A stretch of 64,000 nt of DNA from a virus, in IMG/VR virus record IMGVR_UViG_3300001846_000277, positions 3,664 to 67,663 of that record; one strand, 5' to 3'. The first letter of the stretch is position 1. Each line of letters starts with the position of its first letter. Below the pieces are notes generated by a model, which searched no databases, was not told the origin of the DNA, and saw nothing but the letters and a program-made list of their open reading frames with translations. Shown in pieces: positions 1-64,000 of this stretch. The position numbers and the translations under genes are program-made.

Positions 1-1146
1 CATCCGTTTTTTGGTAATATGGCAACACGTTTAAAAATACAACGTGCCGATTGGTTGCCTACTGCCGCAGTTGATGGTAGAAACTTGTTCTATAATGTGC
101 AGTTCTTCAATGCAATGGACAATAAAGAAATCGAATTTGTTCTTGCACATGAAATCTTACACATGGTATTTGATCATTTAGAACGCAGAGATGACAGAGA
201 TCCACGCCTATACAATATCTCTGCAGATTACATTGTAAACAATACATTGGTAGATGAACGCATAGGCACCATTCCTAGTATTGTAAATTGCTTTCAAGAC
301 TTCAAATACAGAGGATGGACTTCAGAAGAAGTATATGACGAACTTTTTGAAGAAGCTGAAAAGAATGGTAAAGAATTTTTAGAAAAACTTGGAGAAATGC
401 TTGACGAACACATCGACTGGGAAGGCGACGGTGACGACGAAGGCAAAGGTGGTAAGGGCAAAAGCAGACCTAAATACACCAAAGAAGAACGTGAACAGAT
501 CAAAGACGAAATAAAAGAAGCCATGATCCAGGCAGCGCAAAGTGCTGGTGCTGGAAATACACCTGTTGGTGTGCAACGTTTGATTAAAGAAATCACTGAA
601 CCTAAAATGAATTGGCGTGAGTTAATTCAACAACAAATTCAAAGCACAGTAAAAAGCGATTATACATTTAGTCGTCTAAGCCGCAAAGGCTGGCATACTG
701 GTGCTATATTGCCTGGTATGAACTTTATGGACACTATTGATATTTGTATTGGTATTGATATGAGTGGCTCAATTGGTAATAAACAGTCTGCTGATTTCTT
801 AGGTGAAGTCAAAGGTATCATGGAGCAATTCAAAGATTACAAAATTAAAATCTGGTGTTTTGATACTCAAGTTTACAACGAAGACGACTTTAGTGCAGAC
901 GATGGTAGAGAAATTACCGAATATGAAGTTGTCGGCGGCGGTGGCACTGACTTTATGTGTAACTGGAATTACATGAAAGAAAACAACATTCAACCTAAGC
1001 GTTTTATCATGTTTACAGATGGATACGCTTGGGATAGCTGGGGAGATCCAGACTGGTGCGAAACTGTGTTCTTAATTCACAGTCATCATGATAAGAATCT
1101 TGAGGCGCCATTTGGAATGACAGCGCACTATGATGAGGCTGCATAA
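1..1146 (+). CDS. DUF2201/VWA-like putative metallopeptidase (5'-truncated by window edge)
   Basis: The frame is open from base 1 (HPFFGN precedes the track's MATRL). HExxH motif AHEILH, acidic/Gly-Lys linker, then VWA MIDAS-like DMSGSI and GGGGTDF. Confidence 0.8.
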   Translation, partial: HPFFGNMATRLKIQRADWLPTAAVDGRNLFYNVQFFNAMDNKEIEFVLAHEILHMVFDHLERRDDRDPRLYNISADYIVNNTLVDERIGTIPSIVNCFQDFKYRGWTSEEVYDELFEEAEKNGKEFLEKLGEMLDEHIDWEGDGDDEGKGGKGKSRPKYTKEEREQIKDEIKEAMIQAAQSAGAGNTPVGVQRLIKEITEPKMNWRELIQQQIQSTVKSDYTFSRLSRKGWHTGAILPGMNFMDTIDICIGIDMSGSIGNKQSADFLGEVKGIMEQFKDYKIKIWCFDTQVYNEDDFSADDGREITEYEVVGGGGTDFMCNWNYMKENNIQPKRFIMFTDGYAWDSWGDPDWCETVFLIHSHHDKNLEAPFGMTAHYDEAA

Positions 1147-1148
1147 GT

Positions 1149-1430
1149 ATGCTTAAAGGAAAAATAAATCCTTTAAATGTTTTTAAAGCTAGGAAGGTTG
1201 AATTTTGTCCTCCCTACTTTGAAACAACTATTTTTCCAACTAGATATAATCTATCTGATAGTATTGCAGATTGGATAGATAATCATTGTTCAGGAAGATA
1301 TTATATTGGAAAAACAATGACGGTAGATAAACTTGACAAACAAATGTCACAAGGAGTAAAGGTAGGCTTTGAAAACTCAAGAGAACTAAGTTATTTTTTA
1401 CTGGCTTGTCCACATTTGAAATATAACTAA
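1149..1430 (+). CDS. hypothetical protein (93 aa)
   Basis: ATG 2 nt after the upstream stop; co-directional operon; no recognised motif. Confidence 0.7.
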   Translation: MLKGKINPLNVFKARKVEFCPPYFETTIFPTRYNLSDSIADWIDNHCSGRYYIGKTMTVDKLDKQMSQGVKVGFENSRELSYFLLACPHLKYN

Positions 1431-1466
1431 TTTTGCCCAAATAAGTAATTACAAGGAGATATTAAA

Positions 1467-1727
1467 ATGGCAGAAGAAACAAAAACTGTAGCAAATCCAA
1501 ATGAACTTACAATTCAAGATTTAGCAACTATGAAAGGTATTATTGATGTTGCAAGTGAACGCAGTGCGTTCAAGCCAAAAGAAATGGCAGCAGTAGGCAT
1601 TATCTATAATAAACTTGAAATGTTTTTGAAAGATGTAGAAGAACAGCAAAAGGCTGCACAAGCAGCAGCAGCGGCAGCACAAACAGCGCCTCCTGCGCCG
1701 CAAGCAGAGGCTGTAGAAAGCGAGTAA
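1467..1727 (+). CDS. hypothetical protein with Ala/Pro-rich C-terminal tail (86 aa)
   Basis: AAGGAG SD and upstream ATAAGTA (1441-1447); low-complexity tail QAAAAAAQTAPPAP. Confidence 0.75.
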   Translation: MAEETKTVANPNELTIQDLATMKGIIDVASERSAFKPKEMAAVGIIYNKLEMFLKDVEEQQKAAQAAAAAAQTAPPAPQAEAVESE

Positions 1728-1730
1728 ACT

Positions 1731-2351
1731 ATGTTAAAACACGTAGGAAGACTAAGAACAAACAAAAGAAGAGTTGTAGTAGCGTATAGAACAATACCTA
1801 ATGACCCTTATAGTTGTTTATGTATCATGTCTGATTCATTATCATCAGCTGATCATGACGATGTTATGAAATTGGTTGAATCGGATGCAGGACAATCAGC
1901 AGACGAATTTTATCAAGCAATGGATAGAGTGTATTTGTCAGATGGGAGACCAATGTTGGCAGGATTGCATACACAAGGTCATTTGCGTAAAATGGCAACC
2001 GCTGATGTTGAAATGACACCTAACCACAAATCGTCAGTGCCATTAAATGAACTCAATCAAATTATTGCAGATCAAAAAGGTGTTGCGCTAGAAGATTTGG
2101 CTATTAAACCAAATACACCACAAGCGAAAGCGCCGGCACAAAAACCTGCTACAGAAACAGTAGCAGAGCCAACAGCAGCACCTTTGGCAGCAAGTGCGAA
2201 TGAAGTGTTGACTGATGAACAAATTGCTGCAAAAATGCGTAGCGATGCAGATCGCTTATTTAAAGAGGCTAAAGCCTTACGAGAGCAAGCGGAAGAATTA
2301 TCTCCAACTAAACGCAAAACTACTCGTAAACAGACTGAGAGTGCTACGTGA
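1731..2351 (+). CDS. hypothetical protein with Ala/Pro linker and C-terminal coiled coil (206 aa)
   Basis: Long ORF starting 3 nt after the previous stop; heptad-like C-terminus. Confidence 0.75.
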   Translation: MLKHVGRLRTNKRRVVVAYRTIPNDPYSCLCIMSDSLSSADHDDVMKLVESDAGQSADEFYQAMDRVYLSDGRPMLAGLHTQGHLRKMATADVEMTPNHKSSVPLNELNQIIADQKGVALEDLAIKPNTPQAKAPAQKPATETVAEPTAAPLAASANEVLTDEQIAAKMRSDADRLFKEAKALREQAEELSPTKRKTTRKQTESAT

Positions 2352-2354
2352 CAG

Positions 2355-2666
2355 GTGAATCAATCAAATTTTGACACTGAAAGTGAAGAATACTGGCAAG
2401 ACATATTTGACTCAATTGAGATCGAAGTCTTGCCAGTTGAATATATGAATCAAGTTAATATCCATTTCAAAGATGGAACTGTTTGGGAAGTTGACATTAA
2501 AGACAGTTTGAAGAAGCAAACTTCAACGGATATCGAAGATAGTCTAGACGAATTATTTCAAGCATACGAAGAAAAAATACAAAATGTAGATTATCGTATG
2601 GATATGGATAAAATCAAAAAAGATGTTGCTAAACGAGTCAGACGTTTTCTTAAAGTGAACAAATAA
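2355..2666 (+). CDS. acidic hypothetical protein (103 aa, GTG start)
   Basis: Fills the gap between co-directional genes; Asp/Glu-rich. Confidence 0.65.
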   Translation: MNQSNFDTESEEYWQDIFDSIEIEVLPVEYMNQVNIHFKDGTVWEVDIKDSLKKQTSTDIEDSLDELFQAYEEKIQNVDYRMDMDKIKKDVAKRVRRFLKVNK

Positions 2667-2669
2667 TAG

Positions 2670-2711
2670 CTCTTAGGTGATAAATACTTATAAGAACATA
2701 TCACCTAGGAG
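2670..2711 (+). promoter_or_regulatory. RBS-sequestering hairpin containing a late-promoter motif
   Basis: CTCTTAGGTGATA (2670-2682) pairs with TATCACCTAGGAG (2699-2711): 13 bp with one G.U. SD AGGAG (2707-2711) lies in the 3' arm; ATAAATA (2680-2686) sits at the 5' arm/loop boundary. Confidence 0.75.
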
Positions 2712-2717
2712 ATTCAT

Positions 2718-4280
2718 ATGGCATTACAGCTACGTCGTGGAACTAATGCAGAAAGAGCGACAGAAACGTTTGCAGCGGGCGAACTTGTCTATACAACAGA
2801 TACAAAACAACTTTATATCGGTGACGGCTCTACAGTCGGCGGTATACTAGTATCAAACAGTGTTGCAAGCTCTCCAGCAAATCTTACACAAAATTTAAAT
2901 TTAAACGGATTTAATATTTCAGGAACAGGAAATATTACAGCAACCGCATTTGTCGGTGACGGTAGCGGATTAACAAATCTACCAGACACAGGCGGATCTG
3001 GAACCGGAATTATCGAAGGCCAAGAGTATGCTATTGACATCCAAGGTAGTGTTAGAGGTGATGACACAACTATAATTGTTGATAGTGCATTAGGCAGAGT
3101 AAGTGCAGATCTATACGGCGATGGTAGTAATATCACTAACATTACACTAGACCAATTATCAGATGTTGATACAACAGGTATTTTTACAAACGCTATACTA
3201 AAATGGGATGGCGCAGCTTGGACAATAGCCAGCGACGAAACAGGTGACGGCGGTGGAGGAGGTACAGGTATCCTCGAAGGCCAAACATATTTTATTAGTA
3301 TTACAGGTGATGTAGTAGCAGATGATTCAACTATCATAGTTGACAGTTTTAATAAAACGTTCAGAGGCGTCTTAGAAGGTGAACTTCGCGGTAGTGTATT
3401 TGCAGAAAGTTCGTCGCTATTGGTAGATGCAATAAACAGCACAATTGTTGGTGAGGTTGATTCGCCTTCAGTAACTGCTGAAATACTAGTAGTAGATGAC
3501 CAAACTAATCCTCAATTTGATATTAAAAAATCATCCACTGGAGATATGAGCGCCTATACAGGTAAGTTAGGAGACATTTTCTTTAAAACCAGAGGCAGTG
3601 ATGGTGATAAAAGCTATGGAGTTATACAAGCATATACAAATGGAATTATCATTGCAACAAATGATAATGGCGTAGACTTTCCTGCAGAGACATTAAACAC
3701 TATAGGCAAAACTGGAATTGCATTAGGTGGAATTAACCCCGCAGCAAGATTAGATGTTAGAGGCAATGCTATCATACTTGAAGAAGTAAAAATTGGTTCA
3801 TTTACAACTGCTGAGCGCAATGCTTTGACAGCAGCAAACGGTATGTTATTATACAATGCAGATACTAATGAGTTCCAAGCATACGAAAACGGCGGCTGGA
3901 CTGCAATGATCTCTGACTTAGGTAATATTACATTTGCTGGTAGTGTAATTGATACTAGTGACAGTAGTGGGCTCACAGTAACACCAGCTGTTACACTGAG
4001 CAGTGATTTAACAGTAGAAAACAATTTAACAGTTACAAATACTGTTACAGCAGATAAATTTGTTGCCACAGGAACAGAAACACCAGAAATTGAAGCAGCA
4101 GCAAACTTGAACTTAACAGCAGGAAATGCTGTTGTTGTAACTAGTTCGCCATTGCGTATGGCAAGTTTTACCACTACTCAAAGAGATGCATTAGCAGCCC
4201 AAAACGGTGATGTTATCTATAACACAACTGATAATAAATTCCAAGGTTATGAGAACGGCGCATGGGCTAACTTAATATAA
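2718..4280 (+). CDS. tail fibre / virion structural protein with Mtd_N-like N-terminus
   Basis: N-terminus LQLRRGT..E......GELVYTTDTKQLYIGDG resembles the major-tropism-determinant N-terminal motif. Gly/Thr/Asp-rich internal repeats (EGQ.Y.I.I.G.V..DD.TIIVDS twice; SFTT..R.AL.A.NG...YN.....FQ.YENG.W twice). Confidence 0.7.
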   Translation: MALQLRRGTNAERATETFAAGELVYTTDTKQLYIGDGSTVGGILVSNSVASSPANLTQNLNLNGFNISGTGNITATAFVGDGSGLTNLPDTGGSGTGIIEGQEYAIDIQGSVRGDDTTIIVDSALGRVSADLYGDGSNITNITLDQLSDVDTTGIFTNAILKWDGAAWTIASDETGDGGGGGTGILEGQTYFISITGDVVADDSTIIVDSFNKTFRGVLEGELRGSVFAESSSLLVDAINSTIVGEVDSPSVTAEILVVDDQTNPQFDIKKSSTGDMSAYTGKLGDIFFKTRGSDGDKSYGVIQAYTNGIIIATNDNGVDFPAETLNTIGKTGIALGGINPAARLDVRGNAIILEEVKIGSFTTAERNALTAANGMLLYNADTNEFQAYENGGWTAMISDLGNITFAGSVIDTSDSSGLTVTPAVTLSSDLTVENNLTVTNTVTADKFVATGTETPEIEAAANLNLTAGNAVVVTSSPLRMASFTTTQRDALAAQNGDVIYNTTDNKFQGYENGAWANLI

Positions 4281-4290
4281 GGGGGCTTAA

Positions 4291-6270
4291 ATGAGCGAAA
4301 AGGAATACATTGTCACACTTAAAAAAGGTGTGGACTATGATGCATTTAATGCAGAAATGATAGCGTCAACTGGGGCTGGCGATATTCCAAATAGAACAGT
4401 TGATGTAGCAAACGCAAGACCAGCTAGTCAGAGAAATACTCACTACAGTTTAACAGATGCTGAGGCAGCAGCATTACGCAATGACAGTAGAGTTGTAGAT
4501 GTTCAAATTCCTCCTCAAGATAGAGAAGATATAGAAATTGGCTTTCATGCTTATCAAAGTGGTGTATGGACACGAGACACTATTACACAGCAATCAAATT
4601 TAAATTGGGGTAATCTTCGTTGCACAAAAGTAAATGACCCATGGAATGGAAATACACTTACTGATATCAGCGACGACTACAAATACACTCTAACAGGTAG
4701 AGGTGTAGATGTTGTAATTCAAGACAGTGGTATACAACCAACTCATTGGCAGTTTACAAACGAATTTGGTGTAAGCAGAGTGCAACAAATAGATTGGTAT
4801 GCTGAAAGCGGTATAAGCGGCACACAAAGCGCCAATCACTATAGAGACTATAACGGACACGGATCACACTGTGCTGGCACCGTAGCAGGTCGCACATTGG
4901 GCTGGGCACGTGAAGCAAACATATATTCTGTAAAAGTTAATGGCTTAGAAGGTTCAGGCGATAGTGGAACTGGTATCAGTGTAACAAATTGCTTTGACGT
5001 TATTAAAGAATGGCACAACAGAAAACCAATAGATCCAAAAACAGGATTTAAGCGTCCTACAGTGGTCAATGCTAGTTGGGGTTATAGTGGAACAAGATCA
5101 GGAACATTAACCGGCGGTGTTTATAATGGACAAAGTTGGAGCACAGGAGCAGGTCAACCTTGGCCAGATACTGAAGCAAGTCATTTGGAATATGCAGGCA
5201 TTCACGGAAAATATTACTCATTAGGCCTTTCAAGACGTATTAACGTAAGAGTTGCAAGCGTTGATACAGACTTACAAGAATGTATAGATGCTGGTATTAT
5301 TTTCTGTATTGCAGCAGGAAACAGCTATTACTATATAGATAGTGCAACTGGACCAAATTGGAACGACACAGCTGATTTTGGAGCAGGGCAAGAAAATATT
5401 TTTAGAGGCAGTTCGCCATATGATACAGAAGCGTTCATGGTAGGAAACATTGATAATACTTACTACTTAGGTAAAGAACAAAAAGCAGAATCAAGTTGTT
5501 TTGGCCCAGGCGTAGATATAAATGCACCTGGGACGTATATTATGAGTTGTGCAAGTAGTGACAAAAGCGGAGCATGTGATTTAACCGATGGCACTGAGGC
5601 TAGTATTTCTACTGTCAACGACCCAGGATCAAATAGTGCAAGCGATCCTTTAATGAAAATATCAGGAACAAGTATGGCTTCACCACAGGTTGCTGGCATG
5701 GTTGCTTGTATACTACAAGCAAATCCCGGAATGACTCCTGCGCAAATAAAAACATATATACACAACAATAGTTTACAAGATCTGCTTTGGGAAGATACAA
5801 ATCACACCATAGTGGCAGATACATTTACAGCTTCTACCACTGTTGCTAACGGCACAACTGATTATACTTTTACAGCTGGCACAGATAGGAATGGTGCTGT
5901 CAGTGGAAACGATCCAACCATTACTATCTATCAAGGTGACACTATTGAAATTACAAATAGTACAGGCGCTCATCCTTTATATATTAAAACTGTCTCAGGT
6001 GTTGCAGATACAGCCAACCAAGTAACAACACCAGCAGCAACAGGACAGGGTGCTACAAATGGCACTGTTAGTTGGACACCTGCACTTCCAGGAAGATTTT
6101 ACTATCAGTGTAGTTCTCATGCAGACATGTGGGGTCAGATAGAAGTATTACCAAGAGTAGATTGGAATAATACTGACAACATAGGAGACGGTCCTAATAG
6201 GTATCTTTATTCACCATTGTTTAGCACAGGTGATAATATACAGTATAAAGGTCCTATTTCAAGAACTTAA
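4291..6270 (+). CDS. S8 subtilisin-like serine protease with C-terminal cupredoxin-like domain
   Basis: Catalytic motifs VVIQDSG, HGSHCAG, AAGN and GTSMASP; I9-like prodomain KEYIVTLK; C-terminal GAHPLYI...YYQCSSHADMWG. Confidence 0.9.
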   Translation: MSEKEYIVTLKKGVDYDAFNAEMIASTGAGDIPNRTVDVANARPASQRNTHYSLTDAEAAALRNDSRVVDVQIPPQDREDIEIGFHAYQSGVWTRDTITQQSNLNWGNLRCTKVNDPWNGNTLTDISDDYKYTLTGRGVDVVIQDSGIQPTHWQFTNEFGVSRVQQIDWYAESGISGTQSANHYRDYNGHGSHCAGTVAGRTLGWAREANIYSVKVNGLEGSGDSGTGISVTNCFDVIKEWHNRKPIDPKTGFKRPTVVNASWGYSGTRSGTLTGGVYNGQSWSTGAGQPWPDTEASHLEYAGIHGKYYSLGLSRRINVRVASVDTDLQECIDAGIIFCIAAGNSYYYIDSATGPNWNDTADFGAGQENIFRGSSPYDTEAFMVGNIDNTYYLGKEQKAESSCFGPGVDINAPGTYIMSCASSDKSGACDLTDGTEASISTVNDPGSNSASDPLMKISGTSMASPQVAGMVACILQANPGMTPAQIKTYIHNNSLQDLLWEDTNHTIVADTFTASTTVANGTTDYTFTAGTDRNGAVSGNDPTITIYQGDTIEITNSTGAHPLYIKTVSGVADTANQVTTPAATGQGATNGTVSWTPALPGRFYYQCSSHADMWGQIEVLPRVDWNNTDNIGDGPNRYLYSPLFSTGDNIQYKGPISRT

Positions 6271-7175
6271 ATTTGGTTTGCGTTAGCGATAAAGTTTTTA
6301 AAATTACTAATTCTAAATGTAATTCTATGTAAAACCCTTTTTGCAAGTATTTCAGGATCGTCTTGTGTGCGTTTATGCAATGTAAGTAATTGATCCATTA
6401 AAACAATATCTCCTGGTTGCCACCAATGCTCATAAATGTATTTGTCTTGGAAAAGATGATCTTTTAATTTTTGTTTTAGTGTTTCGTCTTTACTTACTAT
6501 GTCACATCTATTATTGGTATAAAAGTATAATCCTTCTACACCGGCAGTATTTTTTTGTTTTAGCCACATTTTATATGTAGTATTTTCTTGTGCTTTTTGG
6601 GCAAAGTGTTTGTATTCAGGAGCACCCTTTGCCCAAACATCAGGACGATATTCGTATATTGCATAAACATTTTCTATTTGCTCTTTTAGTTCAGGCGATA
6701 AGTCATTGTAGGCTAAATTTGTATTCAAAAACAGTGTGCTTGTATTTTCACAGTGTTCTACACCTTGCAGTGCAACGCCATCGGCTCTATCTAAACCATT
6801 CAAATTGGCATGCCAATCAAGTGTGCCTGAGCCAAAAATACCTGTGTGCTTATTGTTAATCTTTTTACCTGTAACCCGCTGGACAGGATAATTTGCCATA
6901 TCTGTGCAAGTCATAGGATCAATAAATCTATCCCAAGTATCTACATCATTACCATATTGATCCCATTTCATTTGTGACCAGTTAGATACGCTACCGCTCA
7001 TCAAGTGAATTAATTTAGTAAAACTGCCAGGACATTGTTTTTGATCTTTAAACACAACTACTAAACGCTCTTTAAGTATTTGAAATAGTTTGTCAGCTTG
7101 TGACTTATCTATATTTGTAATATCTATATCACTTACTTCTACTGCTACACCATTTTTTATTTCTTTAATTTGCAT
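6267..7175 (-). CDS. TauD/TfdA-family Fe(II)/2OG dioxygenase (H-x-N variant)
   Basis: LVVVFKDQ, LDWHAN, NTSTLF, HWWQPGDIVLMDQLLTLHKR match the TauD layout. Confidence 0.8.
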   Translation of the reverse strand: MQIKEIKNGVAVEVSDIDITNIDKSQADKLFQILKERLVVVFKDQKQCPGSFTKLIHLMSGSVSNWSQMKWDQYGNDVDTWDRFIDPMTCTDMANYPVQRVTGKKINNKHTGIFGSGTLDWHANLNGLDRADGVALQGVEHCENTSTLFLNTNLAYNDLSPELKEQIENVYAIYEYRPDVWAKGAPEYKHFAQKAQENTTYKMWLKQKNTAGVEGLYFYTNNRCDIVSKDETLKQKLKDHLFQDKYIYEHWWQPGDIVLMDQLLTLHKRTQDDPEILAKRVLHRITFRISNFKNFIANANQI

Positions 7176-7710
7176 TTGTCAAATCCTTATATATACCTAA
7201 GTCTTCAAACATTACATCATGCACAGCAATTCTAAACAATAATCTATCTTTTGTAGGCTCTGCTACACCATGAGATACTTGTGTATTAAGTATGGTTAAT
7301 GTTTGATATGTAAGCTCAAATTTTTCATTGTCTTTTTCGCATACTACGGGTCCTGTATTTTCACTTAATGGTAGTAAAAAAGCAACTTTGCTCATACCAT
7401 CTACGTGCATAGGCATACTGCCGCCTGCTTTAGTAAGAAAAAAATCAGCACGAAAATCTTTTGTATGAACTCCAAAATCTTTAAACAATTTCATAACAAA
7501 CTTTTTAAGTTTCATATCATAATTGCTAACATGTTTAATGTAATGATAGACCATTTCTCTGCCATACATAGTTTCTTGGTATTCTTCATGTTCGGCATAA
7601 AGTTTATTTGTGTCTACCCATTCTGTGTCATCCATATAAGGCGTAAAGAAATCAATGTCTCCTTTTATATCTGTTGTAATTACAAATGGATCAATTAATT
7701 CACAGTTCAT
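7165..7710 (-). CDS. Fe(II)/2OG oxygenase-like (cupin) protein
   Basis: Reads on the minus strand despite the track's '+'. ATG 7710 overlaps the upstream TGA (ATGA). Motifs MPMHVD...LNTQVSHGV...R. Confidence 0.7.
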   Translation of the reverse strand: MNCELIDPFVITTDIKGDIDFFTPYMDDTEWVDTNKLYAEHEEYQETMYGREMVYHYIKHVSNYDMKLKKFVMKLFKDFGVHTKDFRADFFLTKAGGSMPMHVDGMSKVAFLLPLSENTGPVVCEKDNEKFELTYQTLTILNTQVSHGVAEPTKDRLLFRIAVHDVMFEDLGIYKDLTNAN

Positions 7711-8339
7711 TTTGTTCTCCAATGGTTCCAAAAATCTTTAGTATCTTTTTTATTTAAATTTGCTACAGCAATAGTGTGCCAACATTGAGAATTATGAGGA
7801 TCAGGTGCAATCAAATAAGGACCTTCTGATAACTCCCATCTATACCTAGTAGCATTATTGAGTGCATCTATAAATTTATTAAAAAATGCGCTTGTTCTTA
7901 GTTCTCTAGATATAAAACAATTATCATATCCTAATCTTTTGGCCATTTCAATCTGCTGTTCTATAATATTAAATGTAGTAGGTCTCAAAATTTCTCTTGT
8001 AAAATTAATCCTTAATTTTTGGCTATCTTGATAGTATCTTGTAAGTATTCTAACATCATTTTCTCTATAAAAATCTCTTGTATAACCAGCACTAAAGCCA
8101 ACAATATTTTTATCTTGTTTGAGGCATGTAACAAACGGATAATCAAAAAAATCAAGATCAACATAATTTTTTATTAATCTATGATTGTCTTTTACTTGCA
8201 AAGATTTTGTATAGGTGTTTAATTCCTCTGTTAAATTAGGATATAATTTAGGTATAAAAGTTGTAACTTCTGCTGGTCTAGTATCAAAAGTAGTAGGACT
8301 AGATGAATAAAACAGATTGTGTGCTGTTTCACTAAACAT
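7707..8339 (-). CDS. putative GNAT-fold acyltransferase
   Basis: IVGFSAG...RILTRYY...IEQQIEMAKRLGYDNCFISRE resembles the GNAT strand/helix pattern. Start moved to ATG 8339, overlapping the upstream stop. Confidence 0.45.
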   Translation of the reverse strand: MFSETAHNLFYSSSPTTFDTRPAEVTTFIPKLYPNLTEELNTYTKSLQVKDNHRLIKNYVDLDFFDYPFVTCLKQDKNIVGFSAGYTRDFYRENDVRILTRYYQDSQKLRINFTREILRPTTFNIIEQQIEMAKRLGYDNCFISRELRTSAFFNKFIDALNNATRYRWELSEGPYLIAPDPHNSQCWHTIAVANLNKKDTKDFWNHWRTK

Positions 8340-9051
8340 ATAAATCCTCTTGTCCATTAAGTGAAATAACTAAATGTATTCTGCCTTCTGAACCGTTATT
8401 TTCTGCCCAATGAGTCATTCCAGTGTTTAAAAAATATACACTACCGTCAGCTGGCATATGCATTTTTTGCACTCCGTCTTTGTTTTTTACACAAAGGAAT
8501 GCATTTTCGTTTGTAACAATAGGTATATGCACACGTATGCTGTATGTAGTGTTATAGTCTATATGGGGCTTAATGCTATGTCCAGGCGCCATATAAGCGA
8601 AGCGTGTGCGTGTTACAGGCGCTTTAAACGTGTCTAGTATATGATTCCAATAACCAGTGCATATATCCTTGCGCTTGGTATATCTACGTTCATCCATCAC
8701 AGGATTATAACTAGGATCATCAGGATTAGTGCTTTTCCTATATGTAGTAATTCCCGTATCTTGTTCAAGTTTTCTTTCTGGTCTATCACCTTCAAACTCT
8801 GTTAAACTTAATTGCCTATAGAACTGGCTGCCTTTAGTAACATCTTCATTACTGTCTGCAAACTTTTTTAAATGGTCAAGTTTGGTGCTACTGTTATAAA
8901 AGTCGCCGTATGCACTATCAGGATTGCTTGCATTTAGATCATCATATAAATTAATATTTTCAAACTTTTTGAATTCTTCTAAAATCTTTTCTATATCAAA
9001 CTTGTATGATAAAACTTTAAAAGCAGGTAATTGTTTCCTATCTAATAGCAT
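8332..9051 (-). CDS. aspartyl/asparaginyl beta-hydroxylase-domain Fe(II)/2OG oxygenase
   Basis: RTRFAYMAPGHSIKPHID...RVHIPIVTN...VYFLNTGMTHWAENNGSEGRIHLVI. Confidence 0.8.
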   Translation of the reverse strand: MLLDRKQLPAFKVLSYKFDIEKILEEFKKFENINLYDDLNASNPDSAYGDFYNSSTKLDHLKKFADSNEDVTKGSQFYRQLSLTEFEGDRPERKLEQDTGITTYRKSTNPDDPSYNPVMDERRYTKRKDICTGYWNHILDTFKAPVTRTRFAYMAPGHSIKPHIDYNTTYSIRVHIPIVTNENAFLCVKNKDGVQKMHMPADGSVYFLNTGMTHWAENNGSEGRIHLVISLNGQEDLYV

Positions 9052-9781
9052 TTGCAATATTCCTTGCGATTACACTGTTAACATTAACATTAGGATGTAA
9101 TCCATCTCTTGAAAGATTTTCGGGGCTATGACCAAATACTTGATAGAATGGCAAATTTAAAAAATCAGCAACTTGTTCATGCCACGCCCATTCAAAAAGA
9201 TTTGCATCCTTTAAAAGTGTTCGTAATGTAATTGTATTATAAAAATGTTTGTGTGTCAATCTCTTTTCTACTTTCATCCATTCGTTATACAAAGAATAGC
9301 TTTCAGGAGCAAAACTGTCATTTTCTTCTAACCACGGACCTAAGTTTCCAGTTGATCCAATAGGATCCCAAATACGAGGCATACTCGGATGGCATAATAC
9401 AACGTCTTTGACTGGAACACTCCGCAGTAATGAACAAACTACTGCAATAAGAAATTCACTACTAGCACCTGGCACAGACATATTAACAACTTTTTTGCCA
9501 AGAATACTTTCTAATTGTTTTGGCACACAATGTTCATTTGGTCCTGCTAATCCAAATGTTGCACTATCTCCCAAGCATATAATACAATTATCCCAGTCTA
9601 TTTTTTCCCAGGCTTCTTCTCTATAACCATCTTTATTTCCAACATAAAAGATAGGCACACCAGTGTCAACCCAATCTCCATCAATAGCTTTCCAGTTTTT
9701 AGCGTTGTCATGAGGAGTGTCATTTAAAATATATTTTGCCTTGCCAGGTGGACAAACTCCAAACGGTAAATCTTTAAGCAT
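9038..9781 (-). CDS. SGNH/GDSL hydrolase-like protein
   Basis: CLGDSATFG, NMSVPGAS, RDGLHP. Confidence 0.65.
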   Translation of the reverse strand: MLKDLPFGVCPPGKAKYILNDTPHDNAKNWKAIDGDWVDTGVPIFYVGNKDGYREEAWEKIDWDNCIICLGDSATFGLAGPNEHCVPKQLESILGKKVVNMSVPGASSEFLIAVVCSLLRSVPVKDVVLCHPSMPRIWDPIGSTGNLGPWLEENDSFAPESYSLYNEWMKVEKRLTHKHFYNTITLRTLLKDANLFEWAWHEQVADFLNLPFYQVFGHSPENLSRDGLHPNVNVNSVIARNIANAIR

Positions 9782-10530
9782 TATATATTAAGCCTATCTA
9801 GCAAACAGTCGGTTATAACATTATTAACTGATAGATTAGAATGCCACCCGTCTCTTGCCATTTTATCAGCTTCTTGATACAAATATTTATAATACTGTAT
9901 ATCAAAATGTTCCTGCATATGTTCTTCCCATGTCCATTCCACCATATTAGCACTTCGCAACAGCGTTCTTATAGTGCGCAAATTTTCAGTGGCTTTGTGT
10001 ATTTGACGTTGAGGCAATGACATGAATTCCTTGAAATAAGCGTGTTGTCTTTCGCTATAAGGATCGCCAGGTGTAAGCCATAAACCTAAATTTCCAGTGC
10101 AACCAACAGGATCCCACATCCTAGACCAACTTGGATGATTCACAATTATATGCTTTATATCAATTTTATTCATAAGGCTACAAACAATACTGATCATAAG
10201 TTCGCTAGATGCACCTGGAATACACATGTTTACACATTCAATACCTGTTGCTTTTTCGATTAATTTGGGTATGGTATGATTTAATGGAATGCCAAGTCCA
10301 TAAGAAGCACTATCACCAATATAGATTATACAATTATTCCAATTTATCTTGTGCCATTCTTTTTCTCTATAGCCGTCTTTGTTGCCAACATACGATATTT
10401 CTTCTTGTGGTGCTTGCCATGATCCTGGTATTTTATCCCAACGTATTAGATTTTGCTTTGGATCATCGCTAAAAAGGTAAGTGCTTTTTGTTGAAGGAGT
10501 ATGACCAAATGGCATATTTTCAAACATCAA
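9781..10530 (-). CDS. SGNH/GDSL hydrolase-like protein (tandem paralog of 9038-9781)
   Basis: IGDSASYG, NMCIPGAS, RDGWHS; shares YVGNKDGYRE..W.KI.W.NCII and RMWDP.G.TGNLG.WL with the neighbour. Confidence 0.65.
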   Translation of the reverse strand: MMFENMPFGHTPSTKSTYLFSDDPKQNLIRWDKIPGSWQAPQEEISYVGNKDGYREKEWHKINWNNCIIYIGDSASYGLGIPLNHTIPKLIEKATGIECVNMCIPGASSELMISIVCSLMNKIDIKHIIVNHPSWSRMWDPVGCTGNLGLWLTPGDPYSERQHAYFKEFMSLPQRQIHKATENLRTIRTLLRSANMVEWTWEEHMQEHFDIQYYKYLYQEADKMARDGWHSNLSVNNVITDCLLDRLNI

Positions 10531-11140
10531 TTATCTCCTTGTATTTTTCATACCATTCTGAATAAGGAAAGTATATACTCATCTGTAAATTATATCTTTC
10601 GTGAGCGCCTTTATTCATGACGCCATGTAGTATTCTTGTATTCCATGCATATACTTTGTTTGTATTACAAGGAATGCCATATATTTTATTGTTGTAGTAA
10701 ATTTCCAAAGGAGTATAATCATCTCCTAAAGGATACAATGGTATATAGATATTGACATATCTGTTTGGATCTGCATGTGGCATAATATATGAATTTTTTG
10801 CAAGTTTTAAAAATGCAAAAGTTTGTATTTCTTCAAAAGGAGAAAATGTTTGCGTTATCCAATCACGTGCATCTCCTTGTTGTATGTCACATAAATTTAG
10901 TTCATAATAACTTTTATAATCTGCAACAAAAGCCAAGTCTCTTAATTTCTGTAAGATATCATCTGGAACAGTAAAAGGTAGTTCGGTGATAACATTACTG
11001 CGGATTTCTTCTGTCCATTCTTTTTCTAAAACGTTACGTCTAGCATTAGAATATTTGCCGTCATCGGTAAGAACATTTGTTCGAGCTTTTAACGCATCTT
11101 TGGCTATATCATCTAAAGTAGGAACATATTTTTCAGTCAT
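10520..11140 (-). CDS. Fe(II)/2OG oxygenase-like protein
   Basis: YIMPHAD...IYIPL...YAWNTRILHGVMN...RYNLQ. Confidence 0.7.
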   Translation of the reverse strand: MTEKYVPTLDDIAKDALKARTNVLTDDGKYSNARRNVLEKEWTEEIRSNVITELPFTVPDDILQKLRDLAFVADYKSYYELNLCDIQQGDARDWITQTFSPFEEIQTFAFLKLAKNSYIMPHADPNRYVNIYIPLYPLGDDYTPLEIYYNNKIYGIPCNTNKVYAWNTRILHGVMNKGAHERYNLQMSIYFPYSEWYEKYKEIIDV

Positions 11141-11822
11141 TTATTTGCTCCTTCAAGTAATTATAAACTTTACAATGGTTATCATAATTTAAATGACCTA
11201 CCCTTGTGTCAATACCGTTCATAATTTTAACATCATCTTCTTCGTCTAATTCACGTAAAACAATATTACTTACTACAAAATTGTCCTCTTGTAACAAGTC
11301 TTTTTGTTTTGTAGTAAAAGGATGCACAGGTATGAGTATGATCTTTTTACTTAGTTTTCTATACTTACTTATTGCACTTGCTATCTTAAAAGGTTCAGTT
11401 TCTAAATAGGTATTTTCTGTAAGAAACAATTTATACCACAAATCTAAAAATGTTGCATATCTGTTTTTATAGGTTTCATAATTTACATTTTTTTTACTTT
11501 GAGTAATACTCTTCAATCTATCACTTATACGTTTGCTTATACCTTTTACTTTGTCGTGCAAATACAAAAAACTATACACTTGATCTTTTGCTTCTAATCC
11601 TTGTAATGCTAAACGCAAATGATGTGGTAACACAAAAACAATTACATCGTTTTGATTAGATTCAAAATGTTCTATAAATTTTTTTAATTGTAAGTCAGGA
11701 CCACAACCTACTTGGGAATACACAGTTACATCAAAATCATTAGCTAACATATCCACCCATGTGGATTGTTCACTGTTACCATTTACTGCATAACTGTCGC
11801 CAAATATTATTACTTTTTGCAT
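11133..11822 (-). CDS. SGNH-like protein
   Basis: VIIFGDSYA, TVYSQVGCG, C-terminal GHLN. Confidence 0.55.
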   Translation of the reverse strand: MQKVIIFGDSYAVNGNSEQSTWVDMLANDFDVTVYSQVGCGPDLQLKKFIEHFESNQNDVIVFVLPHHLRLALQGLEAKDQVYSFLYLHDKVKGISKRISDRLKSITQSKKNVNYETYKNRYATFLDLWYKLFLTENTYLETEPFKIASAISKYRKLSKKIILIPVHPFTTKQKDLLQEDNFVVSNIVLRELDEEDDVKIMNGIDTRVGHLNYDNHCKVYNYLKEQIND

Positions 11823-12457
11823 GCCTTGATTAAACCAAAACTTGAAAGTTTTTCTAATACAAATCCAGTGTGATCAAATTTATGAAAACGTAAATTTTTT
11901 CCTCCGTGATGTCCAGCATGATAACCTTCTCCTGCTACAAGCAAGTTGATCCACGGAACATTTCTCACAGTGTTGTTCATGTGTGTAATTGCATTTACCA
12001 TACCAAATCCAATTGGTGCAATTATTGCTGGCATTACAATAAATGCTAAGAAAAATAACGGACTAATTACAAAAGCAATTACTGCACTAGCAAACCAAAT
12101 TTTTGCCCAATGATAATGAAAAAACAGCATACGAGGATTCTCAAACAAGTCTCCTACATACTTTTTTGGAATATTTTGAATTGTCCATAAACTAAAGAAA
12201 ACTTTCCAAAAACCTTTTACATTTGGACTATGTGGATCAAGCTCTGTATCACTGTGATGATGATGCATACGATGTGCTGCAATCCATCCAATAGGACTAC
12301 GACTACCTGCTAAAACAGCAAGATACAACGTAAACACTTCATACAATGCGTTTGCTTTAAATGCTTTATGTGCCCAATATCTATGTAGACCTGCACTAAT
12401 GCCTATATGAGCTATAACTTGATACCATAAAAATCCAATTATTAATGCTTCTAACAT
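11810..12457 (-). CDS. membrane fatty-acid (acyl-CoA delta-9-type) desaturase
   Basis: Three His boxes HRYWAH, HRMHH and HAGHH with hydrophobic TM segments; ATG 12457 has AAAGGT upstream. Confidence 0.85.
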   Translation of the reverse strand: MLEALIIGFLWYQVIAHIGISAGLHRYWAHKAFKANALYEVFTLYLAVLAGSRSPIGWIAAHRMHHHHSDTELDPHSPNVKGFWKVFFSLWTIQNIPKKYVGDLFENPRMLFFHYHWAKIWFASAVIAFVISPLFFLAFIVMPAIIAPIGFGMVNAITHMNNTVRNVPWINLLVAGEGYHAGHHGGKNLRFHKFDHTGFVLEKLSSFGLIKACKK

Positions 12458-12477
12458 TTCATTACCTTTTGTTAAAT

Positions 12478-12496
12478 TATTTATACCCAATAAATA
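12478..12496. promoter_or_regulatory. divergent late-promoter pair
   Basis: TATAAATA on minus (12485..12478) and TAAATA on plus (12491-12496), the latter 4 nt before ATG 12501. Confidence 0.65.
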
Positions 12497-12500
12497 TCAT

Positions 12501-12956
12501 ATGAATCATTTTTATAAGAAATTAGAATGGAACAAACTTCCTGAAAAACTCTGTATTACTGACGAACAATATATGATAGAAAACTTACATCCTGCTCATC
12601 CGGTTCCAGAATATGTATACTATCGCCAGTATAAGTATAAGTGTAACACACTTTGTGAATTATTACAACCTTTATTTAATTTTGACATCACTAACAGAAT
12701 TTTTATACAAATTATTAAAAAAGGTATCAGTATCCATAAAGACGTTGGACGTAACAAAATCTACAATTATCTATTAGATACTGGTGGCGATAATGTGTAT
12801 ACTAGATTTTATGATGAAGACAAAGAAACAGAACTATACAAAGTTAACATTCCTCTACATACGTGGCATCAGTTAGATGTAACAGGATATCACAATGTGA
12901 CAGGTATTGAACATGATAGAATATCCATAACTATATACGAATCATATAAAGAGTAA
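12501..12956 (+). CDS. Fe(II)/2OG oxygenase-like protein
   Basis: ISIHKD...WHQLDVTGYHNVTG...RISITI. Confidence 0.6.
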   Translation: MNHFYKKLEWNKLPEKLCITDEQYMIENLHPAHPVPEYVYYRQYKYKCNTLCELLQPLFNFDITNRIFIQIIKKGISIHKDVGRNKIYNYLLDTGGDNVYTRFYDEDKETELYKVNIPLHTWHQLDVTGYHNVTGIEHDRISITIYESYKE

Positions 12957-13574
12957 ATTTTTAGTGATAAATTCTATCGTATTTTTATTAATAGCAACAT
13001 TTAAGACAATCATATAAGTTGTGTTAAAACTAGCATTAAAAAGATAATGCATTTTAGCTGTGTCAACAAAGTATACTCTGCCGTGATCCCATACCTGTAT
13101 TTTATCATCTATGATAAATGTGAACGCAGGCGGATTACAATCTTGAAGAGGAATAATTATCCTATAGCTATCAAATTCCATTCCGTAAAAGTCTCTGTGA
13201 GCAGGAAAAAAGCCACCTGCATCAACTCTTAATATATGACTTCTAAAAAGGTCAGATTCTATAGGTTTAAGTATTTCAACTAGTTCTGGATAATAATATG
13301 CTGGAGTATGTATAGAAAAATCTTTTTCTTTGTATTTTGTGTTATTTTCTCGATTGTAATCCAGCAAACTATCTAAATCAGGAATGCCAGTCATACCGCC
13401 ATCTAAGCTAGTAAGACTCAATCCATATCTAGCAATATCTTTTCTAGGATTATATTTCACATAATCAAAATTTTCTTCAGTCCATCTTACATATCTTTCC
13501 GGATCTTTAAGTTTAAATTTAGTTTCTAAAACTGTGCCATATGTTGTTAAATAATTGTATAATTCTAAACTCAT
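12942..13574 (-). CDS. aspartyl/asparaginyl beta-hydroxylase-domain oxygenase
   Basis: RSHILRVDAGGFFPAHRD...RIIIPL...VYFVDTAKMHYLFNAS; start ATG 13574 (TAATG overlap). Confidence 0.75.
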   Translation of the reverse strand: MSLELYNYLTTYGTVLETKFKLKDPERYVRWTEENFDYVKYNPRKDIARYGLSLTSLDGGMTGIPDLDSLLDYNRENNTKYKEKDFSIHTPAYYYPELVEILKPIESDLFRSHILRVDAGGFFPAHRDFYGMEFDSYRIIIPLQDCNPPAFTFIIDDKIQVWDHGRVYFVDTAKMHYLFNASFNTTYMIVLNVAINKNTIEFITKNLLFI

Positions 13575-14326
13575 TATTTTATCCACTTTACTGATATATT
13601 TCTAGCCTGTGTACTGAAGCTAGGATAATTTATATTATCTCTTACCTCGTAAACATTACCATTATAATCAATTGTGTCTGTATTATTAATATCTATAATT
13701 TTCCAATCAGGCCAACCTACCAAAAGTTTATGTTCATCGCTTTGATTATGTGTGTATCCAGGTTTGCCTTTGCCTATACCTAACCCATATGTGATTTCTT
13801 CTTCGTCGGGTATTCCTAAAACTTTACGGAAATACCCTTCTGATCCTGGTTTAGTATGATTTTTATTAAAGGCAGTTACATAACCCAAACTAGCTGCACA
13901 AAAAGCAACTATGCCCATGCTTATACCTATACTTGTCAAAGAATTGTCTTTTCTATTTGGGTGATGATTTTCCTTACTTTTTCCGTCTCTTGTAAAATTC
14001 CTAATAGTGTCAGGCCATTTACTTGTGTAGAGGAAATATGCACTTGCTCCTACTTGAGGGTTTCTAACCATACAAGGTAATTGGTCTTGTGTGGTTTGAT
14101 TATTAACTGGATATGTAAATCCCCAAGTATGTTCTAGTAGATCTTGTAAGATATTTTTATCGGTAATCACATAAACATTATAATACGCCTCGTGCTGTTT
14201 AGTGGGAGTATTTTGCGCAAGGTATACAAAGTGCTCCATGTGTTCTTCAGGTATAACAAAATCATCCCAATTCCGTTGACACTTTTTAATTGTTTCAACA
14301 TATGTTTTTTGTGCATTTATATCCAT
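13574..14326 (-). CDS. nitroreductase-like (flavin-binding) protein
   Basis: KKCQRNWD...IPEEHMEHFVYLAQNTPTKQ and IGISMGIVAFCAASLGY resemble nitroreductase motifs. Confidence 0.55.
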   Translation of the reverse strand: MDINAQKTYVETIKKCQRNWDDFVIPEEHMEHFVYLAQNTPTKQHEAYYNVYVITDKNILQDLLEHTWGFTYPVNNQTTQDQLPCMVRNPQVGASAYFLYTSKWPDTIRNFTRDGKSKENHHPNRKDNSLTSIGISMGIVAFCAASLGYVTAFNKNHTKPGSEGYFRKVLGIPDEEEITYGLGIGKGKPGYTHNQSDEHKLLVGWPDWKIIDINNTDTIDYNGNVYEVRDNINYPSFSTQARNISVKWIK

Positions 14327-15342
14327 TCCGCTAACTCCGGTATACAATCTTGTAAATTATTTTTTAACAATAAATCTTGTTTATAAGTTGTTTCTTTAAG
14401 TTTATTAAATAATTCTTGGTTATAATTATAATTATTCAAATATTTTTCATTAGATGAATTAAGATATTTTTTTACATATCCTGTTGGTAAAGCATCTAAT
14501 GTGAATTCTTTTGGCGAGAATATTTTGAAATCACTATGATGTAAATCATATTCAGAACACAGTTCTTGGATATTTTTTATGTCGTGATAATTGTATGCTT
14601 GCACAGTTGTATGAACATAGGTATACAACTCACATTCTTTTTTTAATTCTTCCCATAGTTGTAAATTTTTTAAAACGTTATTCCAGTTACTATCTTGTCT
14701 AATATAATTGTTAACTGATCCTATTCCATCTATACTATAACCTACAATATTTTTATCAAATGTTTTAAGTATATCAACATATTTATTAGGAAAAAGTGTA
14801 AGATTAGTGTTACAATAAAATTTGATTTTATTTGGTAACGTTTGCATCCATTCAAATAAAATTTTAATTTCAGGTGTAATAAAAGGTTCACCACCAAGAT
14901 ATTTTATAACTTTTAGATTTTGTGTATCTATATCTTCTAAGAATTTGCTAAAATTTTCTATCTTAATAACTTGAATATTTAATGTGTCAGCCCATTTACT
15001 GCTACTGTCTGCCTTACACATTCTGCATCTTATATTACAAGAATTATTGCAACTTAATTCAATATATTCTATTTTTGGTTTATCTGACTTACAATATACA
15101 TCTACAACGTTTCTATAGCTCCTTAAATTTTGTAATTCTAGTTGTTCACAATGATTACAACCAGAGTCCCAACCATCTTCCATATTTTTTCTGATATTCT
15201 GCATATATGCAGAATCATAGAATTCTTTCCATGATAAATTTGAATAGTGATATTTTTGTCTTTCTTTATAAAAGCAGCAAGGTGCATAAAAACCTTGCAC
15301 ATCTACATACAAATGGTTATAGAGAGCTTTACAATATGGCAT
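14317..15342 (-). CDS. radical SAM enzyme, type A (N-terminal Cys-rich SPASM/twitch-like domain)
   Basis: YCKALYN...PCC...C..C; CNIRCRMC; GGEP. Confidence 0.9.
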   Translation of the reverse strand: MPYCKALYNHLYVDVQGFYAPCCFYKERQKYHYSNLSWKEFYDSAYMQNIRKNMEDGWDSGCNHCEQLELQNLRSYRNVVDVYCKSDKPKIEYIELSCNNSCNIRCRMCKADSSSKWADTLNIQVIKIENFSKFLEDIDTQNLKVIKYLGGEPFITPEIKILFEWMQTLPNKIKFYCNTNLTLFPNKYVDILKTFDKNIVGYSIDGIGSVNNYIRQDSNWNNVLKNLQLWEELKKECELYTYVHTTVQAYNYHDIKNIQELCSEYDLHHSDFKIFSPKEFTLDALPTGYVKKYLNSSNEKYLNNYNYNQELFNKLKETTYKQDLLLKNNLQDCIPELAEWI

Positions 15343-16450
15343 TTTTTCTTTTTGGTATTTTACTATCAGCTGAACTTACACAACTTTCAGTTATGCAAGG
15401 AGCAGGCTTATCAAAGAGTTTGAAACCAGTTTCAATGTTTCCAAGAGGCACATCGTGACAGCTATAGGAGCGTTTAACGGAACCGTCGGGTTCTCGAATG
15501 ATGATTCCTTGGTATCCTGCGTTGCAATTCCAGCCTTTAAACTTGTTAAAGTTAAAAGCATTAAAACGCTCAGCCTGATCCATATACCAACGCTTACCTG
15601 CGGAATCTTTGAATTCTACTTGCATATGCCAAGGAACACTTGCATCATTCATGCCTTCTACTCCTGTAGGTATTTGGAATGACGGTTTTGGTCTATCATT
15701 CCATTTTCGTTTGCTTTCTGTATATGCTCTTTGTGGCATACCGTTCCAGAGTCGCTCAAGCATATCCCCAGTGTATCCATCAACCACTCTTGACGCAGTC
15801 GGATCCGATTGAGGCTTGAGGGTGACATTGATTCCTTGTTCATGGAAGAATAAGGCGTTTTCCCAGTCTCTTTCAAACCAGTCTGGAACCATGACTTGAT
15901 TAATTGTAACTTGAACATCGTTTTCCTGACATAAAATTAATTTATCTGCAAAGTCTTGCAACTTATCAACAGTATTTAAGTGTTCTGTATGCAAACTTGC
16001 TGTAATGCTTGCTCTGTGAAATGGCTTTGCACGTTCTACATATTCTTCAAACCAACTCATTGGTCGAGAGCAGTTTGATGTCATATGAATGGAAGTGTAA
16101 TTAGTATTAGGCACATCATCAGCCAGATAACCGAGTATTTCCAAGTAGCCTGGATGAAAGGTAGGCTCCCCGCCAGACAAACTAAAATGAAAACTGTTAA
16201 AACCGTTAGCACGAGCTTGCCTTTTTATCTCATCGATTGTAAGAAGACAGAGCTCTGTTGGCCTGTGATCTTTACGATCTGATCTGGCGTATGGCCAGCA
16301 ATAACTACAACGATAGTTGCAAAAGCGGCCAAGAAGCCAACTAACAGTAAAAATATCTCTGTATAGGAGCGTCCTTTGTCCGACTTGAACAATGTCTTCA
16401 AAGGGGATTTGTGTAAAATCATAATTGCTCCATTTTAAATCTTCATTCAT
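15329..16450 (-). CDS. radical SAM enzyme, type B (C-terminal Cys-rich domain)
   Basis: W.LGRFCNYRCSYC; GGEP; WNCNAG...SC...C....C..S.D. Confidence 0.9.
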   Translation of the reverse strand: MNEDLKWSNYDFTQIPFEDIVQVGQRTLLYRDIFTVSWLLGRFCNYRCSYCWPYARSDRKDHRPTELCLLTIDEIKRQARANGFNSFHFSLSGGEPTFHPGYLEILGYLADDVPNTNYTSIHMTSNCSRPMSWFEEYVERAKPFHRASITASLHTEHLNTVDKLQDFADKLILCQENDVQVTINQVMVPDWFERDWENALFFHEQGINVTLKPQSDPTASRVVDGYTGDMLERLWNGMPQRAYTESKRKWNDRPKPSFQIPTGVEGMNDASVPWHMQVEFKDSAGKRWYMDQAERFNAFNFNKFKGWNCNAGYQGIIIREPDGSVKRSYSCHDVPLGNIETGFKLFDKPAPCITESCVSSADSKIPKRKNAIL

Positions 16451-16455
16451 ATTTT

Positions 16456-16484
16456 AGTATAGCACCTTATACATTTTTTGTCAA
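16456..16484 (-). promoter_or_regulatory. sigma70-type promoter, leaderless
   Basis: Minus strand TTGACA (16484..16479), 17 nt, TGc-TATACT (16461..16456), then 5 nt to ATG 16450. Confidence 0.75.
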
Positions 16485-17681
16485 TTATATTAACTCATAC
16501 TTATGTAATTCTATTTCTTTAAAACTATGTTTCCAATTTATGTTTCTAGCACAATCAAGGTCGTCTAAATAATTAATAAAAGTTTTTCCGTATTCTGGCC
16601 AGAGATTTTTTTCATTCATATGATTTAAATAGAACGGAACTTTTTTTGATTTTTTACCAAAGTTGTAGTTTTCTATCTTATCAGTAATAATCTTTTTTAC
16701 AACATTTGGGAGGACTTGCGCACTCATATGCACTGGCCACTCAACGTGATTTGCTAATATAAACTCTATGTTTGGATAGTTCTTTTGCATAAAATCAAAA
16801 GTTTCTGTGAGATAAAACATACTTATGTTACTACATGTCCACTGAACACCTATATCAAAATTTGAATAATGCTTTGCATATTTTTGCATCAACTCAAGTT
16901 TTGTTTTGAATGTATTCCATTTAATAGGAAATCTAAAATACTCGCCAGGTTCTTGGATTGCATCAAGGCTTAATCTTATGATTACACATTTAAAGTTTTT
17001 TAACTGTTCAAATATTTTTTCAGTTAACAGCGTTCCGTTGCTAACATATGATAAAGTTATATCTTTTGCATATTCAGTCTGACTAATATCTTGTATAAAC
17101 TTATTGTGTTGTTTGTTAGCAAAAGGTTCGCCTCCTAAAAAATTAAAACGTTTTGTGTAATTTAAATTTTCTTTTATGTTGTCCCAGATAAAACTATCTT
17201 GTTCAATCCATTTGTTATCAATATCATAAAACTCTGTGTTAGGATATTTGTCTAACATTGCTTTATCTTCATTCCATTTGCTACTTGCACCTGTTCCGCA
17301 ATGGATACATTTTAGATTACAAATTGTGCCTACTCTTATATCTATGTTACTTGGATAATATGGCACACTACCATCTTGTGCTGTCTGTTCTAAAAGGTGT
17401 TCGTTGTTATCATAATGATAATAGTTTTCTTCTATACGTTTACTGTTGCCTTTTAAACTTTCAACATATTCACAGCGTTTACAGTTTTCTGGCCAACGCC
17501 CTTCTAAAAACTCTTTACGTATATGTTTAAAATAGTCGTTATTCCACTCATTGGCAATACTACTACCTTTTAGTTTTACTTGTGCTTGTTTAACAACTGA
17601 TTGATCAGCATATCCGCAAGTTCTCGGTCTTCCAAACGTATTGGTGCTAAAATTAATCCACGGAAGTATACAAGGTTTCAT
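16485..17681 (-). CDS. radical SAM enzyme, type A
   Basis: CILPW...C...C..C; CNLKCIHC; GGEP. Confidence 0.9.
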   Translation of the reverse strand: MKPCILPWINFSTNTFGRPRTCGYADQSVVKQAQVKLKGSSIANEWNNDYFKHIRKEFLEGRWPENCKRCEYVESLKGNSKRIEENYYHYDNNEHLLEQTAQDGSVPYYPSNIDIRVGTICNLKCIHCGTGASSKWNEDKAMLDKYPNTEFYDIDNKWIEQDSFIWDNIKENLNYTKRFNFLGGEPFANKQHNKFIQDISQTEYAKDITLSYVSNGTLLTEKIFEQLKNFKCVIIRLSLDAIQEPGEYFRFPIKWNTFKTKLELMQKYAKHYSNFDIGVQWTCSNISMFYLTETFDFMQKNYPNIEFILANHVEWPVHMSAQVLPNVVKKIITDKIENYNFGKKSKKVPFYLNHMNEKNLWPEYGKTFINYLDDLDCARNINWKHSFKEIELHKYELI

Positions 17682-18373
17682 AATTGATCCATTAAATGAT
17701 GTGCAAACAGCAAATGAGATTCATGCCAGAAATGACCAGTAGGATATTGTGGCATATTATGTTCTTTACAAATAGAGTCTAATGAAATAGAATTAAGAGT
17801 ATTTACAAGCATATGACTTTTAATATCTTGATGTCTGTCTGCCATTACATTTACAAAATGTACAGGATATTTATTCAGCAAAGAAATTATTCCAGCATAG
17901 AAATATTCCATAGAGTCTATTGCAGGCATTATTTCTTTATTGAGTTTATTGTAATGCAGACCATAAATTATATTACGACTATCTGCTCTATATCTATAAA
18001 TTGGTGGCATTTCTATTGTTACTATATCTGTTTTCCAATCTATGTTTGTTTTTTGATTAGTAAAATTTTTATATACTGTATCGATTCCAGACCCAGATCT
18101 AGCAAAATTTTTATAATTTAAATTAAGTAATTTGGCTAAATGAGCAGAATAAGAATTTTCAGGATAATCTACCTTTTTTCCTAATACTTTTTTATTCCAT
18201 TTGTGTATGACTTTTTCTTTTTTAACTTCTGATATATTTGCATTAAATTCGTCATAGTTATTTGCGTTCAAAGTCTCTCTGTAATAACTTTTTAAAAAGT
18301 CTGCTGTCACATCTTTTTTTAGACTATGTCCTGCTGTATGTGAACACCCAAATGCAAATAACGTTCCTGTCAT
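17678..18373 (-). CDS. SGNH-like protein (GCS variant)
   Basis: LFAFGCSHTAG, NFARSGSG, C-terminal GH. The second ATG (18373) lies 5 nt after TAAATA. Confidence 0.5.
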   Translation of the reverse strand: MTGTLFAFGCSHTAGHSLKKDVTADFLKSYYRETLNANNYDEFNANISEVKKEKVIHKWNKKVLGKKVDYPENSYSAHLAKLLNLNYKNFARSGSGIDTVYKNFTNQKTNIDWKTDIVTIEMPPIYRYRADSRNIIYGLHYNKLNKEIMPAIDSMEYFYAGIISLLNKYPVHFVNVMADRHQDIKSHMLVNTLNSISLDSICKEHNMPQYPTGHFWHESHLLFAHHLMDQL

Positions 18374-18378
18374 AAACA

Positions 18379-18407
18379 TATTTATATGCGCACTTATTGG
18401 CTAAGTA
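18379..18407. promoter_or_regulatory. divergent late-promoter pair with extended motif
   Basis: Minus: AAGTGCGCATATAAATA (18395..18379). Plus: TAAGTA (18402-18407), 5 nt before ATG 18413. Confidence 0.65.
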
Positions 18408-18412
18408 TTTTT

Positions 18413-19255
18413 ATGAGAGATAACATAAACAGACAATACACAGAAGAATGGCTTCAATACGACAGACCTCAGCCTATGTATAGCAACAAAATTAACAAGT
18501 TTTATGATGATTTTTACCAAAACAATCCTGTGCATACAATTGATTTAGATCAAAAGTTCAAAGATACATTTGTAAAATGGTTAGAGAATCATAAGTATAG
18601 CTCATTCAAAGGATTAGGCGCATTTCCTCGCCATGATATTATAAACGGTTGTACTCAATTTATAGACGATTTATATCAACGCTGCACTACACTGCAAACA
18701 TTTGAGCATGATTACAAATATCATTGGCGTCTTAATAACAATATAGAATATGCTACCATAGATACACTCAACCCTGCAAAAGAATTGTTAATAAGTATGC
18801 CTTTTCCATTCTACGGTGATGTGCATCCTCAAATGAATGAGATACTTGCCGCAGCGAAAGAAAAAAATATTCCTGTTCACATAGACGGAGCATGGATTAG
18901 TTGTATAAGAGATATTGAATTTGACTTTGATCATCCTGCTATACAAACTGTAGGCATTAGTCTAAGTAAAGGTGGTATGGGAGGTAATCGCATTGGATTA
19001 AGATTTGCTAGGAAAAGACCTGAAGGTGCTGTGACTATTATGAATGACTTCAATATGAACAGTCAAGCATTGGTTAGCATGGGGATTAAATTTATGGAAG
19101 AACTTGGTCCAGAATATTTTTGGACAACTTACAACGAAGCCTACAATCAAGTATTAACAGATTTTGACCTTGAACCTACAAAGGCAATTCATCTCGCAAA
19201 ACAAAACGGAAATCCTGTGGGTGTGAGAGCATTACTCAGATGTTTAATTAAATAA
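18413..19255 (+). CDS. PLP-dependent fold-type I enzyme (aminotransferase/lyase-like)
   Basis: PVHIDGAW and SLSKGG (Schiff-base Lys context); start moved to ATG 18413. Confidence 0.65.
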   Translation: MRDNINRQYTEEWLQYDRPQPMYSNKINKFYDDFYQNNPVHTIDLDQKFKDTFVKWLENHKYSSFKGLGAFPRHDIINGCTQFIDDLYQRCTTLQTFEHDYKYHWRLNNNIEYATIDTLNPAKELLISMPFPFYGDVHPQMNEILAAAKEKNIPVHIDGAWISCIRDIEFDFDHPAIQTVGISLSKGGMGGNRIGLRFARKRPEGAVTIMNDFNMNSQALVSMGIKFMEELGPEYFWTTYNEAYNQVLTDFDLEPTKAIHLAKQNGNPVGVRALLRCLIK

Positions 19256-20233
19256 TTTTTTTGATCTGTCTTTTCGTTCTGCTGTATCAAACCCTGGAGC
19301 AATAACTTTTTTACCAGTTGAAGGAAGAGTGTATTCAAAGTTATTAAAATTTTCAAACACTCCCCTGCCTATACAAAAACACAGAGTAGGGTCTCTATGA
19401 TCAGGATGAGGAGAAACTCCCCATCTTTCTAACATTATATCTTGCCATCTGTCTATTACACTCTGCGGAATTGGTTTATCGGGTCCGCAGCCTATAAAAC
19501 TAAAATCATATCCATAAGAGATTGTTGTTTCCATTATGGCGCCGCCGTGAATTCCAATTGCTTGTAATTGATTATATAAAGAAAATTCTTTATTTCCTAT
19601 AATCTGTGCAACATAAACAAGCGGAGCACTAGATACTGCAACCATATGCCTAATCGGAGACTTATTGTCATTAAGGAAAAAATTTTCAACTAAAAAGTCC
19701 TTAATATACTGATCATTTTGTTTCAGTTTAAACAATCCAAAATGTGTATCTAATTGAGACGGAGTAGACATAATAGTATTATCTATAAATGATTCCAGTT
19801 CAGATGGAATATGTATAGTGCTATCAAACATTACCATGTTTCTACGCTGCTGCATAACTTCTTCAGTATAGAATAAGTCAGGTCCTTCTTCTATTATTGT
19901 TTTTAAAATAGAAATCAGTTCACATATTTCTTTAGTTTTAGCTGGTATGATTTTTACTAGATTTTTTTCCAGTAAATCGTAGATAGCAAATTCAACATCA
20001 ATATTTTTTATTTGTCTTTTGCCTCTATGCCAAAATTTTGAAGCTATTAATCTTGTTGAGTCAGTTGTTGAATTAAACAAATCAGCAGATATAGAACTAT
20101 ATATGTATTCTAAATCTCTAATACATTTTTTATATTCATTTGTTCTCGTGCTATATTCAGTTCTTATAATAGAAACTAAATTTTTAATTATAGACTCTTT
20201 GTGTCGCCTTAAATCATTGTATTCTTGTTGCAT
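19244..20233 (-). CDS. putative nitroreductase-like protein with N-terminal helical extension
   Basis: RRNMVMFDSTIHIP...IMSTPS and IGIHGGAIMETTISYGYDFSFIGC resemble the nitroreductase core. Confidence 0.45.
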   Translation of the reverse strand: MQQEYNDLRRHKESIIKNLVSIIRTEYSTRTNEYKKCIRDLEYIYSSISADLFNSTTDSTRLIASKFWHRGKRQIKNIDVEFAIYDLLEKNLVKIIPAKTKEICELISILKTIIEEGPDLFYTEEVMQQRRNMVMFDSTIHIPSELESFIDNTIMSTPSQLDTHFGLFKLKQNDQYIKDFLVENFFLNDNKSPIRHMVAVSSAPLVYVAQIIGNKEFSLYNQLQAIGIHGGAIMETTISYGYDFSFIGCGPDKPIPQSVIDRWQDIMLERWGVSPHPDHRDPTLCFCIGRGVFENFNNFEYTLPSTGKKVIAPGFDTAERKDRSKKLFN

Positions 20234-21332
20234 AATTCCAAACTCTATAGAAACCTTTATTTAAATCAAAAACCGAAGTCTTACGGATTTTATCATCTAA
20301 TTCTGTTTTTCTTTTAAATTTCTCAAAATATTCTTTGCTATATGTATATGTGCTTGCTATATTACTTATCTGTGTTGCAAAAGGATGATTTAAGGAATTT
20401 AAATATTCAATTTTTTCTTCTCTTATATGATCTGGTATTGCTGATATCTTTAAAGGTATTTGCCCATATACTGGACTAATGTCTAAAGTATGTTCTGGAA
20501 ATTGAAAAAAGTATTCAACCCATTCTTCTACATTCATAAAACTATACGCTGTAAGCACAGGACGCAAACTATAACTATCTGTTAAATCTATAGTTTTCCA
20601 AAGATTTTTTTCTATTATTTTCCAGTTTGCATTAGTTCTTACATATTCTAATGTATTGCCTATTGCATCTAAAGATATATTAATGTGTAAATCTCTAAAC
20701 TGTTTTATTCTATATGTCCATTCTTCTGGAACTGAAGAACAGTTTGTTGTATAACTTATCATAATATTTTCGTTATACTTGTTATCAATTAGGTAATCTA
20801 AAATTTTATATAACTTTTTATTAAAAGTAGGTTCACCTCCTAGAATAGCAAATTCTTTTAGATTGCTAAAATCAAAATCTATAACATCGTCTGTAGGTCT
20901 TTTTTCAATATAGTCATCTAGTTTACCTATCTTGATATATTCTTCCTCAATAAGATTACTGCTATATGGACTACACATACGACATTTAAAATTACATAAG
21001 TTATCAGGTCTGTAATCAATTCTCCATACAGCGTCATACTGATTATATTGTTTTGTTTTCTTTTCTATAAAATTCCTCTGAGACTTTAAGCCTTTTGACT
21101 CTATGTGTATACACGCATCGCAGGAAGTTTGTAATTCTTCCATATTATGATCTAGCATATGTTTTTTTACTTGTGTTAAATATTCGCTATCTAAGTAGTC
21201 TTTTACTTTACCAGTAAATCTTTTTCCGTGCCATTCACAACATGGACTTGCACCACCACCTTCATAAACACCACTGTATTGTATATTAGTCCACGGAGCA
21301 TAACAAAATGGTTTATTGTTTAATTTCGTCAT
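20214..21332 (-). CDS. radical SAM enzyme, type A
   Basis: FCYAPW...PCCEW...C..C; CNFKCRMC; GGEP. Confidence 0.9.
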   Translation of the reverse strand: MTKLNNKPFCYAPWTNIQYSGVYEGGGASPCCEWHGKRFTGKVKDYLDSEYLTQVKKHMLDHNMEELQTSCDACIHIESKGLKSQRNFIEKKTKQYNQYDAVWRIDYRPDNLCNFKCRMCSPYSSNLIEEEYIKIGKLDDYIEKRPTDDVIDFDFSNLKEFAILGGEPTFNKKLYKILDYLIDNKYNENIMISYTTNCSSVPEEWTYRIKQFRDLHINISLDAIGNTLEYVRTNANWKIIEKNLWKTIDLTDSYSLRPVLTAYSFMNVEEWVEYFFQFPEHTLDISPVYGQIPLKISAIPDHIREEKIEYLNSLNHPFATQISNIASTYTYSKEYFEKFKRKTELDDKIRKTSVFDLNKGFYRVWNYATRIQ

Positions 21333-22491
21333 AGTGCCAGCCAATTATTTTCCAGGTATTACAATCTCTATAAGAATCTGTCATTTCGATATGAGATTTT
21401 AGCATATCTAAATCATGCGGTTCTTTAGTATTTTGTAATATATTAACTAATTCTTCTATTTGTTGTTGTTCTTCATCTGTGTAATCAACAAACATAGAAC
21501 TTTCTATTTCTGCTACTACACGATCTCTTGCCCATTTAGGACTATTGTCTAGACTATACCAAGGTGCTCCATTAAGCCAACTAAAACCTATTTTAAACCT
21601 ATCTTGATAATCTGTATAATCTTTAAACCAAATAATACTATCGCACAAATTCATTAAATTTAAATTATGTGGAACTATAGCAAACTCGCATGTTAACCAA
21701 TCATATTTTTTTAGTATGTTAATTTTTTCTATAGTATCTTCCCATTTTAATGGCCAACGTAAATATTCGTAAAACTCTTTACCACTTCCGTCTATACTGT
21801 AGTTTATGTGTAAATGGTCAAATGGTTTTAATTTCTGTATTTGTTCTTCAGTAAAACTTCCATTTGTTGTAATATTAAGTCCCGGAAGTTTTTTGCCACT
21901 TTCGAGCAAAGCATCGATCATTCTATCAAAATGAACATTTATAAATGGTTCGCCGCCTGTGATTTCAAGTTTGCGTATATTGTCTGCTCTGTCTACAATA
22001 TCATTAATGATATTTCTATACCATGTTTTACTTTTTGACCAATCGTGTTGCTTAGAAACAAGTTTTAGTAAATTAGGATCTTCTACAGTATCTTTCATTT
22101 CTTTATATTGCTTTTCTATAAGACTACTACGACTTGCATTGCATATACGACATGCTGTATTACACTGATTACCAAAGGTGATCATAATATGTTCTATGCC
22201 ATTATCGGGGTTATCTTCGTAATATGCGTTACGTTTTTGACGCATACTTTTTGCGCCGTTGTCTTCTTGTCGCCAGCAAAAATCACATCCACTAACACGC
22301 TCGCCTGAATTTAATCTACTTTTAAATTCTTTAAGCCAATCACTTTTTAAGTATTCTTCAAAACTTTCAACTTCTGGCCGCTCACCAACATATTGACAGC
22401 AAGGTCCAAGATTACCTCTACTATCAAAATGTATCTGTTTATGTGGTTCAGAGCAGTATGTATCTACATCGCTGCTTGTAATAAGCGCCAT
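21313..22491 (-). CDS. radical SAM enzyme, type A
   Basis: YCSEPH...PCC...C..C; CNTACRIC; GGEP. Confidence 0.9.
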   Translation of the reverse strand: MALITSSDVDTYCSEPHKQIHFDSRGNLGPCCQYVGERPEVESFEEYLKSDWLKEFKSRLNSGERVSGCDFCWRQEDNGAKSMRQKRNAYYEDNPDNGIEHIMITFGNQCNTACRICNASRSSLIEKQYKEMKDTVEDPNLLKLVSKQHDWSKSKTWYRNIINDIVDRADNIRKLEITGGEPFINVHFDRMIDALLESGKKLPGLNITTNGSFTEEQIQKLKPFDHLHINYSIDGSGKEFYEYLRWPLKWEDTIEKINILKKYDWLTCEFAIVPHNLNLMNLCDSIIWFKDYTDYQDRFKIGFSWLNGAPWYSLDNSPKWARDRVVAEIESSMFVDYTDEEQQQIEELVNILQNTKEPHDLDMLKSHIEMTDSYRDCNTWKIIGWHYDEIKQ

Positions 22492-23357
22492 TCTTCTTTT
22501 AAATCCTCGTCAAGCTCGATCATAAATGTCATTAGCAATCCCATTTTGCTATTCCATTTTTTACGTGGTTCAGTATCAAGAGATCCTTCATTGGTTGCAT
22601 GTAACTGCACTGCATCAAAAATACAAGGCGATCCAACTTTCCAATCAAATACACTTTCAGCATTAAGTCCTGCAAGTCTACGATAAGGTGTATTCATGTA
22701 TTTCTTATGGAACTCTTTATCAAACGGTTCATTGCTTTGAGGCATTGGGTTACCATCTCTATCATAAAATTGTAAATGACTGTAGTCTGTAACAATCTCA
22801 TAAATGCTGGCAATGTTTTTAGTTTCCGCTCCACCATTGTAAACTTTTGCCCAACCAATGTCACGTTGTTCAAAAAATACAATTTGTCCGCCATCTATTT
22901 CATCTAAATGTGAACCAATCCAAAGAGGCGTAATAATATTTTTCCATGTGCTGTAAACACGCTGTTCCGCATTTAGAGGCACATTTTCTAGCATATTATT
23001 ATACCCCTTCTCACGCATAGCATCTTGATGCAAGCCGTATTGTTGCGGAGTAATAAAATAATTTCCGCCAATAGTAGGAGACTTTTCTGCAACTGGTCCT
23101 AGCACACTATCAAATTTTTCTTTAAATTTTTGATAGATAGGATTCATATCAACATCAATAATTACTGTTCCGTTACGATTAAGACGTGGCTTGTTAAAGT
23201 CTGCTGTAAAAGCATTTTTCCATAACCAATCTAATTCATCCTCATCGAATAAATTTTCTACACATTCTGCTTTACTACTGTGCCTGCGCACATTTTCAAT
23301 ATGCAATGGATGATCCATTGGTAATAAGTAATATCCTGGTTCGTCAGGTGTGCTCAT
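22464..23357 (-). CDS. Fe(II)/2OG oxygenase-like protein
   Basis: YGLHQD...CIFDAVQLHATN; GGAG SD. Confidence 0.55.
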   Translation of the reverse strand: MSTPDEPGYYLLPMDHPLHIENVRRHSSKAECVENLFDEDELDWLWKNAFTADFNKPRLNRNGTVIIDVDMNPIYQKFKEKFDSVLGPVAEKSPTIGGNYFITPQQYGLHQDAMREKGYNNMLENVPLNAEQRVYSTWKNIITPLWIGSHLDEIDGGQIVFFEQRDIGWAKVYNGGAETKNIASIYEIVTDYSHLQFYDRDGNPMPQSNEPFDKEFHKKYMNTPYRRLAGLNAESVFDWKVGSPCIFDAVQLHATNEGSLDTEPRKKWNSKMGLLMTFMIELDEDLKEEWRLLQAAM

Positions 23358-23390
23358 TGTATTTCTCCATGTGTTTTTTAAAACTAGGCA

Positions 23391-24857
23391 TTAACCAAAA
23401 CTTCTTTTTATCATTTCAATCTTTTTACGTACCATCCAAGATTTACTCTGGTCACAATATTTTTCTAAATGTGTATTTGCTTCTAATAATCTTTGTAATC
23501 GCACATCTAATGTATTATCTCTAAATTTCCAGTTCCAGTCATTATGCCAATAATCTAGTTCGTCTTTTACTTTGTGCCATAACGGTTGAGATTCGTCTAA
23601 CATACAGGTGTTTGCCATACTAATATACATTAATTTTTTATTTTTGTCATTATTTTTATTTGAATAACCTTTTTTGGCAAGGGCTTTAATTGTTTGTTTT
23701 GTTATTTCGTGATCATCATTTGTTTCAAAAGGATGTCCTACAAACATTAGTAATGTGTGATGAATATCATATTTGTGTAACATATCAAAACAATGCCACA
23801 TGTCTTCATCTGTAAACTTTTTACCTAGCTCAAATCTAACTTTTTCACTAAAACTTTCTATACCAACATCTAAAGCATAGCAACCACTTTCTTTAGCAAG
23901 TTTGTAATCTTCTTCTGGAGACTGGCGAAGATTTCGCACAATCCATTGACTATGCCACTGTATTTTGTCATCTTCTTTAGTGCAATTATTATTATAGTCT
24001 GCAAGTATTTGTAACATCTGTCTAAATGCTTTCATACTTCCATTTATAAGACTATCTGTAAATTTAAATGTAGTTCTGTTGTATTTCTTTTTTACAGTAA
24101 TAATTTCGTTTGCAATACTTTCACCGCTGCGATATACATATTTTGGCCATATTTCGTAAACATTGCAAAAATCACATCTTTTTACACAGCCTCTACTTCC
24201 TGTAATATAAGCAGGCTTAGGTTCGTTTAATGACGGATATTCTGACCAGTTGATATCATCATAATTAGGAACCATCACATCATCAAGATTGAGCATCTGA
24301 TACGGAGGATTATCATCAATGCCATCTCTGTCTAAGTTTCCTTTAAGTAATTCTACAACAGGAATCTCGCCATCGCCTCCAATAAAATGATCAATTAGTC
24401 CTGCCTCCCAATATGGCATTGTTCTACCACGCTTGACTTCAGCACCTCCCCAAACTATTTTTGTATTAGGTAAATGTTCTTTTACAAGTCTGCTAAGAAA
24501 AATAGCAACAGAAGTGCTCATATTAGTAAGCAAGCTCATTCCAATAAATCTAGGATTCTTTTCTTTAAAAACTTCTATCCATCCGTCAAACACATATTTG
24601 TATTTTTTATATGTTTCGCCAAATACCTCATCAACACGTTCTATTTCCCTACATTTAAAAACTGCATCTTGATCAAAGAACTGTTGTTTATCTCCATGCT
24701 TCACAAACTCATTATAAAGTTTTATATTTAAATCAATTACTTCGCAAGAATATCCTGCATCCTCGATATGTGCTTTGAGAACCGCTGGACCTACGGTTGG
24801 TGCATCAGGTAATATCTTAGGTATGATACATATTAACATATCGAGTTGTTTAGACAT
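23391..24857 (-). CDS. cobalamin-binding (class B-like) radical SAM enzyme
   Basis: N-terminal B12-domain pattern (PTVGPAVLKAH...IVWGG...GDGE), GSRGCVKRCDFC, DSLING, GIES. Confidence 0.88.
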   Translation of the reverse strand: MSKQLDMLICIIPKILPDAPTVGPAVLKAHIEDAGYSCEVIDLNIKLYNEFVKHGDKQQFFDQDAVFKCREIERVDEVFGETYKKYKYVFDGWIEVFKEKNPRFIGMSLLTNMSTSVAIFLSRLVKEHLPNTKIVWGGAEVKRGRTMPYWEAGLIDHFIGGDGEIPVVELLKGNLDRDGIDDNPPYQMLNLDDVMVPNYDDINWSEYPSLNEPKPAYITGSRGCVKRCDFCNVYEIWPKYVYRSGESIANEIITVKKKYNRTTFKFTDSLINGSMKAFRQMLQILADYNNNCTKEDDKIQWHSQWIVRNLRQSPEEDYKLAKESGCYALDVGIESFSEKVRFELGKKFTDEDMWHCFDMLHKYDIHHTLLMFVGHPFETNDDHEITKQTIKALAKKGYSNKNNDKNKKLMYISMANTCMLDESQPLWHKVKDELDYWHNDWNWKFRDNTLDVRLQRLLEANTHLEKYCDQSKSWMVRKKIEMIKRSFG

Positions 24858-25486
24858 TAAGAAATCCGATTTATTTCAATATTTTCTTTATATAAACTAT
24901 CAAAGAAAAATGAGTTTTTATTAAGCAAAAACCAGATTGATGTATCTTTGATTAATACTAATTCTCTTTTATATTTATTTTTAGCTTCTAATACGTTTTT
25001 AATAACTATTGGATGTTCATCTATGAAATCATGTCCAGACATAATATTATTGTCTGTTATAAATTTATCTATTATTTTAATTTTTCTATTGTCGTGTGCT
25101 GCATCTAAATAAACAAAATCAAATGGAGTTTTTATTTCATAATTCTCTGCCTTTTGATGTAACACTGTAATGTCGTCGACAAAATCTTTGCATAAATCTA
25201 AAAACGAATAATAAGTTGTTTCAAATTTTTTTGATTGAGTTATTGCATTTTCAATTAATTCTTTGTTGCCTAATATTTTATTATCAGAATCTTCATACCA
25301 AAAGTCGTCAATAACTGTTAATTTTGAATTTTTTTGTTTATTATAGTAGTATACTCTTGATGTTCTACCATAATACGCTCCAATTTCAACTATATTACTA
25401 AAATCTGGAATAATTCTAGCAACTTTAGCCAATTGCTCACATTGATACTTGCTAGTGCTACCAGGATGATCGTTATAATCTATCAT
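24857..25486 (-). CDS. class I SAM methyltransferase (Methyltransf_24-like)
   Basis: IVEIGAYYGRTS, FDFVYLDAAH, GHDF. Confidence 0.75.
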   Translation of the reverse strand: MIDYNDHPGSTSKYQCEQLAKVARIIPDFSNIVEIGAYYGRTSRVYYYNKQKNSKLTVIDDFWYEDSDNKILGNKELIENAITQSKKFETTYYSFLDLCKDFVDDITVLHQKAENYEIKTPFDFVYLDAAHDNRKIKIIDKFITDNNIMSGHDFIDEHPIVIKNVLEAKNKYKRELVLIKDTSIWFLLNKNSFFFDSLYKENIEINRIS

Positions 25487-26894
25487 CTGTTATATCCTTA
25501 AATATATCTTTCATTTCGGGAAATGTTTCAGCAAATGTAATGCCACGTTGCTTGTCACACAAATCCAAAAATTCTTTCATTTCGGGCAAGCGTCTGCTCC
25601 AATCCTCACTGTCCATAAAACTGAGTATGCCGTCTAATCTTTTTATTCCATACTCTGCACTGCGGAATTGTTCATACGTAATTTTTCCTTTGTGCCAACT
25701 AGGAATACCAAGTTCCCAGTTTTGTTCCCACCACGGATACCATGCTTCGTATTTTTCTCTAGTTTTTTCTTTAAACCATTTAGGCAAAACTTTTACGTTT
25801 AGATGTGCAGGCCAATACACAAAATGTTGACTAATGCCACCTGCACCAAATGGCCACATGTTTATTTTTCTATAACGTTGCTCTAGTTTCCATTGTATAA
25901 AATCTGGCAAGTAATGAATGTTGAGAGCTTGCACTGCGCAAGCAATAGTAACTTCTACATTGTCGCTAGTCTGTGTATCTAGAATACGGAACACTTCTTC
26001 TTGACGTTTCCATTTGCTTGGATAGCGTATGTAGTCATTCATTTCCTTTATACTGTCTATAGAATAGTGAAAGCGCACTAACTTGAATTCTTTCCAAAGA
26101 TCAAACAAATCTTCACGCCACTCAACACCGTTTGAATTGTAACGTAATTCTAAGTCTTTTGCTAATCCTCTACGAATTGCTTCTTCAAGTATTTCATAAT
26201 GTTCTTCAATAATAAGGCTTTCACCACCAGCAAAATAAATTTGCTGCATACTTGGCATTTGTTCATAAAACTGCTGCCAAAACACAGGATTTTGCTTGTG
26301 CCAATTGTAGCTACTACCGTTGGTGCTGCCTTTGTTTTCCCATTGCATTATTTCTTTTAATGATTCGTTTTTTACAGCAGGAAATATTGCTTTGTAATCT
26401 TTAATCCAACCCGAACTATCATGTGGGCTACACATTACACATGCTAACTGACACTTGGTGCCAAAACGCAAATCAATATATGCCAAGTTAGGAGGCACAC
26501 TTCCATCTTCGTTAGTATCTTGTAGTATCTTATCTACATCAACACGTTGGCTCCAGTAGTGTGTTTCCCACATGCGTTTGCTACGATGTCCTGCTGCTTC
26601 TTCTTTGTAGCATTTAAGACAACTAGGCGGCTTTTCTCCGTTGAGCATTTGCTTGCGAACGTTCTTCATATAATCGCTATTCCAAGCAGTTTGGAAATCA
26701 CTTACATTAAGATTGTTTGGTCTTCCTTCATCATCTTTAAGGATACCAACTTGCCCACCGTGTTCTTTGTCATTGGTAGGTCCAACTGAACTAGCATTTG
26801 CTGTGCAGCAAACTCTCATACTACCATCTGGTCTTGTGCTTAGATGCACCCAAGGTAACAAACAAAATGTATCTGAGGGATAATTGTTATTCAT
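25473..26894 (-). CDS. radical SAM enzyme, type A (paralog of 49351-50730)
   Basis: FCLLPWVHLSTRPDG.MRVCC; CQLACVMC; AGGES; TAAGTA 5 nt upstream of the ATG. Confidence 0.9.
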   Translation of the reverse strand: MNNNYPSDTFCLLPWVHLSTRPDGSMRVCCTANASSVGPTNDKEHGGQVGILKDDEGRPNNLNVSDFQTAWNSDYMKNVRKQMLNGEKPPSCLKCYKEEAAGHRSKRMWETHYWSQRVDVDKILQDTNEDGSVPPNLAYIDLRFGTKCQLACVMCSPHDSSGWIKDYKAIFPAVKNESLKEIMQWENKGSTNGSSYNWHKQNPVFWQQFYEQMPSMQQIYFAGGESLIIEEHYEILEEAIRRGLAKDLELRYNSNGVEWREDLFDLWKEFKLVRFHYSIDSIKEMNDYIRYPSKWKRQEEVFRILDTQTSDNVEVTIACAVQALNIHYLPDFIQWKLEQRYRKINMWPFGAGGISQHFVYWPAHLNVKVLPKWFKEKTREKYEAWYPWWEQNWELGIPSWHKGKITYEQFRSAEYGIKRLDGILSFMDSEDWSRRLPEMKEFLDLCDKQRGITFAETFPEMKDIFKDITDDRL

Positions 26895-26902
26895 GCAATT
26901 AC

Positions 26903-27904
26903 TTATGGTATATTTCCTACTATTTTATGATTTCCGATATTCAATCTTTTTTTACTGCAAGTTTGTGTACATCTAATGATTCTATCACATGAATCAGTGC
27001 CGTGTAATGTAGATTTAAAACTTTCCTGCAAATCATTGTTGTAAAATTCATGATTAATTATATCATCAAATTTATTATAATATAAATTATTCCAATTAGG
27101 TCTGTAATTTAGATCAAACCTATTTTTAAATTCTTGCAATCTATCAGTTAATAGATACTGTGCATTATGTAGAAAACAACAAGGCCATACTAATCCTTCA
27201 TGTGTAATAAAAAATTGTTGTTCTGTTGCAGCATAACAGTTTACTTCTTGCTCTTTTGCAAGTTTATCCCAATTGGTATTATTTTTTTTATATGCAAGTC
27301 TATTTTCTATATCTGATCTGTCATGTCTGTATCTAAATGATGCAAATCCTAAATCTTTACTTAACTGTCTTGCTTCTTCAACTTGATGCTCATTCCATGG
27401 AAACACAACATACTGCCACTGTGCCTTACCTCCGCTATTGATATAGGCAGTTGCATTGTCAATAATTTTTTGGAAGTTTGATCCTCTCCTATACAAATGA
27501 TTAGTATCTTGTAACCCGTCAATACTAAATTTAACATATGAACCTTTATGCTGACTTAGAATCAAAGCTATTTGTTTCCAATAATCAGGTGCCCGTAAAC
27601 TACCGTTTGTTTGCACAATTACTTTTTTACCGGCATTAGTAATGTATTGTAAAATATCTAAAAACTTAGGATGCATTAAAGGATCATCTATTGAACCACA
27701 AAAATCAATATAGTCTAAATTTTTACACGCATCACTGTCTACTAAATCTTTTATTACGTCTACCGAAAGATATTGATTTTTTACAATCAATGGATGTATT
27801 TTATTTAAATCCTCGTTATACATGCGCACACAACCAGGACATTTTAAATTACAATTACTACTTATTTCTAATTGAAGTGCTAAAACATTTTCTATATATT
27901 TCAT
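26903..27904 (-). CDS. radical SAM enzyme, type C (CG..GDP-like motif)
   Basis: EISSNCNLKCPGC; FCGSIDDP; C-terminal C...PCC...C...C. Confidence 0.88.
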   Translation of the reverse strand: MKYIENVLALQLEISSNCNLKCPGCVRMYNEDLNKIHPLIVKNQYLSVDVIKDLVDSDACKNLDYIDFCGSIDDPLMHPKFLDILQYITNAGKKVIVQTNGSLRAPDYWKQIALILSQHKGSYVKFSIDGLQDTNHLYRRGSNFQKIIDNATAYINSGGKAQWQYVVFPWNEHQVEEARQLSKDLGFASFRYRHDRSDIENRLAYKKNNTNWDKLAKEQEVNCYAATEQQFFITHEGLVWPCCFLHNAQYLLTDRLQEFKNRFDLNYRPNWNNLYYNKFDDIINHEFYNNDLQESFKSTLHGTDSCDRIIRCTQTCSKKRLNIGNHKIVGNIP

Positions 27905-28983
27905 TACGCAAACTGCTCTGCAAAAGGATCAAATTCTTTTCCGCATTTCATACTACAAACTTTTAATTTGCCATCAGCGCAACTAGGCTTGTTCCAACTG
28001 GCTTCTATGTTGTCAAAAATACCTGTGTCAAACACTGCACGTAATCCATGTGTTTTTGCACTGATTGCATCTTTACCTCCTACAGCATCAATAAAGTCCC
28101 ATACTTGTTCTACCTTAGGATCTTTGTGCCACCATTTATACATACGTCCAGCAGTCCAACAGCAAGGCATTGCAAGTCCTTCTGCTGTGATAAACAAACT
28201 ACCTTCGTCTTTTACTTTACAATGTATTTCTGCACGATCATAATAGGCATCCATACTACCATGTTTTTCTTTGACCTTGTCATACTGCATTATTGCTTTA
28301 TTTTGATATTTTTCATCTGGCTTTTTAAGTTCAGCAGTTTTTTCACCTTTGCGATTAACAGCTTGATGTGATTCTTTCTTCTCGCTATTGGCAGTTACAA
28401 ATCTACCTGTTTTTTTAGCAACAAACTTTTCAAATCCAAGGTGTTCACTTAACTGTTTAGCTTCATCAACTTGATGCTGGTTATGATCAAAAACTAAAAA
28501 GTCCCAACGTGCTCTGCCACCAGCAGCAATAAAACTATGCATTGCTCGTTCTACATTGTCCCAGACAACACCCTGCCTGTATAAATGATTAGTGTCCCTA
28601 AGACCGTCAACGCTGAAAGTAACAGCACCCATCCTGCCAAAGACTTTGGCCAATTCACTCCACCACGCTTCATCTCTTGCTCCTGCGTTTGTATTCATAG
28701 AGAGCCACATGTCTTTGTTGTTCTCCCTGAAGTATTTAAATATTTCTAGTGTATCTCGTGCTACAATAGGATCACCCAAGTTACCACACATATACATTGT
28801 TTTTAATTGTGCAATAAACTCTGGCTCAAATATACGTTTACAATCATCAAGTGTAAGTTCGCTTAAATCTATGTGAGGATTTATTGCTCCGCCATTTTGA
28901 TTGCGATCGCACATAGGACAACTTGCTTGGCAATTTTGTGTATTTTCTAAATGAATTGTTTTTATATTTTCATACTTATACAT
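27904..28983 (-). CDS. radical SAM enzyme, type C (paralog of 44493-45539)
   Basis: ENTQNCQASCPMC; CGNLGDP; C-terminal PCC...C...C. Confidence 0.9.
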   Translation of the reverse strand: MYKYENIKTIHLENTQNCQASCPMCDRNQNGGAINPHIDLSELTLDDCKRIFEPEFIAQLKTMYMCGNLGDPIVARDTLEIFKYFRENNKDMWLSMNTNAGARDEAWWSELAKVFGRMGAVTFSVDGLRDTNHLYRQGVVWDNVERAMHSFIAAGGRARWDFLVFDHNQHQVDEAKQLSEHLGFEKFVAKKTGRFVTANSEKKESHQAVNRKGEKTAELKKPDEKYQNKAIMQYDKVKEKHGSMDAYYDRAEIHCKVKDEGSLFITAEGLAMPCCWTAGRMYKWWHKDPKVEQVWDFIDAVGGKDAISAKTHGLRAVFDTGIFDNIEASWNKPSCADGKLKVCSMKCGKEFDPFAEQFA

Positions 28984-29004
28984 TCAACTTTTTATCTCTT
29001 AATA

Positions 29005-29028
29005 AAGTGCGTATATAAATATTTATAT
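29005..29028. promoter_or_regulatory. bidirectional late promoter in a 16-bp perfect palindrome
   Basis: ATATAAATATTTATAT (29013-29028) carries TATAAATA on both strands and is preceded by AAGTGCGT. Confidence 0.7.
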
Positions 29029-29356
29029 GGACTATTATCACATTTGGGCAGATCCGGTAGAAGGAACTGACGCTAAAGATTTTGCAATAAAAATGAAACG
29101 ATTCCTAGATCAACTTGTCAAAATGAACAAGATGGAATCATATAAACTTACACGTATGAAATTGGGATTTCGAAGTATGGATATTCCAGAATTTCATATT
29201 ATGATGCAATTTAAAAATATGCAACAGTTAGACAATGCAATGACTGCTGTGTTAAATGATGAAGAAAAAATAGAAGATGCACATGTCGGCTTTAATCAAA
29301 TGGTAGATATTGAAACAATACAACATGCTTTATACAGGGACTATCCAGATGAGTAA
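29027..29356 (+). CDS. DUF6614-like small protein
   Basis: YHIWAD...LTRMKLGFRSMDIPEFHIMMQF..MQQLD.A resembles DUF6614 as I recall it (not searched). Confidence 0.5.
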   Translation: MDYYHIWADPVEGTDAKDFAIKMKRFLDQLVKMNKMESYKLTRMKLGFRSMDIPEFHIMMQFKNMQQLDNAMTAVLNDEEKIEDAHVGFNQMVDIETIQHALYRDYPDE

Positions 29357-30533
29357 AATTAATAGTTGGGACGAATTTCAACAGTTAGAAGAATTAGTAT
29401 TAGGTAGTCTATACGAAAGTAGTTTTTTTGATGATGTAAAAAATCCTAAGATTCGCGGTGCTCTTAAAAAAATTATAGACGAAACTCATGAGGATTTAGA
29501 TAATTTTAAATCTACAATGAATAGTCACGGTATTACTGTATATCAAGCAACAACAAAAGAAATGGGCTATAAGGATAGCATCATGGATTATGTAAATGTT
29601 GATGGCCAACTTGGATATAAAAAGAACGTAGGAGACGATTTTTTTCATACAGGAGTAAGTGCAAGTCTTATACCTAATCCTCCATTGCAGCCAAGAGACG
29701 ATAGCATTGTAATGGGTAACAAAATACTATGCACTGATCCAAAAACATTTGCAACGTCAAGAATGATACCAATGTTTAAAAAATGGTTTGGTAATGAAAA
29801 TGTAGATACCAGTGTAGCAGACAATGATATGCTGTTTATTAGAAGTGACAAGAATCTAAAAAACTTTTTACAAAAAGAAAATCTAGAAGCAACAGAAGAA
29901 AATCTAAGCAATGCTAGACAGAAAAACAAACTAGGCGGGTTTTGTAGTCCTAACCTAACACGTATTGGTAAAACCTGTTTGGTGGACACTTGGCAAACCC
30001 CAGGTGTGGTTGAAGAATTTTTAAGTATCAATGCACCTGAGTTTAATTATAAAAAGATTACCATAGGCGGACATAACGATGCAATTTTTAGTGTAATTAA
30101 GCCAGGACTTGTAGTTGCTACAAGAGAACTTACACCATACAAACATATTTTTGATGGTTGGGATATTATTTGGTTTGAAGATCCTAACTGGGATAATGTA
30201 AGACATTTTAGAGAACTGCGTTTTAAAAACCACGGTAAATGGTGGGTGCCAGGTGAAGAAACCAACGACGAGTTTACATACTTTGTAGAAGGTTTCTTGA
30301 ACAATTGGGTAGGACAAGCAGACGAAACTATTTTTGATGTTAATTGTTTGGTTGTAGATGATAGGCATGTAGTAGTAAACAGTGATAATCCTTACTTAAT
30401 TGATAACCTACGTAAACACCAGATGGAGCCAATTGTGTGTCCATTACGTCACAGCTTCTTTTGGGACGGCGGTTGGCATTGCTTAACTCTTGATGTAAAA
30501 AGAAACGGCGAGCAAACAGACTATGGAATTTGA
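29349..30533 (+). CDS. amidinotransferase-family (pentein) enzyme
   Basis: NSWDEFQQLEELVLG, PRD, GHND, C-terminal GGWHCLTLD; start moved to ATG 29349. Confidence 0.8.
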   Translation: MSKINSWDEFQQLEELVLGSLYESSFFDDVKNPKIRGALKKIIDETHEDLDNFKSTMNSHGITVYQATTKEMGYKDSIMDYVNVDGQLGYKKNVGDDFFHTGVSASLIPNPPLQPRDDSIVMGNKILCTDPKTFATSRMIPMFKKWFGNENVDTSVADNDMLFIRSDKNLKNFLQKENLEATEENLSNARQKNKLGGFCSPNLTRIGKTCLVDTWQTPGVVEEFLSINAPEFNYKKITIGGHNDAIFSVIKPGLVVATRELTPYKHIFDGWDIIWFEDPNWDNVRHFRELRFKNHGKWWVPGEETNDEFTYFVEGFLNNWVGQADETIFDVNCLVVDDRHVVVNSDNPYLIDNLRKHQMEPIVCPLRHSFFWDGGWHCLTLDVKRNGEQTDYGI

Positions 30534-31026
30534 TATAAAGGATTGGATTATTTCTAGGCTAAGTGTTAATCTAGAAGAATTCAACGGAATGCCAGCTTGT
30601 CCTTTTGCAAAACAAGCACTGCTTGATAATAAAATTCAAATTGTAGAATTAAAAAACACTTTAAATCATATTTCAATGTTAGATTACTTTATTGCAGAAC
30701 TAGAAAATTTTAGCTATCACTGGCCAAAAGATAAAGAGGTTGTTGTTTTAGGTTGCTTACCAGAATATATTAGTAGTGATGATTTATCATTGGCTGTAGA
30801 AGAAGCTAGTGAACGTTTTTTAAAAAAACGAGGGTATGTTGCACTAGAAGATCATCCTAACGATTTAGAATCAGTTGCAGGTTATAATCTTAATCAAGGT
30901 AATTATGCTTTAATACTTTTACAAGAAAGAGACAAGTTAGAAAAGGCAAGAAAGATTTTAACTAAAAAAAATTATTATAAAAATTGGACTTCAAATTACA
31001 AACAAGAAGTGCTAGGCAGGACCTAA
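30523..31026 (+). CDS. hypothetical protein, DUF1415-like
   Basis: N-terminal W....V......CPFA and an internal DHP motif. Confidence 0.45.
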   Translation: MEFDIKDWIISRLSVNLEEFNGMPACPFAKQALLDNKIQIVELKNTLNHISMLDYFIAELENFSYHWPKDKEVVVLGCLPEYISSDDLSLAVEEASERFLKKRGYVALEDHPNDLESVAGYNLNQGNYALILLQERDKLEKARKILTKKNYYKNWTSNYKQEVLGRT

Positions 31027-31449
31027 TATTTCAAAACCTGCAAAATTTTTCTTATATTGATCTGCTCTTTGTAAATACAGATACTTGTAACCTAAACTTT
31101 TATAATATGCACATTCGTGTTCCAGTGAAACAATACCCAATCTTAACTTTGGATTCTGATAGTTCCATGCAAATTGATCTGCAACTACGCTTAGTTGACT
31201 AGGATATACCAACATTATACTCCATGCAACTAAATGACCGGTGTCATCATAATATCCTAATATTTCATTATCTTCATAATCTTCTAAAAAGATGGGCATC
31301 ACGCTTTTAAATTTTTTATACCGACAATATCTAACATAAATGTCATTTAATTCTTCGAATGACCAATTCTTTAGAACTTTTACTTTATCGTTACCCAATA
31401 AAGAATAGTTTGTTTTGCTCAAGTCAATCCTTGAGTAGTGATATTCCAT
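31012..31449 (-). CDS. GNAT-fold protein resembling the Arg-tRNA-protein transferase C-domain
   Basis: GYYDDTGHLVAWS...AW.Y.NPKLRLG..SL..EC.YYK.LGYKYLYL. Confidence 0.5.
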   Translation of the reverse strand: MEYHYSRIDLSKTNYSLLGNDKVKVLKNWSFEELNDIYVRYCRYKKFKSVMPIFLEDYEDNEILGYYDDTGHLVAWSIMLVYPSQLSVVADQFAWNYQNPKLRLGIVSLEHECAYYKSLGYKYLYLQRADQYKKNFAGFEILGPA

Positions 31450-32333
31450 TTTTTTGTTAACCTTATATCTGCCACACAACTACAAGTATTTTTTGTGCAA
31501 ATTATTCTTTGTAAATCTATGTTATAATCTTTCCAAACATTTCCATATTTGACTGTCTTACATGCTGCGCCGTATATACTGCCATCTTTATCTATATATA
31601 GGTAATTATCGCCTTGCTGACATTTCCACCCTTTATATTTGTTTTTTCTATTTCTGATATAATCATATAAATCAACAATTACTTTTCCATTTTGTTTTAA
31701 AGCTGAATCAGAAAAATGCCTATTTTTATAAAATACACTGTTTTTATTCCATGTCTTATATTCCCTAGACATAAGTTTTTTATCTTCTTCTGTGTAATTT
31801 ATTGCATTATCATTTATAAACTTAAATGCAAAATAACAATTTTGTATATTATTTGATTGTATTTTATCGGCTAATTCTAAACATTTTTGTTTGTATGCAG
31901 GATTATACATGATAAGCACACTTGTAATGTATTTTGAGGACAAAACTTTTGTAACATTAACAAAATGATCTACATCAGCAAACTCTGCATGAAATGAAAG
32001 ATAAATTCTATGCAAAGGGGCTTTGAAAGACTTCCAATACCTTAAAGTACGAGAACCGTTTGAACTAAAACTAATATCTGCTATATCCTTTAACGCTTCA
32101 CAAAAAATTTCTAAGCTAGGCCATAATGTTGGCTCTCCTCCCATAATATCAAACGCAATTTTTTCACCGTTACTGAAATCTTTTACCAACTTTATAATCT
32201 TATCAGTTTGTGCAGATGAAGGCCACCGATATTTACTATCATGCAATTCAGGAGCACAATATGAACAGGCATAATTACATACTGTTGTACATTCCCATGT
32301 AACGTGCTTATATGGAGTTTTAAGCTCAATCAT
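31419..32333 (-). CDS. radical SAM enzyme, type B
   Basis: WECTTVCNYACSYC; GGEP; WKCQQG...AC...C....C.C..D. Confidence 0.9.
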   Translation of the reverse strand: MIELKTPYKHVTWECTTVCNYACSYCAPELHDSKYRWPSSAQTDKIIKLVKDFSNGEKIAFDIMGGEPTLWPSLEIFCEALKDIADISFSSNGSRTLRYWKSFKAPLHRIYLSFHAEFADVDHFVNVTKVLSSKYITSVLIMYNPAYKQKCLELADKIQSNNIQNCYFAFKFINDNAINYTEEDKKLMSREYKTWNKNSVFYKNRHFSDSALKQNGKVIVDLYDYIRNRKNKYKGWKCQQGDNYLYIDKDGSIYGAACKTVKYGNVWKDYNIDLQRIICTKNTCSCVADIRLTKKWNITTQGLT

Positions 32334-32550
32334 CGAGAACTAACCTAATGTTTTTTCCAGGTCCTGTTTTGCTAGGCAAGTCACCGTATTGATCAATATA
32401 CCAATGTATAACAGCACAATACCAATTCCAACTGTTATGATGTGCTTCTTTGTTAAACATCCAAATATTATTATTTGTTGCTTCCATTGTGCTTAATGCT
32501 CTTGCACTTTCTAATTGTAACTGTCTTACTGAAAAATTACTTAAATCCAA
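32326..32550 (-). CDS. small Trp/Asn-rich hypothetical protein (74 aa, TTG start)
   Basis: Overlaps both neighbours in the operon; contains NSWNWYC. Confidence 0.6.
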   Translation of the reverse strand: MDLSNFSVRQLQLESARALSTMEATNNNIWMFNKEAHHNSWNWYCAVIHWYIDQYGDLPSKTGPGKNIRLVLDD

Positions 32551-33451
32551 TTCTCATAAACCTTGTGTATTTTGGTAAATCTCTTTTACCATTATATAAA
32601 ACTTTACTCATAGTAGTCATTGCTTCGAACTCTTGCAAACTATTTACACAATTTACATGCTCATCTATATCAAAATAATCATTATTTTGTAAAACTACTA
32701 ATTTTCCATCTGGAATTTTAGCATACCAATCTGAAAAATTTTCAATATGTTCGCAACTAGTGTTTATTATTGTGTCTGGTTTATCAAGAATAGGCTTGCT
32801 CATTCTATTATTAGCATTGCTCCAACTTTCCCACCAATGCTCATCATATGTAATGTGCATGATATCTTTGGTAACTGATTTAAAACGCCAACTGTCTACA
32901 AACCATGGCTTGTTAAATGTTTCAGCAATGTCAACACAAGTTGGATCAATATCAAAACTTCGTATCTTGTCTACTTTCATACCACTTTCAAAAAGCATTG
33001 TAGCAAGTGTAGCATACCACCCAGCACACAAATACACTGTTCCTAAATCTACTTTACATTTTTTAAGTTCTTCAACTAACCATAATTTACTTTGTAATTG
33101 TCCTCTGCTAAAACAATCTTCCCAAATTTTAGTTTCATTTACAAAGAAGTTTTTAAATGCTGCAATAAATTGTGTATCTACATATCTTTCAAGAATAGGC
33201 CACAGTTTCCAGGTGTTATCTTCTAACACAAGTTTACGTAAATCATCATCGTTGACTAATCTAAATATACTGTGCAAGTTTTGTTCTATTACTGCTTTGC
33301 GTAGATCTTCTATGTCTCCTGAAACATTATCAGGTAATAGTCTAAATATACTTGATAAATCTTTGTCTGTATATGCCCTACGTAAATCAGAAATTTTACT
33401 ATTTGTTGGAAATAACAATTCAAATCTATCTAATAACTCAAATGTTTGCAT
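32537..33451 (-). CDS. class I SAM methyltransferase-like (paralog of 50727-51332) with N-terminal extension
   Basis: VYLCAGWY, IRSFDIDP.C, IINTSCEH, LVVLQNNDY. Confidence 0.75.
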   Translation of the reverse strand: MQTFELLDRFELLFPTNSKISDLRRAYTDKDLSSIFRLLPDNVSGDIEDLRKAVIEQNLHSIFRLVNDDDLRKLVLEDNTWKLWPILERYVDTQFIAAFKNFFVNETKIWEDCFSRGQLQSKLWLVEELKKCKVDLGTVYLCAGWYATLATMLFESGMKVDKIRSFDIDPTCVDIAETFNKPWFVDSWRFKSVTKDIMHITYDEHWWESWSNANNRMSKPILDKPDTIINTSCEHIENFSDWYAKIPDGKLVVLQNNDYFDIDEHVNCVNSLQEFEAMTTMSKVLYNGKRDLPKYTRFMRIGFK

Positions 33452-35663
33452 TTTCAAACTGCTCCTGTAACCAATCAAAGTCGTTTATCTTTTTCAATGC
33501 TTGTAAATCTCCTTGGTGCAACATACCATATGCTGCTCCTGCTTTTGCGCCTGCAATAGCATAGTTGCCATATTGTCTATGTTCACCAACACTACACCAA
33601 ATTTTTAAACGCTCATTTGTTTCATCGTCTTTTTGTCTGTCAATTACTTTACTAGATAATTTACAACACTCTCTAAATCCACTTTTAAAACTATTGAATG
33701 CATCAGTGTTAAATGCAGTAATATTACTTATATCATGCACTGCTTTAAACTTGCCACTAATACTAGTTGTCATATCAGGTTTGCTAATATCCATGTTTAT
33801 GGTTAATTCTTTTGGAAAAAGTTTTACACCACCATACCCGTATACCATGTCATTAATTGGATTTTGACTACGCCATACATGCACACATTCTTTGTCCCAA
33901 CGTGCAACTTGATAATCAAATTTAAAATCATCCACTATGATTGCATCACCGTCGACGATCCATAACATTTCAGTATCACATAATTTTGCTGCTTCAATGT
34001 GTGCTTGGTGAATACCTTTTACACCATGGACTCGTTTACAGTTAGGAAATCTTTCTAGTATTCTTTCGTAGTTTTCATCAGCATTAGGTTCTTGGTAACT
34101 GATAAAAACAATATCATAAGGCTTTGGTGTTGATATAACTATGTTTACTTCTTTTTTAGCAGCTATAAATTTGTATTCAAATTCTCTTTTGCTAAACTTT
34201 GCCTGTTTGCTACACAACACAATACCATCGTGATACTTGCCATTTAGATAAGCATGATTAATTGCTCTATCGTAATCACGATCATGACTAAAATAGGTAT
34301 CAAATCCAAATCTACTAGCAGGATTTACATAATCAGGTATAATCCAAAACATTTCTGTTTTGCTAGTTTTAAGTGCTGTAAGATAATCATCATAGGTGTT
34401 TGGTTTAAATATTTCATACTTAACTGGCCCGCTTGCTTCGATATCCCATTCCTTTGCATTGACTAAAAATCTATGTTCTATTTCACGCTGTGATAGAGGA
34501 CGATGCTTGCTGCAAAGGAACAATCCGTTATACAAATCTTCACCTTGCACCCTGTGTATAAATGCATGATTTTGTTTTCTATCATACTCGTTGTCGTGTG
34601 TGAAATAAACATCAGGAATAGTTGCTGAAATATTAGCACTACCCATCCAAAACATTTCAGTTGAACTGCTTTCTAACGCAAGTAAGTATTCGTCATAACT
34701 ATCTATATCAAAATAATCATATGCTTTAGGACCACTACCTACTACATCCCATTCCTTTGCATTAACTAAAAATCTATGTTCAATTTCTTTTTCAGTAATC
34801 GGAACATGTTTGCTACATAAGAACAAGCCATTACGTTTATCTCCGCAATGCAAAAAATTGTGATTTGTTTTTCGATCATATTCGTTATCATGCGGAAAAT
34901 ACAAATCAGGAATATCTGCTTTAATATTAGCACTACTCATCCAAAACATTTCAGTTTTGCTATTATCAAATGCATGTAAATAATCTTCATAACTATCAAT
35001 TTCAAAAACATCATAGTTTGTCCGTGTGCTACCTACTATGTCATGTTCAATCCTGTTTACTAGAAATCTATGTTCTATTTCACGCTTGCTTAATTTTGCA
35101 CGTTTACTACACAAAAACAATCCGTTATATGCACCGTATTCAGTTAACCATGCATGATTTTGTGATCGTAGCTGCGATTCATGATGTGTAATGTAAAAAG
35201 AATTAACTAAATCTTTGTTGTGTTGTATATTTTTTGTACTGATCCAAAACAAATCAGTTGTAGTATCTTCAAGAGCTTGTGAATACTGATCATAAGTGTC
35301 TACGTAGAATAAATCATACGGTTTAGGTTTACTTGCAACAATATCTACTTTTTTTTGCTGCACAAAAAATCTATGTTCTAATTCTCTAGAGTTAAAATTT
35401 ATTTTTTTAGGAACTAAACATATTCCGTCATAAGTTTTATCATTTAAAAAAACATGTGCAATATCTTGGCTGTAATCATCAGGCACATAATCAAAGTTAA
35501 AATCTTTTTCAACTTCTATGTCGTCAAAAACAATCCAAACAAATTTAGTCAAACTGATTTGCTGTGCTTTTTGCACAGTGTCGGCTTTTTTTGCTACTAA
35601 AACTCTTTGCTTGAGTTGATTATACTGTTCTTGGTTGTTTCCTACAAACACAATGTCAAACAT
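33438..35663 (-). CDS. GT-A-like glycosyltransferase preceded by five ~100-aa degenerate repeats
   Basis: C-terminal domain with YDIVFISY, WIVDGDA and YGYGGVKLFP; repeats carry YD.F...TEMFW...NG..LCSK...RE.EH(R/K)F. Confidence 0.65.
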   Translation of the reverse strand: MFDIVFVGNNQEQYNQLKQRVLVAKKADTVQKAQQISLTKFVWIVFDDIEVEKDFNFDYVPDDYSQDIAHVFLNDKTYDGICLVPKKINFNSRELEHRFFVQQKKVDIVASKPKPYDLFYVDTYDQYSQALEDTTTDLFWISTKNIQHNKDLVNSFYITHHESQLRSQNHAWLTEYGAYNGLFLCSKRAKLSKREIEHRFLVNRIEHDIVGSTRTNYDVFEIDSYEDYLHAFDNSKTEMFWMSSANIKADIPDLYFPHDNEYDRKTNHNFLHCGDKRNGLFLCSKHVPITEKEIEHRFLVNAKEWDVVGSGPKAYDYFDIDSYDEYLLALESSSTEMFWMGSANISATIPDVYFTHDNEYDRKQNHAFIHRVQGEDLYNGLFLCSKHRPLSQREIEHRFLVNAKEWDIEASGPVKYEIFKPNTYDDYLTALKTSKTEMFWIIPDYVNPASRFGFDTYFSHDRDYDRAINHAYLNGKYHDGIVLCSKQAKFSKREFEYKFIAAKKEVNIVISTPKPYDIVFISYQEPNADENYERILERFPNCKRVHGVKGIHQAHIEAAKLCDTEMLWIVDGDAIIVDDFKFDYQVARWDKECVHVWRSQNPINDMVYGYGGVKLFPKELTINMDISKPDMTTSISGKFKAVHDISNITAFNTDAFNSFKSGFRECCKLSSKVIDRQKDDETNERLKIWCSVGEHRQYGNYAIAGAKAGAAYGMLHQGDLQALKKINDFDWLQEQFENANI

Positions 35664-35668
35664 ATCAT

Positions 35669-35697
35669 ATTATATATGTTCTAAATAACATTGTCAA
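35669..35697 (-). promoter_or_regulatory. perfect-consensus sigma70 promoter, leaderless
   Basis: Minus strand TTGACA (35697..35692), 17 nt, TATAAT (35674..35669), then 5 nt to ATG 35663. Confidence 0.8.
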
Positions 35698-35711
35698 GAA
35701 CTAATTGACCG

Positions 35712-35729
35712 ATAAATATGTTATAGGAG
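35712..35729 (+). promoter_or_regulatory. late promoter plus SD of the fibre-like gene
   Basis: ATAAATA (35712-35718) and AGGAG (35725-35729) before ATG 35736. Confidence 0.65.
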
Positions 35730-35735
35730 ATTACC

Positions 35736-37592
35736 ATGGAATTATACGAAGGTGGCCAGTATCGCATTGATATTGTAGGAGGCGATAGCTCGCTAATTGT
35801 TGATAGTAGTTCAGGAACAATTAGAGCAAATATTGAAAATCACAGTGGCGCAATTGTTTTTGATTTAGATATCAGAAAATTATATGGTTCATTACAAGGA
35901 AATGTTTATGATACTGATAGTGATATAGCATATGACTCGTCACTTAAAATATTTCATGGAACATTTGACGGAACATTAACTAATAAAGGCTTTGTAGTGA
36001 TTAATCAGCATAGCTCTAACGTTCCATTAGCATCAGACATCTATGGTCCTGGCAACGTTCTTGCTTATGATAGATTACAAAACAAATTTTATGGCAACTT
36101 TACAGGTAATATTGTTGATTCAACCGGTAACGTTTTGCTTTCAACAGATTCAGACTTTCCAAAAATAGTTGCTGATGTCCAAGGTAACATTTACGATAGC
36201 AGCGGTGTTGTAATATTAGATGTCGAAAACAATCGTTTGAATAACATTTCATACACAGGCAGTATACAAAAACAAATAACACCAGGAAACTATGATTATG
36301 CATATAATCAAACTACAGATATTTTCAAAGGCAAATTCTACGGAAACATAATTGACGAATCTTCAAACATTCTAATAGACGCTGACACTCATAAAATTAA
36401 TATTCCTTTGTATAGTGATATCAGAAGTTTGATAAACGGCGATATTGTATATGACGCAAATACCGAAACCTTTGCAGGAAATGTATCAGGAGATATTGTA
36501 GATGACGGCTACGATATAGTTTTAAACCCAAGTTTAAGAATGTTACAAGCTAGTGTATACGACGGCCGAGGCAACATATTATTAGATTATGAGAACAGAA
36601 CATTTTACGGATCTGTAGTATCTCAATATTCAACTACACTTGAAGGTGATATTGTAGACGGTGCTGATGTGATTTTTGCATTGCAAAGCAGAACCTTTTT
36701 AGAAGATATATCTGGTAATTTTGTTGGCAGCTTTAAGGGTAATGTTTTAAACGGTGATGATAATTATGTTTTTGATTATTCAGCTAATCAGTTAAGTGCA
36801 GAAATTGTTAGTGCAACAACATTAAATGGACACCATACAGGAACGCATTCAGGTAATTATACACATTCAGACGGTGTTTTATTTGATGCAACGTTGAAAC
36901 ACTGGACCGGTGTTAGTCTAAACGGTAATATTTTTGCAGATAATGGTTTAGAAGTTTTTGATCCTACAGCAAATACCTTATCTACAACAACTGTATATGC
37001 AGATAATGTTGTTGCTACAAGTTTAGACCTTGACACTACCGAAATAACATCAGACGGTATACGTGTAATTGTTGAAAGTGCATACAGTATGCCAGCAGTC
37101 ACCGGAAAATTTTACCGTGCTACACAGCCAAATATTCCTGACTGGTATCAACAAGGTTTTAGAGTAGAAGCTATTGGAGGCACATGGTTAGACCCATTAC
37201 CAGTTACAGCAGGAACAAAACTACCTGCTTTTGCATTTAATGCAGCAATTGAAGTCAATCCTGAGCCAGAAGATTCTACTTTCGAGCTTGATAGCGATAT
37301 GAAATTTGCAAGTGTTGCAGGTATCTATGCAAAAATTCCCAACGATGCAGTAATAAGCACATCAGCAGGCGAACACAGAGGTTGTCCAGGCGAGTTAATT
37401 TTTGCTACACAATCACCCACCTATGGTGCCAATTATATGGTATTTGATGCTAACGGACAACTTGCAGTTGACTTGAAAGATTTTAAAGTTCATGGAGAAA
37501 CAGGAGTCACACCAAGCAACACTAGCACACCGGACAGTTGGCTACAAGCAACTGTCAATGGCGAAACTAGGTTTATCCCGCTTTACAGCTAA
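35736..37592 (+). CDS. fibre-like virion structural protein with ~20-aa Gly/Asp repeats
   Basis: Many G.(I/V).G.(I/V).D....(I/V)..D repeats; N-terminal EGGQYRIDIVGGDSSLIVDS resembles repeats in 2718-4280. Confidence 0.55.
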   Translation: MELYEGGQYRIDIVGGDSSLIVDSSSGTIRANIENHSGAIVFDLDIRKLYGSLQGNVYDTDSDIAYDSSLKIFHGTFDGTLTNKGFVVINQHSSNVPLASDIYGPGNVLAYDRLQNKFYGNFTGNIVDSTGNVLLSTDSDFPKIVADVQGNIYDSSGVVILDVENNRLNNISYTGSIQKQITPGNYDYAYNQTTDIFKGKFYGNIIDESSNILIDADTHKINIPLYSDIRSLINGDIVYDANTETFAGNVSGDIVDDGYDIVLNPSLRMLQASVYDGRGNILLDYENRTFYGSVVSQYSTTLEGDIVDGADVIFALQSRTFLEDISGNFVGSFKGNVLNGDDNYVFDYSANQLSAEIVSATTLNGHHTGTHSGNYTHSDGVLFDATLKHWTGVSLNGNIFADNGLEVFDPTANTLSTTTVYADNVVATSLDLDTTEITSDGIRVIVESAYSMPAVTGKFYRATQPNIPDWYQQGFRVEAIGGTWLDPLPVTAGTKLPAFAFNAAIEVNPEPEDSTFELDSDMKFASVAGIYAKIPNDAVISTSAGEHRGCPGELIFATQSPTYGANYMVFDANGQLAVDLKDFKVHGETGVTPSNTSTPDSWLQATVNGETRFIPLYS

Positions 37593-38260
37593 TGTTTGAA
37601 TACTACTATAACACAGTGCCAGGCAAAGGCCTGTGTAGAAATAATCTTGTATATACAAGCAAGATAGACAGACAAAATAATCTGTTTAGTGTTCATTACA
37701 CAGTAGATCAAAACTATCACAAAAATCAATGTTTACCTCAAAGTGTGCTGAACGAAAAATGGCGTAGAGAATTTAAGTATACACTAGAAGCACCTCATAC
37801 ACTAGATGTAAAAGAACTAGACAGTGTTAAACGTAGAATAATTTTTAACATACAAGGCGACGACTTTTGGCAACTTGCTAATTGTGATTGGCGTAATTTT
37901 GATAAAGTATTGCCAGACTGGCAAGAACAAATGCTCACTATACTACAGGACTATAGAAATAAAGGCATTTGGAAATACAGTTTACATCCAAGCAGTTTTT
38001 TTATCATAGATGATCAGCTCAGAACTATAAATCATTTTTTTTGTTACAGTGATGACGAACCAGAAGTAAGTATAGAAAGTGTGCTAGATCATATTAGCAA
38101 AGATAGACAAGAAAAACTTTTTGAATATTTAAGTTACAACAGCATAGATCCAAGCAAAACTTTTTCTTTTAAATTTTATGGAGGCGTAGTGTTAGATAAC
38201 TTTAACAACGATTACCCTAAAGAATTTATCGAAGAAGCAAAGAAAATTTATTTGGCATAA
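37592..38260 (+). CDS. protein-kinase-like fold with degenerate catalytic motifs
   Basis: W.REFK (alphaC-like), KYSLHPSSFF (cf. HxD+hpxN), INHFF (cf. DFG); TAATG coupling to the fibre-like gene. Confidence 0.4.
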   Translation: MFEYYYNTVPGKGLCRNNLVYTSKIDRQNNLFSVHYTVDQNYHKNQCLPQSVLNEKWRREFKYTLEAPHTLDVKELDSVKRRIIFNIQGDDFWQLANCDWRNFDKVLPDWQEQMLTILQDYRNKGIWKYSLHPSSFFIIDDQLRTINHFFCYSDDEPEVSIESVLDHISKDRQEKLFEYLSYNSIDPSKTFSFKFYGGVVLDNFNNDYPKEFIEEAKKIYLA

Positions 38261-38882
38261 CATCGTGTAAATGTTGAATCCAAAAAGCATTGGTTTTAAA
38301 TTTTACACCAGTTGATGTAACTGCAAAATTATTCATTGCATGTCTAGCATTGATTTCGTTCAGCAATGGCGAAATGTATTTGTCAAATATAAACCTTGGA
38401 TTATCACCATCAGCTACAATTTCTACAGAATCAGTAACCCAGTCGGCTCTCTTTAGTAAACATCTAACTACTAATTGGTATCTTGGGTATTGGCCAAAAT
38501 TAGCAGCACTGTGAATACGTCCAGCATCCATCAAGTAGTAGTTTCCATCTGCTTTTAGTGGATATATCATGTTATTGTTTACATCAATCAAAGCTGCATT
38601 ATCTCCTGACAAATTTAAATGGTATCTATTGTCAATATCACTGTGTAATTGATAACAAGTTCCGCACTCTTGACGAATAATACGTGCTTCACCTACATCA
38701 GGTAATACATTCAATAATTCTTCAAATACAGTTCCTTTGTAATGGGGACTGATTTTCCACGGATCATAGAAAAAATCACCTGTAGGCATATTAAGAACAT
38801 TTTTACCTGACCAATCTTTGCACAATTCTGCTGCTTTTTCAATTAATTCTAAGTCTATTTTGTATTCAGTGTTGCTAATCAT
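38226..38882 (-). CDS. aspartyl/asparaginyl beta-hydroxylase-like oxygenase
   Basis: ARIIRQECGTCYQLHSD...RYHLNL...YLMDAGRIHSAANFG...R.QLVV. Confidence 0.65.
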   Translation of the reverse strand: MISNTEYKIDLELIEKAAELCKDWSGKNVLNMPTGDFFYDPWKISPHYKGTVFEELLNVLPDVGEARIIRQECGTCYQLHSDIDNRYHLNLSGDNAALIDVNNNMIYPLKADGNYYLMDAGRIHSAANFGQYPRYQLVVRCLLKRADWVTDSVEIVADGDNPRFIFDKYISPLLNEINARHAMNNFAVTSTGVKFKTNAFWIQHLHDVMPNKFSLLLR

Positions 38883-38886
38883 ACAG

Positions 38887-38903
38887 TATTTAATGAATAA
38901 GTA
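38887..38903. promoter_or_regulatory. divergent leaderless late-promoter pair
   Basis: Minus TAAATA 4 nt before ATG 38882; plus TAAGTA (38898-38903) 5 nt before ATG 38909. Confidence 0.65.
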
Positions 38904-38908
38904 TTTGT

Positions 38909-39715
38909 ATGATACGTGGTTTCGAAAACTTACCCTACATTGACTTAGATCCTTTTTTAGACATAGAAGGATTCAAAAATTTAAATGCCGAAATCTGTAG
39001 AGGCATGGCTCAAGCACGACCATTTGCCAAAGAAGGCACATGGATGCCAGCAGGTTTTGATTTAAAAGATATGAGCTACATTGGCAATTGGAAGCCTGTG
39101 TATAAAGCCTTTGAAGAATATCAAGCATTAGAAGCAGATGATCCTATACGTGTAGAAGGTGATAAGATTTTCCCTCAAGACTTTACTAACTATGCTGAAC
39201 GTAATCAATTTGTTAGATATTTAAAAAGTGCCATGGGCGCACACGATCCGTATACCTACTATGTTTTACAAGAAGAAGGCACCAATATGAAAGATAGAGG
39301 TGCTGAACAAAGAGCAGCAACAGAAGAAAGTTCTTACTTTCCGGGTGTTATGAGTTGGATAGCACAACTACAGGAAAAATCAATTGTAGAACACGTAGGT
39401 AGAGTAATGTTTTTTGTTAGTGAAGCAAGTAGTAGACCTTTTGAGCATAGAGATTTAGATCCAGAAGTAAAAGACTATACTGATCACAATATTGAATTTA
39501 TTCATATACGTCCAAACACCAAGCGTGGATTTTATATTTGGGATCCAGAACACAAACGCAAACATTATGTAAATTCACTTGCTTGTTTTTTTAACGATCA
39601 AGATTGGCATGGTGGCGAATTTTCTATGGAGCAAGAATATGGACTGCGTATTGACTGTAAATTTACACAAGAATTTAAAGAACGCATAGGAATAGGACAC
39701 TTGACACATTACTAA
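38909..39715 (+). CDS. putative Fe(II)/2OG oxygenase-like protein
   Basis: PFEHRD...FFNDQDWHGG...LRID. Confidence 0.5.
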   Translation: MIRGFENLPYIDLDPFLDIEGFKNLNAEICRGMAQARPFAKEGTWMPAGFDLKDMSYIGNWKPVYKAFEEYQALEADDPIRVEGDKIFPQDFTNYAERNQFVRYLKSAMGAHDPYTYYVLQEEGTNMKDRGAEQRAATEESSYFPGVMSWIAQLQEKSIVEHVGRVMFFVSEASSRPFEHRDLDPEVKDYTDHNIEFIHIRPNTKRGFYIWDPEHKRKHYVNSLACFFNDQDWHGGEFSMEQEYGLRIDCKFTQEFKERIGIGHLTHY

Positions 39716-39728
39716 TGTGTGTTATAAT
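39701..39728 (+). promoter_or_regulatory. sigma70-type promoter, leaderless
   Basis: TTGACA (39701-39706), 16 nt, TGt-TATAAT (39723-39728), then 5 nt to ATG 39734. Confidence 0.7.
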
Positions 39729-39733
39729 TTAAT

Positions 39734-40429
39734 ATGGTAATTGACGGAGTTTACATCCCCCTTAAAAGAAATTGGAATAGAATTGGCATCAGTCTAAGTG
39801 GCGGTGCTGACAGTGCTTTGCTGGCTTACTTTGTGTTGAGTAATACAAACGCTGATATCTACTTTATCACACAGGTGCGTATGTGGAAAACACGCCCTTG
39901 GCAACGTTGGGTTGCTAGAGATGTAGTAAGTTGGTTCCGTGAAAAGTTCCATAATCGCATTGAACACATAGAAGGCTTTATACCTCCCGAAATGGAAGAG
40001 CCACATACAACATTTATTACTGACGAATATGGACAAAGTAAGCCTGGTAACAGGATTATACTGCGAGCTCACAATGAATACATTGCACACCTACACAAAC
40101 TTGACGCATGGTATGCTGCTGTGACACTTAATCCAGATGAAAAGTTTGAAGGTGCTCCTGAGGACAGAGAATATGCTAGATTGCCTGCCGAAACAAAACA
40201 TATGGGTGTAACAGTGTGTCATCCTTTTAGTATGGTTCGTAAAAATTGGATTATAAAACAGTATGTTGATTATGAAATTGGCGAACTGTTGGAAATAACA
40301 CGTAGTTGTGAAGGAGAATTTGAAGGGCTAGACTATACAACATACAAACCTTATCAACATGTGCCATACTGTAACGAATGTTTTTGGTGTAAAGAACGTG
40401 AATGGGGTATAGCTAATGCATCCAAGTAA
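39734..40429 (+). CDS. QueC-like PP-loop ATP pyrophosphatase
   Basis: IGISLSGGADS PP-loop; C-terminal TRSC...CNECFWC.ER matches the QueC-type Zn motif. Confidence 0.65.
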   Translation: MVIDGVYIPLKRNWNRIGISLSGGADSALLAYFVLSNTNADIYFITQVRMWKTRPWQRWVARDVVSWFREKFHNRIEHIEGFIPPEMEEPHTTFITDEYGQSKPGNRIILRAHNEYIAHLHKLDAWYAAVTLNPDEKFEGAPEDREYARLPAETKHMGVTVCHPFSMVRKNWIIKQYVDYEIGELLEITRSCEGEFEGLDYTTYKPYQHVPYCNECFWCKEREWGIANASK

Positions 40430-41675
40430 AACTTTTTGTTTACACCCTTTTACAGGTCTTGCTACCAGAGAAGACGGTGCAATCAAAGTATGCTGTCGTA
40501 GTCAACCAATTGGCTGGATACAAGATGAAACATTGGAAAGTGCATGGAATAACAAAAACATGCTTAGAGTTCGTGAGCAAGTATTAAATAATGAAATACC
40601 AGCCGAATGTGTTCCTTGCTTTGATTTAGAAGCACAGGGTGTAGAAAGTTTAAGACAAAGACATATAAGAGACAGTTTTCCTGATGCACGTATAAACTTG
40701 TATCCTGATGCATTAGACAAACTCAATGATGACTATACCATGCCGTTTGAGTTTCCTACTATTGAGATAAAAATTAACAACTTGTGCAATCTCAAGTGTA
40801 GAATGTGCAATCCATTAGACAGCACACAGTGGAAAGACTGGGAAGAAGTAGAACAGTTTTATGAGGCAGAAGACAACTACTTAGTGGATGCTGTGCGCAA
40901 ACTAGGATTAACACGAGCACCATACATTGGCTTGTTTGAAGATAGTGCAGAGTTTTGGAGCAATCTTGAAAAATTGCTTCCATATTTCCGCAGAATTGAT
41001 TTTGCTGGTGGCGAACCACTGATGGATCCTAGTCACTATCGCATTTTAGATATGTTAGCACCATACGGCGAAAACATTGAAATAAAGTATGCTACAAACG
41101 GCACAGTGACGGGTATAAAGGGCGGAAGAACCATACACGACTATTGGCCTAAGTTTAAAAACGTGGTCGTAAATGTAAGCATAGACGGGCTACACGATGT
41201 GTATGAATACATTAGAGGCAATGGTAAGTTTGAAGAAGTGGAAGAAAATGTCAAAATCTTTAAGAGCTTTCCCAATGTTAAATATGTTGTAGGTGCTTGC
41301 ACTGTCCAAGCAGGTAATGTTTTACAATTGCCACAGATTATCGATTATTTTTTAAACACAATGGGCATTGTGTTTTACTCGCACAGAGTAAACTATCCAA
41401 ATGTTTTAAGTGCTCAGTGTTTACCAAACAAATACAAGCAAAAAGTTGTAAAAGAATTAATTAAAATTAAAGAAGATGTAAAAAAATATCCTATTATGAG
41501 TTTAAACGATAAGTTACTACCTATTACATTACGACAAATTGATGATAATATTAACTTTCTATTAGCCAAGGACTTGTCTCACAAATGGCCACAAACTGTA
41601 GAGTTCAATCGTAGATTAGACAAAAGTCGTAATCAAACAAATTTTGAAGATTTAATTAATGATTACGGAAATTAA
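40416..41675 (+). CDS. radical SAM enzyme, type A
   Basis: FCLHPF...CC...C..C; CNLKCRMC; GGEP. Confidence 0.9.
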   Translation: MHPSKTFCLHPFTGLATREDGAIKVCCRSQPIGWIQDETLESAWNNKNMLRVREQVLNNEIPAECVPCFDLEAQGVESLRQRHIRDSFPDARINLYPDALDKLNDDYTMPFEFPTIEIKINNLCNLKCRMCNPLDSTQWKDWEEVEQFYEAEDNYLVDAVRKLGLTRAPYIGLFEDSAEFWSNLEKLLPYFRRIDFAGGEPLMDPSHYRILDMLAPYGENIEIKYATNGTVTGIKGGRTIHDYWPKFKNVVVNVSIDGLHDVYEYIRGNGKFEEVEENVKIFKSFPNVKYVVGACTVQAGNVLQLPQIIDYFLNTMGIVFYSHRVNYPNVLSAQCLPNKYKQKVVKELIKIKEDVKKYPIMSLNDKLLPITLRQIDDNINFLLAKDLSHKWPQTVEFNRRLDKSRNQTNFEDLINDYGN

Positions 41676-42603
41676 AAATAATATCAATGACGATACGCTA
41701 ATGATAGATATGAGTATTGGTAATATTTGTAATTATCAATGTTGGTATTGTTTTAAAGGAGCCCACGAAGGTAATCATAAATGGTTTGATTACGATATAT
41801 TAATTAAGAATACAGACAGACTGCTCAAATGGTATATGAGTCAAGGTAAAACTAAATTTGATATTCATTTTGTAGGCGGTGAACCCACACACTGGCCAAA
41901 GTTACTAGATTATATAAAATATTTAAAAGACAACTACAACTGTTTAATTAGTATGACCAGCAATGGTAGTAAAAAATTAGACTTATGGAATAAATTTGCC
42001 AAATATTTTGACAAAATACATCTAAGCTATCATCATAAACAGGCCAATCTACAGTCATTCATTAATGTTGCTGATTTACTGTATAAAAATAAAGTTATTG
42101 TAAGTGCTAGTGTAATGATGGATCCGTTAGATTGGGACAAATGTATATCAGCAATTAAACAAATGAAAAAAAGCAAGTATCGCTGGACTATTAGATATTC
42201 AGAAATTTTAAGTCATGAAAAATATACAGAAAAACAAAAAATTATTTTAAAAAAACATAAAGCTCGTAGTGCTAATCCTTTTTGGTTTTTTATTAATAAC
42301 AAATACAAATCAACTAAAATATATGTAGACAAGAAACGTGTGCCAGACAATTATATTTTAGTAAATAAACTTAATAATTTCAAAGATTGGAAATGTAATT
42401 TAGGATTAGACTGGATACATGTTAGCCCAAACGGTGAATTAAGTGGAACATGTGGACAACATTTATTTGGCGAAGATAAAAATTATAATTTTAGACAAAA
42501 AACATTTTATAAAAAGTTTAATCCTACATTACAACCTGTTATTTGTAATCAAAGCGAATGTAAGTGTATGCCGGAGACTAATATCAGTAAATGTTTAGTG
42601 TAG
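41659..42603 (+). CDS. radical SAM enzyme, type B (paralog of 48446-49354)
   Basis: GNICNYQCWYCF.GA.EG; GGEP; WKCNLG...C...C....C.C. Confidence 0.9.
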   Translation: MITEIKNNINDDTLMIDMSIGNICNYQCWYCFKGAHEGNHKWFDYDILIKNTDRLLKWYMSQGKTKFDIHFVGGEPTHWPKLLDYIKYLKDNYNCLISMTSNGSKKLDLWNKFAKYFDKIHLSYHHKQANLQSFINVADLLYKNKVIVSASVMMDPLDWDKCISAIKQMKKSKYRWTIRYSEILSHEKYTEKQKIILKKHKARSANPFWFFINNKYKSTKIYVDKKRVPDNYILVNKLNNFKDWKCNLGLDWIHVSPNGELSGTCGQHLFGEDKNYNFRQKTFYKKFNPTLQPVICNQSECKCMPETNISKCLV

Positions 42604-43487
42604 AAAACAGATGGCCACATTATAGAGATAGTGTAAAAGTAGAATGGAACCTAGGTAAGCGTTGCAACCTAGATTGTTCTTATTGTCCTCCTGAAATACA
42701 TGACCAACACAGTCCGCATACAAACGTAGGCAAACTTTTTGATACTGTAGATACGCTTTCCAAAATAGACAATGTGCGAATTAGTTTTACAGGAGGCGAG
42801 CCTTGTGTGCATCCTCAATTTGAACAATTGATAGAATATGCTAGACCAAAAATTAAATGGCTTAGTGTAACCACTAATGGAACAAGGAAGTCAGACTTCT
42901 ATTTAAATTTACGTGTAAATTATATTGTTTTTAGTTTACATTTTGAAGACGTTGACTGGAGTGTGAGACTTAATAACATAATTTATCTTGCCGGCACATT
43001 AGGAGGCACAAAATTTCCAAAAGATTATCATGTAATGGTAATGGCTCATCAAGATTATATGCCCGAAGTAAAATTAGCAACAAGATGGTTACTCGAGCAT
43101 AATATTCCGTTTAGTATTAGACGTATACGTTGGACTGAAAAACATGATTGGTTTGACGATATGCGTTATAATTTAAAAGATCTAGAATGGATTAAAAGCA
43201 CAGAAACAACTGCCAAGCCAAATACGCTTGTTGATAGCAAAGAACTAATGCACACTAACGATATACTTAAAAATAAATTAAATATGTTTAAAGGTTGGCA
43301 ATGTAGAGCAGGAATAGAAAGTTTAATGATCAATTGGGACGGCGAAGTGCATAGAGCAACCTGTAGAGTTGGTGGCAGTCTGGGAAATATATACGAAGGA
43401 ACATTTGTTAGACCAGAACAAAATATAATTTGCACTAGGAATTGGTGCACTTGTGCAGCAGATGTAAATATTACAAAATGGAAGTAG
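42591..43487 (+). CDS. radical SAM enzyme, type B
   Basis: WNLGKRCNLDCSYC; GGEP; WQCRAG...TC...C....C.C.AD. Confidence 0.9.
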   Translation: MFSVENRWPHYRDSVKVEWNLGKRCNLDCSYCPPEIHDQHSPHTNVGKLFDTVDTLSKIDNVRISFTGGEPCVHPQFEQLIEYARPKIKWLSVTTNGTRKSDFYLNLRVNYIVFSLHFEDVDWSVRLNNIIYLAGTLGGTKFPKDYHVMVMAHQDYMPEVKLATRWLLEHNIPFSIRRIRWTEKHDWFDDMRYNLKDLEWIKSTETTAKPNTLVDSKELMHTNDILKNKLNMFKGWQCRAGIESLMINWDGEVHRATCRVGGSLGNIYEGTFVRPEQNIICTRNWCTCAADVNITKWK

Positions 43488-44539
43488 ATGCAATAAAATT
43501 AACCAAACCCGAACCTATGATGGTTACATGGGATATCGGTAGAAGATGTAATTTTGATTGTAGTTATTGTGAAAGCACACGGCACAATACTTATAGTCCT
43601 CCTACAAGTTGGGCTAATTTGTGTGCTACGCTAGATTTTATAAAACAATACACAAGATTATATAATCAACCCAATGCTAACATTGGATTTACTGGTGGCG
43701 AACCAACTGTAAATCCACGCTTCTGGGACTTTGTAGGAAAAATAAACAACGAAACTGAATTTCAAGTTGGTATGACCAGCAACGGCACATGGCCAGAAAA
43801 GCATATTGATTTTATTAAACAAAACTTTGTAGGCATAACACTAAGTTATCATGCCGAAGCAAATCTTTTTAGCAAAGAACGCACAATTAACAATGCAATC
43901 TTAATAAAAGAAGCAGATATGTGGCTTACTGTAAATGTAATGATGCATACCGACCACTGGGATGAATGTGTTGAAGTTCACGAAAAACTCAAATCACACG
44001 GTATAGACAGCAAACCTACCATGATTGGTGACGGCAACTTAGGTGTCACAGATTGGTTTGAGGACACAGAAGGTGTTCAGCGTAGGACCAGTCATCCATA
44101 TACCAAACAACAACAAGAATGGTATCTACGAGAAAAAGGTTTGCCCACAAATATAGTGGAAAAAATTACTGAAGGCTATGAATTACCAAGAGGCTGCTGT
44201 GGTGCTAGAAGTATAGAAGGTAGTTGTAATGGCTGTTGGCAGAATGTAGAAGCAGTGAACACCAACTTCAAAGACTGGTATTGTGCTGTTAACCGTTATT
44301 TCCTACACATTGATCAACACACAGAAAAAGTATATCACCATCAAACCTGTCAAACCAGTTTCAGTGGCAGGAAAGGACCAATAGGCAGACTCAGCAATCC
44401 TGATGGTATACTAAACTATGCTTATGAAAACAGAGATAGGATCATACGCTGCCCGCACAGTAGATGTGGTTGCGGTATGTGTGTTCCTAAAGCTAGGTCA
44501 CTTGATGTTTTTCAACAAATTGTTGGCTCGGGTTTGTAG
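43478..44539 (+). CDS. radical SAM enzyme, type B with extra Cys cluster (paralog of 47404-48453)
   Basis: WDIGRRCNFDCSYC; GGEP; RGCCG; C.H..CGCGMC.PKA; start moved to ATG 43478. Confidence 0.9.
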   Translation: MEVDAIKLTKPEPMMVTWDIGRRCNFDCSYCESTRHNTYSPPTSWANLCATLDFIKQYTRLYNQPNANIGFTGGEPTVNPRFWDFVGKINNETEFQVGMTSNGTWPEKHIDFIKQNFVGITLSYHAEANLFSKERTINNAILIKEADMWLTVNVMMHTDHWDECVEVHEKLKSHGIDSKPTMIGDGNLGVTDWFEDTEGVQRRTSHPYTKQQQEWYLREKGLPTNIVEKITEGYELPRGCCGARSIEGSCNGCWQNVEAVNTNFKDWYCAVNRYFLHIDQHTEKVYHHQTCQTSFSGRKGPIGRLSNPDGILNYAYENRDRIIRCPHSRCGCGMCVPKARSLDVFQQIVGSGL

Positions 44540-45539
44540 TAAGATTGCCACAGGTTCTAGCACAAGTATATAATTTGTATGTAGTCCAGTAGCGTTTCCA
44601 AACGCTTGTATATCCAGGCTTGCTGATAACTTGTTTGATGCTTTGGTTGCGTAAATTTGTGTTGCCTAAGTCTGCTATCAAAAACTCATATTGACTTTTG
44701 ATTTTTTGTTTTGCTTCATAAAATGGGTCTTGCCTAATGTGATAGTTGTAAGGTATGCTGGCTAAAAAGCAGCAAGGCATCAAATCTAAGTGTGCGTCTA
44801 TGTAAACTTCATGTTGCTTTTTTGCCCAACAGTCTATTACGCTTGCTTCTACTAGATCTGGTATTTGTTCAGGGTCAATAGGTTGTGTGGGCGTGTGTGG
44901 TTCTAGTGTGTCTATAACATATCCTAGATTGTTTTTTACTGAGAAGCTGTTTTCAAAAGCAAATCTACTGCTGTCTTTCATAGTGAAATATTTAAATCCA
45001 TAGTATTTTGCGACTTCTTGTGCTGCTTTTACTTGATCAGCGTTGTGCTTGAATCTTATCATACTCCATTCTGCTGTGCCACCGGCATTAATAAATGTTC
45101 TAGCATTGTTTATGATTTTGTTGTAGTCAGTGTTGATCCTATATCTACTGTGGGTATTGGCTAATCCGTCTATGGCAAAAACAACTTTGTGTTCTGCGGG
45201 CAAATGTTTTGGCAGGTCTTTCCACCAACGTTCATTTCGTAAACTACCATTGGTGTGTATGTCGATATAGATATCATCATCCTTTACCCAGTCTAACATT
45301 TTAACCAAATGAAAGTTTAGCAACGGATCACCAAAGTTGCCACAGAACGTAATTTTTTCAATTTGTCTCTTGACTTCTTCGTCAAAAACCTGTATAAAGT
45401 CGTTAAAGGTCCAGTCTGCTTCACGTAACAAAGGATTTTGTATGCCGCCATGATAGTTCCTGCTACACATAGGGCATTGTGCTTGACAGCGATTTGATAT
45501 TTCTATGTGGACGCTTTTGAGATTTGTAAAACTAAACAC
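44493..45539 (-). CDS. radical SAM enzyme, type C (GTG start)
   Basis: EISNRCQAQCPMC; CGNFGDP; PCC...C...C. Confidence 0.9.
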   Translation of the reverse strand: MFSFTNLKSVHIEISNRCQAQCPMCSRNYHGGIQNPLLREADWTFNDFIQVFDEEVKRQIEKITFCGNFGDPLLNFHLVKMLDWVKDDDIYIDIHTNGSLRNERWWKDLPKHLPAEHKVVFAIDGLANTHSRYRINTDYNKIINNARTFINAGGTAEWSMIRFKHNADQVKAAQEVAKYYGFKYFTMKDSSRFAFENSFSVKNNLGYVIDTLEPHTPTQPIDPEQIPDLVEASVIDCWAKKQHEVYIDAHLDLMPCCFLASIPYNYHIRQDPFYEAKQKIKSQYEFLIADLGNTNLRNQSIKQVISKPGYTSVWKRYWTTYKLYTCARTCGNLTTNPSQQFVEKHQVT

Positions 45540-45543
45540 TTTT

Positions 45544-45573
45544 TATTTATATACGCACTTAACGAACTAAATA
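45544..45573. promoter_or_regulatory. divergent leaderless late-promoter pair with extended motif
   Basis: Minus AAGTGCGTATATAAATA (45560..45544), 4 nt before GTG 45539; plus TAAATA (45568-45573), 4 nt before ATG 45578. Confidence 0.7.
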
Positions 45574-45577
45574 CCAT

Positions 45578-46327
45578 ATGGATCATATAGAGTTTTATCA
45601 GCAGCATAAAAATGCCGCAACAGAATTACGTCCGCTTCCAGATTATGGATTAGAAGATCAAGCACGTTGGATTATTTCAGGACATGGCTATCAATATCTA
45701 GAACTAGACTGGATGTTCCCTACTGCTCAATGGCAAAAGGAAAGCAATTTAGCTGAACCTTATTATGTAGCACATAGAGATGAAGCCACAGGAGAAGGCA
45801 CACACAATGGATGGAGTAGTTGTGTGCTACACGGTATAGGCATAGACAAAACCAATGTGTATCAAACATACGGATATGAAACAGAGCCCACATATTCATG
45901 GACTGAACTAGGAGAAAAGTGTAAAAGCATACGCATGTTCTTTGAAACTGTGTTTCCAGCAGAACGTTTTGCTAGAATACGCTTTATGCGATTAGCACCT
46001 GGTGGTTGGATATCACCGCACAATGACTTTTCACCCATGGTAACTTCAGAAAATCTTTTTGACTTTCCTATACCTGTGAACATTGCTGTAGATCATCCTG
46101 ACAATTGCCACATGACCATAAAAGACTCTGGAGTAGTTCCTTTTGAATCTGGAAAGATGTGTTTAGTAAACATATTCCGTGATCACAGTGTAGTAAACTT
46201 CAGTGACCGACCAAGAATACACATTATTGCTCACTGTTATTTAGGCAATCGCAAAAAAGAATACTGTGAACTAATTGTAGATAGTTATCGTAAACAACAT
46301 GAACGTATATCCAAGCAAATTCACTGA
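45578..46327 (+). CDS. aspartyl/asparaginyl beta-hydroxylase-domain oxygenase
   Basis: RIRFMRLAPGGWISPHND...CLVNIFRDHSVVNFSDRPRIHII. Confidence 0.8.
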   Translation: MDHIEFYQQHKNAATELRPLPDYGLEDQARWIISGHGYQYLELDWMFPTAQWQKESNLAEPYYVAHRDEATGEGTHNGWSSCVLHGIGIDKTNVYQTYGYETEPTYSWTELGEKCKSIRMFFETVFPAERFARIRFMRLAPGGWISPHNDFSPMVTSENLFDFPIPVNIAVDHPDNCHMTIKDSGVVPFESGKMCLVNIFRDHSVVNFSDRPRIHIIAHCYLGNRKKEYCELIVDSYRKQHERISKQIH

Positions 46328-47456
46328 TAATAAAACCTGTGTGTGTATTGTAAACGATGTTGCTGAATACACTGTGGACCGAGAACTGGTTGTAAATCGT
46401 GCTGACTACACAATCAGCAACTTAACTGGCCAGGGCTATACTGTGTTTGAACATACCAGCGTAGACAAACTGCTACAACGTGCCTGTGGCAAATACGATC
46501 GTGCTGTTGTAATCAGTGCTGGCACAGAATTCGTCAACGGCACACAGTTTTTTGACACCCATCCTGAAGAATATGATTTGCTGTGCCACATACTGGACGG
46601 TGGCGATGCCTATTACGGAATACACCCACAATGTTTCAGCATCAACTTACAAACCTATGTTAACCTAGGCTGTCCTGAATTTGGAAAACCACAGTTCTTT
46701 ACAGATTACCAAGCACTTGAACCAATGCGCAGTCACAGTAATATACACGACGACTACTTACCAACATGGGTAGGCGCTGGAAAAATTATTGTAAACTACA
46801 AACACAAACAAGCAGGGTGGAATCTAATCAAGACCATGCTGGACAATCATCGTAGTATTCAAGCCTACTCAGGCGATCAACGTGCGGGCAAGTTTTATCA
46901 ATACAGGGGTGGAGAGACCTCAAGCTATATCTATCAAAAATATAATTATTGTTTAACTACACATGTTCACACACAAGCAACAGGCAAGCCCAACTATCCA
47001 AGAGTGTATGACACACCCATTATGCGTCTTGTAGCGCCTGCTAATCCTGCTGCTGCTGAACAACGTGGCCCTGCTGCTGAATACATATACTATGATTACA
47101 ATTTGTCAGCATTGGAAGCAGCAGGAGGCGGCATACATGTTGATCCTGTGAACACACCTGATGATTTTGTAGCACACATACCCAAAGACAATCCACAAGG
47201 CACAGTGATTGACATGAGCAACATATTCTGTTATGAAGGCACTGCTGCTATGTATAGTTTACGCTACAGAGTGGCGCAAGAGAATAAACTAATTGAATTG
47301 CTACAACAAGAACTAGGTGATGCTACTGTGATATTTGATCAACGGGCAGCAGAGGGTATACAGCCTTGGCGGGCGGAAACAGGCTTGGTGAAAGATCTCA
47401 CACTTACTGATTTTGACTGTTTAGATCTGCCATCATGGCATCAAACTGTGATTTAG
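46299..47456 (+). CDS. hypothetical protein (385 aa), possibly two-domain transferase
   Basis: Long coupled ORF; weak GT-A-like N-half and Rossmann-like C-half (YDYNLSAL, IDMSNIF). Confidence 0.6.
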   Translation: MNVYPSKFTDNKTCVCIVNDVAEYTVDRELVVNRADYTISNLTGQGYTVFEHTSVDKLLQRACGKYDRAVVISAGTEFVNGTQFFDTHPEEYDLLCHILDGGDAYYGIHPQCFSINLQTYVNLGCPEFGKPQFFTDYQALEPMRSHSNIHDDYLPTWVGAGKIIVNYKHKQAGWNLIKTMLDNHRSIQAYSGDQRAGKFYQYRGGETSSYIYQKYNYCLTTHVHTQATGKPNYPRVYDTPIMRLVAPANPAAAEQRGPAAEYIYYDYNLSALEAAGGGIHVDPVNTPDDFVAHIPKDNPQGTVIDMSNIFCYEGTAAMYSLRYRVAQENKLIELLQQELGDATVIFDQRAAEGIQPWRAETGLVKDLTLTDFDCLDLPSWHQTVI

Positions 47457-48453
47457 TTCGTGCTTTAGGCGCACATATACCACACCAACAACTTGATTTT
47501 TTACAAACTATGCCGCGATTGTGTGCTGATTCTAACATAGCATCTGGATCGCTCAAATTGCCAATAGGTCCTACACTGCCTGAATAATTCATCCTACAGT
47601 CTTTGTTTGTAAAAACTTCGCCTGTGTTTTGTCTAATATACAAAAAATGATCTGCTACACTACAATGCCAGTTTTTGAATCTGTTGTCAACACGTTTGGT
47701 ATCACAGCCGCCGGCACACAGCGTTTTGCCACCGCAACAGGCTCTGCCTTCAGCACTGAGATTCAGTCCTTTTACCAACGCATGAGCAATTTTGTCTTTT
47801 ATACCAACTCTGCGGCCCAACAAATATTCTGCTTGTTCAGCAGTATAGTTCCAACGCATGTCCAACCAATGATGGTCAATCTGTCTTGGTAGATGTGGTA
47901 TGTGATAGGCTTTACACCATTCAATCATTTGAACACAGTCTTCCCAATGTCTTGGATCCATCATGATGTTTACACAAAAGTTTTTGTCCTTGCCTTTACA
48001 ATACATGATGTTTTGTCTAACCATGTCTTTTTGTTTTTGGGTAGCACTGGCATGATAGCTTATTGTGTAATAGTCCACAAACTCTGATACTCTGGTCCAC
48101 TGTTTTACGCCAACTACAGCATTGGTTATAAATGCTATGCCCATATACCAATCGTATTTTTGTCTTTTGAAGTTTATCCATTTCAGTATATCAACTATAT
48201 GTGGATGGAATAGACTTTCACCACCTTGTATGTTTAAATTGGCTTGCCTGGCTGATAGAGGACGTTCTGCCATCTTGCGATCAACATAGCGAAATATAAA
48301 ATCCACAGTCTCATTACACTCGCCTAGTCCAGGATGTTCTGTTTTATTGTCATGACCATCGCCGCAATACGCACAATCAAGATTACATTTCAATGTGCTT
48401 TCCCAAGCAACTTGAAATATCCTGTCATCCTTTGGTATTAGTGTATCAAACAT
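47404..48453 (-). CDS. radical SAM enzyme, type B with extra Cys cluster
   Basis: WESTLKCNLDCAYC; QGGES; RACCG; CKKSSCWCGICAPKA. Confidence 0.9.
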   Translation of the reverse strand: MFDTLIPKDDRIFQVAWESTLKCNLDCAYCGDGHDNKTEHPGLGECNETVDFIFRYVDRKMAERPLSARQANLNIQGGESLFHPHIVDILKWINFKRQKYDWYMGIAFITNAVVGVKQWTRVSEFVDYYTISYHASATQKQKDMVRQNIMYCKGKDKNFCVNIMMDPRHWEDCVQMIEWCKAYHIPHLPRQIDHHWLDMRWNYTAEQAEYLLGRRVGIKDKIAHALVKGLNLSAEGRACCGGKTLCAGGCDTKRVDNRFKNWHCSVADHFLYIRQNTGEVFTNKDCRMNYSGSVGPIGNLSDPDAMLESAHNRGIVCKKSSCWCGICAPKARTKSQFDAMMADLNSQNQ

Positions 48454-49354
48454 GTGCTCTCCACTTGGTGGTTATTGTTTCGCCGCTACATGGACAAGTG
48501 TATTTACTACATTTTACAGGTTTGATTTCAATATCGGATAAATCGTAGATGTTGTAGCCGAGATCAGTTCCGCAATTGCCGCCAACATTGCCCTGTCTAT
48601 CTATTTTTACCGTATCAACACCTAAATTACACTGCCAACCCTCAAAGTGATTTAGATCATTTACCACAAAGTAGTTGTCGTCTGTGTGTGTTTCGCCGTC
48701 AATGCTGAATTTCGTTCTTGGCTTGCGTTGAACTTCTTGATACCAGTCCATATTAGGATATTGCTTAATTGGATCACGCACATACTCAAGTTGTTCCTCG
48801 TTGTAGCGATGTTTGCCGTCATACAAAACAGTCTTAGCAAGCACTGGAAAGAGCTTTACACCGCCCGTTACACGGTCTACAAGCGTCTTACAGCGTTCAA
48901 AGTGTAAAGGATCCATCAACACGTCAATATTTGTTTCTACACGATAATCGTATAACAGTTCAGCAACACTGAGACAATGAGCAGGGTCGCCTGATTCATG
49001 ATGTAGACTTATGTGGACAACATCAAAACAATGCCAATGTCTTTTCCACCAACTGATACTTTGACTAGCATTGGTGCTCAAGCATATTTTTATATCATGT
49101 GCCATTTTAAGTGTGTTACACAATCTTGGCAAGTGTTTCCACAATGTAGGCTCACCGCCTATAAGATACAGTCTTGTAGGTCTATCGTGTTGTTTGATAT
49201 ATTTTAGCAGTGCTGTTTCTAAACGATCTACTGAAGGCCAACGCACTGTGCCTTCGTTAGCACCTGGAAAGCAATAACCACACTGGTAATTACAAGTGTT
49301 GCCCAAATCTAATTCAATGACAAAGTCAGTGTCGTAGTTTTCAATACGCTTCAT
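48446..49354 (-). CDS. radical SAM enzyme, type B
   Basis: GNTCNYQCGYCFPGANEG; GGEP; WQCNLG...C...C....C.C. Confidence 0.9.
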   Translation of the reverse strand: MKRIENYDTDFVIELDLGNTCNYQCGYCFPGANEGTVRWPSVDRLETALLKYIKQHDRPTRLYLIGGEPTLWKHLPRLCNTLKMAHDIKICLSTNASQSISWWKRHWHCFDVVHISLHHESGDPAHCLSVAELLYDYRVETNIDVLMDPLHFERCKTLVDRVTGGVKLFPVLAKTVLYDGKHRYNEEQLEYVRDPIKQYPNMDWYQEVQRKPRTKFSIDGETHTDDNYFVVNDLNHFEGWQCNLGVDTVKIDRQGNVGGNCGTDLGYNIYDLSDIEIKPVKCSKYTCPCSGETITTKWRAHV

Positions 49355-50730
49355 AACAAATGTGCCAATTCAGGAAATACTGCTTTAGCATTTACTCCTC
49401 TAATAGCATCAAGTTTGTTTACATACTCTCGAAATCCTGGCAGCATATCACTACGGTCTTCTGCGTCCATGTGATTCAATATTGCTTCCCAGCGTCTCCA
49501 GCCATAAGGATTATGTTCCCAAAAGGTAGAGTCCGTTGTCCAATGGTTATACAAGTAGTCTTTGAATTTTCGAAACAATTCACGTATTTCTGTTTTGTCC
49601 TCTTTGGGCAATATTTGTATGCTCAAAAACGTTGGTATGTATAGTAGGTGCATGTTCACTAGACCGCCGCCTGCTTTTACGCCTCGAATTTCTTCTGTAT
49701 TAACTTTTTTAAAATTCTGTGATATTTTCCAATGTATGAAATCTGGCAAATGTTTTATGTTAAAAATTTGTATAGCAGTAGCAATACTTGGACGTATGTT
49801 GTCTGGTGTATTATCCAGCATGTGTAAATTGCGTTCTACTGTATCCCAATCTGTAGGATAACGTATGTAGTTGTTGCGTGGTCCAGCAGCGTCCATGCTG
49901 ACACCTACTTTTACTATTTCAAAATGACTCCACAGATCAATTAAATCTTTGTCAACCAGTATACCATTTGTATTGTAGCGTAGACGTATACTTTTGTTAT
50001 ATCCTTGTCTAACAATTTCTTCAATAAACTTTTTGTGTTCAGCAATCATCAGTGGTTCGCCGCCAGCAAAGTATACTTCACGTAGATTAGGTATTTGTTT
50101 GTATAAGTCGTCCCAGAATATTTCTTGTTCATGCCATTTGTTGTTGAAAGCAGATTTGTCCCACTGCATTTGTCTTTTAACTTCTGGATCTTCTAACTGT
50201 GGCTCTAATACTTTCCAGTCCTTTACCCACTTACTACTGTCATGTGGTGAACACATTACACACTTGATATTACAAGTGTGCCCAAGGCGCAGGTCTAAAT
50301 ATTGTAATTCTTCTTTGTAGTATCCATTTTTGTGTGTTTCGTTTAATAAATTTTGTATATCAAGACCACGTTCCATCCATGTTCCTGTTTCCCACACACG
50401 TTTACTTACTACACCTTTTGATTCTTCAGCAAAACATTTGCTACAACTTGCAGGTATCTTGCCTTCCATCATTGTGCGCCTTACACCACGCATGTATTCG
50501 CTGTTCCATGCTTCCATAGGAGATGTTGTCGCAAAGTTTATATGCTGTCCGCTATCGTCTTTTACAATACCCACTGTATGATCTGTGCCTGCTCCGCTGG
50601 CATTAGCACTACAGCATAGTCGCATATCTCCGTTAGGCCGTGTTGCCATGTGTATCCAAGGCAAAGCACAGAAAGTTTCTGTTGCTTCTGCTTTTAGTCT
50701 ATTGTTGAATAAATCTAAAAAATCTTTCAT
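49351..50730 (-). CDS. radical SAM enzyme, type A
   Basis: FCALPWIHMATRPNGDMRLCC; CNIKCVMC; GGEP. Confidence 0.9.
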   Translation of the reverse strand: MKDFLDLFNNRLKAEATETFCALPWIHMATRPNGDMRLCCSANASGAGTDHTVGIVKDDSGQHINFATTSPMEAWNSEYMRGVRRTMMEGKIPASCSKCFAEESKGVVSKRVWETGTWMERGLDIQNLLNETHKNGYYKEELQYLDLRLGHTCNIKCVMCSPHDSSKWVKDWKVLEPQLEDPEVKRQMQWDKSAFNNKWHEQEIFWDDLYKQIPNLREVYFAGGEPLMIAEHKKFIEEIVRQGYNKSIRLRYNTNGILVDKDLIDLWSHFEIVKVGVSMDAAGPRNNYIRYPTDWDTVERNLHMLDNTPDNIRPSIATAIQIFNIKHLPDFIHWKISQNFKKVNTEEIRGVKAGGGLVNMHLLYIPTFLSIQILPKEDKTEIRELFRKFKDYLYNHWTTDSTFWEHNPYGWRRWEAILNHMDAEDRSDMLPGFREYVNKLDAIRGVNAKAVFPELAHLL

Positions 50731-51332
50731 TTACGTCCGATCAATAGGTATCTATTATATAATGGCAAGTTAAGTGTATCTTTATACATTATATCTCCTA
50801 GCTCACTTGCTTCAGCAAATTCGTGTAGGCTATCATAGCACCTAACATGATCTGGCACTTCTTTATAATTATTGTTTTGTAACACAAGCAAACTATTATC
50901 AGGCACATTATTCAACCAACGGTTGTATTGTTCTTGGGTAATATGCTCTGTGCTTGTGTTAATAACTACGTCAGGCTCATACTCATATTTATATTCGCAC
51001 ATGTCTGCGGTAATTGCTGTAAACTTGCCTATCATTTCTTGACGTTTACATATCATATTTGCTGTTTCTTCGCAACTAGGATCAATATCAATGCTGCGTA
51101 TATCATTAATGTCAAGTCTGCTGTTGAATAGTAAACTACTTAACACTCCATTCCAGCCGCCGTGGATAACTATGTCCAAAGGTTTTATAGGTGCGTAACC
51201 AGTTAGTTTTTCAATAAGCCAAACTTTGCTTTTTATTTGACCTTTCCAAAAACTTTCTAACACACCAAAATGGTTTTCGCTGTTGCGCACAGCGTCCATC
51301 CAAAATGCTACATCGTCCAAGTTTACCAGCAT
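50727..51332 (-). CDS. class I SAM methyltransferase-like
   Basis: IVIHGGWNG, IRSIDIDPSC, VINTSTEH, LVLQNNNY. Confidence 0.75.
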   Translation of the reverse strand: MLVNLDDVAFWMDAVRNSENHFGVLESFWKGQIKSKVWLIEKLTGYAPIKPLDIVIHGGWNGVLSSLLFNSRLDINDIRSIDIDPSCEETANMICKRQEMIGKFTAITADMCEYKYEYEPDVVINTSTEHITQEQYNRWLNNVPDNSLLVLQNNNYKEVPDHVRCYDSLHEFAEASELGDIMYKDTLNLPLYNRYLLIGRK

Positions 51333-52411
51333 GTTTTAACCATTTCTTTTCTTATTTTTTGGAAGTGTTTAAAATTATGTTTACGTATTTCTAATGTAAT
51401 GCTGTTTAGTTCTTCCACACTATACTTTTTAATTGTATTATACAATGTTTCTGTGGCTTTGTAAAGTCTTTTATCTTCTGGTAGTTCGTCATAACTTTCA
51501 TCCCATATACTATTAAAAGTTTGAAAACCAAGCTCACGTAAATATTTTAAACTATACTGCGGTCCAACAAGAATAAATGCTTGTTTACATACAATCGGTT
51601 TCCATATTTTTTCACTAAAAAATATGTGATGATGTAAGTTATGTTCTTTTCCATAAAATGTTTCGGTCACTAAGTTAATTAAACATTCGTCATAAATCAT
51701 TCTATTGTAGTCATTAGGTCTGCTGCCACGAGAAAAATCTTCTGTATCAAAATTTAATGGTAATTTTGTTTTTGTTATTTCTTTTTGATTATTCAGTATA
51801 ATACCTATTTCTTGTGTGTAATTTTGATTATAAGACATAACATTTTGTTCATATGGCATACGACTACTATTGGTTTCATATTGTGTGTCTAAGCATGTGA
51901 CTATGCCTTTGTCTAATAGATCAAAATAATCGATTAGTGTGACTGTTTGTAATCTATGAGGATGAGGACGATTATTAAGACAACAAAAGTATGTTGGTTT
52001 ATAATATTTAATTTTATCCAAACGATAATCTATTAAATTATCATACACCCTATGATACCATTCTGGATAGTAAAACGTTTGGAAATTTCCAGTAAGTGGC
52101 CATTTAGCATATTCTTTTTCTGCATCTAAAAGGGACGTTGCAAAAAATACTTTTCCTTGTAAATTATTTTTTACAACAAAACTATCAATTTTACTAAATC
52201 TTCTGTAGGCAAATCCTTCTAAAATCTCGTGTAGTAGTAAAAATACATTTGGTTTATACAGTTCTTTTATGTAGTTCAGTTCTAATCTGCGTCTAAAATC
52301 TTCAATAAAAAAATATTTTCCGTTGCCTTGCCATTGTTCATAAGGTAGATATTGCAAACCAAAAGGGTTTGTATAACTTGTATGTTTTTTATTTGAATAC
52401 ACGTTGGGCAA
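51323..52411 (-). CDS. putative GT-B glycosyltransferase (GT10-like motif), paralog 1 of 4
   Basis: CLNNRPHPHR, INLVTET, FSEKIWKP, LRELGFQTF...WDESYD. Confidence 0.5.
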   Translation of the reverse strand: MPNVYSNKKHTSYTNPFGLQYLPYEQWQGNGKYFFIEDFRRRLELNYIKELYKPNVFLLLHEILEGFAYRRFSKIDSFVVKNNLQGKVFFATSLLDAEKEYAKWPLTGNFQTFYYPEWYHRVYDNLIDYRLDKIKYYKPTYFCCLNNRPHPHRLQTVTLIDYFDLLDKGIVTCLDTQYETNSSRMPYEQNVMSYNQNYTQEIGIILNNQKEITKTKLPLNFDTEDFSRGSRPNDYNRMIYDECLINLVTETFYGKEHNLHHHIFFSEKIWKPIVCKQAFILVGPQYSLKYLRELGFQTFNSIWDESYDELPEDKRLYKATETLYNTIKKYSVEELNSITLEIRKHNFKHFQKIRKEMVKTCW

Positions 52412-53348
52412 CCTTAAAATTATGTCTACGTATTTTAAAAGTTATATTATTTAATTCTTCTAATGTATAATTTTCATACAAATGTTTAAGTTGATCCATA
52501 GCAGCAAACATTCTTTTATCATTATTCATATTGTCATAACTTTCATCAATGATGCTGTCAAATGTTTTAAATCCTTTTGTTTTTAAATATTGCAAAGAAT
52601 GTTTTTGCCCAATTAAAATTAGTATTTGTCCTGCAAACATAGGTTTAATAATCTTTTCAGTAAGAAACAACCCCGGTTCATGATAAAATGTTTCAGATGT
52701 TAAATTTACCAAGCTATTATAAATTTTTGGATTTAAATCAAACGGTTTACTATGTTGTAGTTTGTCAACACGCTCTACATAATCTAGGTGTAAAGGTATT
52801 TTGTTTTCCGTATCTTTAATATATTTTGCAACACTTTTTGGTAATATATCCGGCATCATACATCTTTGCATAAATTGATTTGCACTAAGTCTGTCAATCT
52901 CTCTAAAGCTAACTTTACCTTTGTCTAATAATTTTAAATAATTCATATATACCAACGATTGACATCTATGAGAGTGTTGCCTGTTGTTTAAAAAACAAAA
53001 AAAGTTTTTCTTTTTATATTTAGGAGAGGCATAATTACCACGAAAATGAGTTGCAAAAGTTTTAAAATGAATATTATAAACTTTAACAGAATAAAGTTTT
53101 GGCTTAGATGTTTGTTTTAACCATTTTTTATATAAACTTTCAACATGAAAATTACCGCTTAAATAAACAAGTCTACAATCCATATTGTATTTTTTATAAA
53201 ATACGTGCAAATTTAAAAAATGATTCCAGCAGTCGCCTTCGCTATTATTATCAACTATAACTGTAGTATTAGGATTCTTAACAGCTCTCAAATATTTACT
53301 AGGAAGATTTAAAGGTTCGTGATAGTTTAATTCAATATGCTCTGCCAA
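52389..53348 (-). CDS. putative GT-B glycosyltransferase, paralog 2 of 4
   Basis: FLNNRQHSHR, VNLTSET, LTEKIIKP, LKTKGFKTF...DESYD. Confidence 0.5.
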   Translation of the reverse strand: MAEHIELNYHEPLNLPSKYLRAVKNPNTTVIVDNNSEGDCWNHFLNLHVFYKKYNMDCRLVYLSGNFHVESLYKKWLKQTSKPKLYSVKVYNIHFKTFATHFRGNYASPKYKKKNFFCFLNNRQHSHRCQSLVYMNYLKLLDKGKVSFREIDRLSANQFMQRCMMPDILPKSVAKYIKDTENKIPLHLDYVERVDKLQHSKPFDLNPKIYNSLVNLTSETFYHEPGLFLTEKIIKPMFAGQILILIGQKHSLQYLKTKGFKTFDSIIDESYDNMNNDKRMFAAMDQLKHLYENYTLEELNNITFKIRRHNFKVAQRVFK

Positions 53349-54238
53349 TGATGGATCGTCCTTTCAATACCTTCTTCATAAGATACTTTAGGTGTCCATC
53401 CTGTTTTACTTGTAAGCAAGTTGTGATTACTGTTAAGCCACCAAATTTCACCATGACGTGGATCTTTTGTATCCCAATTTATCTGTCCTGTCCAATCTAA
53501 TTGTTCAGCAATGTAATCTGCACAATGTCTAATTTTTCTCGGATCGTCTGGTCCAATTGTATAGAAATTTCCTTTACATGAATCTCTATTTTCAATTACC
53601 GCCATCCATGCATCTAACAAATCACTAATGTAAATAAAGTTTCTATATGGTTCTGCATATCCTAAATTACAAGTATCGCCTTTGATCATTTGAGCAATAA
53701 TTTGTTCTGTGACAAAAAAGTCATTGTCCTTACGTCCATAACTGTTTGTTTGTCTAAAACTTGCCCAAGGCAAACCGTATGCTCTACCAGCATATTCTAA
53801 ATATTTTTCACAACCATACTTAGCAACAGCATAAGGAGCATTTGGATTAGGCTGAGTATATTCATCAAAAGCAACGCTTTCTTTATAAGTTCCGGTTTGT
53901 TCTACTTCATCTGAAATGGGTTGCCAGCCATAAACTTCCATAGTGCTTGCGAATACAAAATAAGGTAATGTGCTAAGTTGTCTACATGCTTCAATAAGAT
54001 TAACTGTGCCAACATAATTTACTTCACTAAAACTTACTTGTTCATAAAAACTTTTTTGCACTTCAGTTCTAGCAGCAAGGTGAACCACAATGTCAGGATT
54101 CACTGACTTTACTTCTTGTTGTATTCCTGTATGATGTGTTAAATCTGTTTTAAGCTCATGGACTTCTCCAATTGCTTGTAATCTTGGCAACAAGTGTTGT
54201 CCAATAAATCCGCTAGATCCAGTTAGTAATATTTTCAT
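53327..54238 (-). CDS. NDP-sugar 4,6-dehydratase/epimerase (extended SDR, GDP-mannose 4,6-dehydratase-like)
   Basis: TGSSGFIG, HLAARTEVQKSF, ASTMEVYG (T-x-E), YAVAK; AAGGAG SD before ATG 54238. Confidence 0.85.
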   Translation of the reverse strand: MKILLTGSSGFIGQHLLPRLQAIGEVHELKTDLTHHTGIQQEVKSVNPDIVVHLAARTEVQKSFYEQVSFSEVNYVGTVNLIEACRQLSTLPYFVFASTMEVYGWQPISDEVEQTGTYKESVAFDEYTQPNPNAPYAVAKYGCEKYLEYAGRAYGLPWASFRQTNSYGRKDNDFFVTEQIIAQMIKGDTCNLGYAEPYRNFIYISDLLDAWMAVIENRDSCKGNFYTIGPDDPRKIRHCADYIAEQLDWTGQINWDTKDPRHGEIWWLNSNHNLLTSKTGWTPKVSYEEGIERTIHHWQSILN

Positions 54239-54254
54239 GTAAAACTCCTTACTA

Positions 54255-54302
54255 TATTTACAATCCATTAAGTATGTAGTTATTAAATCTGGTGGTTAAA
54301 TA
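54255..54302. promoter_or_regulatory. divergent late-promoter pair
   Basis: Minus TAAATA (54260..54255); plus TAAATA (54297-54302), 4 nt before ATG 54307. Confidence 0.6.
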
Positions 54303-54306
54303 CATT

Positions 54307-54894
54307 ATGTTTGATATCGTAGATGAATTTGAAAAACAAATAGCAGATTTTTTTGGTGCTCCGTATGCTGTAAGCACTGACTGCTGCACTCATGCTATTG
54401 AACTATGTTTAAGGTATAAAAAAATTAAACATGTAACAATTCCTACACATACCTATCTAAGTGTTCCAATGACTGCAAAAAAAGTTGGTGCTACTGTGTC
54501 TTGGGCTAATAGTAGATGGGAAGAATATTATAACTTACACAGCAACATATATGATGCTGCTGTTTTATGGAGACGAAACAGTTATGTAAAAGATAGTTAC
54601 ATGTGTTTGAGTTTTCAATACCGTAAGCATCTTAGTTTAGGCAGAGGCGGTATGATTTTATTAAGCAGCAAAGAAGAAAAAGATGATTTAATAAAATTAG
54701 GATATGACGGTAGACACAGAAATGCTCCTTGGGCAGAACAAGATATTAACAGTATGGGTTATCATTATTACATGACACCAGAAACAGCACAATTAGGTTT
54801 AGACAAATTGCCAGATGCTATTACGTCTACTCCAAAATTGTGGACATGGAAAGATTATCCTGATATATATAATCAGGTAGCTCATATGATTTGA
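54307..54894 (+). CDS. DegT/DnrJ/EryC1/StrS-family sugar aminotransferase (short, ~195 aa)
   Basis: FEKQIADFFGAPYAV...CT.A..L, YDAA, SFQYRKHL..GRGG; ends without the usual C-terminal domain. Confidence 0.75.
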   Translation: MFDIVDEFEKQIADFFGAPYAVSTDCCTHAIELCLRYKKIKHVTIPTHTYLSVPMTAKKVGATVSWANSRWEEYYNLHSNIYDAAVLWRRNSYVKDSYMCLSFQYRKHLSLGRGGMILLSSKEEKDDLIKLGYDGRHRNAPWAEQDINSMGYHYYMTPETAQLGLDKLPDAITSTPKLWTWKDYPDIYNQVAHMI

Positions 54895-55675
54895 ATAATC
54901 TGTGAAAAGGTTGATACTTGTCGTTTTTACGTAGCTCTCTGCACAAATAATCTTGCAATTTATGCGAATCCTTAATACGATTTGTTTGAACATATATCTC
55001 AATATCATGTTGCAATTGGTCTATTAATTTATGTGTAGACTTAGTTAATGTCCAGCCTAAATCTTTGTAAACATTTTCAACTAATAAATTTTTATGACTA
55101 GCAATATCTGGATGAATATCTTCTACAACCTTAAAACATAAATTCAAATCGTCAAATTCTCTAACTGTAATATTAGGTAGTTTTTTGTCATATAAATTTT
55201 TTAAGCCTTTTGCAATTTTTAGATCTTGTGGAAAATAATTTATACCAGATAACCCGTGTTCTGCAAGTATTGGATCAAAGGCATGAGCTTGCCATAATAT
55301 GTTTTCTGTATAAGATTTATTTACTGATAATATAGAGGTATAGTTTCTTACAATATCGTTAGTTATACTCCAATTACGTTGATGCCAAAACCTGCGTTCT
55401 TTTGGTGCATGAAACACACTTCCATAATTTTCCCAATGAGTATTTGTTATCCAGTCAAATCTTTCAAAACCAGACCATAGTATTACAATTTTATCATGTT
55501 TAGTAAAATTAAATTTAGCATCCGCTTCAAACACCCTACTTGCAATACCAACATTACCCAAGCCAGCAATTGCAAAATTATAAAAGTCTACACCTTTATC
55601 AAGTGCCATAATATCTGCCCATGTAGGCCAGCCATACCTTGTAAAACTACAACCAAAAGCAAATAATCTATCCAT
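54827..55675 (-). CDS. SGNH-like protein (GCS variant)
   Basis: LFAFGCSFT...WPTWAD, NFAIAGLGN, DIHP. Confidence 0.55.
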   Translation of the reverse strand: MDRLFAFGCSFTRYGWPTWADIMALDKGVDFYNFAIAGLGNVGIASRVFEADAKFNFTKHDKIVILWSGFERFDWITNTHWENYGSVFHAPKERRFWHQRNWSITNDIVRNYTSILSVNKSYTENILWQAHAFDPILAEHGLSGINYFPQDLKIAKGLKNLYDKKLPNITVREFDDLNLCFKVVEDIHPDIASHKNLLVENVYKDLGWTLTKSTHKLIDQLQHDIEIYVQTNRIKDSHKLQDYLCRELRKNDKYQPFHRLFKSYELPDYIYQDNLSMSTILE

Positions 55676-56726
55676 TTTGAATAATCCATTTGTCTATACG
55701 TTTTGAATCAAAAAATATTTTATCTTTATAATGATTATTAAAATGTTTATTATTAGTAGTAGAAAAATTTTTATATACTTCTGGAGGAAATATATTTTCA
55801 GTTGATTTAATCATTTCAATTAAATGTTGAAAATTATGTTTTATTTTATATTCGCAAGCATCATATATGCGTGAATAATCATGATCCTTGTATTTTGCTA
55901 CCTGTTGCCACAATGCATCTGCTCGGGCTTCATCGTCTTCTATACTATCAAAACTATAATCAAAAAGATTATCATATAAATCAAATCCTAATTCAACAAG
56001 TGCTTTATGATAGTTAGGCACACTAAATGTAATAAAAGGACGTTGATGTAAGATTGGCACAAAAGTTTTTTCTGTCATAAACAAACATTCAGTGTTGCTT
56101 TCACAAACTACACTCAATGCACTATCACTAAATTGCTCTGGAGGGTATAGTATTTCGCCGTCCCTTCCTTTCCAATCTAATCTTTTAGAAATCATATAAT
56201 CAGTAAAATATTTCCATTCGTGTTCTTGTGAAATATTATTTGTTGACCAAGAAATGTGACCATAGTTTTCACATTTGTTTTTATACAACATATCCATAAA
56301 AATACATCGATGAGGATGCCCTCTATTGTTTAAACTTGTAAACAATTTTTTTGGTGTATTGACTTTATGTAATTTCCAATTTCGATCTATATGAGATTGT
56401 AAAACTGCGTTTGCAAAGTAATGCATAAATTGCACTAAGTTTTTACCTTTTGTAATGTAATGTCTATTGTTTAATTTACCTAAATATGCTGGTCTAAACA
56501 AATAAACTTTTACATTGTTTTCCTCTGCAAATGCAAGAAATTCTTTCCAAGAGTTTTTATCATTATAAATGTAAATAATTTCATATTCTTCAAATCCTAT
56601 CACATATAAAGTTTTACATTCTGGACGTTGCATTGATTTTTTTAACTCAATGGCCATTTGTTCGTGTATACTATGGGCCCATACAAACCACCAAACGCAT
56701 CCATTATTATCAATAGGAAAATTCAT
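55668..56726 (-). CDS. putative GT-B glycosyltransferase, paralog 3 of 4
   Basis: SLNNRGHPHR, VVCESN, MTEKTFVP, LVELGFDLY...DYSFD. Confidence 0.5.
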   Translation of the reverse strand: MNFPIDNNGCVWWFVWAHSIHEQMAIELKKSMQRPECKTLYVIGFEEYEIIYIYNDKNSWKEFLAFAEENNVKVYLFRPAYLGKLNNRHYITKGKNLVQFMHYFANAVLQSHIDRNWKLHKVNTPKKLFTSLNNRGHPHRCIFMDMLYKNKCENYGHISWSTNNISQEHEWKYFTDYMISKRLDWKGRDGEILYPPEQFSDSALSVVCESNTECLFMTEKTFVPILHQRPFITFSVPNYHKALVELGFDLYDNLFDYSFDSIEDDEARADALWQQVAKYKDHDYSRIYDACEYKIKHNFQHLIEMIKSTENIFPPEVYKNFSTTNNKHFNNHYKDKIFFDSKRIDKWIIQNG

Positions 56727-57442
56727 TTCATAAACTCTCTTGGATTAAAATCAAATACTTCATTTAATTTTTTTCTGTTACTTAGTTGAACACTAGCATT
56801 ATTATGTATTTTATTCCAGTAATCTTTGTTTTTTTTACTAATTTTTATATTCATCACTTTTTCAACGATTCTTACATGATCTAATATATCTGGATGAGAG
56901 TCTTGTAAAACTCCAAAAGATTTGCTGCCTTTTTCAGCTTTAAAATATTGCATTTCTGGTAATGTAGCAGCAAACTTATTATACAAATCATTTACTTCAG
57001 GTCCGGCTATATCTGTATCTTCCCAAGCAGAAGGAAAAGCACTTGCTTGAAATTTTATTAAATCTTTATATGTGCCATTTACATGATTTATAGCAGTAGT
57101 ATTTTTTACAATGTCGTGTTCCCAGGACCAAAAATACTTGTGATACTTGTTCCAAATACGTTCACCTATATTACTAAAGACGTTGCCATATTGTGCAAAG
57201 CCTTCGCCTAGTATTCTATCCTCACGATTCCAACTGGTCCATAGTATCATAATTTCATCATCTGATGTAAATTTATGCTTTACATCAGCTTCCATAATTC
57301 TATAGCTAATACCAACATTACCTATACCTGCTAAACCATAATTGTAAACTTGTGTGTCAGTTAATTCTCTATCTAAAATTTCAGGCCAACAAGGCCAATA
57401 GTAATGAGTAAAACTGCAACCAAATGTGAATAATCTGCGCAT
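56723..57442 (-). CDS. SGNH-like protein (GCS variant; paralog of 54827-55675)
   Basis: LFTFGCSFT, NYGLAGIGN, DSHP. Confidence 0.55.
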   Translation of the reverse strand: MRRLFTFGCSFTHYYWPCWPEILDRELTDTQVYNYGLAGIGNVGISYRIMEADVKHKFTSDDEIMILWTSWNREDRILGEGFAQYGNVFSNIGERIWNKYHKYFWSWEHDIVKNTTAINHVNGTYKDLIKFQASAFPSAWEDTDIAGPEVNDLYNKFAATLPEMQYFKAEKGSKSFGVLQDSHPDILDHVRIVEKVMNIKISKKNKDYWNKIHNNASVQLSNRKKLNEVFDFNPREFMK

Positions 57443-57451
57443 ATATTGCCT

Positions 57452-57474
57452 TAAATACTGTATGAATATTTATA
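57452..57474. promoter_or_regulatory. overlapping divergent late promoters
   Basis: Plus TAAATA (57452-57457), 4 nt before ATG 57462; minus TATAAATA (57474..57467) inside the first codons of the plus gene. Confidence 0.6.
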
Positions 57475-58463
57475 GTGTAAACGAATGGGATCCATTGAAA
57501 AAGGTTTGTGTTGGAGTCGCTGACTATTGCCGCATTCCTGAGATGGACGAAAGTTTGCGTGTAATAAATTACGCAGACAGACAGGATGTAAGTGATGTAA
57601 AGGCTGGTCTATATCCTGACCAAGTTGTAGAAGAATCAAACGAAGATCTTGAAACTTTTGTAAAGTTTTTAGAAGGCGAAGGGGTTGAAGTAGTCAGACC
57701 TAAGCGCACACCAGAAGTTGAATACTATAACTACTGCCCACGTGATACTGTATTTGTTCATGGCAACAGAGCTTTTGCTGCGCCAATGGCACTAGCAGCA
57801 AGAGAAACAGAATGGCGCCATCTACTGCCTGGTGTTGCTCCTATCGAAATAGGGCACCGCATAGACAGGACAGGATTATACGACGAATCATGTGTCGGAG
57901 ATCCGGATCGCCTTGCCCTCACTGAAGTAGCACCATGCTTTGACGCTGCTAATGCAATTAGAGCTAACGACGATATTTTGTATTTGGTAAGCAATAGTGG
58001 CAACAAAGCAGGTGCTGCTTATTTAAGCACATGGATAAACAAACCTGAAAATAATTTTTCTGAGCCAGGCAACATACGTGTTCATAGATTAGAAAATGTC
58101 TATAGTTATATGCACATTGACAGCACTATTGCGTTCTTACGTGAAGGATTACTACTTGCTAATCCAAGCAGAATTAAAAGTATGGATGTATTACCTGCGC
58201 CATTCAACACATGGGATGTAATTTGGGCACCGGATCCTGTTGATGCAGGACATTATCCAGGGCTATGCAATAGTAGTATTTGGACTTGGAATGTCAACTT
58301 GTTTAGTGTTAATCCTAATCTAGTTGTATTAGAAGAACATCAAGAACCAACTCGTAAAGCACTAGAAGCACACGGTATTGAATGTGCTATGCTACCACTG
58401 CGTCATGCTAGAACACTAGGTGGGTGTTTTCATTGTTGCACATTAGATCTTGTTAGAGGCTAA
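57462..58463 (+). CDS. amidinotransferase (glycine/inosamine-phosphate amidinotransferase-like)
   Basis: SVNEWDPLKKV.VG, YCPRD, MHIDST, GGCFHCCTLD; start moved to ATG 57462. Confidence 0.85.
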   Translation: MNIYSVNEWDPLKKVCVGVADYCRIPEMDESLRVINYADRQDVSDVKAGLYPDQVVEESNEDLETFVKFLEGEGVEVVRPKRTPEVEYYNYCPRDTVFVHGNRAFAAPMALAARETEWRHLLPGVAPIEIGHRIDRTGLYDESCVGDPDRLALTEVAPCFDAANAIRANDDILYLVSNSGNKAGAAYLSTWINKPENNFSEPGNIRVHRLENVYSYMHIDSTIAFLREGLLLANPSRIKSMDVLPAPFNTWDVIWAPDPVDAGHYPGLCNSSIWTWNVNLFSVNPNLVVLEEHQEPTRKALEAHGIECAMLPLRHARTLGGCFHCCTLDLVRG

Positions 58464-59219
58464 TAATTGATCCGTGGTTTGTCTGTGAAATTCAACTCCG
58501 TCATGCATACAATCTCTAGCCTCCATGCTTCCTGACGTAGGATTAATATATTGCATATCAACACTTAATAAAAAATCTAGTTCTCCTTCCCAAGTAAAGT
58601 TTACAACAGGAACTCCTAAACTTTGCCATACTAGATTGAAGCTTTCAATACTTGCAAACACAGATTTTTTAAGTTCTCCTATGTCTTGAATGTATCTTTT
58701 GCTCCACCATTTTCCGTCGATTGATCTTGTTCCACTCATATCTTTCCAACGAATACTACCATCATCATCTTCAAATCCAAATTGTTTTCTTGTAATCTGT
58801 GGCCACTGTGCTACTACTAATTTTGGCAAGGGTAAATTATTTAATTTCCATAAAAGACTGTTAAAATGTAGAACTTCAGGACTACTAGCTTGTTTTCCTA
58901 TATTGACTAAATCAAGTTGCAACTCATTTGCTAACATACTACACCATATATCTTCAGTGTTTAACCCAACACCCTCTGTATAACTACATCCAGTTGCAAG
59001 TAGGAAAGGTTTTGAAATGTCATTTATTTCTTGCGTTCGATAACCTAGGCTGTTAAAATCATATCGAATTGTTTCTTTATGATATTTCCAGTCTTTTGGC
59101 ATTTTTTTACAATTCTTTTTATATTCGTCTTGATCGTCGGTTGAGAAAAAATACATGCTTTTACCGTTTGTTTCTTGATCAACTAGCAAAGGACTATTTT
59201 TTTGAAAAAAGAGGGCCAT
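58443..59219 (-). CDS. SGNH-like protein (GCS variant)
   Basis: LLATGCSYTEG, NIGKQASS, RDCMHDG; GGAG SD before ATG 59219. Confidence 0.55.
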   Translation of the reverse strand: MALFFQKNSPLLVDQETNGKSMYFFSTDDQDEYKKNCKKMPKDWKYHKETIRYDFNSLGYRTQEINDISKPFLLATGCSYTEGVGLNTEDIWCSMLANELQLDLVNIGKQASSPEVLHFNSLLWKLNNLPLPKLVVAQWPQITRKQFGFEDDDGSIRWKDMSGTRSIDGKWWSKRYIQDIGELKKSVFASIESFNLVWQSLGVPVVNFTWEGELDFLLSVDMQYINPTSGSMEARDCMHDGVEFHRQTTDQLLASNKI

Positions 59220-59234
59220 AAAAATTACTCCAAA

Positions 59235-59254
59235 TAAATAACTACGTATATTTA
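59235..59254. promoter_or_regulatory. overlapping divergent late promoters
   Basis: Plus TAAATA (59235-59240); minus TAAATA (59254..59249); both genes have GGAG SDs. Confidence 0.55.
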
Positions 59255-59271
59255 AAAATATCGGAGTCATA

Positions 59272-60639
59272 GTGTCTTATAACTGGTTTAACTGTCTATA
59301 TTTTAGTCCAAGAAACAAATGCTTGCCTGAGCTAATAATGCAAGATGGTAATAGAGCACCGTTGCGACAAATAAGTAAAATAGAAATGCTTATGGATATT
59401 ACCAAAGAAAGTTTTGTTGGTAAATTTAAAGAACCATTGATTATCTATAATGGCACCCATAATATTCCTAATTTAGATAAACTTTTTATAAGCGATACAC
59501 ACACCAACATTTTGAAAACTCAGCGTGTGCATTTTTTCTTTATGGAAGTGCTTACACACTATATTCCTAATCCGTGGGGAAAACTAGAACCACATATTCT
59601 TAAAATTGACAACGAGCCTGAAAAATTAAACAAAATTAGATGCTACGAACTTGATACATTAAATCAATGGGCAAAAGAAAATGATATAGATTTGTATGTA
59701 TACTGCACTGATCATAAAAGTTGGGAATATTATCAAAAAATATATCCTAACATAAAATTAAGAAGCATGGATTTATTTGTAAGTTGGTATAGTAGTAGAT
59801 TTCAATTACAAGAAGAATATAACAGAAGTGGCATGCTTCCAGGTGATATCTATCCAGTTATAGAATATAAAAAAATTAGAAAGAAGTTTTTTAGTGGATC
59901 ATGGAGATATGATCCAAGTAGACATTTTATTACAGCATTTCTTGCAAGCGAAGGATTGACAAAAGATAACGAGATTAGTTTTTATCATAAATCAAGCAAC
60001 GAAGATATGATTGCAAATATGTGGTTTGATTGGGAAAAGTTTGCAAATAAACATCCTGCTATGAGTCAATCATTATTAAAAGGAAATGAATTATTGCAAC
60101 CACAACTTCCTTTGAGTTTTGAAGTTAAAAATCCTATATCTTGCGATTTAAAACAAGGCGATCCTGATTACAATACGCCAGGCATGTATAACAGACGTAG
60201 AACACAAGATCCATATAAAACCTACGAACGTGTATTTTGCGCAATCATAAACGAAAGTAGAGTTACTCAACCTTGGCCAAATGTCAGCGAAAAGACACTT
60301 AATGCAATGAAAAGTTTTAGACCATTTGTTTTAGTAGCAGCACCACACACATTAAAATATTTGAAAGAAATGGGATACAAAACATTCAGTGACTTTTGGC
60401 CTGAAGATTATGATGATATACAATGCACAAGCGACAGATTAGTAGAAGTTTGTAATACTATAAAATATATCGATTCATTTAGTATAGAAGATTGTAGAAA
60501 AATTTACAAAAAATTGATACCAAGGTTAATGCACAATTATAATGTTTTGCAAAAGAATTATAAATGGTTTGATGAATACAATTTAAAATTAGATTCCCAA
60601 AGTTCATCAGCCCAGTATGTATGTGCAGGCAATCTATGA
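59272..60639 (+). CDS. putative GT-B glycosyltransferase, paralog 4 of 4 (GTG start)
   Basis: AIINESR, VSEKTLNA, PFVLV, LKEMGYKTF...EDYDD. Confidence 0.5.
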   Translation: MSYNWFNCLYFSPRNKCLPELIMQDGNRAPLRQISKIEMLMDITKESFVGKFKEPLIIYNGTHNIPNLDKLFISDTHTNILKTQRVHFFFMEVLTHYIPNPWGKLEPHILKIDNEPEKLNKIRCYELDTLNQWAKENDIDLYVYCTDHKSWEYYQKIYPNIKLRSMDLFVSWYSSRFQLQEEYNRSGMLPGDIYPVIEYKKIRKKFFSGSWRYDPSRHFITAFLASEGLTKDNEISFYHKSSNEDMIANMWFDWEKFANKHPAMSQSLLKGNELLQPQLPLSFEVKNPISCDLKQGDPDYNTPGMYNRRRTQDPYKTYERVFCAIINESRVTQPWPNVSEKTLNAMKSFRPFVLVAAPHTLKYLKEMGYKTFSDFWPEDYDDIQCTSDRLVEVCNTIKYIDSFSIEDCRKIYKKLIPRLMHNYNVLQKNYKWFDEYNLKLDSQSSSAQYVCAGNL

Positions 60640-61316
60640 TGCCAATACATTTGTCCTTCAACACTGTATCCTTGGTTTAGACAATTTTCAAAAAAGCTGT
60701 AATTTTCATCGTCCCAATATAAAAAATTTTCTTTGTCAATTTTATCAGCATAATATTTGTATCTTTTGGAATTTTCACATGCTTGAAAACTATTCCTAAA
60801 TGTATAACTTAAACTATTTGCTTTAAAAAAACTTTGTAATTCAATTATATTCATATACCTGTTTATTTGCCATTGCACAGGATTAATAAAAAGATGTTTG
60901 CTTAATGAATCTAAATTTTTGCGTATAGCAACTGGAGCCCAATCAGGATAATGCTGTGGATGTAAGTGTAAAACTTTTTTATCTGGTGAATAAGGAATAA
61001 ATTTGTTTAAATTATATCTGTTTCTATCCCAATGATCATAAAAATATTCAGTGCGTTCAGCACCTGTCCAGTTAATAAAAAAATGTGTTGTTTTTGCTTT
61101 TTCAGGGTTATCTAATATCCAAAGCAATGTTGTTCTTTTGATGTAATCATTGCTACCACCAGGCATTGCAATATTTGTATACTTCCAACCAAGCTTCTTT
61201 GCAATTTGAGCTGAATAACAATTTTCTCTATTGTAATTGCCTTCGCCTATACCGCTGCCTTCAATTTCACTTCCGGCTGTGTGACTACATCCATTGATAA
61301 ACAAATGATCAAACAT
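60558..61316 (-). CDS. SGNH-like protein (GCS variant)
   Basis: LFINGCSHTAG, NIAMPGGSN, C-terminal HH...AH. Confidence 0.55.
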   Translation of the reverse strand: MFDHLFINGCSHTAGSEIEGSGIGEGNYNRENCYSAQIAKKLGWKYTNIAMPGGSNDYIKRTTLLWILDNPEKAKTTHFFINWTGAERTEYFYDHWDRNRYNLNKFIPYSPDKKVLHLHPQHYPDWAPVAIRKNLDSLSKHLFINPVQWQINRYMNIIELQSFFKANSLSYTFRNSFQACENSKRYKYYADKIDKENFLYWDDENYSFFENCLNQGYSVEGQMYWHHRLPAHTYWADELWESNFKLYSSNHL

Positions 61317-62277
61317 TTACAGGTTCCTTTGGGATAATTATATCAGTTCCACAATGACAATGTTGTTTACTACATATAACTGGTTGCAAATCAAATGTCA
61401 AGTGTTCATCTAATATATTTCCGTGATTATTGCCTACACCACAACTTGCACTACTAATATCGCCACGTGGATTGATAAAAAGTGCATCATCTACAAAACA
61501 CTTCCAACCAGCAAAAAAGTTTTGTCGTGCAGCAATAATTTTATTGCTGTTTACAGGTTCTATACCTGTGTCGTAGTGTGCATTACTAATTGCTTTGTTT
61601 TGTCTATAAGGTTTTGGAATAGTTTGCACACTTTCAAATTGTGCTTGTTCTAAAAATTCCACTTTTGCAAGATCTTTGTATTCCCACGGTCCTGCGTTGA
61701 CACTCATTTCATCAAACAATGGCGTCCATTCTAAATTGTAATTTGGCACTTCTTTGCGCACACGTTCACCAAACTCTTTTACTTCCCAAAACCGTTCTTC
61801 GTGCATCAGCATCTTTGTGCAAAGATAATCAACTTTGTCGCATAAAAATTGTGCATTTTCAATATAACGATCTTTTTTGCTAAACTCTACATGAAAACTT
61901 GCAACAATGTCATCAAACAAGTGATAATGCTGTTCCCAATAACGCAAAGGTCTTGACAGATTTGTGTTTACCGCAACCGTAAGACTATCTCCTAATTCTG
62001 ATTTCAAATATTCAGTAAGCGGAATAAAGTTTTCCCAATGTGTGGGTTCTCCTCCGCTGTAGAATATTTTGAAATACTTGTAGCCTCTGTCTTGATATTG
62101 TTGGAAAATATTTCTTACATTTTGTTTGTAAGTATCAAGTGCTCCATTGTTGCGATTGTCTCCTGCCCAGTTTCCTGGATTGCAATAGCTACACTGGAAG
62201 TTACAAAAGTTATTCACTTGCCATGTGATAGTAGCATACGGTTCTGCCATTGGTGTGATTTTAAGTAAATTAGACAT
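61309..62277 (-). CDS. radical SAM enzyme, type B
   Basis: WQVNNFCNFQCSYC; GGEP; WKC...SC...C....C.C..D. Confidence 0.9.
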   Translation of the reverse strand: MSNLLKITPMAEPYATITWQVNNFCNFQCSYCNPGNWAGDNRNNGALDTYKQNVRNIFQQYQDRGYKYFKIFYSGGEPTHWENFIPLTEYLKSELGDSLTVAVNTNLSRPLRYWEQHYHLFDDIVASFHVEFSKKDRYIENAQFLCDKVDYLCTKMLMHEERFWEVKEFGERVRKEVPNYNLEWTPLFDEMSVNAGPWEYKDLAKVEFLEQAQFESVQTIPKPYRQNKAISNAHYDTGIEPVNSNKIIAARQNFFAGWKCFVDDALFINPRGDISSASCGVGNNHGNILDEHLTFDLQPVICSKQHCHCGTDIIIPKEPVNV

Positions 62278-63553
62278 ATGCTCTTAGCCACTCCAACTCT
62301 GGAAACGTTGCCCAAAAATCTTCTTTGCGATGTTGATCTAATCCATGATTCTTTTCAAAAAATTGTTTTAGTTTAACAGTATCAAGTTTGCCTGTGTTCA
62401 TAAATTGTATAACACTATCAATCTTTCCTAATACATCTTTTACCACATCAGGCTTTGTGGCAATACGATCTTTGATTTTGTCATATGCCCATGCTTTGTA
62501 ATCAATATACTTGCTGCGTAATTCTATTTTAAAATCATTGGGTATACTATCTAATCTCATAAAGTCAGGATCTGTAAGCATGTTTAATCTACAATTTTCA
62601 ATGTCTACTAATCCACGTTCTACCCAGTCCTGATGAAAGTCTGGCCAATTCCATGCATTGTATAAACTAATAGTAGGCGTAAGTTCAAAGTGTATGTTTG
62701 GCAATTCCTCAAGCATTTCTTGTCTATTGCGCTCTACAGTTTCCCAATGTGTTCCGTGTCGCATGAATTCTGCTCTTGAACCCATTGCATCTAAACTTGC
62801 ACTAACTTGAATATCAGGAAATTCTCGCCAATAATCAATAATACTTTTTTGCTTAAATCTTAAATTACTGAAGTTTGTGGTATAGCGTAATCTTACATCT
62901 GTTTTGCCAGTTTCAATCCAATGATCTAAAATCTTATAGTGTTCGTTTGTAATCAGTGGCTCACCACCTGCCCAGTATACTTCTTCAACATCAGGCAAGT
63001 ATTGCTGCAATTCATCCCAAAAGTTTTTGTGCTTTGCAACATTAACAATAATGCTGCCGTTGTTTTTAAGTATGTTTGCAACTTCGTGTTTACCATATAG
63101 CTCACCATGTTCTTGTGCATGTAAACTGCTCAACTCAGGTCCGCATGTCCTACACTTCATATTGCAAATATTGCTGAAACGTATGTCCATGTATGCCATG
63201 CGCATTTCGTCAATGCTGCCATCAGCATTTGTTTTTTCTACCAAATCAAAATGCTTATCACCAAACCACTGATTGTGATTTTTGCGCAATGTCCAAATGT
63301 AAGTGCTGTCTTCAAGTTCATAGCAACGTCTACAGCAATCCAGTTTTTCGCCTTTTAGCATAGCAAGACGTAGTTCTCGATACTTGTCGCTGTTCCATAC
63401 TTCTGCGATAGTGTTTTCTTTTACATTGCCAAAAGGTTGATCACTATCTGCAATACAACAAGGCATAGCCCTGCCATCAGGCCAGGCGTGCATGTGTATC
63501 CAAGGCAAGATACAGAACGCTTTATTCTTTTTTAATAAATGTTCTTTATCCAT
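62270..63553 (-). CDS. radical SAM enzyme, type A
   Basis: FCILPW...PCC...C..C; CNMKCRTC; GGEP. Confidence 0.9.
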   Translation of the reverse strand: MDKEHLLKKNKAFCILPWIHMHAWPDGRAMPCCIADSDQPFGNVKENTIAEVWNSDKYRELRLAMLKGEKLDCCRRCYELEDSTYIWTLRKNHNQWFGDKHFDLVEKTNADGSIDEMRMAYMDIRFSNICNMKCRTCGPELSSLHAQEHGELYGKHEVANILKNNGSIIVNVAKHKNFWDELQQYLPDVEEVYWAGGEPLITNEHYKILDHWIETGKTDVRLRYTTNFSNLRFKQKSIIDYWREFPDIQVSASLDAMGSRAEFMRHGTHWETVERNRQEMLEELPNIHFELTPTISLYNAWNWPDFHQDWVERGLVDIENCRLNMLTDPDFMRLDSIPNDFKIELRSKYIDYKAWAYDKIKDRIATKPDVVKDVLGKIDSVIQFMNTGKLDTVKLKQFFEKNHGLDQHRKEDFWATFPELEWLRAYV

Positions 63554-64000
63554 TTAATAATCCTGCAAGTTCTGGGAATGTCTCGATAAAATTCTCATTG
63601 CGAATTTTATCACGTCTAATAGTATTATGTATAAACTCTTTACCGTGTTCTTCCCAAGTATGAGCACTGGTTGCAAAACGCATTGCATTTTCTACATGCT
63701 GCACACACCAGTATTCGTCTTTGATTTGATTGATTAGTTTTAACAATCCTAATGTGCCTTTTTCTTTTTCTTCTGGTGGCAAGTTTTGCGCACTGTAAAA
63801 ACTTGGATTTAGCAAATGATAAATGCTGATATAATCGTGTTTGCGAAGCAAATCTTTATCAATCATATAAGTGAAAAAATCACCTAGTGTGACATAATTC
63901 AAGTTGCTTAACACACAGTTAAATTGATAATTAATAAAGTCTACATCTCTAATTTTGCGTAAATTGTTTTCTACTGTATGCCATTTAGTGCCATTGCGTA
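63546..64000 (-). CDS. C-terminal part of another type A radical SAM enzyme (runs off window)
   Basis: The frame is open to the window edge (RNGTKWHTVENNL...) and ends RDKIRNENFIETFPEL, like the other type A C-termini. The CxxxCxxC motif is outside the window. Confidence 0.7.
   Translation of the reverse strand, partial: RNGTKWHTVENNLRKIRDVDFINYQFNCVLSNLNYVTLGDFFTYMIDKDLLRKHDYISIYHLLNPSFYSAQNLPPEEKEKGTLGLLKLINQIKDEYWCVQHVENAMRFATSAHTWEEHGKEFIHNTIRRDKIRNENFIETFPELAGLLNG

Follow-up and report, generated by a model that had tools for sequence, protein, structure and literature searches.

A phage-borne block of radical SAM, oxygenase and sugar-enzyme genes between tail-fibre genes: a possible glycan-tailoring pathway

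What would a phage build with some 65 enzyme genes placed between the genes for its tail fibres? The locus considered here is a block of about 60 kb whose repertoire combines 23 radical SAM (rSAM) proteins with oxygenases, sugar transferases and sugar-modifying enzymes. We analysed it in a window of 64,000 nucleotides (the whole stretch of DNA studied), and the features are collected in table 1. An initial annotation had proposed a tailoring system and knew of no phage pathway of comparable size that had been characterised; none was found in the literature that we searched either. That the system centres on glycans holds in part, given five glycosyltransferase (GT) folds, sugar-nucleotide enzymes and SGNH proteins. 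Our main reading, to which we give a probability of about 0.5, is that of a soluble glycan-building and tailoring pathway with a product probably attached to virion proteins.

The locus and the phage that carries it

The island comprises 63 tightly packed ORFs in 6267-64000 (ORF listing and our own gene set), close to the 64 or so genes first annotated. Counting seven flank genes as well, 99.0% of the window is coding, and there are just two gaps longer than 60 nt. The island also continues beyond the right edge, as had been proposed: the rSAM A gene cut there (63546) is complete in the contig, with 406 aa, and three genes separate it from the contig end, two for rSAM A proteins and one unassigned. 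Most genes had been placed behind T4-late-type motifs. However, of the 70 genes, just 5 have TATAAATA in the 60 nt upstream (0.35 expected) and 9 have ATAAATA upstream, and late-promoter control of most island genes is not supported by these motif counts.

The source contig is 71.7 kb long, with a CheckV completeness of 21% (32-48% for relatives of 117-170 kb). Its left end encodes an RNaseH-like exonuclease, an AAA ATPase and an N4 gp25-like DUF2201/VWA protein (Pfam). The ATPase and gp25-like gene pair is also present in RaK2, and the DUF2201/VWA protein of the left backbone is conserved in more than 300 IMG/VR contigs (307 related stretches). Phage hallmarks are found through relatives. In particular, fibre genes, a hub/lysozyme, a portal and a gp6-like baseplate wedge (phrog_10646, E 3e-294) are all found in G001, a relative of 170 kb with conserved synteny. 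In syntenic IMG/VR relatives (117-374 kb), a tail fibre lies on one side of the island, and further fibres, a giant virion protein and a RaK2-type baseplate lie on the other; the same gene block occurs on a 374-kb contig. The island is located in the fibre (host-recognition) region. Backbone genes and syntenic relatives support a phage origin, and the virus is an uncultured aquatic jumbo myovirus of the RaK2-like supergroup, with a genome that we estimate at about 340-375 kb.

Two fibre-like genes flank and interleave the island, in line with the initial annotation. The hypervariable region begins at the one at 2718, with at least 50% identity in only 7 of 80 relatives. The repeat-rich one at 35736 has one short motif in common with it (E 0.002), is not conserved in G001 and is paired with a repeat protein in another relative (L027) too. 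The repeat protein at 33438 has five repeats of about 100 aa and ends in a C-terminal domain that relatives encode as a separate protein (221-228 aa), and the subtilase is about 310 aa shorter than its close relatives (963-969 aa in L057-L059 and L063-L065).

Island content is hypervariable between relatives. A conserved core block starts at 38909, the conserved right half spans 38909-67837, and the left half (6267-33000) appears to hold the same enzyme types in a combination particular to the strain. Purifying selection acts on the island genes (dN/dS 0.04-0.30). Of 30 bins, 28 are covered by metatranscriptome contigs, at very uneven depth and with DNA carry-over possible in principle; the deepest contig lies at amidinotransferase 57426 (depth 110 versus 1-9). 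Together with the conserved rSAM residues described below, these data indicate that the island genes are functional.

The enzyme repertoire

Table 1. Features of the window, with strand and basis of assignment.
Position	Strand	Feature	Basis
1..1146	+	DUF2201 metallopeptidase + VWA-like (N4 gp25-like), left backbone	Pfam PF13203 1e-38, PF09967 1e-14
2718..4280	+	tail-fibre-like protein	Pfam Mtd_N 9e-13; repeated C-terminal fibre motif
4291..6270	+	subtilase (S8), after fibre	Pfam PF00082 1e-31
6267..7175	-	TauD/TfdA-type Fe/2OG dioxygenase	Pfam PF02668 2e-25
7165..7731	-	AspH-like Fe/2OG, divergent	iterated local HMM 3e-24; no Pfam match
7707..8357	-	protein without Pfam match	
8332..9057	-	AspH-like Fe/2OG	Pfam PF05118 2e-12
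9038..9781	-	SGNH-like	weak Pfam GDSL_2 2e-4; local HMM 8e-44; GDS, DxxH blocks
9781..10530	-	SGNH-like, paralog of 9038	43% identical to 9038; local HMM 2e-46
10520..11140	-	AspH-like Fe/2OG, divergent	local HMM 5e-23
11133..11822	-	weak SGNH-like	local HMM 1e-10; GDS block
11810..12490	-	membrane fatty-acid-desaturase-like	Pfam PF00487 5e-10; TM scan
12501..12956	+	small protein, HxD...H by eye	no Pfam match; sequence
12942..13586	-	AspH-like Fe/2OG	Pfam PF05118 8e-5; local HMM 6e-29
13574..14347	-	nitroreductase-family	Pfam PF00881 8e-7
14317..15342	-	rSAM A (NF033640)	NCBIfam 1e-57, 196 bits vs cut-off 170; Pfam
15329..16450	-	rSAM B	Pfam PF04055 7e-14; BLASTP clustering
16485..17681	-	rSAM A (NF033640)	NCBIfam 1e-87
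17678..18379	-	SGNH-like	local HMM 1e-18; GCS block
18386..19255	+	candidate PLP enzyme, SLSK motif by eye	no Pfam match; sequence
19244..20233	-	protein without Pfam match	
20214..21344	-	rSAM A (NF033640)	NCBIfam 1e-63
21313..22491	-	rSAM A	Pfam 3e-13; alignment A1
22464..23357	-	HxD...H protein (by eye)	no Pfam match; sequence
23391..24857	-	B12-binding rSAM, class B methyltransferase-like	Pfam B12-binding 1e-8, Radical_SAM 3e-15
24857..25486	-	possible methyltransferase, weak	Pfam Methyltransf_24 0.0019, below cut-off
25473..26894	-	rSAM A, 40% identical to 49351	Pfam; BLASTP 5e-131
26903..27904	-	rSAM C (C-terminal SPASM)	Pfam Radical_SAM 1e-12, SPASM 9e-5
27904..28983	-	rSAM C	Pfam 1e-7; BLASTP to 44493 1e-47
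29027..29356	+	DUF6614 protein	Pfam PF20319 2e-24
29310..30533	+	second amidinotransferase-like	local HMM seeded on 57426, 3e-97
30523..31026	+	protein without Pfam match	
31012..31479	-	weak ATE_C-like (aminoacyl-tRNA transferase fold)	Pfam PF04377 1.5e-4, below cut-off
31419..32333	-	rSAM B	Pfam 4e-12
32537..33478	-	protein, C-terminal half paralogous to 50727	BLASTP 4e-35
33438..35663	-	741-aa repeat protein	translation; no Pfam or PDB match
35736..37592	+	repeat-rich fibre-like protein within island	translation
37592..38260	+	protein without Pfam match	56% ortholog in G001
38226..38882	-	AspH-like Fe/2OG	Pfam 1e-4; local HMM 8e-49
38909..39715	+	conserved protein, HxD...H by eye	22 orthologs at at least 54%; dN/dS 0.09
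39734..40429	+	PP-loop ATPase, QueC-like	SGGADS motif, C-terminal Cys cluster; no Pfam match
40416..41675	+	rSAM A, first of mirror cassette A-B-B-B*	Pfam; BLASTP to 49351 1e-42
41659..42603	+	rSAM B, mirror partner 48446	Pfam 2e-10; BLASTP 4e-50
42591..43487	+	rSAM B	Pfam 3e-11
43442..44539	+	rSAM B*, mirror partner 47404	Pfam 5e-14; BLASTP 1e-46
44493..45539	-	rSAM C	Pfam 4e-7
45578..46327	+	AspH-like Fe/2OG, overlaps 46299	Pfam 1e-9
46299..47456	+	GT-A-fold glycosyltransferase-like	AF2 pLDDT 92
47404..48453	-	rSAM B*	Pfam 6e-5, below cut-off; CxxxCxxC
48446..49354	-	rSAM B with C-terminal Cys-rich tail	Pfam 3e-12; alignment A5
49351..50730	-	rSAM A (NF033640)	NCBIfam 6e-118
50727..51332	-	conserved protein	50 orthologs
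51323..52411	-	GT-B-fold glycosyltransferase-like	AF2 pLDDT 87
52389..53348	-	GT-B paralog	BLASTP 7e-45
53327..54268	-	NDP-sugar epimerase/4,6-dehydratase	Pfam PF01370 1e-37, PF16363 1e-35
54292..54894	+	short DegT-family, 200 aa	Pfam 2e-18
54827..55675	-	SGNH-like	local HMM 4e-69
55668..56726	-	GT-B paralog	local HMM 2e-95
56723..57442	-	SGNH-like	local HMM 2e-64
57426..58463	+	amidinotransferase/DDAH-superfamily	ESM Atlas 0.94-0.96
58443..59270	-	SGNH-like	local HMM 4e-71
59272..60639	+	GT-B paralog with N-terminal extension	local HMM 9e-122
60558..61316	-	DUF6071 / SGNH-like	Pfam PF19547 3e-10; local HMM 1e-53
61309..62277	-	rSAM B	Pfam 5e-7
62270..63553	-	rSAM A (NF033640)	NCBIfam 2e-116
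63546..64000	-	rSAM A, cut at window edge	Pfam on full contig gene

Pfam PF04055 matches 20 ORFs in the window and the edge-cut ORF is the 21st, which bears out the 21 rSAM proteins first counted. CxxxCxxC is kept in all 23 of the whole contig, and all-vs-all BLASTP sorts them into four architectures. Eleven match NCBIfam NF033640 (N-terminal twitch, N_Twi), a large family in which we found no characterised member, so that the BtrN-like role considered below is an analogy. At the N-terminus they match the twitch domain of BtrN, and four auxiliary-cluster Cys and a GGE are invariant in the N_Twi alignment. One of them, 49351, has more than 3700 close homologs in metagenomes. In the alignment of 48446, C242, C261, C282, C287 and C289 are invariant, and the B12-rSAM has weak NCBIfam matches to PhpK and a RiPP C-methyltransferase.

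Natural fusions are informative about the N_Twi enzymes. One (P0132) joins a 46299-type GT-A to two N_Twi domains, a cyanobacterial one has a class III aminotransferase partner resembling aminoglycoside C-6' aminotransferases, and a third combines an N_Twi rSAM with an FkbM methyltransferase. Bacterial N_Twi clusters contain the same SGNH family, PhyH oxygenases, B12-rSAMs, a carbamoyltransferase and a GT-C. These fusions and neighbours point to sugar-type rather than peptide chemistry for the NF033640 enzymes.

The five GT-like proteins annotated are recovered in predicted structures: four paralogs fold as GT-B and 46299 as GT-A, with fold matches that are partial in both families (TM 0.2-0.47). 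The best 50 PDB matches of the 51323 model are all GT-B enzymes, and T4 beta-glucosyltransferase is among the GT-B matches. The 46299 model matches LH3, COLGALT1, PBCV-1 A64R and GT8 in the PDB and a GT2-like protein in AFDB (2e-18). The oxygenase-GT pair 45578/46299 is duplicated in G001, and GT-B 52389 is missing in a relative of about 93% (joint 52399>53345 in runs X6 and X20).

Several further assignments stand: the dehydratase, the desaturase, both amidinotransferases, the QueC-like enzyme (by its SGGADS motif only) and all eight SGNH-like proteins (iterated HMM, with G(D/C)S and DxxH blocks). Others survive in part. Seven of about ten claimed Fe/2OG enzymes are supported (TauD and four Asp_Arg_Hydrox by Pfam, two AspH-like by iterated local HMM), and the other three are possible from HxD...H by eye only. 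One of two PLP enzymes (the short DegT) and one of two nitroreductases (13574) were confirmed, and the three methyltransferases are reduced to a single match below the cut-off (24857). The short DegT length is conserved (200 aa in G001, 196 aa in cyanophage S-SCSM2R). That cyanophage carries a mini-version of the island: GTs, the short DegT, an rSAM, a 2OG enzyme and an 'inosamine amidinotransferase' 63% identical to 57426. A lipid substrate is also compatible with the AspH-like enzymes, the desaturase and weak Tes-like rSAM matches.

Substrate and product

In a TM scan, the desaturase is the sole island protein with clear transmembrane helices, and no Wzx-, Wzy- or WecA-like protein was seen; export machinery was not found in the island. 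The pathway is cytoplasmic, and nearly all of its enzymes are soluble. These features and the fibre-gene surroundings favour a cytoplasmic target, and the position between fibre genes, combined with the lack of export genes, favours the virion. A peptide substrate is disfavoured because 99% coding leaves no space for precursor genes and no ORF of the window has a PqqD/RRE Pfam match. Some points count against a glycan: about 12 ORFs have no family assignment and, to our knowledge, sugar pathways all use far fewer than 23 rSAMs. In the island we recognised no nucleotidyltransferase that could activate sugars.

The enzymes may instead rewrite the LPS, capsule or membrane lipids of the infected cell, with altered sugars or hydroxylated or desaturated acyl chains entering the host's export machinery, to block superinfection or keep released virions off debris. 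This has a real but clearly smaller chance of being right. It fits with the membership of LpxO, a lipid A hydroxylase, in the AspH family, and with the desaturase-like gene, the SGNH proteins (frequently glycan O-acetyl enzymes) and a variability like that of O-antigen loci. The pelagimyophage paper, which notes rSAM cassettes in the host-recognition cluster, proposes the same role for the glycosyltransferases there. Yet an initiating polyprenyl-phosphate transferase, flippase, polymerase and ligase are lacking, the desaturase is the lone multi-TM protein, and the island lies in the virion structural region, not among early genes. We consider it rather unlikely that phage structural proteins are modified directly, without a glycan. 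In this case the fibres or the giant virion protein would be the substrates, with hydroxylation, epimerisation, methylation or cross-linking of their residues by the rSAM and 2OG enzymes; one form is a RiPP-like system in which a large protein serves as precursor. Peptide maturases are among the closest solved or NCBIfam rSAM matches (8vpo cyclopropyl synthase, SkfB, CteB-like), AspH hydroxylates proteins, the GT-A model is similar to LH3 and COLGALT1, which modify collagen, and fibre genes bracket the island; direct action on proteins is possible for GT-A/2OG pairs and amidinotransferase-superfamily enzymes. A secreted Peptidase_S74-domain protein adjoins the N_Twi cluster in one Bacteroidota genome, but this neighbour is present in only one of three bacterial clusters and the domain in none of the phage records. 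Moreover, Pfam shows no RRE/PqqD domain, short precursor genes are absent, the N_Twi fusions involve sugar or small-molecule enzymes, and five GTs and the sugar-nucleotide enzymes would be left unexplained.

Less probable again is a diffusible, aminoglycoside-like guanidino/amino pseudo-oligosaccharide, deployed against competing phages or neighbouring cells during infection. DegT, a BtrN-like twitch rSAM, GT-B, a B12-rSAM methylase and StrB1-like amidinotransferases form a set like that of aminoglycoside clusters, the cyanobacterial fusion partner agrees with it, and the authors of the S-SCSM2R paper name their mini-cassette 'antibiotic synthesis genes'. However, we recognised neither a sugar-phosphate cyclase (DOI synthase) nor an exporter or a gene for self-resistance, and the fibre-gene surroundings offer no obvious rationale for a secreted metabolite. 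Hypermodification of phage DNA seems highly improbable. The GTs, QueC-like enzyme and rSAMs would then make glycosylated, aminated or 7-deazaguanine-type bases, and the PP-loop protein, the T4 beta-glucosyltransferase match and a weak QueE-like match for one rSAM are in its favour; but Pfam found no FolE, QueD, DpdA/TGT, base hydroxymethylase or nucleotide kinase in the island, and known DNA pathways differ in scale and enzyme types.

A proposed pathway

In the virion-directed glycan pathway that we favour, the conserved right half would activate and alter nucleotide sugars through the 4,6-dehydratase/epimerase, the short DegT, the two amidinotransferase-like proteins and the PP-loop amidotransferase-like protein. 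Four GT-B and one GT-A transferases would assemble the sugars, and SGNH proteins would acylate or deacylate them. Radical tailoring would come next. By analogy with BtrN, the N_Twi rSAMs may oxidise or otherwise activate C-H/C-OH positions of the sugars, further C-level changes may come from the B, B* and C rSAMs and the B12-rSAM, and the AspH/TauD oxygenases may hydroxylate the acceptor or the sugars. Each recurring A-B-B* cassette could be a unit that installs one modification, and the enzymes of the left half would vary the product. Most speculatively, this product would be joined to phage structural proteins (fibres) before lysis.

Gene content and layout of the island

The enzyme island is tightly packed. 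The window as a whole is 99% coding, seven flank genes included, and its intergenic gaps longer than 40 nt number four (203, 72, 51 and 43 nt). Neither an Rfam match nor a tRNA (ARAGORN) was found anywhere in the window, and the 71.7-kb contig, a single virus record of which the window takes up bases 3664-67663, carries no terminal repeat. The radical SAM (rSAM) domain PF04055 was found by Pfam in 20 window ORFs. An ORF cut at 64000, which in the contig is a 406-aa rSAM, brings the window total to 21, and two further rSAM genes lie beyond it. All 23 rSAMs of the contig carry CxxxCxxC and match PF04055 at E<0.01, three of them under the gathering cut-off. All-versus-all BLASTP sorted them into four architectures: type A (11 genes; an N-terminal Cys domain plus the rSAM core), types B and B* (8 genes together; ~300-370 aa with a C-terminal Cys tail), type C (3 genes; C-terminal SPASM) and a B12-binding type (one gene).

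The other classes were recognised from Pfam and iterated local HMM matches, from motifs, and with the help of ESM Atlas and two AlphaFold models. They comprise seven supported Fe/2OG oxygenases (and three more by eye only), eight SGNH-like proteins with G(D/C)S and DxxH blocks, glycosyltransferase (GT)-like proteins (4 GT-B and 1 GT-A by fold) and two amidinotransferase-like proteins. Single genes encode an NDP-sugar epimerase/dehydratase, a 200-aa DegT, a nitroreductase and a desaturase, and one PP-loop gene is QueC-like (SGGADS motif). The initial annotation had described a tailoring-enzyme island running past the right edge of the window. Its inventory is accurate to one or two genes per class, the tailoring-enzyme reading is supported, and the continuation is borne out by the cut rSAM and the two rSAM genes that follow.

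Conservation along the island is uneven (see the table below). In the core, two rSAM runs form a mirror cassette, whose paired genes (named by start coordinate) are similar in BLASTP: 41659/48446 at 4e-50, 43442/47404 at 1e-46 and 40416/49351 at 1e-42. At the centre of the mirror sit rSAM C, an AspH-like oxygenase and the GT-A protein. The AspH-like and GT-A genes overlap by 29 nt, and two copies of this pair are present in G001, a syntenic 170-kb IMG/VR phage relative. In the sugar block, GT-B and SGNH genes alternate around the dehydratase, DegT and amidinotransferase genes, and past it lies a run of five rSAMs, described as A-type.

Several individual genes have unusual forms. The short length of the DegT-family protein (seen also at L175:11305-11892) is kept under purifying selection in relatives and in cyanophage S-SCSM2R. 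The repeat protein 33438 is divergently paired with a fibre-like gene, in the window and in a related locus (L027) alike; several relatives encode its C-terminal domain as a separate protein, and PDB sequence searches with the 741-aa protein gave no match. The window subtilase is without residues ~158-470 of the long form, and both flanks of this gap are 91-97% identical. Finally, a ~93% relative (DNA run X6, RNA run X20) is without one GT-B gene and has twenty other letters there instead, which is gene-level presence/absence within the conserved block.

Coordinates of features in the window
Feature	Coordinates	Remark
Subtilase (S8) gene	4291-6270	after fibre gene; 659 aa (963-969 aa in closest relatives)
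Island	6267 to past right edge	63 ORFs counted to the window's right edge (ORF listing)
Nearly strain-specific part	6267-33000	most genes with 0-6 orthologs among 133 related loci
Non-coding stretch	32334-32536	203 nt; sole sizeable one in the island; no Rfam match
Repeat protein 33438	33438-35663	741 aa; five ~100-aa repeats, then a ~225-aa domain
Part shared with G001	37592 to contig end	orthologs of most genes
Conserved part	38909-61316	kept in dozens of the loci compared
Mirror cassette, first run	40416-44539	A-B-B-B*
Mirror cassette, facing run	47404-50730	B*-B-A
Metatranscriptome contigs	40416-60400	28 of 30 bins spanned
Sugar block	50727-61316	
GT-B gene missing in ~93% relative	52389-53348	joint 52399-53345
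DegT-family gene	54292-54894	~200 aa; corresponds to about the N-terminal half of a full-length DegT
Amidinotransferase-like gene	57426-58463	+ strand

Phage lineage, promoters and expression

The left end of the contig encodes a 5'-3' exonuclease, an AAA/MoxR ATPase and a DUF2201 metallopeptidase/VWA protein. The fibre protein that comes next has an Mtd_N head, and after it lies the subtilase. In IMG/VR, more than 300 contigs carry the DUF2201 gene and 53 an ortholog of rSAM 49351. G001 keeps the order ATPase, DUF2201, fibre and S8, and then has a 61-kb island with 21 rSAM matches; downstream of it, three tail-fibre-like proteins and a 4581-aa protein precede a baseplate wedge, which is followed by a hub/lysozyme, an SbcC-like protein and a portal. 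The wedge (phrog_10646, E 3e-294) has nearly full-length homologs, 33-37% identical to it, in Salicola SCTP-2, Agrobacterium Atu_ph07, Xanthomonas XaC1 and Klebsiella RaK2; for SCTP-2, Atu_ph07 and RaK2 the match covers 93-97% of its length. RaK2 also shares the G001 order of ATPase / gp25-like and then giant virion protein / wedge, with only ~14 kb between the two; the RaK2-type wedge and gene order were tested in G001, and the window's own contig covers the ATPase / gp25-like side only.

Judged by gene order and homology, the island is an expansion within the fibre/baseplate region of a RaK2-like aquatic myovirus that is probably a jumbo phage. The completeness that CheckV gives for the 71.7-170 kb fragments (21-48%) implies a genome of ~340-385 kb, and the conserved block is present, with its order unchanged, on a 374-kb JGI contig. 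The phage origin proposed initially is supported by syntenic relatives with fibres, a RaK2-type baseplate wedge and a portal. The 'moraphage' jumbo lineage (PMC12619734) was considered as the same group and rejected, being a different one in whose description radical SAM is never mentioned. Among isolated phages, tblastn of rSAM A and B returned only a few distant matches (RsoM2USA, Vibrio K566/K567, Campylobacter and Fusobacterium phages).

The proposal that most genes sit behind T4-late motifs did not hold. The motif TATAAATA occurs within 60 nt upstream of only 5 of the 70 window genes, against a chance expectation of 0.35 of 70, and ATAAATA within the same distance of 9 of the 70. In G001 the late motif precedes 4 of the 65 genes in the island, as against 1 of 18 in the structural region and none of the 78 to the left. 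The motif is enriched over chance yet marks a minority of genes.

Island orthologs in the relatives have dN/dS of 0.04-0.30, comparable to the 0.07-0.23 of backbone genes. Two or more independent DNA studies contain the conserved block at high share, and one metatranscriptome holds contigs of the ~93% relative across most of it. Their depth is 1-9 over the 20-kb block and ~110 on the amidinotransferase gene. This unevenness argues for RNA over DNA carry-over, although contigs cannot by themselves prove transcription. Since the amidinotransferase gene is a lone + gene among - genes and reaches this depth, it probably has its own strong promoter.

The A-type enzymes and their bacterial relatives

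The A-type rSAMs belong to the N-terminal-twitch type (N_Twi, NCBIfam NF033640): five score 196-394 bits against a cut-off of 170 bits, and for the remaining six the assignment comes from BLASTP and alignment alone. No specific NCBIfam family was matched by the B, C and B12 types. Across the 11 paralogs the N-terminal auxiliary-cluster cysteines C21, C39, C96 and C99, the CxxxCxxC motif and GGE are invariant. Their N-terminal domain can be aligned with the twitch domain of BtrN, an rSAM that acts as 2-deoxy-scyllo-inosamine dehydrogenase; the likeness is limited to this domain, which is C-terminal in BtrN and N-terminal in the island enzymes. PDB sequence searches with the island rSAMs gave generic matches only, and in the literature we found neither a function for NF033640 nor a member with a known reaction.

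In the N_Twi tree, 1:1 orthologs of the window and G001 sit on very short branches, and branches between paralogs exceed one change per site. This makes the paralogs old, each conserved in its own right, and not the outcome of a recent arms-race expansion. Bacterial sequences are interleaved at three or more places. A profile search of 1.84 billion representative proteins returned 8413 clusters (50% identity) at E<=1e-30. Most of the best-scoring representatives (P0124-P0159) are ~800-aa tandem fusions of two N_Twi units, which suggests that N_Twi enzymes may work in pairs. A complex prediction for rSAM A 49351 with rSAM B 48446 scored 0.00 and speaks neither for nor against binding.

Carriers are rare among bacteria: 3-4 of 401 sampled Bacteroidota and 1-2 of 301 Cyanobacteriota genomes, usually with two to four clustered copies, and none of 14 control genomes above the cut-off. 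Natural fusions place N_Twi next to other activities. In P0132 a 46299-type GT-A domain is fused to two N_Twi domains, with an AspH-like gene adjoining, and in P0252 an FkbM-type methyltransferase (PF05050) is fused to N_Twi. A 1597-aa cyanobacterial protein (G553, L180:9475-14268) combines N_Twi (~292-697) with a class III aminotransferase (~1120-1450) similar to GSA aminomutase and to aminoglycoside C-6' aminotransferases; the fusion protein has two more segments without family, and a second N_Twi gene adjoins.

Three Bacteroidota clusters (G086, G158 and G290) pair N_Twi paralogs with the SGNH family found in the phage. They further encode PhyH/WelO5 oxygenases, B12-rSAMs, a methyltransferase and a carbamoyltransferase, and one of them a GT-C. 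The bacterial clusters, that of the cyanobacterium G553 included, resemble the island in grouping N_Twi paralogs (two to four copies) with SGNH proteins, Fe/2OG oxygenases, B12-rSAMs and a methyltransferase, and differ in being much smaller and rare, with PhyH/WelO5 instead of AspH and an extra carbamoyltransferase. In G086, N_Twi rSAMs, PhyH oxygenases, B12-rSAMs and a GDSL protein surround an 842-aa protein (L170:16076-18604) that has a T9SS sorting domain as well as a Peptidase_S74 intramolecular-chaperone domain. As general evidence such a fibre-like neighbour was rejected, being absent from the two other bacterial clusters and from phage records.

Substrates, acceptor and meaning

Comparable phage rSAM islands receive only passing mention in the literature we searched, and none is described at such size. 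T4-like pelagimyophages and cyanomyophages have a hypervariable host-recognition cluster of mean 45 kb (Zaragoza-Solas et al. 2020, PMC7029224); in the pelagimyophages that paper notes GTs and 'radical SAM cassettes', with no gene-level analysis or function given for the cassettes. Those clusters are likewise large, non-syntenic and in the structural region; the present island differs in its RaK2-like jumbo backbone, its size (at least 61 kb) and its dominance by 23 rSAMs and ~10 oxygenases. It is the densest virus rSAM gene set found in the analysis (23 in ~61 kb; 11-22 in relatives), and an extreme form of a known, uncharacterised type of phage island. A small counterpart is the cassette ORF301-310 of S-SCSM2R (PQ898602), which encodes 2OG oxygenases, several GTs, an rSAM, a DegT-like protein of ~196 aa and an amidinotransferase that shares 63% identity with 57426. 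Unlike the island it is ~8 kb long, has a single rSAM, lies on one strand and is not beside fibre genes.

We found no Pfam match in the window to a polyprenyl-P transferase, flippase/transporter or polymerase, and the desaturase alone among the island proteins has TM helices. None of the 70 ORFs has an RRE/PqqD-like Pfam match at E<0.01 (divergent RREs could escape), and the 99%-coding window leaves no room for short precursor peptide genes. Together with the fusions, the bacterial neighbours and the S-SCSM2R mini-version, the lack of a peptide signature and of export genes favours substrates that would be hydroxyl- and amine-rich and sugar-type, handled in the cytoplasm. Neither DOI nor inositol-phosphate synthase, the sugar-phosphate cyclases that form the cyclitol core in aminoglycoside/aminocyclitol biosynthesis, had a Pfam match in the window, where ~12 ORFs are without family. 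At least some A-type enzymes could plausibly follow an oxidise-then-transaminate logic like that of BtrN/BtrS.

Because ESM Atlas gave only weak leads for 51323 (GT-B-like) and 46299 (GT-A-like), at 0.79-0.81, these two proteins were folded. The best solved matches of the GT-A model include the protein glycosyltransferases LH3, COLGALT1, glycogenin and PBCV-1 A64R, all fold matches being partial (TM 0.2-0.3 for GT-A, 0.4-0.47 for GT-B). Virus-encoded virion glycosylation is known from PBCV-1 and Mimivirus, and also from Che8-type mycobacteriophages (Freeman et al. 2023, as cited in PMC12619734). As far as these accounts describe them, such systems share with the island soluble viral GTs, sugar-nucleotide enzymes, a place near or in structural genes and no export machinery; they differ in having only a few GTs and no rSAM enzymes.

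Virion proteins would be the most likely acceptor, a plausible but unproven assignment. It draws on the soluble GT-like proteins encoded between fibre genes, the GT-A model and its AspH-like partner, by analogy with collagen hydroxylysine glycosylation and virus-encoded virion glycosylation. Remodelling of the host envelope is the likeliest of the alternatives and still unlikely. Direct modification of proteins we consider distinctly improbable; as a RiPP maturase system it has against it the lack of precursor genes and of RRE/PqqD matches. The S-SCSM2R cassette has been interpreted, without tests, as antibiotic synthesis genes (PMC12801897), and a diffusible aminoglycoside-like product is in our estimate more doubtful still. 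Modification of DNA, in an island that combines GT-like proteins with one QueC-like gene, seems very improbable. In the most far-reaching reading, the island would encode a new kind of radical-SAM carbohydrate chemistry: modular three-enzyme cassettes (A, B and B*) would each install a different C-level change on an amino/guanidino sugar chain, which on jumbo-phage fibres would be a virus-made, strain-variable coat without cellular counterpart, or else be released as an aminoglycoside-like compound. To this joint claim we give a probability of about one in five.

The lineage is a widespread aquatic jumbo phage, one paralog alone having more than 3700 close metagenome homologs. A sixth of a large marine phage genome is spent on chemistry beside the fibres, and the candidate purposes (virion decoration, host-surface rewriting, antibiotic-like products) are each testable. 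That a very large enzyme family and such a share of a jumbo-phage genome have no known product makes the island of high interest. Working out one A-B-B* cassette would annotate thousands of phage and bacterial genes, and would probably reveal new sugar radical chemistry.
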